Of a stretch of 38,392 bases of DNA, positions 1 through 38,392 are shown in pieces. Source of the DNA: a virus (taxonomy: Duplodnaviria; Caudoviricetes); the IMG/VR virus record IMGVR_UViG_3300044724_000815, positions 1 through 38,392 of that record; one strand, given 5' to 3'. The position numbers and the translations under genes are program-made. Position 1 is the stretch's first letter; each line of letters starts with the position of its first letter. The notes below the pieces were generated by a model. That model worked only from the letters and a program-made list of their open reading frames with translations. It was not told the DNA's origin and did no database searches.

Positions 1-13
1 ATATTATATAATA

Positions 14-49
14 ATAAAATATATATATATTTATATATATATATTTTAT
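14..49. repeat. 17-bp perfect inverted repeat in an A/T-only tract
   Basis: ATAAAATATATATATAT (14-30) and ATATATATATATTTTAT (33-49) are reverse complements; positions 1-63 contain only A/T. Confidence 0.8.
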
Positions 50-93
50 ATTATATATTATTTCATTAACCACTTTTTTCTGGAGGAAAAATT

Positions 94-300
94 ATGGAAT
101 TAACTAATGAAGAAATTGTATCAAGTAAAATACTTGAAGCAGAAAGGCATTTAGAAAAATTAATTGAAGCAATGAAAATTGTAGACTTGTTAGACAATGG
201 AGATTTACACGAGCAATTAATTACTTGGATAGAAACAGAAAAAACACTAACTTGGATTATATCAAGGTTTAAACAAATAGGAGTTATAAATGAAAAATAA
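94..300 (+). CDS. hypothetical early protein
   Basis: 68-aa ORF with GGAGG SD upstream. Confidence 0.7.
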   Translation: MELTNEEIVSSKILEAERHLEKLIEAMKIVDLLDNGDLHEQLITWIETEKTLTWIISRFKQIGVINEK

Positions 301-523
301 AACAAGCAACTACCCTTTAGCAGGGTACTTAATTAGTTTTTATGGTTTAATGTTTATGATTGTTTGTTTACCACTTTATCACTTTGATAACATAATGAAC
401 CTATTAAGTCTTGAACATTTAATAAATGAGCCTAGAGTTTTAGTGTGGTTCTTTTTGGAGTGGATTGGTTTATGCGTTATTGCTCTTGGTTTAGCAATAG
501 CAGGACTGATTCCTTGGAAATAA
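290..523 (+). CDS. small membrane protein (2 TM)
   Basis: AGGAG SD, overlaps the previous gene, two hydrophobic segments. Confidence 0.7.
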   Translation: MKNKTSNYPLAGYLISFYGLMFMIVCLPLYHFDNIMNLLSLEHLINEPRVLVWFFLEWIGLCVIALGLAIAGLIPWK

Positions 524-533
524 ATATTAACTA

Positions 534-588
534 TTGCACTATGCAACTCCCTAGTGTAGTGTAATAGCTAGTATTTAGATAATACTAG
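534..588 (+). promoter_or_regulatory. possible promoter with palindromic sites
   Basis: TTGCAC-17 nt-TAGTGT (534-562); palindromes TTGCA-CTA-TGCAA (534-546) and CTAGTATT-N5-AATACTAG (568-588). Confidence 0.4.
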
Positions 589-622
589 ATGCAGATTTTT
601 TATAACTTAATGGAGATTAAAT

Positions 623-829
623 ATGAAAACATTAATTGAAAACGTAAAATACAGAATCAGACCAAACAGAATGTTTACTAGAGGTAAGGTTCAACATTGG
701 TATGGAATCAAAGGTAGAGGTAAAGATACTTTACTATCAATATACTTTGGAAGCTATGCTTTATATGTGTTTAAGCCTAGTACATTCTGGAGTTTAGACA
801 GAGCCAAACTTAATACAAACAACCAATAA
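623..829 (+). CDS. basic hypothetical early protein
   Basis: GGAG SD; 68 aa, K/R- and aromatic-rich. Confidence 0.7.
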   Translation: MKTLIENVKYRIRPNRMFTRGKVQHWYGIKGRGKDTLLSIYFGSYALYVFKPSTFWSLDRAKLNTNNQ

Positions 830-841
830 AGGGGATTAGTT

Positions 842-1591
842 ATGAATACCAATGGTGCTATATTTTATGAAAACGATAGTATCGTTGGTATCATAACAGG
901 TTTAATGAGTGGTTCAAGTAATACAAAAACAGGTGCTATGCTTCAAACATGGATATTAGTTAAGAATGTTAATCCTATTGAAGCTGTCAACACAGGAGCA
1001 GACAAGCTAGTATGTGGTGACTGTAAGCACAGAGGAACTATACAACCTGTTAATGATACCAAAGATAAAAAATCATATTCAGTAAAGAATGGATTGAAAA
1101 CAATTAACAAAGGTAGAAAATGCTATGTTAAATTATTTCAAGCACCTTACTCAGTATGGAAAGCATATAAGAATAATAAATATCCAAAGATAAATATAAA
1201 TAAATTATCACATATGTTAACATTTAAACAGGTAAGAGTGGGTAGCTATGGTGACCCTGCTATGATACCTAGTGAAGTATGGGATAAATTAATTAGCAGG
1301 TCGTTAGGAAATACAGGATATACGCATCAATGGAAGAGATGCGATACTAAAAATTCTACTTTCAATATGGCAAGTGTTGACACATTGGAAGAGAAAAGAC
1401 AGGCAAACAAGCTAGGCTATAGAACCTTTAGAACCAGACTAGCAAGTGAGCCTATCGAACCAGACGAGGTAGTATGCTTGTCTGACAAAGTAGCAAGGGA
1501 AGGAAAGACTTTAGTTCCTTGTAGTTTATGTAAGATGTGTAGTGGTAACAACAGTCAAGTAAAGAAAAACATCACTATCATAATACATTAA
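842..1591 (+). CDS. Cys-rich gp88/DUF7227-like protein, possibly Fe-S/radical-SAM-like
   Basis: NTKTG, CGDC..CY, RVGSYGDP, GYTHQW, MASVD, RTFR and C-terminal CSLCKMC motifs. Confidence 0.6.
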   Translation: MNTNGAIFYENDSIVGIITGLMSGSSNTKTGAMLQTWILVKNVNPIEAVNTGADKLVCGDCKHRGTIQPVNDTKDKKSYSVKNGLKTINKGRKCYVKLFQAPYSVWKAYKNNKYPKININKLSHMLTFKQVRVGSYGDPAMIPSEVWDKLISRSLGNTGYTHQWKRCDTKNSTFNMASVDTLEEKRQANKLGYRTFRTRLASEPIEPDEVVCLSDKVAREGKTLVPCSLCKMCSGNNSQVKKNITIIIH

Positions 1592-1618
1592 TTTTATAAA
1601 CCTAAATGGAGAATACGC

Positions 1619-2089
1619 ATGAAAAAAGATAAATTTATAAATAAAATAGTAAACAATAGAAATACTGTACTAAAGAAAACTACCTATCGTTCAGGACTAG
1701 AGAATTATCTAGCTTTCTATGGCTATGGTTGGTACAAAATGGGTATAACTAACAATCCAGAGAGAAGAGAAAAGGAACTCAATATCTACCACTTCTCACA
1801 GGTAAAGATTATATCTACAATAAAGGTTGAAGGACAAGGAGTATTTACTGCAGAGAAGGAACTGATTAAGGTATTCAAGGATAGTGGAGCAAAAACTAAA
1901 GGAGAGTTTGTATACATACCATCAGTAGAACCAGAGGTAGTAGCTAAGAAGTATCAAGAGATAATGATTAACACAGTTAAGAAGTTAAGAAAGAATACCT
2001 TTAACAGTATGAGAAAGACTAACAATGTACTGAGAAAGAATGGCTACGATACAATCAAAACAGATGTTAGTTTAACTATTAGTAAATAA
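1619..2089 (+). CDS. GIY-YIG superfamily (T5orf172-like) protein
   Basis: YKMGITNNPERREKELN..AEKEL..GEF motif pattern. Confidence 0.65.
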   Translation: MKKDKFINKIVNNRNTVLKKTTYRSGLENYLAFYGYGWYKMGITNNPERREKELNIYHFSQVKIISTIKVEGQGVFTAEKELIKVFKDSGAKTKGEFVYIPSVEPEVVAKKYQEIMINTVKKLRKNTFNSMRKTNNVLRKNGYDTIKTDVSLTISK

Positions 2090-2093
2090 GGTA

Positions 2094-2122
2094 TTGATTA
2101 ATTGTTAAATATAATATATAAT
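2094..2122 (+). promoter_or_regulatory. sigma70-type promoter
   Basis: TTGATT (2094-2099), 17 nt, TATAAT (2117-2122); intergenic. Confidence 0.75.
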
Positions 2123-2143
2123 TCATTTTAGAAAGGAAATATT

Positions 2144-2326
2144 ATGAGTAAAGATTGTTCAATATGTGGAAGTAAGATACCACCACACACTACTCCAGAA
2201 GGGGTAGTGTATTGGGAAGGTGGACATAATGCAGAGCCATACACATCTGGTAGATGTTGTGACTTATGTCATGGAGAGTTTGTCTTACCTGCTAGACTTA
2301 AACAAATGAGAGAGGAGAGAGTATGA
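2144..2326 (+). CDS. small zinc-finger-like phage protein
   Basis: CSIC..GHNAEP..GRCCDLCH; AAGGA SD. Confidence 0.75.
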   Translation: MSKDCSICGSKIPPHTTPEGVVYWEGGHNAEPYTSGRCCDLCHGEFVLPARLKQMREERV

Positions 2327-2634
2327 AATACAAAGAAGTAACAGAAACAGTAACAACATATCCAGACTTAGATGAGGAAGAGAAACAATCTCTTAGAGAT
2401 AATCCTAAGAGTTGGAGAGTGTTTGTTACAAAAATAATTGTTGAAGAGTTTGTTGTTGATGCAGACACACAGGAAGATGCTGAATATGATGCTATGCAAA
2501 AAGCAGAGAACTCTTCAGACCCAGATGGTTCAGAGATAGAAACTATAACTGTTGACTATGCTGAACTTGATAGAGAAACATATCAAGATGATGAAATAGA
2601 ATATATACAAGAGGAGGTGTTAGATGTCACATAA
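2323..2634 (+). CDS. highly acidic protein with DpnD/PcfM-like segment
   Basis: WRVFVTKIIVEEFVVDADTQEDAE pattern; ATGA overlap; D/E-rich. Confidence 0.65.
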   Translation: MKYKEVTETVTTYPDLDEEEKQSLRDNPKSWRVFVTKIIVEEFVVDADTQEDAEYDAMQKAENSSDPDGSEIETITVDYAELDRETYQDDEIEYIQEEVLDVT

Positions 2635-2842
2635 TGGTAATGAAGAACTAAAAGAACAAGCCTTTAATGATGTAGTAGACCAATACATAGAGCAAGGCTA
2701 CACAGAAGAAGAAGCCATAGCTTTAGCTAATAAGTTTGCTGAAGACAACTCAGACTTCTGGCATGATGAAGAGCCATTAAGCTATGATGGATATGAACAA
2801 GAAGATTTATCAGACATGGATAGAGAGGAGCCTTGCATATGA
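2624..2842 (+). CDS. highly acidic hypothetical protein
   Basis: GGAGG SD; D/E-rich 72 aa. Confidence 0.75.
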   Translation: MSHNGNEELKEQAFNDVVDQYIEQGYTEEEAIALANKFAEDNSDFWHDEEPLSYDGYEQEDLSDMDREEPCI

Positions 2843-3051
2843 GTAAAGAAAAAGAACTAAAAGAAAGATTAATTAAATTAGATAATGAATACGAATGTAG
2901 TATTGCTTCAGGTACACATAGAGAACCTGATGAAATATCTGATGATGCGTATAGAGTTATCAATGAATTAATTTCTGATGAAAATATTACAGATATAAAA
3001 AGTGTAGATGATGCTCACGATTATGTAGATTGGTACAAAGAAAGACATTAA
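2839..3051 (+). CDS. acidic hypothetical protein
   Basis: GAGGAG SD; ATGA overlap at 2839. Confidence 0.7.
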   Translation: MSKEKELKERLIKLDNEYECSIASGTHREPDEISDDAYRVINELISDENITDIKSVDDAHDYVDWYKERH

Positions 3052-3071
3052 TAAATAACAATGGAGAAAAT

Positions 3072-3338
3072 ATGAAGAACTTATTTGGAAAATCAAGAAC
3101 AGTAGACAACCCTTATGCTACCTATAGACTAGGTAACTTTGAGTGGAGAGTATTAAAAACATATCAAAGAAAAGATAAAGAAGATGCCAACCAATATTCA
3201 AGGTGGTTTACTGCCTGTAAATCCCCTTACACTTATGATAGTTGGGAGTATGGAGATGCTTATATCAATGAGATTATGAGTGTAAATCCTGTGCTTGTAA
3301 GTGCTACTGATGAGTGGAAAGAAACTTATAAGAGTTAA
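3072..3338 (+). CDS. hypothetical phage protein
   Basis: GGAG SD before ATG 3072; aromatic-rich, WRVLKTYQ..SWEYGD. Confidence 0.75.
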   Translation: MKNLFGKSRTVDNPYATYRLGNFEWRVLKTYQRKDKEDANQYSRWFTACKSPYTYDSWEYGDAYINEIMSVNPVLVSATDEWKETYKS

Positions 3339-3343
3339 AAATA

Positions 3344-3482
3344 ATTCCTGATTTCGCTGATGTGAAAGAGGGATAAATGTGGTTTGTTGAGGGTTGCCCT
3401 AGTTCTTCCACTAAAAAAAGGAACTAAATTGCGAGTAATGTTTTTGGTAGTTTTTAGACTCTAAAAGAAAAAACTACCACAT
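3344..3482 (+). other. structured intergenic region with three hairpins
   Basis: stems 3344-3374, 3400-3426 and 3445-3479 (11-bp perfect); the longest non-coding gap of the early region. Confidence 0.5.
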
Positions 3483-3497
3483 AATATGGAGAATACA

Positions 3498-3668
3498 ATG
3501 AAGCTACGACAAGAACAAAAACATAAACTTGAGATGATGCTAGACGAAGCAGAAGATTTAGTAGAAGAGTTACAGAATAGTAAACTTAATAAAAGAGAAA
3601 GACTAAAAGCATGGCAGACATTAGAAGCAATATTAAAACTAATGAGATGGGAGATTAGAGATGAGTAA
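3498..3668 (+). CDS. hypothetical helical protein
   Basis: GGAG SD before ATG 3498. Confidence 0.7.
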   Translation: MKLRQEQKHKLEMMLDEAEDLVEELQNSKLNKRERLKAWQTLEAILKLMRWEIRDE

Positions 3669-3933
3669 AAGATTTAAACAAGTAAACATACAACAGTTTG
3701 CTATACTTGTGCAAGAAGTAGATATATCTAAGTATAGTCAAGAAGAGTATGTAGATATTATAGAAGAAATATATATGACTATCTTCAGACATAATACTGA
3801 TGGAGATTTTGTTATACCTACTATGCCTAACGAAGAAGGTAATTGGAAGGTGCATAAGTCTTCTGCTACCAAAGAAGAAGTAATGGAACTAATCAAGGAA
3901 GGGAGAGTTATATGGAACAAAGAAGTAATCTAA
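3661..3933 (+). CDS. hypothetical protein
   Basis: 90-aa ORF translationally coupled to neighbours. Confidence 0.7.
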   Translation: MSKRFKQVNIQQFAILVQEVDISKYSQEEYVDIIEEIYMTIFRHNTDGDFVIPTMPNEEGNWKVHKSSATKEEVMELIKEGRVIWNKEVI

Positions 3934-4118
3934 CACCACGAGAGCATTGGGAATTGCACCAAGGAGTATGGAGTAATCTAGGTTGTGATATGCAAGTATA
4001 CAAACAAGATTCTGATAGGATAATATACATTGACAAGAATAGTAAATGGGCATACAAATATGAGCATGGAGTTATAGAAAGAAAACTACAAACAAATCCT
4101 GATAGGAGGTATAGATGA
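3912..4118 (+). CDS. hypothetical protein
   Basis: GGGAG SD; 68 aa. Confidence 0.65.
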   Translation: MEQRSNLTPREHWELHQGVWSNLGCDMQVYKQDSDRIIYIDKNSKWAYKYEHGVIERKLQTNPDRRYR

Positions 4119-4282
4119 GCATAACTTTACAAAGATTAAAAAATGCAGTAAAAGATATAAAAGAAAATTCCTATGAAGGTAATGACAGTCATAGTACAGC
4201 AGAGTATAGAGGTATATGTGATGGACTAGATAGGTTATTAGAACACTTTAAGGAACTAGAGGAGAATAAAGATGCCAAGTAA
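4115..4282 (+). CDS. hypothetical protein (55 aa, below ORF-track cutoff)
   Basis: AGGAGG SD; MSITLQRLKNAVKDIK..KDAK. Confidence 0.7.
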   Translation: MSITLQRLKNAVKDIKENSYEGNDSHSTAEYRGICDGLDRLLEHFKELEENKDAK

Positions 4283-4442
4283 AGCTAAGATAAAAAAGAA
4301 ACCTAAAATTACTTGGGGTTGGATATATGGAGATGAGTGTCCAGAGCTATGGGAACACTTTGGCTTTCCATATCCAGAACCAGATGATAGAATGAAAATT
4401 AAGTTTGTTAAATATGAATCAAAGGAGATGCAAGATGGCTAA
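4272..4442 (+). CDS. hypothetical protein (56 aa, below cutoff)
   Basis: GAGGAG SD; MPSKAKIKKKPKITWGWIYGDECPELWEHFG.. Confidence 0.7.
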   Translation: MPSKAKIKKKPKITWGWIYGDECPELWEHFGFPYPEPDDRMKIKFVKYESKEMQDG

Positions 4443-4620
4443 GTATACATTGTATGCAAAGAAAGTTTATTACTATCGTAAAGAAATTACTGCTCAAGAT
4501 AGTAAGAGTGCAGAGAAAAGAGGTGCTGACTATGAAGCAGATGACAATGCAGAAAGATTGTTTGAACCTTCAGGTGAGGAGTTTTATATAACAAGTATAG
4601 AGGAGAGTGATGATGACTAG
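4435..4620 (+). CDS. small acidic DpnD/PcfM-like protein
   Basis: AAGGAG SD; YTLYAKKVYYYRKEITAQDSKSAE pattern. Confidence 0.65.
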   Translation: MAKYTLYAKKVYYYRKEITAQDSKSAEKRGADYEADDNAERLFEPSGEEFYITSIEESDDD

Positions 4621-4777
4621 ACAAGAAAAAGAAGCATTAGGTATATCAAAGTATGAAGAACTATGTGAAGCATTAGTAGGAGATAACTCTACTAAAAGAT
4701 ATACTCACGAAGATATAGTTTCATATATCTATAACTTAAAAAAGATAGAGGAGAAATTTTATGACAACAAAAACTAA
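4613..4777 (+). CDS. hypothetical protein (54 aa, below cutoff)
   Basis: AGGAG SD; fills the gap between 4620 and 4761. Confidence 0.65.
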   Translation: MTRQEKEALGISKYEELCEALVGDNSTKRYTHEDIVSYIYNLKKIEEKFYDNKN

Positions 4778-5063
4778 ACCAAAAATAGATGCAGTAACAT
4801 TAAATTTAGTTAATGTACTAAAGCAGATAGATGATAAACTCAATGAAGGTTCTTGGGAGTATATAAATCTAGGAGATGTATTAAGATTTCAAGATGTTTA
4901 TAATGAAACTATAAAGCACTACGACCTAAAGAAAGAAGGTGGTATACACGACTATGGAGCAGATAAAGGTAAGTACCAACAGTTTTATTATAGTAATTAT
5001 GTATGTCACACAGACCCAAAAGCATTTGACCCAAGCAAAGTAGAGGAGGAAGATGATGAGTAA
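4761..5063 (+). CDS. hypothetical protein
   Basis: GAGGAG SD; 100 aa. Confidence 0.75.
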   Translation: MTTKTKPKIDAVTLNLVNVLKQIDDKLNEGSWEYINLGDVLRFQDVYNETIKHYDLKKEGGIHDYGADKGKYQQFYYSNYVCHTDPKAFDPSKVEEEDDE

Positions 5064-5313
5064 ATATAAATATAGATTAGAAGAATGGTCAGAAGATACA
5101 CGAAGTTATACTATAGAATGTGACATAAAACTTTCAAAAGATGAAGTAGATTTTGCAATTTCTGAAGCAGATATAAATTATGAAGAGTCAGAAACAACAC
5201 ATAAAATTCCATTAGGTGATGATACTATTGTACACGTTACCTATCATGGTAATGAATGGGGTGATGGAAGTTCAGAGATAACAGAAGGACAGGAGGACTT
5301 AGAAGATGATTAA
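5053..5313 (+). CDS. highly acidic hypothetical protein
   Basis: GGAGGA SD; D/E-rich. Confidence 0.75.
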   Translation: MMSKYKYRLEEWSEDTRSYTIECDIKLSKDEVDFAISEADINYEESETTHKIPLGDDTIVHVTYHGNEWGDGSSEITEGQEDLEDD

Positions 5314-5632
5314 ATATATTATATATACACAAAAGAATTGTGCCTTCTGCAAGAAAGCTAAACATTTATTAGATGAAGCAGAAGAAGTATACGAAGAAAG
5401 ATTACTAGATACACCTGCAAAAATAAAAAGATTTAGAGAAGCAGGACATAAGACTGTGCCACAAATCTTTCTACACATAGGTGGGTACACAGAACTAGAA
5501 GATTTTTTGTTTCCACCAGACATAGAGTTTGATGCAGACATAAATTTAGTAGAAGAAACTAGACCTAGTGCAAAGGTGTTACCTTTCAAAGGACAGATAG
5601 GTGCTATATCAGGAGAAAAGAAAGATGAGTAA
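5306..5632 (+). CDS. grx: glutaredoxin
   Basis: CAFC active site, TVPQIF cis-Pro motif, IGGYTEL. Confidence 0.9.
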   Translation: MIKYIIYTQKNCAFCKKAKHLLDEAEEVYEERLLDTPAKIKRFREAGHKTVPQIFLHIGGYTELEDFLFPPDIEFDADINLVEETRPSAKVLPFKGQIGAISGEKKDE

Positions 5633-5789
5633 AAAAATTAAATGTCAAAGATGTAAAATAAATAAAGCATATCCAGAAGATATGGAGAACAGAGCAAGTA
5701 ATCTTTTACTATGTGATGACTGCTATACAGAACTAAGATACTTGATGGCAGATTATTTAAATATAAATATACAGGAGATTAAGGTATGA
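5625..5789 (+). CDS. small zinc-finger protein
   Basis: CQRC..LCDDC; AGGAG SD before ATG 5625. Confidence 0.7.
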   Translation: MSKKIKCQRCKINKAYPEDMENRASNLLLCDDCYTELRYLMADYLNINIQEIKV

Positions 5790-5947
5790 GTAGAAAAAAC
5801 AAAGACTTAAACAACAAAGTTGAGAAACAAACTCAAGACTTTTTAGGATTCCTATGGACTAATTGGGTTCTAATAGGCATAGGTTTTATGATGTGCTTTA
5901 TATGGTTCTGTGTATGTTGGACTGTGTGTTGGATATTTACAAGCTAA
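5786..5947 (+). CDS. small Cys/Trp-rich membrane protein (53 aa)
   Basis: AGGAG SD, ATGA overlap; ..WVLIGIGFMMCFIWFCVCWTVCWIFTS. Confidence 0.65.
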   Translation: MSRKNKDLNNKVEKQTQDFLGFLWTNWVLIGIGFMMCFIWFCVCWTVCWIFTS

Positions 5948-5950
5948 CTG

Positions 5951-5979
5951 TTGACTATTAGATATTTATAATATATAAT
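5951..5979 (+). promoter_or_regulatory. sigma70-type promoter
   Basis: TTGACT, 17 nt, TATAAT. Confidence 0.8.
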
Positions 5980-5989
5980 AAGGAAAGAT

Positions 5990-6193
5990 ATGAGAAAAGA
6001 AATGTATGTAATAGCTATGCCTTATCCTTTTAATACTAAGCTACCTGATATTTTAGAAGAAGATGATGGTACAGTAATGTATTTTAATAATAAAGCAGAA
6101 GCTAAAAGTTTTTTACAAAATTTATATGACGAAAGACAAATACATATGAAAGCATTAGTAGATGATAACATAGATATAATGAGGGTACAATGA
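5990..6193 (+). CDS. hypothetical protein
   Basis: AAGGA SD; 67 aa. Confidence 0.7.
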   Translation: MRKEMYVIAMPYPFNTKLPDILEEDDGTVMYFNNKAEAKSFLQNLYDERQIHMKALVDDNIDIMRVQ

Positions 6194-6384
6194 CAATAGA
6201 AACATATGAGATAGCATTAAGAGAAAAAGAAAGAGAAGTACATACTTTAAGAGTTAGAGTAAAAGAATTAGTATCAGTTGTGTCTTCTCAAAAAAAAGAA
6301 CTGACTGCTTTAAAAGTAAGAAGTGACTTTGGATATAACTTAGTTAGTGAAAATCCAGATGCAGGACATATTAAAGATGAGTAA
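6190..6384 (+). CDS. coiled-coil hypothetical protein
   Basis: ATGA overlap; heptad pattern. Confidence 0.7.
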   Translation: MTIETYEIALREKEREVHTLRVRVKELVSVVSSQKKELTALKVRSDFGYNLVSENPDAGHIKDE

Positions 6385-6514
6385 CGATAGAGAAAGAAGA
6401 TTAAAAGCTACAGGAAAATGGTTTCAAGGTAGCATTAAAAGAAACTTATGGGTAAACCATTTGTTTCCTATACTTTTAACTGTAAGTTTTATATTTTATT
6501 TACTTACATTATAA
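6377..6514 (+). CDS. small membrane protein (45 aa)
   Basis: MSNDRERRLKATGKWF.. with a C-terminal hydrophobic segment. Confidence 0.6.
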   Translation: MSNDRERRLKATGKWFQGSIKRNLWVNHLFPILLTVSFIFYLLTL

Positions 6515-6528
6515 CAAGAGAGAGTAAG

Positions 6529-6708
6529 ATGAATTTATTAGAAGAAGAAATAAAAGAACTAATTAAAGAAAGATATTATGAGTACCTTGAAGAAGGTTAT
6601 GAATCTTTTGAAGCTATGGAATTAGCTAAGAGAGATATACATGAAACAAAAGAAGTAGAGATAGATGCTTATAATAAAGTATATGATGGTTCTTTTGAGG
6701 TTGACTAA
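6529..6708 (+). CDS. acidic hypothetical protein
   Basis: likely start at ATG 6529 (MNLLEEEIKE..). Confidence 0.7.
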   Translation: MNLLEEEIKELIKERYYEYLEEGYESFEAMELAKRDIHETKEVEIDAYNKVYDGSFEVD

Positions 6709-6729
6709 TAGTATTTAATACTATATAAT
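6701..6729 (+). promoter_or_regulatory. sigma70-type promoter for the replication operon, with a palindrome in the spacer
   Basis: TTGACT, 17 nt, TATAAT; ATAGTATT-T-AATACTAT at 6708-6724. Confidence 0.8.
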
Positions 6730-6751
6730 AAAATTTTTAATGGGGATTAAT

Positions 6752-8392
6752 ATGGATAAAACATGGCTAGACAGAGGTGCTTGTCCTAAGTGTGGTTCAA
6801 GTGATGGTAACGTCAATCATGCAGAAGGATATAGTTTTTGTTTTTCCTGTAACACTAGATTTGGAGAGCAAATGGAACACGAAAAAGTAATACCTATACC
6901 TACTGAAAGTAATATAAAAACTGTAGGTGTAACAGGTGCATTGACTGAACGTAGTATTAGTAAGGAAACTGCACAAAAATATCATACACAAGTTAAGGTG
7001 AATGGTAACATGAATACACATCACATTTATAAATACTTTGATAGTGGTGGAAACAATATTGGTAATAAGATTAGAGATGTAGCCACAAAGAATATGTGGG
7101 TAGAAGGTAATGTAACTAATGCAGTATTGTTTGGACAAGATTTATTTACAGGTGGTGGTAAGTATATTACTATTACTGAAGGTGAAGTAGATGCTATGTC
7201 TGCCTATGAATTACTAGGTAGCAAGTGGGCATGTGTTTCTATTAAGACAGGTGCAGGGTCTGCTGTGCGTGATTGTAGAAAAGCATTTGAATACTTAGAT
7301 AGCTTTCAGAATATAGTTATATCATTTGATATGGACAAACAAGGTAGAGAAGCTAGTGAGAAAGTAGCACAGTTGTTTAGTCCTAACAAATGTAAGATTA
7401 TGAACATGGAATTTAAAGATGCTAATGAGTATCTAAAGATGGGTAAACGTGAGAAGTTTTCACAAGCATGGTGGAACGCAGAACCTTTTACTCCTGCAGG
7501 AATTACAAACCTTAGAGACTTGGGTGATTCATTATACACAGAAGAGTATTGTGAAACAGTACCCTATCCTTGGAGCAAGATGAATGAAAAGACTTATGGT
7601 ATGAGAACAGGTGAGTTGATTACATTTACATCTGGTGCAGGTATGGGTAAGTCTTCTATTATGAGAGAGCTTATGCATCACTTACTAAAGAATACAAAAC
7701 ATAACATAGGTATACTTGCATTAGAAGAGAGTATTAAAAATACTGCATTTAATATTATGTCAGTAGAAGCCAATGCTAGATTGTATATTAAAGAGATTAG
7801 AGATAAATTTAGTAGAGAACAATTACAAGAGTATCAAAAGAATACAGTTGGGTCTGGTAGGTTCTTTGCCTTTGACCACTTTGGTTCTATTGATAATGAC
7901 GAGATACTATCACGAGTAAGATACATGGCACAAGCATTAGAATGTAAGTGGGTATTTGTTGACCACTTATCTATACTTGTATCTGGTCAAGAAGATGGAG
8001 ATGAAAGAAAGTCTATTGATGTATTGATGACTAAGATGCGTTCTCTTGTAGAACAAACAGGTATTGGTATGTTATTAGTATCGCATCTACGTAGACCTGC
8101 AGGTGATGCAGGGCATGAGAATGGTAAGGAGATTACTCTATCACATCTTAGAGGTTCAGCATCTATTGCTCACTTGAGTGATGGTGTTATTGGATTAGAA
8201 AGAAACCAACAAGATGATGACGAAGTTAAATCTAATACAACTACAATTCGTATTCTAAAGAATAGATATACAGGTGAGACAGGAGTAGCCACACATTTAC
8301 ATTATAATAAAGAGACAGGTCGTATGAAAGAGATTGACAATCCTTACGAAGTAGATTATAATACAGAAAATAATGAGGAGGTACCTTTCTAA
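6752..8392 (+). CDS. T7 gp4-like DNA primase/helicase
   Basis: CPKC..CFSC zinc finger, TOPRIM (EGEVD, DMD), Walker A SGAGMGKS, DHL, LRGSASI, KNR; GGGGA SD before ATG 6752. Confidence 0.97.
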   Translation: MDKTWLDRGACPKCGSSDGNVNHAEGYSFCFSCNTRFGEQMEHEKVIPIPTESNIKTVGVTGALTERSISKETAQKYHTQVKVNGNMNTHHIYKYFDSGGNNIGNKIRDVATKNMWVEGNVTNAVLFGQDLFTGGGKYITITEGEVDAMSAYELLGSKWACVSIKTGAGSAVRDCRKAFEYLDSFQNIVISFDMDKQGREASEKVAQLFSPNKCKIMNMEFKDANEYLKMGKREKFSQAWWNAEPFTPAGITNLRDLGDSLYTEEYCETVPYPWSKMNEKTYGMRTGELITFTSGAGMGKSSIMRELMHHLLKNTKHNIGILALEESIKNTAFNIMSVEANARLYIKEIRDKFSREQLQEYQKNTVGSGRFFAFDHFGSIDNDEILSRVRYMAQALECKWVFVDHLSILVSGQEDGDERKSIDVLMTKMRSLVEQTGIGMLLVSHLRRPAGDAGHENGKEITLSHLRGSASIAHLSDGVIGLERNQQDDDEVKSNTTTIRILKNRYTGETGVATHLHYNKETGRMKEIDNPYEVDYNTENNEEVPF

Positions 8393-8682
8393 TGAAGTGT
8401 TGGCATTGTGATACAGAATTAACATGGGGTGGTGACCATGATATTGACCATGAAGATGAGGACTATTGTATAGAAACAAATCTATCTTGTCCTAACTGTG
8501 GTGCTTTTCATATAGTATATCTACCTAAAGAAGAACAAGAAAATGATAAACAACAAAAATTATTTGAAGAACCAGAAATGTGGGAACACTATTGTGATAC
8601 AGAAAAAAGTATGATGGAAGTAGGTAAAGGTGAACCTTGTAATTGGTGTGGAAAGGAGGAAGATTGTGAAAGTTGTGCTTGA
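8392..8682 (+). CDS. double zinc-ribbon small protein
   Basis: CWHC..CPNC plus HYC..CNWC; GAGGAGG SD. Confidence 0.7.
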   Translation: MKCWHCDTELTWGGDHDIDHEDEDYCIETNLSCPNCGAFHIVYLPKEEQENDKQQKLFEEPEMWEHYCDTEKSMMEVGKGEPCNWCGKEEDCESCA

Positions 8683-10300
8683 TATAGAAACAGACCAGAT
8701 AGATGCTAAAGTAGTAAACTGTATTGTTGCTAAAGATATTGAAACAAATGTGTCTACAGTATTTGACCCAAGTAATATGCATGTGTTTAAGAATTGGTCT
8801 AAAGATATTGACCAATACATTATGCATAATGGTTTATCTTTTGATGCACCTGTATTAAATAGATTACTAGGCACAAATATTAAACCTTCACAGGTATTAG
8901 ATACATTAATACTATCACAGTTATTTAATCCATTGCGTGAAGGGGGTCATGGATTACGTGCCTGGGGTGATAGATTTAATTTTCCTAAAGGTGATATAGA
9001 ATCCTTTGGAAGATATACAGAAGAACTAAAAAGATATTGTATGCAAGATGTAGACATAACACATAAGTTATACGAACATTTAAAGAAAGAAGGCAAAGGT
9101 TTTTCTAAGTCTTCTATTGATTTAGAACATCAGGTCAGAGTTATTATTGACCAACAAGAAAAGAATGGATTTGCATTAGATGTTCGTAAAGCTATGTCTT
9201 TATACAATACATTAAAAGATGAAGCTAGTGCTTTAGAAACATGGGGCAAGACACACTTTGACCCTACAAGAAAAGACTTAAAAACAAAAACAAAATACAT
9301 ACCTTTTAATATAGGTTCACGACAACAGATATCTGATAGATTACAAGAGCTAGGTTGGAAACCTAAGAAGCATACTGATAAAGGTAATGTAATTGTTAAT
9401 GAAGAAGTTTTGAATAGCATAGACTTAGAAGAAGCAAAGAAGTTTGCTAGGTATTTGTTATTGCAAAAAAGAATTGCACAGATTAAATCTTGGATTGAAT
9501 CGTGTAATGATAAGGATGGTAGAGTACATGGTAGAGTTATGACATTACGTACTGTAACAGGTCGTATGGCACATAACAGTCCTAACATGGCTCAGATTCC
9601 TGCTGTTCGTTCTCCATATGGTAAAGAGTGTAGGGAATGTTGGACTGTTGACAATCCCTATACTCACTCCATTGTTGGTACTGATGCTAGTGGTTTAGAA
9701 CTTAGATGTTTAGCACATCTTATGGATGATAAAAACTTTACTGAAGAAGTTTTAAATGGTGATATACATACAGCTAATATGAAGATGGCAGGTCTAACAG
9801 ATAGAGACCAAGCCAAAACATTTATATATGCTTTTATGTATGGTGCAGGTGCAGCGAAAATAGGTAAGATAGTAGGTGCAGGTGCTAAAGAAGGACAGAT
9901 ATTAATAGATAGGTTTCTTTCTAATATGCCTGCTCTTAAAAGAGTTAGGGATAGTGTAACTGAAACAGCTAAGAGAGGTAAGATAAGAGGTATTGATGGT
10001 AGACTATTGCATGTACGTTCTCCACATAGTGCATTGAATACATTACTGCAAGGAGCAGGTGCTGTTGTATGTAAGTTGTGGTTAATAAACATGAATAAAA
10101 GAATAGTACAAACAGGTGTTGATGCTAAGTTAGTTGCATCTATACATGATGAATACCAATATGAAGTTGCAAAGAAAGATGTAAAAAGATTTGGTAGTAT
10201 TACCAAAGATGCTATGAAAGATACAGAGCATCAGTTAAAAATGAAGTGTCCATTAGATAGTGAATGGAAGGAGGGAAACACATGGGCAGAGACACATTAG
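8666..10300 (+). CDS. polA: family A DNA polymerase, T7 gp5-like, with 3'-5' exonuclease
   Basis: DIETD exo I, HNGLSFD exo II, motif A DASGLELR, motif B KTFIYAFMYG, motif C HDE; GTG start at 8666 after AGGAGG. Confidence 0.97.
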   Translation: MKVVLDIETDQIDAKVVNCIVAKDIETNVSTVFDPSNMHVFKNWSKDIDQYIMHNGLSFDAPVLNRLLGTNIKPSQVLDTLILSQLFNPLREGGHGLRAWGDRFNFPKGDIESFGRYTEELKRYCMQDVDITHKLYEHLKKEGKGFSKSSIDLEHQVRVIIDQQEKNGFALDVRKAMSLYNTLKDEASALETWGKTHFDPTRKDLKTKTKYIPFNIGSRQQISDRLQELGWKPKKHTDKGNVIVNEEVLNSIDLEEAKKFARYLLLQKRIAQIKSWIESCNDKDGRVHGRVMTLRTVTGRMAHNSPNMAQIPAVRSPYGKECRECWTVDNPYTHSIVGTDASGLELRCLAHLMDDKNFTEEVLNGDIHTANMKMAGLTDRDQAKTFIYAFMYGAGAAKIGKIVGAGAKEGQILIDRFLSNMPALKRVRDSVTETAKRGKIRGIDGRLLHVRSPHSALNTLLQGAGAVVCKLWLINMNKRIVQTGVDAKLVASIHDEYQYEVAKKDVKRFGSITKDAMKDTEHQLKMKCPLDSEWKEGNTWAETH

Positions 10301-11364
10301 TAAAAGAGTTTAAAGGTAGACATGACCACAAAGATTATATTAAACGTGGTATTAAAACAGAGAATATGTTTATAGATGAAGCAGTTAAGTTAGGGTATCA
10401 AGTAGAGGTTGCTTCTGATTCTCAGAACATGTCTGACCATATTGATTTAATATTAACAAAGGAGGAAATAAAATTTACAGTAGATGTAAAAGCAAGAAGA
10501 ACAGGAACAGACAAGTCAAAAGGTTTTGATGACTTGTGGATTGTAGTGGAGTTCAAGAATACTATGGGTAATCAAGGTTGGCTATATGGCAAATGTGATT
10601 ACTTTGTTTTTGAACAGGAAGATAAATATCTTTTGGTTGACTCTAAAGAGTTACGAGAATTATGTCACGAAGTTGTAGACTTAAATGACAGGGTAAATAG
10701 TTTTCGTAATGCAAACTATAAAGTTTGGGGTAGGAGTTACCAAAACAAACAAGACTTAATATCTAGAATAGAAACTTCAAAAGTTTTACAATTAAATAAT
10801 ACATTTATTTGGAAAAAAAGTATTGACTTTTCTAATCAGGTATGCGATAATTCTATTTTAACAACAAAAAAGGATAATAATAATATGAGTGTAATAAAAG
10901 GTAATGCCCATTGGGCAAGTATAACAAGTCCAAATACAACATTTGATTCAGATGGTGTATGGACTATAGATGTAGGTAATCTTGACGAGAAGAATAAAAA
11001 GATTGCTCAAGCTGATGGAATCTCTGTGAAGAATAAGAATGATGACAGAGGTGACTTTGTTACTATCAAAAGAAAAGTAAGAAGAAAAGATGGTAACTTA
11101 AATAAGGCTCCTGAAGTTGTAGATGCTCAGAAGAGAGCAATGATTGGTACATTAATTGGTAATGGTTCTGAAGTTAATGTATTATACTCTACATATGAGT
11201 GGGAGTTTGGTGGTAAGTCTGGTGTATCTGCTGATTTAAGAGCAATACAAGTAACCAACTTAGTACCTTATAATACTGATGCAGATGCTGATGAAGCATT
11301 TGGTGTAGTTGAAGATGGTTTTGTATCTAAAGAAGCTGACGAAGAAGTTTCTTTTGCTAGTTAA
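10282..11364 (+). CDS. PD-(D/E)XK nuclease-like domain read in frame into SSB
   Basis: HIDL..VDVKA..WIVVEF..GWLYG; no stop before the SSB part; GGAGG SD before ATG 10282. Confidence 0.7.
   Translation: MGRDTLVKEFKGRHDHKDYIKRGIKTENMFIDEAVKLGYQVEVASDSQNMSDHIDLILTKEEIKFTVDVKARRTGTDKSKGFDDLWIVVEFKNTMGNQGWLYGKCDYFVFEQEDKYLLVDSKELRELCHEVVDLNDRVNSFRNANYKVWGRSYQNKQDLISRIETSKVLQLNNTFIWKKSIDFSNQVCDNSILTTKKDNNNMSVIKGNAHWASITSPNTTFDSDGVWTIDVGNLDEKNKKIAQADGISVKNKNDDRGDFVTIKRKVRRKDGNLNKAPEVVDAQKRAMIGTLIGNGSEVNVLYSTYEWEFGGKSGVSADLRAIQVTNLVPYNTDADADEAFGVVEDGFVSKEADEEVSFAS
10823..10851 (+). promoter_or_regulatory. internal sigma70-type promoter for SSB
   Basis: TTGACT, 17 nt, GATAAT with extended -10 TG and an upstream A-tract. 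Confidence 0.7.
10885..11364 (+). CDS. ssb: single-stranded DNA-binding protein, T7 gp2.5-like
   Basis: AAAGGA SD; G.A.WA...PNT, IGNGS.V.V, L.A.QV..LV.Y motifs; acidic tail with a near-terminal Phe. Confidence 0.88.
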   Translation: MSVIKGNAHWASITSPNTTFDSDGVWTIDVGNLDEKNKKIAQADGISVKNKNDDRGDFVTIKRKVRRKDGNLNKAPEVVDAQKRAMIGTLIGNGSEVNVLYSTYEWEFGGKSGVSADLRAIQVTNLVPYNTDADADEAFGVVEDGFVSKEADEEVSFAS

Positions 11365-11381
11365 TCTTTAACCTAGAAAGG

Positions 11382-11420
11382 ATAGTGTCCTATATTTACT
11401 CCATTTATATAGGACACTAT
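11382..11420 (+). promoter_or_regulatory. 14-bp perfect hairpin between a putative SD and the exonuclease start
   Basis: ATAGTGTCCTATAT/ATATAGGACACTAT, 11-nt loop, no U-tract. Confidence 0.7.
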
Positions 11421-11427
11421 ATTAGAT

Positions 11428-12291
11428 ATGAAAACAATAGACACATTAGTAGAGGATATATATAATTTATTTGACCCTATGGTTACGAATACTATAGATG
11501 ATAAAGAATTAGATAAACATCTAAAAGAATTTACAAAGAACGTAACTAATAATATTAAAACTGTTTTAAATGAACAACCTAGAAAGCAAAGAAGATTATC
11601 TTTATCAGCTATAGGTAAACCTACTAGACAGTTATGGTATGATAAACACTCTAGTTCAGAAGCAAGACCTATATCTTCTGCTACTAGAATTAAATTTTTA
11701 TATGGTCACATACTTGAAGACTTACTTATACTATTGTCTAGAGCATCTGGTCATATTGTTACTGAAGAACAGAAACAAGTAAACGTAGAAGGTATTAAAG
11801 GACATCAAGACTGTAAGATAGATGGTGAATTAGTAGATTGTAAGAGTGCTAGTGGTTACTCATTCAAAAAGTTTGCTAATAATAACTTAGCTAATGATGA
11901 CCCTTTTGGATACATAGCACAAATATCTGCATACTCTGCAGGTAATGATGTTAAAGAAGCATACTTCTTAGCTATAGATAAACAACATGGCAACCTTGCC
12001 TTAACAAGAGTACATGATTTGGAGATGATAAATGCAAAGGAAAGAATTAAATATCTCAAAGGTGCGTTGGAAAGTACAACACCTCCTGATAGATGTTATA
12101 GTGATATTCCTGAAGGTGTTTCTGGTAATCGTAAGCTTGCTATTGGTTGTGTCTTTTGTGCTCATAAGAGGGAGTGTTGGTCTGATGCTAACAATGGCAA
12201 AGGGCTTCGTGCATTTAAGTACGAAAGAGGTACAACATATCTTACACAAGTTTCAAAAGAACCTAGGGTTCAAGAAAATTTAGATTGGTAA
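11428..12291 (+). CDS. PD-(D/E)XK (Cas4/RecB-like) exonuclease
   Basis: LSAIG..RQLWY, GHILE, GHQD..VDCKS, QISAY, CVFC..C. Confidence 0.85.
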   Translation: MKTIDTLVEDIYNLFDPMVTNTIDDKELDKHLKEFTKNVTNNIKTVLNEQPRKQRRLSLSAIGKPTRQLWYDKHSSSEARPISSATRIKFLYGHILEDLLILLSRASGHIVTEEQKQVNVEGIKGHQDCKIDGELVDCKSASGYSFKKFANNNLANDDPFGYIAQISAYSAGNDVKEAYFLAIDKQHGNLALTRVHDLEMINAKERIKYLKGALESTTPPDRCYSDIPEGVSGNRKLAIGCVFCAHKRECWSDANNGKGLRAFKYERGTTYLTQVSKEPRVQENLDW

Positions 12292-12301
12292 AGGAAAAAA
12301 T

Positions 12302-12511
12302 ATGAAGACATTTATTTATGATGCAGTAAGAGGACATTATGTTTCAGAAAGAGACAAGGCTATAGCTAATATTAAATTACATACAGGTAATCCTGTAGGT
12401 GTAGGAGAACATCCTAAAATTATAGAAGATATTATTGAGCTAACACATAAAGCATCTGAAGCACAAGATTCAATAGAGATGTTAGATAAGATAATGGAAA
12501 ATGAAAAATAA
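12302..12511 (+). CDS. small phage protein
   Basis: NPVGVGEHP turn in a helical hairpin; AAGGA SD. Confidence 0.75.
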   Translation: MKTFIYDAVRGHYVSERDKAIANIKLHTGNPVGVGEHPKIIEDIIELTHKASEAQDSIEMLDKIMENEK

Positions 12512-12803
12512 GATAGACATATTTATAGATGTAGAGCATAAGAAACATGAAGCTCCTGAACGTGGTTTATTTTTATCTGTTATATTACAAGCATTATTAG
12601 ATGCTACTAACGATAAGAGTAAAGTAAACAAAGACAGGGCTATAGCTTGGTTCTTTTGTAGTGTTGGTGTAACGTGTGATAACTTTGAGCAGATATGTGA
12701 CCATGCAGGAATGAGTCCTTCATACACAAGAAGTTTTGCATACAAAGTTATTCACTCACCTGATTTAAAATATGTTAGACAAAGAATAAAAAAGATGTTA
12801 TAA
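12501..12803 (+). CDS. hypothetical phage protein
   Basis: LF..VI.QA..DA..A..WF..F..IC pattern. Confidence 0.75.
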   Translation: MKNKIDIFIDVEHKKHEAPERGLFLSVILQALLDATNDKSKVNKDRAIAWFFCSVGVTCDNFEQICDHAGMSPSYTRSFAYKVIHSPDLKYVRQRIKKML

Positions 12804-12804
12804 T

Positions 12805-12894
12805 ATGTTTTTTGATTTATTAACATTTTTTATAATAGGATTAATTTTAGGTATGTTTATTGTTTTAATTGCATACTTTTTAACAAGATTATAG
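12805..12894 (+). CDS. single-TM miniprotein (29 aa)
   Basis: MFFDLLTFFIIGLILGMFIVLIAYFLTRL fills the intergenic gap. Confidence 0.5.
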   Translation: MFFDLLTFFIIGLILGMFIVLIAYFLTRL

Positions 12895-12904
12895 GGGAAT
12901 AAAT

Positions 12905-13201
12905 ATGGGAATGATGGATGATGCTATAAGAGAAACAGTTAAAGATACAAAAGATTTTAAGAAAACAAATATAGAGAAGGAAGCTATTATAGCTACAGAT
13001 AAACAGGTAGGTGGTGACCATTACAAGACATGTAAGATACAACCTGTTGATTACATTGTAGAAAATAACCTTACATTTCTTGAGGGTAATGTAGTAAAGT
13101 ATATTACAAGACACAGAAGAAAAGGTGAAGGTGCAAGAGACATTGAGAAAGTAATACATTATTGTGAATTAATATTGGAGAAAGATTATGGCAGGGAATA
13201 A
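12905..13201 (+). CDS. DUF3310 (T7 gp1.7-like nucleotide kinase family) protein
   Basis: QVGGDHY..IQP..FLEGNVVKY..DIEK..HY. Confidence 0.85.
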   Translation: MGMMDDAIRETVKDTKDFKKTNIEKEAIIATDKQVGGDHYKTCKIQPVDYIVENNLTFLEGNVVKYITRHRRKGEGARDIEKVIHYCELILEKDYGRE

Positions 13202-15113
13202 CTATTTACCTACAGAGTATCAGACGTTTATACATGCGTCTAGATATGCACGTTGGTTACAAGAAGATAACAGAAGAGAGAGTTGGATTGAAACAGTATC
13301 TAGGTTTAGTAACTTCTTTCAAGGACACTTAGATAAAAATCTAGGTGTTATCTTACCTCCAGAAGTATGGAGAAGAATAGAAGATAGTATTATAGGACTG
13401 CAAGTTATGCCTTCTATGAGAGCATTGATGACAGCAGGTCCTGCATTAGAAAGAGAAAACATATCAGGATATAATTGTTCTTATACTCCTATAGATAGTC
13501 CACGTTCTTTTGATGAGATACTTTATATACTTATGAATGGTACAGGTGTAGGTTTCTCTGTTGAAAGAGAAGGTGTTAATCAATTACCTACTATACCTGA
13601 TAGAGAGTTTGAACAAACAGAAGATGTTATATCTGTAGCTGATTCTAAAGAGGGATGGGCTAGAGCATTTAGAGACTTAGTGTCTTATCTATATACATGT
13701 AGAATACCTAAGATAGATATTAACAAAGTAAGACCTGCAGGTGCTAGGTTAAATACCTTTGGAGGTAGAGCTAGTGGTCCTCAACCTTTAGTTAATCTAT
13801 TTGATTTTACTATTAATAAATTTAAAGAAGCTAAAGGTAGAAAGCTATCCTCTATGGAGTGTCACGATATTGTGTGTAAGACTGGTGAAGTTGTGGTTGT
13901 TGGTGGTGTGCGTAGGTCAGCTCTTATATCTCTGTCTAATTTATCAGACCAGAGATTAAGAGTTGCCAAGTCTGGTGCTTGGTGGGAGACAAACCCTGAA
14001 AGAGCATTAGCTAATAACTCAGTAGCCTATACAGAGAAACCTGATGCAGGTATCTTTATGAAAGAATGGTTAGCATTATATGAAAGTAAGTCAGGTGAAC
14101 GTGGTATCTTTAGTAGAGTATCTGCTCAAGCAAAAGCTAAAGAGAATGGTAGACGTAAATCAGACTATGCATTTGGTACTAATCCTTGTAGTGAGATTAT
14201 ACTTAGACCTAATCAGTTCTGTAACTTAACTGAAGTAGTATGTAGACCTGCTGATACAGTAGAAACATTAAAAGATAAAATAGAAGTAGCTACTATACTA
14301 GGTACAATACAAGCTACACTTACTAACTTTGGTTATCTTAGAAAGAGATGGAAAGATAATACAGAAGAAGAAAGATTACTTGGTGTATCATTAACAGGTA
14401 TTATGGATAATAGTATACTATCTAGAAGAAGAAGTACATTACCAGAAACACTACAAGATATGAGACAAAAAGCTGTGACAGTAAACAAGGAATGGTCAGA
14501 GAAGCTAGGTATACCACAATCAACAGCTATTACTTGTGTTAAACCTTCAGGTACAGTTAGTCAGTTAGTAGATAGTGCTAGTGGTATTCATGCTAGACAT
14601 AACCCTTACTATATTAGAACAGTAAGAGGAGATAAGAAAGACCCTTTAACAGAGTTTATGAAAGACCAGGGTATACCTTGTGAAGATGATGTTATGAATC
14701 CACATAATGCTGTGTTTTCTTTTCCTATGAAAGCAGATTCTAATGCTGTATTCAGAGATGATATGACAGCTATAGAACAGCTAGAGATATGGAAGTGTTA
14801 TGCAGAGCATTGGTGTGAACATAAACCATCAGTAACTATATCAGTTAAAGAACATGAATGGATTAATGTAGGTAACTGGTGTTGGGATAACTTTGATGCA
14901 CTATCTGGTATATCCTTCTTACCTTTCTCTGACCATACATATCAACAAGCACCTTATCAAGACATAGATAAAGCTACATATGAAGAGCTTGCATCTAAGA
15001 TGCCTAAGAATATTAACTGGTCTGAGCTTAGTAATTTTGAGAAAGAAGATACAACAAAAGGATCACAGGAGTTAGCATGTACAGCAGGTTCTTGCGAATT
15101 AGTAGATATTTAG
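13188..15113 (+). CDS. nrdJ: class II adenosylcobalamin-dependent ribonucleotide reductase
   Basis: YNC, GGVRRSA, TNPCSEI, CNL, KPSGT, C-terminal CTAGSC; no beta-subunit gene nearby. Confidence 0.92.
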   Translation: MAGNNYLPTEYQTFIHASRYARWLQEDNRRESWIETVSRFSNFFQGHLDKNLGVILPPEVWRRIEDSIIGLQVMPSMRALMTAGPALERENISGYNCSYTPIDSPRSFDEILYILMNGTGVGFSVEREGVNQLPTIPDREFEQTEDVISVADSKEGWARAFRDLVSYLYTCRIPKIDINKVRPAGARLNTFGGRASGPQPLVNLFDFTINKFKEAKGRKLSSMECHDIVCKTGEVVVVGGVRRSALISLSNLSDQRLRVAKSGAWWETNPERALANNSVAYTEKPDAGIFMKEWLALYESKSGERGIFSRVSAQAKAKENGRRKSDYAFGTNPCSEIILRPNQFCNLTEVVCRPADTVETLKDKIEVATILGTIQATLTNFGYLRKRWKDNTEEERLLGVSLTGIMDNSILSRRRSTLPETLQDMRQKAVTVNKEWSEKLGIPQSTAITCVKPSGTVSQLVDSASGIHARHNPYYIRTVRGDKKDPLTEFMKDQGIPCEDDVMNPHNAVFSFPMKADSNAVFRDDMTAIEQLEIWKCYAEHWCEHKPSVTISVKEHEWINVGNWCWDNFDALSGISFLPFSDHTYQQAPYQDIDKATYEELASKMPKNINWSELSNFEKEDTTKGSQELACTAGSCELVDI

Positions 15114-15203
15114 TTAATTTTTTAATTAGTATTGTAGCCATGTGGGTATTATATGTAATAGCTATGGCAATACTTTATACGTTTTATCCTATGTAAATAG
15201 TTC

Positions 15204-15232
15204 TTGACTTTTATATTTAGGTAGTGTATAAT
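15204..15232 (+). promoter_or_regulatory. sigma70-type promoter for hsp20
   Basis: TTGACT, 17 nt, TATAAT. Confidence 0.85.
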
Positions 15233-15240
15233 TACACCAT

Positions 15241-15289
15241 GAGTGCCAGAAATGGACTCGTTTTTAACTTGCTTAACAAGGAGATAAAC
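15241..15289 (+). promoter_or_regulatory. ROSE-like RNA thermometer in the hsp20 5' UTR
   Basis: GAAA-tetraloop hairpin 15241-15259; CUU(G)CUU pairs with SD AAGGAG (15268-15283) with a bulged G. Confidence 0.7.
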
Positions 15290-15706
15290 ATGGTTAATTT
15301 TGAAGTAGATACATTTGCACGACAAGCTATTGGTTTTGATAGGTTGTTTGATGTAATGAATAACATAAGAGGGTCAGATGTAAACTACCCACCTTATGAT
15401 ATTATTAAAGAAGATGAAGAAACTTTCCTGATTGAATTTGCTCTATCAGGTTTTAATAAGAATGATTTAAATATTGTGGTAAAAGAAAATCATTTAACTA
15501 TAGAAGGTACTTATGGTAAAGATACTAAGGAAGAGGTTCCAGAATATTTACATAAGGGTATAGCAAAGAGGTCTTTTACTAGGGATTTTGTTTTAGCAGA
15601 CACGTTACACGTTGAAGACGTTACATTCAGCGAAGGTATATTAAGATTAACTCTTAAACAAGTTATACCTGAAGAACAAAAACCTAAGAAGATAAAGATT
15701 AATTAA
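15290..15706 (+). CDS. hsp20: small heat shock protein Hsp20 (IbpA-like)
   Basis: IGFDRLF, NYPPYDI, ALSGF, YLHKGIAKRSF, GIL, C-terminal IKI; true start ATG 15290 after AAGGAG. Confidence 0.95.
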   Translation: MVNFEVDTFARQAIGFDRLFDVMNNIRGSDVNYPPYDIIKEDEETFLIEFALSGFNKNDLNIVVKENHLTIEGTYGKDTKEEVPEYLHKGIAKRSFTRDFVLADTLHVEDVTFSEGILRLTLKQVIPEEQKPKKIKIN

Positions 15707-15719
15707 GTTGTTATAAACA

Positions 15720-15748
15720 GGGGGTTGAAATATACCCCCATTTTTTTT
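15720..15748 (+). terminator. rho-independent terminator
   Basis: GGGGGT/ACCCCC stem followed by T8. Confidence 0.85.
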
Positions 15749-15757
15749 GAGGAATAT

Positions 15758-16003
15758 ATGATAAGATTATTAATAATATTATGTTTAATCACACCTACTA
15801 TATTTGCAGGAGATAAGATTATAGATTCTGCAGGTTATAGATTGTATCACAATATGGATAATGAACATGATGGTTCTAAGTATAGAGCTTATGTTACTAA
15901 AAATATAAATAATAATAAGTTTAAGTTTGCTTATGAAAGAACTAGAAATGGACAAGGCTTTGAAACAGGTACTTGGTTTATTGACCACGAAATAAAATTT
16001 TAA
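15758..16003 (+). CDS. small secreted protein, outer-membrane beta-strand-like
   Basis: GAGGA SD; N-terminal signal peptide; amphipathic strands; ends ..DHEIKF. Confidence 0.6.
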   Translation: MIRLLIILCLITPTIFAGDKIIDSAGYRLYHNMDNEHDGSKYRAYVTKNINNNKFKFAYERTRNGQGFETGTWFIDHEIKF

Positions 16004-16012
16004 GGATACTGC

Positions 16013-16798
16013 ATGAAGAATAAAAAAGAAATGGTAAACACAGTTTATATAGGCTATGATGAAAAAGAAGATACTGCATATGAAGTATTAAAATTTTCAT
16101 TAGAACGTATTGCTACTAAACCTATACGTGTTGTACCTATTAAGAAAAATTTAGTAGAACGTATGGGTATCTATACTAGAAAATCTAATATGATACATGG
16201 TCAACAATATGACGAGATAGATGGTAAACCTTTCTCTACTGAGTTTAGTTTTAGTAGGTTCTTAGTACCTGCTTTAAACATGTATCAAGGATATGCTTTA
16301 TATATGGATTGTGATATGTATATACGAGCAGATGTTAATGAGTTATTTGAATTATGTGAAAATTCTTACTATCCTTTATGGTGTGTTAAACATAAATATG
16401 AACCAGAAAAAGGAATTAAAATGGATGGTAAAGAACAACAACCATACCCTAGAAAGAATTGGTCTAGCCTTATGATGTTTAATTGTGGTCACGAAGTAAA
16501 TGAAAAGCTTACACCTGAAGCAGTTAATACTAAATCAGGTAGATGGTTACACACATTTCAATGGTTACCAGATAAAGAAGCAGACATTGGCACTATACCT
16601 GAAGAATGGAATTGGTTAGACAATCATTCTAATGAAGATATAGAAGCAAAGAATGTACACTTTACTACAGGTGGTCCTTGGTTTAATAAGTGGGGTTCTT
16701 CTAGAGAAAAAGATACTAAGTATGCTGTTGAATGGTCTAATGATGCTGACTGGTTACAGATTAGAGGATTAATTGATAATAAGGATTACATGATATGA
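16013..16798 (+). CDS. GT-A glycosyltransferase (GT8/CDI-like)
   Basis: YIGYD, STEFSFSRFLVP, DCD, YPRKNWSS, WNWL, HFTTGGPW. Confidence 0.88.
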   Translation: MKNKKEMVNTVYIGYDEKEDTAYEVLKFSLERIATKPIRVVPIKKNLVERMGIYTRKSNMIHGQQYDEIDGKPFSTEFSFSRFLVPALNMYQGYALYMDCDMYIRADVNELFELCENSYYPLWCVKHKYEPEKGIKMDGKEQQPYPRKNWSSLMMFNCGHEVNEKLTPEAVNTKSGRWLHTFQWLPDKEADIGTIPEEWNWLDNHSNEDIEAKNVHFTTGGPWFNKWGSSREKDTKYAVEWSNDADWLQIRGLIDNKDYMI

Positions 16799-19095
16799 AC
16801 ATAAACTTAGTAACTTCTTTTAATGAAAACTTATATAACAGATTTGGTAATGTATTTTTTAAATCTATACAAGAGAATTGGGAACCTAGTTTAAAAGTAA
16901 AAGCTTATTACCATGACTTTCCTATTTCTAAATACTCATTAGACAAAACAATAGAGTATTCTAATCTTAAAGATAATAGAAAATATATAAAGTTTTTAAA
17001 AGATAATGCTAAACATAATGGTACTGAAGATGGACAGATACCTTATAATGTAAAGCTTGATGCTATTAAATGGTGTCATAAAATGTTTGCTTTAACAGAC
17101 TATGCATTTACATTAGCTGAAAATAATAAAGAAGCAGGTTGGTTAGTATGGATTGATGTTGATTCTTATGCTAATAAAAGATTAACAAAGAAAGATTTAT
17201 TAAATATGTTACCTGATAATGCTGATGTTGTTCATGGTAATGGTATATCTTTTATGGCTTTTAATCTAAGTAAAAAACCACCATTAGATTTGTTGTGGGA
17301 TTTACGTAGAATATATATGAATGATGAAGTAACTACTTATAGAGAATGGCATGATGGTTTTATTATGCAAAGACTATTAAAGTTATATAAGTCTCATGGT
17401 TTAAAGATACATGATATTGAAGAACAAATTTCTAATTATATTATACATATGAATAGTGTTTCTAGTTCTAGTATTATACCTCTTAGAGATACTAAAGGTA
17501 ATCGTATATTTGAATTATCAAAAGATAAAGTATCACAAGATATATTACCATCAAGGTATCAAAAAAATGCTGAGTTAATTAGACATTTTAAACCTAGTAC
17601 TATTTTAGAAACAGGTACTTGGAATGGTGGTCGTGCTATTGAAATGGCATTAGCTGCATTTGAAAATACTAACTTAGTAAACTATTATGGTTTTGATTTG
17701 TTTGAAGATGCTACTATAGAAACAGACAAAGAAGAGTTTAATGTTAAGTCTCATAATACTTTAGAAGCTGTAGAAAAAAGACTAGAAGAATTTAAAGTTA
17801 AGATGAAAGAAAAAAATAAAACATTTAATTATGTTTTAACAAAAGGTAATACAAGAGAAGAATTAAAAGTTGATAACTTGTTTGACTATTTACCTTTTAT
17901 AGACTATGCTTTCATAGGTGGTGGTGATAGTATACAAACAAAACAAAGCGATTATGATTGTTTAAAACATGTACCTGTAGTTGTTATGGATAATTATTTT
18001 TCTAAAGATACAGATGGTAATGAAGTAGAAGATAAATATAAAGGTACAAATAAAGTAAAAGAAATGTTAGGTAAGAAAATAAAGAATAATATATTACCTA
18101 GTGAAGATAAAGTAAGAGAAGGTGGACATACTCATTTACTATTTATATTACATGATGATAAGTTACCTGCTCCTCCTAAACATTTATTTAGTGTGCCTAT
18201 TAAAGTTAATCCTAGAGACTGTGTACCTAAAGATGATATCAGAGGTAACATAAGAACTAATTTTAAAAAGATTGATAAGTGGTTAGGTAAGTTTCCTCTA
18301 CATGATTACAAATGTATATTAGTATCAGGTGGACCTTATATTAATTTTGATAAATTAAAAAAATTAATTAAAGATAATCCTAATAGTAAAGTTGTTACTG
18401 TTAAACATTCTTATCCTAGATTATTAAAGCATGGTATTAAACCTTGGGCATGTGTTGTATTAGACCCTAGACCTATTACAGGTACAAGCACGCATGGTGT
18501 AGTAAGAAAAGATTTATTTAAAACAATAGACCCTAGCACAAAGTTCTTTGTTGCTTCTATGACAGACCCTTCTGTTACTGATTATCTATTAGAAAAAAAA
18601 GCAGATATATGGGGATGGCATGCCTTTACAGAATCATTACGTGACCCTGATGAACAAAAAAAAGGTATACAAAACAATGTAGTTACTCTTAATAAAGACT
18701 TAGGATTACCAGAAGGCACTACATTAATAACAGGTGGTACGTGTGCAGCTATGAGAGCTATAGGTATCTTACATACTATGGGTTTTCGTTTCTTTGATTT
18801 GTTTGGTTTTGATTCTAATATGGAAGAACCTACTGATGAACAAAAGAAAGAAACAACAGGTGCTGAAGGTGAACAACCAAGACCTAAATATTTTAAAGTC
18901 TCTGTTAATAAACAAGAGTTCTGGACAACAGGTGAGCTACTTGCTTTAGCACAAGATTGCGAAAAGTATTTTAACGAATCACCTATGGAAATGGATATTA
19001 ATTTTCATGGAGAAAATACATTAGTATCTGCACTATGGAAACTATCTGCTAGATATACACAAAAACAACAAGCTTTTAAAGGAGATTTAGTATGA
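16795..19095 (+). CDS. three-domain protein: GT-A-like + class I SAM methyltransferase + MptE/DUF115 (Maf)-like
   Basis: WIDVD..EWHD; ILETGTWNG..YGFDLF..MDN; LVSGGP..LDP..GGT..LFGFD. Confidence 0.75.
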   Translation: MNINLVTSFNENLYNRFGNVFFKSIQENWEPSLKVKAYYHDFPISKYSLDKTIEYSNLKDNRKYIKFLKDNAKHNGTEDGQIPYNVKLDAIKWCHKMFALTDYAFTLAENNKEAGWLVWIDVDSYANKRLTKKDLLNMLPDNADVVHGNGISFMAFNLSKKPPLDLLWDLRRIYMNDEVTTYREWHDGFIMQRLLKLYKSHGLKIHDIEEQISNYIIHMNSVSSSSIIPLRDTKGNRIFELSKDKVSQDILPSRYQKNAELIRHFKPSTILETGTWNGGRAIEMALAAFENTNLVNYYGFDLFEDATIETDKEEFNVKSHNTLEAVEKRLEEFKVKMKEKNKTFNYVLTKGNTREELKVDNLFDYLPFIDYAFIGGGDSIQTKQSDYDCLKHVPVVVMDNYFSKDTDGNEVEDKYKGTNKVKEMLGKKIKNNILPSEDKVREGGHTHLLFILHDDKLPAPPKHLFSVPIKVNPRDCVPKDDIRGNIRTNFKKIDKWLGKFPLHDYKCILVSGGPYINFDKLKKLIKDNPNSKVVTVKHSYPRLLKHGIKPWACVVLDPRPITGTSTHGVVRKDLFKTIDPSTKFFVASMTDPSVTDYLLEKKADIWGWHAFTESLRDPDEQKKGIQNNVVTLNKDLGLPEGTTLITGGTCAAMRAIGILHTMGFRFFDLFGFDSNMEEPTDEQKKETTGAEGEQPRPKYFKVSVNKQEFWTTGELLALAQDCEKYFNESPMEMDINFHGENTLVSALWKLSARYTQKQQAFKGDLV

Positions 19096-19703
19096 AGTTA
19101 AAACCATCAAAAGATTATTATGACCTACTAGATTCTTATAAAGAATTACATAAAGAAGAAGGTAAGTTTAGAGGTATAAGTTTAGTACCTCTTGTACCTA
19201 CACTAATAAATATTACAAAAGAAAATAAATGTAAATCATTATTAGATTATGGTTGTGGTAAAGCAATACCTTATTCAAAAAAAGAATGTAAAAGTATAGG
19301 ATTAAAAAAACCTGTGCAAGAGTTATGTAACTTAGACTCATTTGATTTATATGACCCTGCATATCCTAAGTATAATAAACTATCTAAAAAGAAGTATGAT
19401 ATTGTAGTATGCACAGATGTTATGGAGCATATAGCAGAACAAGACATAGACTATGTATTAAAAGATATATTATATCATAGTAAAAAAACAGTATTCTTAA
19501 ACATATCTTGTCAACCTGCACTTAAACATTTTAAAGAAGGTAAATTTAAAGGACAGAATGTACATATATCTGTATTTGATGGTAGGTGGTGGTCAGATAA
19601 AGTAAAAAATATCTGGAATAAATTTAAACATTTAAAAATATATATAATATGTGTGGGTAAAGATTATACTCATGTTGATTGTATAAAAAAGGAGAAAGTA
19701 TAA
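19092..19703 (+). CDS. class I SAM-dependent methyltransferase
   Basis: LLDYGCGK, YDP, YDIVVCTDVMEHI. Confidence 0.88.
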   Translation: MKLKPSKDYYDLLDSYKELHKEEGKFRGISLVPLVPTLINITKENKCKSLLDYGCGKAIPYSKKECKSIGLKKPVQELCNLDSFDLYDPAYPKYNKLSKKKYDIVVCTDVMEHIAEQDIDYVLKDILYHSKKTVFLNISCQPALKHFKEGKFKGQNVHISVFDGRWWSDKVKNIWNKFKHLKIYIICVGKDYTHVDCIKKEKV

Positions 19704-20110
19704 TGGCTTTAACATCTTTAATTGGTCCTGCTACTAAGCTTATAGGTAAGTTTATAGAAGATAAAGACCAGAAGAATAAGTTAGCACACTCTCTAGCTAC
19801 TATGGCAGAGAAACATGCACAAGAATTATCTAAAGGACAGATAGATGTTAACAAAGAACAAGCTAAACATCCTAGTTTATTTGTATCAGGAGCACGACCT
19901 GCTATAATGTGGGTATGTTGTCTTGGTTTATTGTGGCAGTTTTTTGTAGGTCCTATTCTAACATGGGCAACAGGTATTTGGTTTCCTGATATGGTACCAC
20001 CACAGCTAGAAGTAGAAGGATTAATTACATTAGTAATGTCACTCCTAGGACTTGGAGCTATGAGGTCTTTTGAGAAGTCTAAGAATGTAGCAAGGGATAA
20101 TCTTAAATAA
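19703..20110 (+). CDS. holin of the 3-TM (GTA-type) family
   Basis: FVSGARPAIMW, LLGLGAMRSFEK; AAGGAG SD before ATG 19703. Confidence 0.8.
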   Translation: MALTSLIGPATKLIGKFIEDKDQKNKLAHSLATMAEKHAQELSKGQIDVNKEQAKHPSLFVSGARPAIMWVCCLGLLWQFFVGPILTWATGIWFPDMVPPQLEVEGLITLVMSLLGLGAMRSFEKSKNVARDNLK

Positions 20111-20316
20111 TGACTACTGTATTTTTATTAGTAATTTATTTAGGTGATGCTGTTCAACAAAGTGATATGCATTTTCGTGACATTAATAGATGTAGATACT
20201 TTGCTAATAGAATAAGTAAGCAACCTGCAGTTCCAGGTATTAAGAAAAGGTATACTGGTATATGTAAACCAGTAACTTTAGATATTACAAACCCTAACGT
20301 AAGGTTATATCAATGA
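20110..20316 (+). CDS. small hypothetical protein
   Basis: FLLVIYLG..F.DI..C..FA..C.P pattern; TAATG coupling. Confidence 0.7.
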   Translation: MTTVFLLVIYLGDAVQQSDMHFRDINRCRYFANRISKQPAVPGIKKRYTGICKPVTLDITNPNVRLYQ

Positions 20317-20417
20317 ATATATTAGAATATATATTATATAGATTAAAAGATATAGACTCTATGTATTATGAGGTACTTTGTTACATAATAATATTAACTT
20401 TAATTGTAGGAATATAA
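20313..20417 (+). CDS. single-TM miniprotein (34 aa)
   Basis: ATGA overlap; ..YYEVLCYIIILTLIVGI. Confidence 0.5.
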   Translation: MNILEYILYRLKDIDSMYYEVLCYIIILTLIVGI

Positions 20418-20480
20418 ATGAATTTTTTAAAAACAATATTAAATATTAAAACATATTTAAGAAATAATAGGAGTAGATAT

Positions 20481-20546
20481 ATGGAATTAGTTTTACATGC
20501 TGTACTAACTGGTGTTATTGTAGGTTTAGTTTTAATAATATTTTAG
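20481..20546 (+). CDS. single-TM miniprotein (21 aa; alternative in-frame start at 20418)
   Basis: AGGAG SD; MELVLHAVLTGVIVGLVLIIF. Confidence 0.5.
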   Translation: MELVLHAVLTGVIVGLVLIIF

Positions 20547-20554
20547 GAATATAA

Positions 20555-21034
20555 ATGGCACTAAATGAAAAGCAAGAAAAGTTTGCTCAAAACTACATCT
20601 TACATAGAAATGCGACTGAAGCTGCAAAGTCTGCAGGATACTCTTCAGAGTCTGCGTACAATCAAGGGTATAGATTGTTACAAAGTGATGAGGTTAAAGA
20701 AAGAATACACGAGCTTGAACAAGAGCTTGAAACAAATGTTGATGTTGTATCTGAATTAGAACAACAGTATACTTATGCTAAGAATAATGGTCATACTAAT
20801 AGTGCTATTAAAGCTTTAGAATTATTATCTAGAGTACGTGGGGCTAAGAGTGAGAATGATATTGATATATCTGAGGAGGGTATTGAAGCTAATATAGTAG
20901 ATTGTTTAAAAATATTAGGTAAGAAAAAAGTAAATGAGCTTATAAAAAAATGTGATTTTACTTTGCCATTAAAACTAAATAAAGAACAGCACCAACAGCA
21001 CCAAGAAAAAACAGAACAAGAACACCAAGAATAA
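20555..21034 (+). CDS. terS: terminase small subunit
   Basis: LNEKQEKF..Y..NATEAA..AGYS..A...G.RLL HTH; AIKALELL. Confidence 0.85.
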   Translation: MALNEKQEKFAQNYILHRNATEAAKSAGYSSESAYNQGYRLLQSDEVKERIHELEQELETNVDVVSELEQQYTYAKNNGHTNSAIKALELLSRVRGAKSENDIDISEEGIEANIVDCLKILGKKKVNELIKKCDFTLPLKLNKEQHQQHQEKTEQEHQE

Positions 21035-21407
21035 TATTTTCTATTCTTTTTGCTCGTAGTTTTTTAACTTCTGCTATAGCTTCTTTTTTCTTTAATCTTA
21101 TATCTGCTTGTATACGTATTACTTCATTCCAAGCACTAGGACCATGAGACAAGTTAACAAAATTACGTAACTCCCTTTCCATTTGCTCTGCTTTCTTTTT
21201 TGCAGCAAACGTCTCCAAAGCTTCTTCCTCAACAGAACCAAACGACCTACCTTTACTTTTCTTATGTCCATCTTTAACATCTTGTATTGCACCCATCCAC
21301 CTGCCTAAATCTTTAGACATACTTTCTACATCACGACCTACAGAAAATCCTTTCTTTATTGCATTGAAAGCAGTTGTTGCTGCTGCAATCGCTGTTATTG
21401 GGTCCAT
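20958..21407 (-). CDS. phage protein with C-terminal TM anchor
   Basis: MDPITAIAAA..IKKG..GRD..DL..W; hydrophobic C-terminus; AGGA SD. Confidence 0.75.
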   Translation of the reverse strand: MDPITAIAAATTAFNAIKKGFSVGRDVESMSKDLGRWMGAIQDVKDGHKKSKGRSFGSVEEEALETFAAKKKAEQMERELRNFVNLSHGPSAWNEVIRIQADIRLKKKEAIAEVKKLRAKRIENIILGVLVLFFLGAVGAVLYLVLMAK

Positions 21408-21416
21408 ATATTATTC

Positions 21417-21818
21417 CTATTTGTAAGACCATATCCAAGGTCTTGGGCTTGTTACAGAACTCTTAGGCATAGTATCTAGATGTATAAACCTTTTCTCATG
21501 CACACCATTTTGTTTAACACCTATACCTGTAAACCCTAACTCTAATGCTAAACGTACTATCTCAAATGCTTTATGTCCAGAACAAACAACATCTACAGCA
21601 CAACCTTTTAAGTGTGCAGACCTAGTACTACCACCTATAGCTAAGTTATGTGATTCACTTCTATAACCAGAGCTAATAGACATAGGTTGTTTTAATTTTT
21701 CTCTAAGAGATACAAGCATATTCATAAACTTTTCATCCATATTTACTTCACCTGTACCTTTACATCTTAATTCATCTTCTGAAAAGTATTTCCATCTAGT
21801 TACCAATCTTACCACCAT
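21417..21818 (-). CDS. peptidase M15 family endolysin
   Basis: SSGYRS..HN..IGG..SAH..G.AVD..FIHLD zinc ligands. Confidence 0.9.
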   Translation of the reverse strand: MVVRLVTRWKYFSEDELRCKGTGEVNMDEKFMNMLVSLREKLKQPMSISSGYRSESHNLAIGGSTRSAHLKGCAVDVVCSGHKAFEIVRLALELGFTGIGVKQNGVHEKRFIHLDTMPKSSVTSPRPWIWSYK

Positions 21819-22209
21819 ATTGTCTTGCTACAAATTTAACTCCATCACTAACTTTACCACCTTTTTTAGCACCACCTACACCAAAAATAGTTCTTGATTT
21901 TTTCTTAACTACTTTCTTTTTTCTAGGTCTATCTGATGGAGGTGTTAAACCTTGTGAAGAAAAATCACCAAGTAAATCATCACCTTTTTTAGGACCTAAT
22001 CCATTTAAATATCTTCTTAAAGACTCTTTACCAAAAGATTTAAATCCTGCTTTTTGCATATCTTCTTTAGTTACTGCAGCTTTTTCTGTGCCTTTATCAT
22101 CTTTAAATGTTTTCATTTTTCTTTTTTTAGCAGCACCTATATTTTTAGATAGACTTGCTTTTCTACCTACTTCTAATAATCCTGCCATTTTTTGTTTTTG
22201 AGTTCTCAT
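21796..22209 (-). CDS. basic hypothetical late protein
   Basis: K/R-rich; AAAGGA SD. Confidence 0.7.
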   Translation of the reverse strand: MRTQKQKMAGLLEVGRKASLSKNIGAAKKRKMKTFKDDKGTEKAAVTKEDMQKAGFKSFGKESLRRYLNGLGPKKGDDLLGDFSSQGLTPPSDRPRKKKVVKKKSRTIFGVGGAKKGGKVSDGVKFVARQYGGKIGN

Positions 22210-22231
22210 TATATTATCCTTTTGTTATTAG

Positions 22232-22474
22232 TTATTTATGTCTTCTTATCATATCGTCTATTTTGCTTTCAAGTCTATCAAATCTCTGCAGCAGTTGTTT
22301 TAAATCATCTTTAACATCTTCTTTAGAAGCATAGGTTACAGCTATGTTCTCTCTTGTTTCTGATAGTTCATCTTTAACTTTACTAATAGCAGCAGACGTA
22401 GAACGTATCCACCAAAGAAAACCACCTATAGCCATAGTTAATACTGCGTTCCATATCATTGTCATATCTGCCAT
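22232..22474 (-). CDS. N-terminal TM plus coiled-coil protein (lysis-accessory-like)
   Basis: WNAVLTMAIGGFLWW, ..FDRLESKID. Confidence 0.7.
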   Translation of the reverse strand: MADMTMIWNAVLTMAIGGFLWWIRSTSAAISKVKDELSETRENIAVTYASKEDVKDDLKQLLQRFDRLESKIDDMIRRHK

Positions 22475-25400
22475 TACTCTTTCTCCTTTTTATAAACATC
22501 TAGTGGTTTGTTATTATATCCACTATATATTCTAAATAGATTATCTTTAATTGGTTTTAAAGTTTCTTGTTGTTTAGTTAAAATTGACCATTTACGTAAA
22601 TTATTTGTTATTGGTTTATCAGCTTTAAACAGTCCTTTTTTAACCATAGCTCTAATAAAATCAGGACTATAATTTTTTTTAAATAATCCTTTTTTAGTTA
22701 CTGCTCTCATAATTTGATTATCATTTAATCCTAACTCTCTTGCTCTATTAATTACTTGAAATAAATCTTGTGCTGCTCTATATTTAATCTCTTGACTATC
22801 ATTATAATATTCTAAAAATTTATTAGGACTTGTTCCTCTATAGTCTTTAAATAATTTATTATATTCTGCTCCTGCACTATTCATATCTCTAGCTATTCTA
22901 TTTGTCATAAAAGGTAAAGATTTATTAATATCATATTCTTGAATACTTAAACCAGTTAAGTTAAATATTTCTCTATCTAGTGGTTTTTCAAATCCATATT
23001 TATCTCTTTCATATACTGATGCTTGTGCTAATTTTTCTGCTGTATTATAAACACCTGGAACAAAAGCATCTATAATTGCTCCTGCTCTTTGAGCTGCACT
23101 TAACTCTTCACCTTTTTCTCCTATTCCAGTACCTGCTTCTATTAATGCTTGAGTAAGCATACTAAACCCAAAATTATTTAAAAACTTTTGAGTAACATCT
23201 TTATAAGAATTATCTAGAGCACGTAATGCATTTTCCTCTGTTGTAAAATTATCTAATACATTAGCTAAAGGTGCTTTAAATAAAGTAAAAGGGTCAATAT
23301 AACCAAAGTTTAAACGTAATCCTTTACCATCTTTTACATCACCTAAATATACATACTCATTTCCTTTAGCATAATCAGGGTCAAAATATTCTATAGCTTG
23401 TTTTTTAGTTATATCAGTTCCAAAAACATAATCATTTAAACCAGATAACTCTGCACTACCATAAGTTAAACCACTTGAACCTGCTGTTGCTGCTGTAAAA
23501 CCTGCTAATCTTCTAGCACCTGCATCACGTTGGGCTTGTCCTTTTAATTTATTTGTTGGTCTACCAAGAGCATCTGTAGCTTGCTCTCCTAATCTCATTT
23601 GTCTAGCACCTTCAAAATAATCTTTAATACCATTCTTTAATATATTCTTACTACTACGTATCATTTCTGTTTTAAAAGCAATAAAATCTCCAAAGATAAG
23701 TCTTCTAGCCATTTTAACACCTTTAGCTGTTTCACCATAGTTGTGCATATTTTGTCTAATCATATCTGAAGCTGCTATATCTAATCTTGTAATAGGAACT
23801 TGCTCACCACCAACTCTAAATGTTTCTACAACTTCATTTGGATTTAAACCTTTATCTATTAGTATTTGTTGTTGTCTATTTTTTTCATTTAAAAACCCAA
23901 ACCATTTCCAAAAGTTATCCATAGACTGATATGTTTTTAATGTCTTATCATTTAGTTTTCCAAACTTTTTTGAAAACTTTTTTCCAAGTTCTCCTCTAGC
24001 AAAATAATTATCAAAATCAATATCTTTAGATAATTCAATAAAAGCTTGTGCTCTAGCATCACTATCAAGATAACCTAATTTAATACCTTTTTGTATTTCT
24101 TTTTCAACATCTGTTTTAGGTGCATCTCCTATAGCACGAAAAGCTTTTTTAGCTTGTATTATTGCTCTAGGACTTGTATAACCATTTGCTAAAGCTAATA
24201 ATGAAGAACCTAAAAAGTTTCTAGCAATAGATACAGGACTATATGCAGTCTTTGCTATTTGAGTAGCAGCTTTAGCAATAAGAAAATTTTTATAAACTCC
24301 TCCTTGATAAGGAGATATTTCATTACCATGTGCTAACATTTCTGCAAATTCTTGTGTAGTATATAATCCCTTTAAAGGATTATCTAAACCAGATACATCT
24401 GGTGCTTTAAGTGTATCTATTTCTGAAATCTCTTGTGCAAATTTTCCTACAGGAGATGTGCTAATTTTAATAGGTACATTTAAACTAGGGTCCTCTGCAG
24501 CTAATCTAATTGATTTTGCAAAATTATGTTGGTCCATTATTTGACCAAGTTTACTCATAGTTTTTGTATAGTTATTTATAGGGTCTGTGCTTTCACCTAG
24601 TAATGCTTTTATTACAGGGTCTATAGTTTTTTTCTGAGTTAGTGTTTTTAAAGCTTTTTTATAACTATCTCTTGCACCTTTATTATTATTAATAACATTA
24701 TCAATAGATTGTGAAAGATGTTCAAATACATCTACATCATTACCTGATGTTTTTAATATACTATTTATTACACCACTTATTTTACCAGTATTTGGATTTT
24801 CATAATCATCAATAATTTTTAACTCTGCATCAGTTAATTGTTTTTTTAAATTTTTTTTATCTAAAATGTTTCCATATCTTTTATCTGTTTCACTAAATTG
24901 ATTTTTAAAAAAATCAAAAGCATTTTGTAAAGACTCTGGACTAGCTTTGTATTTTGGATTATCAAAAAATTCATAAGAACGATTTAAATAAAAAGCCATA
25001 TTTTCTAAAGGTTTTCCTTGACTATCTTTACTTCTACTTAATTCTATTTTAGATTTTAAATCACCTGATACAGCACCACTATCTAATAAATCATTTTGTA
25101 AATCATCTATACTTTGTCTCAACTCATTAACTGTGTTAATTAAATTATCATCTAAATCTTTTACATTCCAATTTTTGCCTGCTAATCCTTGATTAATTTG
25201 TTCTGTTATTCTAGGACCAACATTATTAACACTACCATAACTTTTCTTTAAAGCTTTTTCTAATTTAGCTACATTATTAGTTATAGTTCTTTGTGTTCTT
25301 TTTCCTGCAGCTACTTTATCTCTATAAGCTTTACCTATATCATCTCCTAATCCTGCATCATTACTAAAATATTTTTGTAAAGTTCCTCTTGGTGACATTA

Positions 25401-26970
25401 AACTATCTTTTACATATAATAATTTTTCTTTAAATGTTTTTGTTCCCTCTGGTGTTTCTATTTTTACTGTTTTACGTTTAGGTTTAGATGCTTTGAATAC
25501 TCCTGGTATTTCTTCAGATACATCTTCAAAATTTTCTCTTAACTGTCTTTTTAACATTGTTGTAGATGCTTTTTTACCTGCTGAACCTTTAATAAATTGA
25601 TTAGTATTTATAAAAGTAGAACCATCATCTTTTGTAGAATTAGCTAGTTGTTGTATAATTCTACCTAATTTAGCATTTTTACCTTTACTATTTTTAAGAG
25701 AAGATGCTATATCTTGAGCATGTACTATATCATATTGATTAAATAATGCATCAGGGTTATATTGTTCTTTATATTTTCTAGCTGTTAAATCTACCATGTT
25801 ACCTTCTAAATCAAAAGCATCTACTTTTTCAACAGGAGCTTTAGATTTAATTTGTTCAATTTCTGTTATTTTTCCTGTTTTATCATCTACTTTACCAGAA
25901 CCATAAGAAAGAATACTTTTTACAGGATTAATATTACTTCGTAAAGATACTTCTTCTGCAACTGCATTAGTTACAGGTCCTGCTTGTTTTCTTGTTTTTT
26001 GTTCTTGTTTTACTAAATCAAGTTCTTCAATATCATCAAATATTTTATTTACTTTTTTGGCAGCTTCTTTTGCTGTGGTTCTTCCTAAATATTCAGAAAG
26101 TTTTACTCCACCAAAAGCTGCTCCACCACCTAATGCAGCACCAAATCCTGTTGATAAAGCTGCTTGTAAAAAACTAATATCATCTTGTTTACCAATATCA
26201 ACTAATGTGTCTTGTCTAGCTATATCTGCAGCACCTCCATAAAGTCCACCTTCAACAGCAAATAATGTGCCTTGATTTCTAGCAACTGTTTTAGCTGCAG
26301 CTTTTCTTGCAGCAGCTCCTTTTAATCCTTCTGCTTGTGCTTTTTTTAATGCTTCTTTTAATGAAAATTTAGCTGCAGCTTTAACACCTTCTGCACCAAA
26401 TTGTCTAGCTATACCTCCTGCTCCTAATGTAAGAGCTGTAGGTATAACAAAAGTAGGGTCAGTAAGCATATGTTTAATAAATCTACCTGTACCTCCTAAA
26501 CTTATTGGTAGTTCACCATATAAATCTATTGCATCACCCCATGCTTTTTTAGTAGCATCATCAAAGCTATCAGCTTGAGAAGCAGTTTTAATTGTATTAG
26601 TTAAATCATATTCAAATGCTGCAGTTCTATTTAATAACCATTTAGCTACTGCAGAGTCAGGACCTCTAAACTCTTTACCCTCATCATTTTTATATATTTG
26701 TTTAGCTGCATTTATCCAACGAGAATCTCCTAACAAAGTTTTGCTAGTTACTTCATCTTGCTTATCTAATACTTCTTGTTGTGAAACAGGTTGCTCAGTA
26801 GTCTTTGGAATATTATCAAATATTCCTGGAGCAAAAGGTTGAAAAAATTCTGGTGTTGGTCCAAAATCTATATCTTTATATTCAGATTTAGGTTGTGGTT
26901 GAATAGGTTGAGTTGCAAATACAGGACTACCACCAGAAAAATCAATATCTTTATAAGAATTTTTTGACAT
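22474..26970 (-). CDS. large internal virion/ejection protein with a methyltransferase-like insert
   Basis: 1498 aa; position equivalent to T7 gp16; Ala/Gly-rich helical N-part; SAM motif-like segment. Confidence 0.7.
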   Translation of the reverse strand: MSKNSYKDIDFSGGSPVFATQPIQPQPKSEYKDIDFGPTPEFFQPFAPGIFDNIPKTTEQPVSQQEVLDKQDEVTSKTLLGDSRWINAAKQIYKNDEGKEFRGPDSAVAKWLLNRTAAFEYDLTNTIKTASQADSFDDATKKAWGDAIDLYGELPISLGGTGRFIKHMLTDPTFVIPTALTLGAGGIARQFGAEGVKAAAKFSLKEALKKAQAEGLKGAAARKAAAKTVARNQGTLFAVEGGLYGGAADIARQDTLVDIGKQDDISFLQAALSTGFGAALGGGAAFGGVKLSEYLGRTTAKEAAKKVNKIFDDIEELDLVKQEQKTRKQAGPVTNAVAEEVSLRSNINPVKSILSYGSGKVDDKTGKITEIEQIKSKAPVEKVDAFDLEGNMVDLTARKYKEQYNPDALFNQYDIVHAQDIASSLKNSKGKNAKLGRIIQQLANSTKDDGSTFINTNQFIKGSAGKKASTTMLKRQLRENFEDVSEEIPGVFKASKPKRKTVKIETPEGTKTFKEKLLYVKDSLMSPRGTLQKYFSNDAGLGDDIGKAYRDKVAAGKRTQRTITNNVAKLEKALKKSYGSVNNVGPRITEQINQGLAGKNWNVKDLDDNLINTVNELRQSIDDLQNDLLDSGAVSGDLKSKIELSRSKDSQGKPLENMAFYLNRSYEFFDNPKYKASPESLQNAFDFFKNQFSETDKRYGNILDKKNLKKQLTDAELKIIDDYENPNTGKISGVINSILKTSGNDVDVFEHLSQSIDNVINNNKGARDSYKKALKTLTQKKTIDPVIKALLGESTDPINNYTKTMSKLGQIMDQHNFAKSIRLAAEDPSLNVPIKISTSPVGKFAQEISEIDTLKAPDVSGLDNPLKGLYTTQEFAEMLAHGNEISPYQGGVYKNFLIAKAATQIAKTAYSPVSIARNFLGSSLLALANGYTSPRAIIQAKKAFRAIGDAPKTDVEKEIQKGIKLGYLDSDARAQAFIELSKDIDFDNYFARGELGKKFSKKFGKLNDKTLKTYQSMDNFWKWFGFLNEKNRQQQILIDKGLNPNEVVETFRVGGEQVPITRLDIAASDMIRQNMHNYGETAKGVKMARRLIFGDFIAFKTEMIRSSKNILKNGIKDYFEGARQMRLGEQATDALGRPTNKLKGQAQRDAGARRLAGFTAATAGSSGLTYGSAELSGLNDYVFGTDITKKQAIEYFDPDYAKGNEYVYLGDVKDGKGLRLNFGYIDPFTLFKAPLANVLDNFTTEENALRALDNSYKDVTQKFLNNFGFSMLTQALIEAGTGIGEKGEELSAAQRAGAIIDAFVPGVYNTAEKLAQASVYERDKYGFEKPLDREIFNLTGLSIQEYDINKSLPFMTNRIARDMNSAGAEYNKLFKDYRGTSPNKFLEYYNDSQEIKYRAAQDLFQVINRARELGLNDNQIMRAVTKKGLFKKNYSPDFIRAMVKKGLFKADKPITNNLRKWSILTKQQETLKPIKDNLFRIYSGYNNKPLDVYKKEKE

Positions 26971-29160
26971 TTATTTTAATAATTTATTTATTATTCTATC
27001 TTCAACACCAGGATATGCTCTTTTAAATCTTTTAATATTTGCTTCACTTGGATTTTCTATTAAAAGTTGTATTTTATCTGGGTCAATATTAGCTAATGCT
27101 CTAGCACCATATGTATCTATTTTATATTGTTTTTGAAGATTTACTACTTTATCACGATATTGATTTAATTTTAATCTATCCTTATCTGATACTGGTCTAA
27201 AACCATCAGGAGTTTGAATTAAATACTCACCATTTTCCTCATTAAATCTCATTCCTAAATCAGTAGCTAATGCTTTCTTTATAGTTTCTAAATCTGAACC
27301 ACTAACTTCACCATCTTTTTCCATTTGTCTATCTATTTTTCCAAGCTCTAATTTATAATTTAATCCAAATCTTCTCTTATCTTCTGCTGCTGTATCTGCT
27401 GCTGCTTTTCTATCAAATGCAAGTTTCTCTGCTGCAATTTTTCTTTGCTCTTCAGATAACTCTCTAGAAGCTCTATCTTTAGTAATATCATACTTTAATC
27501 TTGCTTCATCTAACTCACCTCTTTGTAAATCTTTTTCTATAGCTTTTCTTTCTTTTCTAAACTTATCACTTGTTCCTACAAAAGCATCAACATTATCACC
27601 TGCAGTTCCTATAGCTTTTTGTAGTATATTACCTTCACCACCTTTAGTAGCAAACTGTGCAAAGGCTTTAGCCATGTTAGCCATCTGTGCTCTATATTCA
27701 GAATCTTTAGATTCAGCTTTTTCTGTTTTTGCTGTATCTTTATATTTACTATATAAACTTTTTAATCCTTCTTCTTCTGCTTGTATAGCTTGTTCTCTTA
27801 GTTGAGCTTTTGTTGGAGCAGGAGGTCCTTGTTCAGGTCCTGTTTCTTTTTTTAAACTTGATAATCCACCTTCAGGTAAAGAAGGACCTTGAACAGGTTT
27901 ATTTTTTTGTGCTTCTATAAGTCTTTCTCTTTCTTTATTTTTTCTTATAGCTTCTGTAACACCACCAAAATCATCAACACCTAAGTTTTGTTGTTGTAAT
28001 TGTTGTTTTATAAGAGCATCTTCAATACTTAAATTATCTTCTTCATCTTCAAGTTTTACTCTATCTTGCACAGGTTGTAAACCCATAGTTCCTGCAATAG
28101 GACTTGTATCTCCTAAAATATCTTGAAATCTACCAGATAATCTTTGACCTAATGTTAAATTTTCTGTTCCTTGTTGTGCTTGTATAACAGGAAAGTCAGG
28201 CATTAAACCTGCAATACCACCACCAGTTTGACCTTTAGCTAAACCTATAGCAGCTAATGGATTATTACCTGTAAAAGCTCCATATAATCCTGCAGCAGTA
28301 CCTGCACCACCTATTAATGTTTGTCCTAATGAAGGACCTGGAGGAGCAGGAGGTGCATATTGTGTTGAACCTAATGGTGCACCTGTTACAACTGATTGAT
28401 ACTTACTCATTGCATCATAAGGTTCTTGTTTTTCTAATTGAAATTGTCTATAAGCTTCATCAAGTGCAGTCTGTGCTTGTCTTTGTTTTGTTTCCCCAAC
28501 AGTTTGTTGAGCACCTAATTCTTTTAATTGAGTAGATAAAGCAGTAGGAGCTATATTAGCTAACTGTGTAGCACCTTGTCCTTGTCTAAGTCTTTCAGCT
28601 TCTAATGCTGCTCTTGCATCTTTAAATGCTGCAGCACTACCTTTAGCTTGTATATCACCTAACATTCTTTGTTGGTCTCCTAGAGCTTGTGCTTCTAATA
28701 ATGTACCTCTAGTACCACCAAATGAACCTTGAGCTACTTGTGCTGCTCTTAGTTTAGGTAATACATTTTGTTCAAAAGCTTTTTGTGATTCTCTTTTTTC
28801 TATGTCAGTTACAGCTTGTTGATAAGGAGACATAGCTTCTTGTAGTTGTTCTCCTGTAATAGCTCCTGCAGCATCTCTTGTCATTTGTTCTGCTTCAGCA
28901 AACTTAGGTGCTACTTGTCCTTGTAGTCCTGCTATACCTGCAAAGGTTGCTTCTTGTTCTGGAGTATATTGAGCAATGGTTGGACCTTCATAAGGTTTAT
29001 AACCTTCATCTACTCTTTTATTATAAAGAGCCTGTGCCTTACTTAATATATCTGTATAATAAGGTGCTAATTGTTTTGGTATTTCTGTTGTTGTTATTGC
29101 TTGAGGAGCACCTACAGGAGTAGCTCCTTGACCTCCTAATATTGAAGAAAATAAACTCAT
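26971..29160 (-). CDS. internal virion/ejection protein
   Basis: Q/A-rich, GSFGGTRG motif, coiled coils; position. Confidence 0.7.
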   Translation of the reverse strand: MSLFSSILGGQGATPVGAPQAITTTEIPKQLAPYYTDILSKAQALYNKRVDEGYKPYEGPTIAQYTPEQEATFAGIAGLQGQVAPKFAEAEQMTRDAAGAITGEQLQEAMSPYQQAVTDIEKRESQKAFEQNVLPKLRAAQVAQGSFGGTRGTLLEAQALGDQQRMLGDIQAKGSAAAFKDARAALEAERLRQGQGATQLANIAPTALSTQLKELGAQQTVGETKQRQAQTALDEAYRQFQLEKQEPYDAMSKYQSVVTGAPLGSTQYAPPAPPGPSLGQTLIGGAGTAAGLYGAFTGNNPLAAIGLAKGQTGGGIAGLMPDFPVIQAQQGTENLTLGQRLSGRFQDILGDTSPIAGTMGLQPVQDRVKLEDEEDNLSIEDALIKQQLQQQNLGVDDFGGVTEAIRKNKERERLIEAQKNKPVQGPSLPEGGLSSLKKETGPEQGPPAPTKAQLREQAIQAEEEGLKSLYSKYKDTAKTEKAESKDSEYRAQMANMAKAFAQFATKGGEGNILQKAIGTAGDNVDAFVGTSDKFRKERKAIEKDLQRGELDEARLKYDITKDRASRELSEEQRKIAAEKLAFDRKAAADTAAEDKRRFGLNYKLELGKIDRQMEKDGEVSGSDLETIKKALATDLGMRFNEENGEYLIQTPDGFRPVSDKDRLKLNQYRDKVVNLQKQYKIDTYGARALANIDPDKIQLLIENPSEANIKRFKRAYPGVEDRIINKLLK

Positions 29161-29161
29161 A

Positions 29162-31195
29162 CTATACTCCTTGTGCCATTGGTCTTAACGCAGATAATCC
29201 ATTTATTTCATTAGGTTGTTGCGTTGAACCATATGCTTTTTTTCTAACTTGTTTTATTGTATCATCCATAACTCTTGCTCCTTCTGCAGGATTACCATTG
29301 CCTAATGCTGCCATTGTATAACTATCAACTACATACTCACTAGGACTTACTGCTAATGTTCCTACTTGTTCTCTTCCTTCTTTAATAGGCATGTAAACAT
29401 TATCTTCCATACCTCCCCCTTGACCAGGAACCATACCACTAAATTCACCACCTTGAGCTAATTGTACTAAGCCACCTTCTTTAGCAAATCCTAAAGAACT
29501 TCCTATAGTTTGTCCTATTTGTTCAGGACTTGCTCCTTGAAAATCTGAATCATTAGCAGGTGCAAAAGAAGTTCTAGCTAAAAATTGATTACGACCTCCA
29601 CCTAATGCTCTAGATAATATATCTGATGCTGTTAAATTACTAATAACACCACTTGAATCTCTTATAACTCTTTGTGTTCCAAAGCCACTAGGATAAGATA
29701 CTGAATAACCTGCGTTTGCTAATTGTTGGTCTTCTGCAGCTTGTTCTGCTGCTTTTTGTGCATTACTTGCATCTACCATTGAAGAACCTATATCTGCAGT
29801 TAATACATCTTTACCTAAATTCATTAAGGCACCTTTATCAAAACTACCTAGCCCACTATATCTATCTTTAAGTCCAGTTACTACTGCATCTTTAGCATTA
29901 CCTAATTTAGATACAAATGTTTGTTTAACAGGTGCTCCTGCTTGTGCTGCTCGTAATATTTCTTGGTCTTTTACTACATTTAATGGAGTTTTTGTAGGTG
30001 TAAAAGCAGAGGTATTTACATTTCTTTGCATAATATCTATTGGTTGTGGTGATGTATAAGAACTTGTAACAGGTGCTCCTGATATAGCTTGTTCTACTGC
30101 AGGACTTGTTTGTGTAACAGCTTGTCCATATTTAGCATCTGCTATATTTCCACTACTTCCAAGACCACGTGAATCAACTCCTTTAGTAGTAAGTTCTGGT
30201 ATTTCTGTACTTGCTTGAAATGAAGAAGGTGATTGTCCCATATTTGCTGCAGCTTGATAAGAATCTCCTGCTCCTGGAGGTAATGATGGAGTTTGACCAC
30301 TTATAAATTCTTTACCTGCCATCTTATTACCTATACCTTTTGTAAGACCTGCAGTAGCACCAGTTATTAATGCAGCTTTTGCAGCATCTTTAAAGTTTCT
30401 ACCTGCTACTAAGTTACCTGCTAAAGAACCAAGACCTGATGTTAATGCAGCAGCTCCTATAGAACTACCACCTAAGAAACCTGCTAGTCCTGTTCCTGCA
30501 GCTCCTGCAGCTCCTACTGTACCCATACCTGCTGCTGCAGCTAAATGAGGTAAAGCATATGGAGCAGCTATAGCTAATGCAATAGGTGCTATTGTTTTAA
30601 ATGCTTTTGAACCTGCAATTCTTTTTACACCTTTAGCTATACCTCTAGGTATACTTGTAATTTTTCTAAATGCTTTTCTTAAACTAAAAGCTTCTGGTAA
30701 ACCAGTAATAGGATTATAAGTAATAGTACCTAAAGAAGCAAGCCCTTCCAATTCTTCAGGATTCATATGTACTAATAAATTATCACCTTCTCTACCTAAT
30801 GATGCTAAACCTTTAGCAGCTTCTTGTAACTCAGCTACTTCACTTTCATATTGTTGTATTTCTTCAGGTGCTAAATTTTGTAATTGTTCTTGTGCTATTG
30901 CAGATGTATTTTGTCTTTGAGCCATTTCTTGTTGCATCTCTGGAGACATTTCAGGTTGTTGTTGCATCATCTGTTCTTGCATCATAGCTTGTTCCATTCC
31001 ACCACCTTCTTGCATAGGCACAGTTACTTGAGGTAACATGTTTAAACCACTTGTCATAGGTTGTGGTTGTCTTTGTGATTGCATATATTGCATTGCATTA
31101 AGGGTATCATTATAATCTGGACTTGATATATCATTTCCAAATTGTTGAAAATCTTGCAAGGTTGCAGATTGTGGAAGGGCATTAGGGTTCATCAT
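29162..31195 (-). CDS. internal virion/DNA pilot-like protein
   Basis: GDNLLVHMNPEE..NPITGLPE motif; long Gly/Ala hydrophobic stretch; C-terminal G.G..D..SEYVV. Confidence 0.65.
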   Translation of the reverse strand: MMNPNALPQSATLQDFQQFGNDISSPDYNDTLNAMQYMQSQRQPQPMTSGLNMLPQVTVPMQEGGGMEQAMMQEQMMQQQPEMSPEMQQEMAQRQNTSAIAQEQLQNLAPEEIQQYESEVAELQEAAKGLASLGREGDNLLVHMNPEELEGLASLGTITYNPITGLPEAFSLRKAFRKITSIPRGIAKGVKRIAGSKAFKTIAPIALAIAAPYALPHLAAAAGMGTVGAAGAAGTGLAGFLGGSSIGAAALTSGLGSLAGNLVAGRNFKDAAKAALITGATAGLTKGIGNKMAGKEFISGQTPSLPPGAGDSYQAAANMGQSPSSFQASTEIPELTTKGVDSRGLGSSGNIADAKYGQAVTQTSPAVEQAISGAPVTSSYTSPQPIDIMQRNVNTSAFTPTKTPLNVVKDQEILRAAQAGAPVKQTFVSKLGNAKDAVVTGLKDRYSGLGSFDKGALMNLGKDVLTADIGSSMVDASNAQKAAEQAAEDQQLANAGYSVSYPSGFGTQRVIRDSSGVISNLTASDILSRALGGGRNQFLARTSFAPANDSDFQGASPEQIGQTIGSSLGFAKEGGLVQLAQGGEFSGMVPGQGGGMEDNVYMPIKEGREQVGTLAVSPSEYVVDSYTMAALGNGNPAEGARVMDDTIKQVRKKAYGSTQQPNEINGLSALRPMAQGV

Positions 31196-31407
31196 TTTTT
31201 TATTCCTCTTGGATTCATATAGTTGGATTGTGGTTTTGTATTATCTGCTATAAAGTTACTACTATTATACACTATTTTTTTAGAGTTAGCTATAGGTTCT
31301 ACCTTTTGTTGTAAAGAAAAATGGTTAGGTAATACAGCTTTACCTGTATTTAAATTACCTAAAAAGGTACTACCATAAACATAATCAAAGTATTTTTTAT
31401 CAGTCAT
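31192..31407 (-). CDS. hypothetical late protein
   Basis: 71-aa ORF coupled to its neighbours. Confidence 0.6.
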   Translation of the reverse strand: MTDKKYFDYVYGSTFLGNLNTGKAVLPNHFSLQQKVEPIANSKKIVYNSSNFIADNTKPQSNYMNPRGIKK

Positions 31408-31561
31408 TAATTATCTCTAGTATTTTTTCTCTTTGTTTTAAAATTTCTTTTTGTTGTAGCATAATTTGTTCTCTTTGTTTTAATATATATTCTTTATTTA
31501 CAATATTATTTTCTTCTTGTATTACTTTATCTTTAGGAAATATAATTATATTATCAGTCAT
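31400..31561 (-). CDS. hypothetical protein (53 aa, below cutoff)
   Basis: MTDNIIIFPK..ILKQRE repeated twice; TAATG coupling; fills the gap. Confidence 0.6.
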   Translation of the reverse strand: MTDNIIIFPKDKVIQEENNIVNKEYILKQREQIMLQQKEILKQREKILEIIND

Positions 31562-31854
31562 TAATTTAAATCATGCCATGATGTTTCAGAAGCTAAACTT
31601 ACATATCCTTTAAACTTACCAGTTGATGCTGAATAAGCTATATCACCTGCTTGTGGATTTGTAATATTAGTAACAGTAGTAACTGTAAATATTTTTGTTG
31701 ATGGTCTACTATCTACTTGTACATCTCTAGTATTTAATTCATTAATTAAAGTAGAACCCCATTTTTCCATTAATATATATAGCTGTCTTAATTCTTCATT
31801 CTCTTGCATTTGATAACCATATAGCTTAGGTATAAGTGGATACTGTTGTGCCAT
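31561..31854 (-). CDS. small tail-associated protein
   Basis: P.AGDIAY..GKFKGY..W motif; follows the tail stabilisation gene. Confidence 0.6.
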   Translation of the reverse strand: MAQQYPLIPKLYGYQMQENEELRQLYILMEKWGSTLINELNTRDVQVDSRPSTKIFTVTTVTNITNPQAGDIAYSASTGKFKGYVSLASETSWHDLN

Positions 31855-33719
31855 TATCTTTTACCATCTGGTTGTATAGCTAAACGAATTGACCCCCATC
31901 TCCAACTCGTGTTAGCTGAATTACAAGATACTCTTACTCTCCCTTGCCTTCCTCTTGCTCTCATATCTATTTTAACTGTAGTATTACTTACTGTATGTGG
32001 TGGTGCAGGTTTTTCTGTTTCAGTAGAACTTTCAGGAAAGTCTTTTGTTTTAATTGAAAAAGTTAATGCACCATCATTAATTGTAAAGTCAGGTATTACT
32101 CTAGATAAAAACATAATATCATTTCCATCTGCCATATCAAAATCTGCTGACTCTATAAATGAAGACATTGGTTGTCCACTTTCTGTATATAAACCATCAG
32201 GTTCATTGTTATATAAATTATTACCTGCTACTGTTACACCTGTTGTTATTGTATTTCCAAATACTGTTTTATCTGCAAAGGTTGTAAAGATACTAGAACC
32301 ATATGTCCAGTAACCTTCATTAGGTGAATAGATAACATAACTATCACATTCATCAGAATCTGTAGAAGGATACAACCAAATTACTTCTTTAAACTCAGAA
32401 TTAATTCCACAAAATATTTTATCTTTTTGGTCTTGATTTAATCTATCAAATATAAATCTTCTTACAGTACAATCTAAATTTTTAACTTGACCATCAAACA
32501 TATAAAAGTTATCATGCCCCATCCATACTGTTGTACCATCATAATCAACTGCAGCATGTGGAGCTATTAATCCACAGTTACTACCTAGTTGATTAAAACT
32601 AAATGTAAAAGGTGGTCCAACAAAAGTCATAGTCCATAGTGAATTATCTGTCCATATGTTAATAGCATTTCTACTTCTTACTCCACCTATTATTTGTGTA
32701 CCATCTGTTAATACATTTTCTCCTGCTGTAGAACTTAATGAAGGAACCCAGTTAGTTAAGTCTTCTTGATTAGACCATTTAACTAACATAGGTTCAAAGG
32801 TTCCATTAGGGTCTGCAGTTGTGTTAAATTGATTTGCTCCTAAACAAATTAAATGTCTATCATTAGGAGAAACTATAACAGAGTTTACAGTTGTTGGTGT
32901 TGAGTTAGTAGCACCTGAAACTAATGTAGCTCTAGTAGGACTTGTTGATGCATCTGTATCAAAAAGATAAATAGAACTACCTCTTCTATTTGCTACAATA
33001 TCTTCACCAAAGTTATCTAAACTCCATTGTGTTATCTGACTAGCAAAGTCACTAGCACCTACTGATGTAGGTCTATTCCATGCTCTTCCTTCTGCAACAC
33101 TTACACCTGCATTATAAGAACCTGCACCATAACCTACATCTGTTACAGCATTATCTACACCACTACCTAATAAGTAATGTATTGTTCCACCACCTGTAGA
33201 TGATTGAGCAGCACTAGATGTAGTAGCTACTGATAAAGCAAATGTATTTGCATTAATAACACTTACAGGATATGTTGTTGTTCCTAATAATATATTACCA
33301 CCAATGGTAGTAGAACTTGTAAAGAAAACAAAATCACCTGTTGCTCTACCATGTGCTGTTGCTGATACTGTTACTGTATTAGAACTAATAGCACAACTAA
33401 AAGAACTAGCTAATGTTGTACTTGCAGATACAGGAGTAATATCAAATATCTGGTCACCATTATGTTCATATAACATTTGAGCAGTACCAAAAGCTGCTCT
33501 TTTAAATTGATTATTATCTGACCATGTAATTAAATCTCTTGCTGCACCATTAAATGTAGCAGATACTTTTGTTGCATAACCACCTATATTCTCTGGTTTA
33601 CCTGCTCTGAAACGTACTTTATCAACATCATACCATGCACCTTTTTCTGCATACTGTGTTGATTCTCTAAAGATTCCAGGCTTGAAATCCATCTTTACTA
33701 ATTTAGAACTTGTTGACAT
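31854..33719 (-). CDS. tail tubular/stabilisation protein (P22 gp10/T7 gp12-like)
   Basis: KVRFR.G.PE.IGG, WSLDNFGED, WS.QE..W, RARGRQ..WR.G..DG.R; beta-rich. Confidence 0.75.
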   Translation of the reverse strand: MSTSSKLVKMDFKPGIFRESTQYAEKGAWYDVDKVRFRAGKPENIGGYATKVSATFNGAARDLITWSDNNQFKRAAFGTAQMLYEHNGDQIFDITPVSASTTLASSFSCAISSNTVTVSATAHGRATGDFVFFTSSTTIGGNILLGTTTYPVSVINANTFALSVATTSSAAQSSTGGGTIHYLLGSGVDNAVTDVGYGAGSYNAGVSVAEGRAWNRPTSVGASDFASQITQWSLDNFGEDIVANRRGSSIYLFDTDASTSPTRATLVSGATNSTPTTVNSVIVSPNDRHLICLGANQFNTTADPNGTFEPMLVKWSNQEDLTNWVPSLSSTAGENVLTDGTQIIGGVRSRNAINIWTDNSLWTMTFVGPPFTFSFNQLGSNCGLIAPHAAVDYDGTTVWMGHDNFYMFDGQVKNLDCTVRRFIFDRLNQDQKDKIFCGINSEFKEVIWLYPSTDSDECDSYVIYSPNEGYWTYGSSIFTTFADKTVFGNTITTGVTVAGNNLYNNEPDGLYTESGQPMSSFIESADFDMADGNDIMFLSRVIPDFTINDGALTFSIKTKDFPESSTETEKPAPPHTVSNTTVKIDMRARGRQGRVRVSCNSANTSWRWGSIRLAIQPDGKR

Positions 33720-33726
33720 TTAAATC

Positions 33727-34647
33727 CTAATCAAAGTTTTTTAATAATGCTGCGTCTATTGTTGTTGCACTTCTTGTGCTATATAATAATATATCTACAT
33801 CTGCTGCACCTGTACTTAATGTTGGTGCTGCTCCAGATACAAATTGATAAGCAGAGTTATAAGATAATGTTCTACTACCTGTTCCATCTTGTATAACATA
33901 TATCTGTCCTGTTTGTCCTGCTACTGCATTAGTAGGTGCTGCTAATGTTCTATTACCACCTATAGTAACTAAAAAGTTATTACCTAATGCAAAGTCTACT
34001 GCTATACTTGCAGCATCTGTTAATGTTGTTATTGGGTTATATGCTCTAGCAGATGTTCCTACTTTTAATGAACCTGCTTCTACTACAAAGTCTCCACGTA
34101 CAGTTGTATTAGCTGTTACTGAACTTCTTACATATCTTGCATCAGCTATAGATACATCAGGTACATCTGTTGTTCCTGTTCCTACATCTGCAGAAGCTGC
34201 TGTACCAAATCCTTGTCCTTTTGTATTAGTTGCAAAGACACTTGTACCATCACAAATAACTAAACCTATTGCACCAAAAGGAACTGTATATCCTGTACCA
34301 CTTGCTGTTTTAATTTTAACTATATCTGATGCTGTTGTATTTGCAGATACTTTATTATTAATAACATAACCTTTAGATTGAGCAGGTATTATCATTGAGA
34401 TAGTATTATGAGAACCACCTACTGAACCTTTTAATTCTATAAAAGCATTACGTGGTACATCACTTGCACCATCTACTGCTGATAATGTTACTGTAGCTGC
34501 TGCTCCTAATTCTACTGTTGTATAACCTGCAATGGCATCATCTACTAAACTTATCATACCATCATTTAATACAGTACCCCAAGTATTTGGATTATCTCCA
34601 TCACCTTGTTTTACTAATCTTAGTCTACTTGTATATGTTGATGACAT
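33727..34647 (-). CDS. tail fibre/needle-like protein
   Basis: MSSTY..L..G.N..TWG..N N-terminus; C-terminal QDGTGSRTL..PTLST..D domain. Confidence 0.7.
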   Translation of the reverse strand: MSSTYTSRLRLVKQGDGDNPNTWGTVLNDGMISLVDDAIAGYTTVELGAAATVTLSAVDGASDVPRNAFIELKGSVGGSHNTISMIIPAQSKGYVINNKVSANTTASDIVKIKTASGTGYTVPFGAIGLVICDGTSVFATNTKGQGFGTAASADVGTGTTDVPDVSIADARYVRSSVTANTTVRGDFVVEAGSLKVGTSARAYNPITTLTDAASIAVDFALGNNFLVTIGGNRTLAAPTNAVAGQTGQIYVIQDGTGSRTLSYNSAYQFVSGAAPTLSTGAADVDILLYSTRSATTIDAALLKNFD

Positions 34648-34656
34648 TTATTTCTC

Positions 34657-34947
34657 CTATTCAAATATAAATTCTTGTTGACCACCTATGAGACCACAAG
34701 TGATTTTGTCTGTTCCTGTTATCATAATTAACCAATTACCTTTATTTTTATTAGTATATAATTCTATAATACTATTATTAGAGGTTACTGAAAAAGCTGT
34801 TCTAGTAAGAGCTAATCTATTTTCTAAATCATAAACTGCAAAGTCTCTGTCTGCACATACATAAGTTGTTGTAAGTTTTCTATTTATAAACTCATTACTA
34901 AAAGATATACTAGTAATAAAAAATAATAGTATTACTAGATACTTCAT
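34657..34947 (-). CDS. secreted hypothetical protein
   Basis: signal peptide, two Cys; AGGAG SD. Confidence 0.65.
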   Translation of the reverse strand: MKYLVILLFFITSISFSNEFINRKLTTTYVCADRDFAVYDLENRLALTRTAFSVTSNNSIIELYTNKNKGNWLIMITGTDKITCGLIGGQQEFIFE

Positions 34948-35024
34948 TAGTTATCACACTCACAAAGTTTACCAAATAATCTTTTCTTAAATTTTTTATA
35001 AAAATCTTTTATTCTATCTAACAT
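34947..35024 (-). CDS. miniprotein (25 aa)
   Basis: MLDRIKDFYKKFKKRLFGKLCECDN; overlaps both neighbours. Confidence 0.5.
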   Translation of the reverse strand: MLDRIKDFYKKFKKRLFGKLCECDN

Positions 35025-35652
35025 ACTCTTTAACATCATAATCATCACTCCATCTGTTTATTCTTGCTACTTCTGTTACATTACCATCACTATCTCTAGT
35101 GTCTTCATATAATGCTTTAAAAGCTGCCATATCAGAAGCTGCATCTATAGCTGCTTCAATAGCTGCACAGTCTGTCTTAATGTCTCCTACATATGTTCCA
35201 ACAGCACTTGGTATAGTTTTACTACTATCATATGCTTGTCGTTCTACAAGCCAATTAAATCTCTTTATAAGACCATTAGCTTGTTGTTTAGCTTTTTCTT
35301 TAGCTATAGATTTTAAACCTAATGTTACTGTTTGATTGCCTTTGTAATCTGTTATTGCATTACCATCTTCATCCACATCATTAGTATCTGTTAATACTTT
35401 ATCAGTTATAGTATAAGCAGTTGTTACTCTATTATTACTAGAATCAAATGTATAGGTAGCTTGTGAAGTATATTGAAATCTATCATCTCCTTTAGTACCT
35501 GTATCCACTACAGGATATATTCCTATAGCAGCTTTCTCAGCATCTGTATATTTTGTAAACATATTAGATGGATAACGAACCTCACCTATTACCAAAGATT
35601 TTGGTCTTTGATATATTTGTTCTATTTTATTATCCTTTATTAAAGCCCACAT
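35014..35652 (-). CDS. tail fibre assembly/chaperone-like protein
   Basis: YP..F....EK.AIGIY, W.V.R..IP..I..A pattern; AGGAG SD. Confidence 0.6.
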   Translation of the reverse strand: MWALIKDNKIEQIYQRPKSLVIGEVRYPSNMFTKYTDAEKAAIGIYPVVDTGTKGDDRFQYTSQATYTFDSSNNRVTTAYTITDKVLTDTNDVDEDGNAITDYKGNQTVTLGLKSIAKEKAKQQANGLIKRFNWLVERQAYDSSKTIPSAVGTYVGDIKTDCAAIEAAIDAASDMAAFKALYEDTRDSDGNVTEVARINRWSDDYDVKEYVR

Positions 35653-35663
35653 ATTATTCTCCT

Positions 35664-37406
35664 TTAGAATGTGTTATTATAACGAAATGGCACGTCACCA
35701 AAGCAACCATAAACAAAAGTACTGCTTTGATTTATAGTATTGTTACTAGTTCTGATTTTAAAGCCATTCGAAAGCATATCTATTGCTCTTGTACTTCCAT
35801 CAAATTCAGCAGTAGGATTTTCATATCTAAGAACTCTTGAAATACCTCTATTAAAAGGGTCTCTAGCTGTATCATAGACTACCCAGTCATCAGCATTATC
35901 TGCTTCTTTAATCCAAAGCATACGTGGTCTAAATCCTGTGTAAACAAATGGACCATCATCATTTATATTTCCTTCATAACTTCCAAACCTACTGTAGCCT
36001 TCAACATTATGCCACGCATAAGCAACATAAGTTTCACTATTTGCATTTACTCTACCTTCAGTACCAAAAGTTATAAGACTGTCAGTAGGCTCTGTATCAT
36101 TCCAAAAAAGAGTTGAAGTACCTGCAGCAGCATTACTATTTAAAGCAAGATATTTTGTAGCTCCTAAAGCACTATGATAAACTCCCCAAGTTTGAGAAGA
36201 ACTTCTTCTTTTAGTAAATATTAAATCTGGTTTAGCTGATAATCCATGTCCTATAGTTGCACCTGCACTTCCATTTCCTGTATAAGTCATAATGCTAAAC
36301 CCACCTTTAGTATTTGCTTGTACTGTAGAAGTTATTGAACCACTACCATTACTAGATGTTGTTCCTCCATTAGCCTTCCAAGACCATGATACAAAATTTA
36401 TAGAACTACCATTATATCCAGTTTCACTACCTAATGTAAAACCATCAGTACCAAATGCAGTTACACCATTACCTTCAGAAACATCTCCACCATCTGTATT
36501 AGACTTTAATGCTACTCCAACACCTCTTGTTGAATCAACTAATCTATTATCAGTACTATCATTTCTACCTTTAATCCATATTAGGTCAGGTTTAAATCCT
36601 AATCCTGTTATTGCATTAGTACTAGCATTACCACTATAAAGAACTGTATTAAAATTCTTAGCAGGATAATCAGTATCAGTTTGTGCAGGGTCTATGTCAT
36701 CTGATATGGGTAAGTTACCTGAACATGGTGCTAAAAAACCTGATGGTGGAGTATAGTAAAAATCTCCAAAACCATTACCATCAGCATTTCCTTGTGCTGT
36801 AGCTCTACCTGCAAAAGAACTATCCTGTCCTGCATTCATTGTATGCCAACAAGCATTATGAGAACCTGACCAAAAAGCCCAATTTCCACTAGCACTTGAG
36901 TTTAAAGTTTCAGCAGTCCCTACAGCACTACCATTTCTATAAAATTGAACTGTTTGTGTACCACTATCTAAATCTAGTGCCATTCCTATAATATCACCAT
37001 CTACCCATCTAGTGTTTGTAAAAGTTTGTGATGGATTGCTACCACCTGTTTGATTATTACATATACCAGTAGTTGTACTTGTTCCATCAACATCTCCACC
37101 TATATATTGTACTGTGTAATCATTAACTGTAGGGTTTCTTTGTCTATTATCATTGTACTTTGCATCAATGTTAGGAAAGTAATGGTCTACGACTGCTACA
37201 TAACCCCTTCCACTTTCACTTCTTACATAGATATAAAACTCAACATACCATTTACCAGAGTCAAAAGTAAAATTAGATGGTCTACCCCAACCTCCTGCAG
37301 TTGCATATCCTTGTAGATTACCAGTATCTAACTTACTATAAGTAGCAGAATAAGAATTTAAATAAGCTACTCTATTAAAAGTCATAAAATTTCCACTACT
37401 TGCCAT
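35664..37406 (-). CDS. tail fibre/receptor-binding protein (SPRY-like plus repeated beta domains)
   Basis: SGKWYVE..DIIGMALDLD..FYRNG; GFKPDLIWIK.R; GHGL..P..K.R. Confidence 0.75.
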   Translation of the reverse strand: MASSGNFMTFNRVAYLNSYSATYSKLDTGNLQGYATAGGWGRPSNFTFDSGKWYVEFYIYVRSESGRGYVAVVDHYFPNIDAKYNDNRQRNPTVNDYTVQYIGGDVDGTSTTTGICNNQTGGSNPSQTFTNTRWVDGDIIGMALDLDSGTQTVQFYRNGSAVGTAETLNSSASGNWAFWSGSHNACWHTMNAGQDSSFAGRATAQGNADGNGFGDFYYTPPSGFLAPCSGNLPISDDIDPAQTDTDYPAKNFNTVLYSGNASTNAITGLGFKPDLIWIKGRNDSTDNRLVDSTRGVGVALKSNTDGGDVSEGNGVTAFGTDGFTLGSETGYNGSSINFVSWSWKANGGTTSSNGSGSITSTVQANTKGGFSIMTYTGNGSAGATIGHGLSAKPDLIFTKRRSSSQTWGVYHSALGATKYLALNSNAAAGTSTLFWNDTEPTDSLITFGTEGRVNANSETYVAYAWHNVEGYSRFGSYEGNINDDGPFVYTGFRPRMLWIKEADNADDWVVYDTARDPFNRGISRVLRYENPTAEFDGSTRAIDMLSNGFKIRTSNNTINQSSTFVYGCFGDVPFRYNNTF

Positions 37407-37412
37407 ATCTAT

Positions 37413-38270
37413 TTAACTCCCAAATGTTGGACTATCAAGAACTTGATGGTCTGCACCAAGTCCTGCAGCAACTGCAAAATCATTATTGTTTCCTGAACTA
37501 TCATTTCCTAAATCTCCTGAATTTTCAAATTTAAGATGAAACCCATTTGTACCAAAGGTTGTACCACTAGGGTCTTTTGGAATCCACACCCCATTCTTTG
37601 ATTCACCAAATTGAGTAGCTGAATAAGATTGCCCATCTGCAAAAATTACTTCTGCTAAATAAGCATCTAAATCATTTCCACCATCTGTTCCTGCACCAAT
37701 AGAATGAACATCTCCATTTGTGTTGAATCTATTAAAATCTCCTGCAGGAATATTAGTAGTACATCTAGTTTTTAAATCACCATTTACATAATATTTAACT
37801 CTGCTACCTGATGATTGGCTTGTGTCTGCTTGAATAACTATATGCATCCATGCAGTTGTATCTCTGTAATACCCATCTATTCTATCATCTCCACCACTTG
37901 TTCCTCCAGATGTTCCACTTAATCCATACCATGCAATTCTATCTCTATTATCTAGAGCAGTTCCAGTTCCAGATGTTCCACCACCAGATTCAAAACCAAA
38001 GGCTGAACCTCCTCCACCAATTCCAGTTCCTCTACTAATAATCTGTTGCCATCCTGTATTACCACCATCTGCATAAGTTGAACTTCTTTTAACCCAACAT
38101 GAAAATGTAAACTTTGTTAAATCACTAGAAGTACCAAAAGTTCTACTTAAACTATCACTACTAGCTGCTTCAAATCTACAGCTCTGTTCTATCTGATGTG
38201 AATAAAATCCACCACCACCTGCACTTGCTGCTGCTGCAGCTCCCATTAAATTATTTTGAAAGACTCCCAT
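37413..38270 (-). CDS. concanavalin A/LamG-like tail protein
   Basis: FTFSCWVKR, RD..AWMHIV..D, YVNG, W.PK..FG.NGFHL.F..LGND.SG. Confidence 0.8.
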   Translation of the reverse strand: MGVFQNNLMGAAAAASAGGGGFYSHQIEQSCRFEAASSDSLSRTFGTSSDLTKFTFSCWVKRSSTYADGGNTGWQQIISRGTGIGGGGSAFGFESGGGTSGTGTALDNRDRIAWYGLSGTSGGTSGGDDRIDGYYRDTTAWMHIVIQADTSQSSGSRVKYYVNGDLKTRCTTNIPAGDFNRFNTNGDVHSIGAGTDGGNDLDAYLAEVIFADGQSYSATQFGESKNGVWIPKDPSGTTFGTNGFHLKFENSGDLGNDSSGNNNDFAVAAGLGADHQVLDSPTFGS

Positions 38271-38392
38271 TATGCGTATGCCTGTGAAATTACCATTTGA
38301 ATATCTCCACCAACTCCATCACTAGATGCTGATACAATAATATAATCTAATCTATCTACTGCACCATCTGCTGTTGATAAGGTTGGGTCTGT
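38270..38392 (-). CDS. C-terminal part of a tail fibre-like protein, truncated by the window edge
   Basis: TDPTLSTADGAVDRLDYIIVSASSDGVGGDIQMVISQAYA*; resembles the C-terminus of 33727..34647. Confidence 0.65.
   Translation of the reverse strand, partial: TDPTLSTADGAVDRLDYIIVSASSDGVGGDIQMVISQAYA

What the first reader, a model, noticed from the sequence alone, without database searches (positions are those of the whole stretch)
1..38392. Trinucleotide CCG/CGG appears completely absent
Seen: I read through the CG dinucleotides (well over a hundred) and found none preceded by C or followed by G. ACG, TCG, GCG, CGA, CGT and CGC all occur. Avoiding the palindrome CCGG alone would not remove the whole 3-mer on both strands and in all frames. 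Inference: strong selection from a host defence or DNA-modifying system that reads a very short asymmetric motif, or from several overlapping CCG-containing sites. Alternatively the phage's own nuclease cuts CCG in host DNA while the phage genome is immune by absence.
Basis: partly seen in the sequence, partly recalled or inferred. Interest (0 to 1): 0.75.

Follow-up and report, generated by a model that had tools for sequence, protein, structure and literature searches.

The report
Phage's own nuclease explains missing CCG
This marine phage has no CCG anywhere in 38 kb and carries an undescribed restriction-enzyme-like gene whose relatives in hundreds of unrelated phage contigs almost always go with loss of CCGG, so the phage likely cuts host or rival DNA at such sites and protects itself, without a methylase, by having nothing to cut.

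Summary
Confirmed: CCG/CGG occurs 0 times, against 53 (Markov) or 83 (codon shuffle) expected. The window is an uncultured marine podovirus. A 180-aa ORF at 10282, between DNA polymerase and the SSB-like gene, has a predicted PD-(D/E)XK nuclease fold, intact catalytic residues, no Pfam family and no detected partner DNA methylase. Its family (A) tracks one missing word. Across 300 loci (24-52% GC) CCGG is 15 vs 2159 expected; a prediction written beforehand held in 126 of 129 new loci. Close alleles go further: CCG 9 vs 1458. The slot is a swappable cassette. Its other occupant, family B, goes with GATC 0 vs 2839, including cultured pelagiphages and HMO-2011. A lineage that swapped A for B regained CCGA/CCGT. 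A third family goes with loss of CGCG. Against: a sister clade without A is also nearly CCG-free (46 vs 557), so host or competitor pressure on CCG exists too; an Arg-loop specificity idea failed; there is no biochemistry; the host is unknown. The scan noted CCG-free phages (read as host defence) and nuclease-linked word loss on other DNA. Verdict: own nuclease explains CCGG (~0.9) and probably all CCG (~0.6).

The parts
1..38392 (.). Window-wide absence of CCG/CGG in a 65%-complete marine podovirus record
   Evidence: completeness; marine and estuary runs
10282..10821 (+). Family A PD-(D/E)XK-type endonuclease domain (E27, D55, D68, K70, E90); start overlaps the last codons of the polymerase; frame stays open into the SSB-like gene to 11364
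   Evidence: alignments; model pLDDT 87.5; folds; dN/dS 0.10-0.44; trait link
8669..10300 (+). Family A DNA polymerase; left flank of the swappable slot
10823..10851 (+). Sigma70-like promoter (TTGACT-N17-GATAAT) at the right edge of the slot, shared by A- and B-carrying relatives
   Evidence: pattern match and junction comparison; function inferred
10888..11364 (+). SSB-like gene (label inferred from position and acidic tail; no family hit); right flank of the slot
11428..12291 (+). Cas4-domain exonuclease; could process the breaks; also present in relatives that keep CCG
   Evidence: PHROG 1990; distribution
15061..15064 (.). The only GATC in the window (109 expected); GATC is the word linked to the alternative slot occupant B

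Best explanation
The phage carries an orphan, restriction-like nuclease gene (10282) that likely cuts unmodified DNA at CCGG and, in this lineage, likely at any CCG; its genome has no CCG, which would make it immune without a methylase. The gene lies in the replication operon and is inferred to be made with the polymerase, to break the host chromosome for shut-off and nucleotides (with the downstream exonuclease), and possibly to cut co-infecting phages. Shown: the absence, an intact gene under purifying selection, the predicted fold, the family-wide link to CCGG loss, the cassette swaps and the return of CCGA/CCGT after a swap. Inferred: cleavage, the site, the relaxed CCG specificity, timing and target.
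For: (1) Family A: CCGG 15 vs 2159 expected over 300 loci. Of 47 testable 70%-identity cluster representatives 46 have none, against 1/38 to 9/52 for nine other palindromes and 11/33 for loci with no family hit. (2) Prediction noted first, then 149 new loci: 14 vs 1601, zero in 126 of 129. The 3 exceptions have their sites in the last or first ~1 kb of the contig. (3) Whole records: in a 168-kb phage CCGG (0 vs 56) is the only missing 3-5-mer; a 135-kb record with both A and B lacks CCGG (0 vs 140) and GATC (0 vs 400). (4) Close alleles: CCG 9 vs 1458 in 76 loci; 5 vs 578 in 8 long records, all 5 in one CG-rich terminal 800 bp of G070. (5) The polymerase tree nests a B-carrying lineage inside the A clade. 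It keeps most of the window's other avoided words (CCAGC 0/42, CATCG 0/15, GGCC 0/15, GAGGC 0/19) but has CCGA 22/43 and CCGT 11/46; a very recent swap still has none. (6) Parallel families: B with GATC 0 vs 2839 (81 loci), C with CGCG 0 vs 911 (86 loci). HTVC011P (B) has 0 GATC, while HTVC027P (no B hit), listed on the same host strain HTCC1062, has 182 in 50 kb. (7) No PF00145 or PF01555 methylase in the window, G007 (99% complete) or G033. (8) CCG-wide loss recurs in other family A phages: G053 0/74, G054 0/27, G072 1/165.
Against: A sister clade carries B, has no A hit even in a 99%-complete record, and still has CCG at 46 vs 557, with 0 vs 28 in its replication genes. Its members differ by up to 24% in polymerase, so this is unlikely to be legacy alone. 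B-carrying outgroups have CCG at 120 vs 431, and CCGC/CCGG stay near zero in most lineages without A. The close A alleles form one clade, so the swap-and-regain is about one independent event; CACTG partly returned there too (12/59), which may mean a host shift. Most family A members lack only CCGG. Some A phages carry CCG (L006 6 counts including one CCGG, L129 3, G070 5, G051 8 in one gene). The idea that loss of a loop arginine widens specificity failed its prospective test. G057 and G058 lack CCGG and GATC with no A or B hit. A distant A carrier (G041) has a C5 methylase. No cleavage was shown.
Confidence: 0.62

Rival explanations
1. Composite cause: the phage's own enzyme cuts only CCGG, and CCGA, CCGC and CCGT are removed by host systems (several overlapping restriction sites or one CCG-reading defence) shared by this phage group.
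For: The A-less sister clade is nearly CCG-free in core genes. CCGC is near zero in most lineages. The window also avoids many restriction-type words. Most family A members lack only CCGG.
Against: CCGA/CCGT return after the A-to-B swap while most other avoided words stay at zero. In close-A phages even tail-fibre genes are clean (G007 0/123), while G060 has normal CCG in its tail fibres (16 vs 18.5).
Confidence: 0.25
2. Host defence alone removes CCG; the nuclease is a passenger (for example an Hjc-like resolvase or a long-site homing endonuclease) whose link to the trait comes from shared ancestry.
For: Top folds are I-Ssp6803I and Hjc. The slot also receives HNH/EndoVII-like genes. Close-A phages lack endonuclease I. 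Restriction-site avoidance is a known strategy (PMC6286503, passages).
Against: It cannot explain CCGG loss in 46 of 47 clusters from 24-52% GC phages, the A+B record, or the same-host pelagiphage pair for B. Endonuclease I is also missing from A-less relatives G006, G015 and L236.
Confidence: 0.08
3. Methylation of CCG followed by deamination, or low-GC codon bias, erased the word.
For: CpG o/e is 0.16 and CA/TG is above expectation.
Against: The codon shuffle expects at least 60. The deamination products CTGG/CCAG (99 vs 159-191) and TCG are themselves depleted. Relatives of equal GC keep CCG (G006 49/52). Mutation bias would not track a gene.
Confidence: 0.03

Closest known systems
T4 endonuclease II (DenA)
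   Same: Phage-encoded, short or loose recognition around a C:G pair, starts host DNA degradation and nucleotide scavenging (PMC2764454, passages; 10.1101/2025.11.05.686725, passages).
   Different: EndoII is GIY-YIG and T4 is protected by hydroxymethylcytosine. Here the fold is PD-(D/E)XK and protection is inferred to be absence of the site.
Type IIP restriction enzymes MspI/HpaII (CCGG; HpaII recalled)
   Same: Inferred core site CCGG; PD-(D/E)XK fold (MspI 1sa3 Z 6.3, rmsd 4.8, 135 aligned).
   Different: No Pfam or PADLOC family hit, 9% identity to MspI, about 170 aa, phage-borne, no partner methylase detected.
PD-(D/E)XK homing endonuclease I-Ssp6803I and free-standing phage homing endonucleases
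   Same: Best structural match (Z 9.9, rmsd 3.1, 122 aligned); sits in a swappable slot beside essential genes (compare PMC10448857, abstract); carrier immune by lacking the site; could exclude competitors as PhiPA3 gp210 does (PMC11620839, abstract).
   Different: The genomic footprint is a 3-4-bp word lost genome-wide, not one long target.
Restriction-site avoidance in virulent phages (PMC6286503, passages)
   Same: Complete loss of short words from a phage genome.
   Different: That survey pairs phages with host-encoded enzymes; here the lost word follows a phage-encoded gene, and it is 3 bases and asymmetric.
Chlorovirus R-M and nicking enzymes such as Nt.CviPII (recalled, from no call)
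   Same: Virus-encoded short-site nucleases against host DNA, including 3-base asymmetric sites.
   Different: Those come with cognate methylases and methylated genomes.

Membership tests
PD-(D/E)XK nuclease superfamily | Core fold of a mixed beta-sheet with flanking helices | tested here: met
   Model pLDDT 87.5; Foldseek E 1.5e-4 to 2ost; Z 9.9, 8.9, 8.8 to I-Ssp6803I, NhoI, Hjc
PD-(D/E)XK nuclease superfamily | Catalytic D...(D/E)xK residues | tested here: met
   D55, D68, K70 (with E27, E90) invariant in 23 close homologs; D55, K70, E90 invariant in 45 distant ones
Type II restriction-modification system | Cognate methyltransferase | tested here: not met
   No PF00145 or PF01555 in G000, G007 (99% complete) or G033; none among 58 window ORFs. 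The Dam family was not searched separately; the window is 65% complete
Type II restriction-modification system | Cleavage at a fixed 4-8-bp site | not testable with these tools
   Only the genomic footprint is available
MspI/HpaII/HinP1I enzyme families | Sequence-profile membership | tested here: inconclusive
   No such Pfam hit for 23 members at E up to 1, no PADLOC hit, no PDB sequence hit below E 0.13; fold Z only 5.8-6.3
Homing endonuclease | Mobile occupant of a fixed site beside a conserved gene | tested here: met
   A, B and HNH-like genes share the same start overlapping the polymerase end; A and B share the right junction at the promoter
Homing endonuclease | One long recognition site in the empty allele | not tested
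   The genome-wide loss of a short word argues against it but is no test
Holliday junction resolvase (Hjc / T7 endonuclease I role) | Replaces endonuclease I; structure-specific cleavage | tested here: inconclusive
   A phages lack endonuclease I, but so do A-less G006, G015, L236, L240
T4 EndoII-type host degradation | Phage DNA protected by modified bases | tested here: inconclusive
   No base-modification enzyme recognised; the GT8/methyltransferase genes at 16013-19703 also have look-alikes in G023, which keeps CCG; virion DNA chemistry unknown

The most novel reading that the evidence does not exclude
Many phages carry swappable, methylase-free restriction-like nucleases (family A alone has over 1,500 clusters at 50% identity) that tell self from non-self only by genome-wide absence of their site. 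This lineage evolved a 3-base, asymmetric CCG cutter from a CCGG cutter, and phages sharing a host purge each other's words (CCG and GATC) in a phage-versus-phage nuclease conflict. The missing word of a genome then predicts the specificity of an unannotated gene: A = CCGG/CCG, B = GATC, C = CGCG/GCG.
Probability: 0.5. Interest if true: 0.9.

Novelty: new variant of a known kind. Interest (0 to 1): 0.8.

Why it matters
It would add a way for a phage to destroy host or competitor DNA without modifying its own. It would reassign some 'restriction-site avoidance' from host defence to phage offence, including the loss of GATC in cultured, abundant marine phages (HMO-2011, HTVC011P, HTVC103P, HTVC120P). 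It gives testable specificities to three large unannotated protein families and may supply small (140-180 aa) nucleases, one possibly with a 3-base site. Family B can be tested at once in cultured phage-host pairs.

Tried and rejected
Genes at 1619 and 11428 as the cause: they do not track the trait. Arg-loop idea: in the first set Arg was present in only 1 of 74 CCG-free loci, but prospectively L433, L434 and L512 keep the Arg and are CCG-free, and L553 and L270 lack it with substantial CCG; several 'no Arg' rows are pattern failures. Rejected as a rule. Homodimer prediction: no answer, score 0.00. Family B model too poor (pLDDT 46.5) for a fold search, and A, B and C do not align by hhalign (probability under 5%), so B and C are called nucleases from motifs and footprint only. 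Host: genome-contig scans with A1 found nothing and with Hsp20 only 25-40% matches; Hsp20 and IscU searches named no host; best cultured matches are weak (polymerase 47% to HTVC115P; RNR 64% to roseophages). No cultured phage carries family A; the one hit is a 636-kb uncultured record. No second CCG nuclease candidate among 29 small ORFs of G060, only its endonuclease I. Expression: contigs from three RNA libraries cover the gene, but that does not show transcription. Bases aligned opposite regained CCG sites were uninformative about route. Ten paper searches returned no report of this mechanism or these families; subscription journals, REBASE and supplements were not searched.
Full report
Observation. 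CCG and CGG are both absent from the 38,392 bases, the only 3-mer pair missing; 52.6 are expected from dinucleotides (P about 1e-25) and 82.9 (minimum 60 in 300 runs) from synonymous-codon shuffling. All four regions tested are at zero. CpG is low overall (o/e 0.16) and other words are also purged: GATC 1 vs 109, GGCC, GCGC, CGCG, GGCG, CACTG, CCAGC and several 6-bp palindromes.

What the window is. A 65%-complete record of an uncultured podovirus-like phage found in marine and estuary runs: primase/helicase, DNA polymerase A, Cas4-like exonuclease, class II RNR, Hsp20, holin, M15 endolysin and virion genes. Near-complete relatives are 53-62 kb. The host was not identified.

The candidate gene. 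Relatives are either CCG-free or not, even at 94-96% RNR identity. The state follows the slot between polymerase and the SSB-like gene. In the window the slot holds a 180-aa domain starting at 10282 with no Pfam, PHROG or PADLOC hit. Its model (pLDDT 87.5) matches PD-(D/E)XK nucleases: I-Ssp6803I Z 9.9, NhoI 8.9, Hjc 8.8, MspI 6.3. E27, D55, D68, K70 and E90 are invariant in close homologs; dN/dS is 0.10-0.44 in 14 pairs. A profile finds 1,576 clusters at 50% identity. No C5 or N4/N6 methylase was found in the window, G007 (99% complete) or G033. In 33 of 62 close loci, the window included, the frame runs on into the SSB-like gene.

Family A and CCGG. In the first 325 loci, the 136 with a family A hit held 1 CCGG against 534 expected. 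I noted a prediction and scanned again with a different alignment. Of 158 newly numbered loci I dropped 9 as repeats of contigs already held; a few that remain belong to clades seen before. The 149 left had 14 CCGG against 1601, zero in 126 of the 129 with at least 3 expected, while other palindromes were zero in at most 19 of 148. The three exceptions have their sites at contig ends. Pooled over 546 loci: 300 A loci, 24-52% GC, 56 clusters at 70% identity, CCGG 15 vs 2159; 46 of 47 testable cluster representatives are at zero, against 11 of 33 loci with no family hit. In whole records CCGG is the only missing 3-5-mer of a 168-kb phage (0 vs 56) and of G041 (0 vs 34).

From CCGG to CCG. The window's clade of alleles lacks all four CCGN words: 9 vs 1458 in 76 loci; 5 vs 578 in eight long records, the five lying in one CG-rich terminal 800 bp. 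Unrelated A carriers G053, G054 and G072 are also CCG-free (0/74, 0/27, 1/165), and one clade is intermediate (o/e 0.25). These were found with A as bait, so they do not measure enrichment.

A natural experiment. The slot is a cassette: A, B and HNH-like occupants start at the same ATG inside the last polymerase codons, and A and B relatives share the right junction at the SSB promoter. On the polymerase tree (98 sequences) a B lineage nested in the A clade has regained CCGA (22/43) and CCGT (11/46) while keeping CCAGC, CATCG, GGCC, GAGGC and GAATTC at zero; CACTG partly returned (12/59); a very recent swap (L196, L197, L201) is still CCG-free. Basal A phages keep GATC (398/562) and lack CCG.

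Parallel families. B goes with GATC 0 vs 2839 in 81 loci and C (found in G023) with CGCG 0 vs 911 in 86 loci; two C lineages have lost nearly all GCG. A 135-kb record with A and B lacks CCGG (0/140) and GATC (0/400). Cultured B carriers HMO-2011, HTVC120P, HTVC011P and HTVC103P have no GATC in the DNA read (first 50 kb for the two longer ones); HTVC027P and CRP-2, with no B hit, have 182 and 167 in their first 50 kb. HTVC011P and HTVC027P are listed on the same host strain. I read 4 of the 44 B-hit records. B and C are called nucleases from motifs only.

Results against. A sister clade (55 loci, 50 with B, none with A) has CCG at 46 vs 557 in six long records, and a 99%-complete member has no A homolog. 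Its core genes are at zero but its tail fibres are normal (16 vs 18.5), unlike close-A phages. B outgroups are at 28% of expectation, and CCGC and CCGG are avoided by most of the group. Likewise the window's subclade lacks GATC without carrying B. So something besides A selects against CCG: a host system, an unrecognised nuclease, or co-infecting A phages. The Arg-loop idea failed. G057 and G058 lack CCGG and GATC without A or B hits. Several A phages carry a few CCG.

Mechanism. Most likely the gene is expressed with the polymerase, cuts unprotected DNA at CCGG and, in this clade, at CCG, and selection has removed every site from the phage, mainly by synonymous change. The role would be that of T4 EndoII in host shut-off and nucleotide scavenging (PMC2764454 and 10.1101/2025.11.05.686725, passages read), with exclusion of rival phages as a second benefit (compare PMC11620839 and PMC10448857, abstracts read). 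I put the CCGG link to the own enzyme at about 0.9 and the whole CCG loss at about 0.6.

Novelty. Site avoidance is usually tied to host enzymes (PMC6286503, passages read). Ten searches (listings only, plus passages of PMC2993543) showed no report of methylase-free short-site phage nucleases protected by site absence, nor of these families; the library lacks most subscription papers and no supplements were read. Unchecked notes of this scan describe a CCG-free phage read as host defence and nuclease-linked word loss with HinP1I- or MspI-type enzymes (seen after my reading was formed). I file this as a new variant of a known kind, interest 0.8.

Noticed in passing
G052 (L393) 1-13029: Family A carrier with a single CG in 13 kb (about 300 expected from base composition; 0 vs 271 in L296); its close relative G051 has 92 in 31 kb. 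Possibly a CG-reading enzyme or host system.
   Followed up: partly
G023 33374-32874 (L167:12877-13347, minus): Family C gene between primase and polymerase; record has GCG/CGC 1 vs 126; L366-L372 have 1-4 vs 46-154; all 86 C loci lack CGCG.
   Followed up: partly
HMO-2011 phage1322_19, HTVC120P gp16, HTVC103P gp33, HTVC011P ~13744-14118: Unannotated family B genes in cultured phages that have no GATC in the DNA read; 44 records hit in the phage collection.
   Followed up: partly
window 10282-11364: Nuclease frame runs without a stop into the SSB-like gene in 33 of 62 close loci; a nuclease-SSB fusion may be made beside free SSB.
   Followed up: partly
G006, L026, L002, L003, G023: CCGG is enriched (G006 17 vs 4; G023 32 vs 10) while other CG words are depleted; may reflect host methylation shielding CCGG.
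   Followed up: no
L018, L022-L025, L038, L042: Phages with GCG at 2-9 vs 25-82 and CCWGG near zero, with no A, B or C hit in the fetched DNA.
   Followed up: no
G007, G013, G026, L006, L122, L129, L131, L149 (polymerase-SSB slot): An EndoVII/HNH-like gene is inserted ahead of family A at the same start site.
   Followed up: no
G060 40719-41431: IscA/IscU-like iron-sulfur assembly genes in the sister clade.
   Followed up: partly
window 16013-19703: GT8-like, MptE-like (766 aa) and SAM-methyltransferase genes shared across the group; probably virion glycan synthesis, untested.
   Followed up: no
window 5951, 6701, 8334, 10823, 15204: Near-consensus sigma70-like promoters; no RNA polymerase gene was found in the window.
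   Followed up: no
G057, G058: Family C records that also lack CCGG and GATC with no A or B hit; further nuclease families or host systems may be involved.
   Followed up: no
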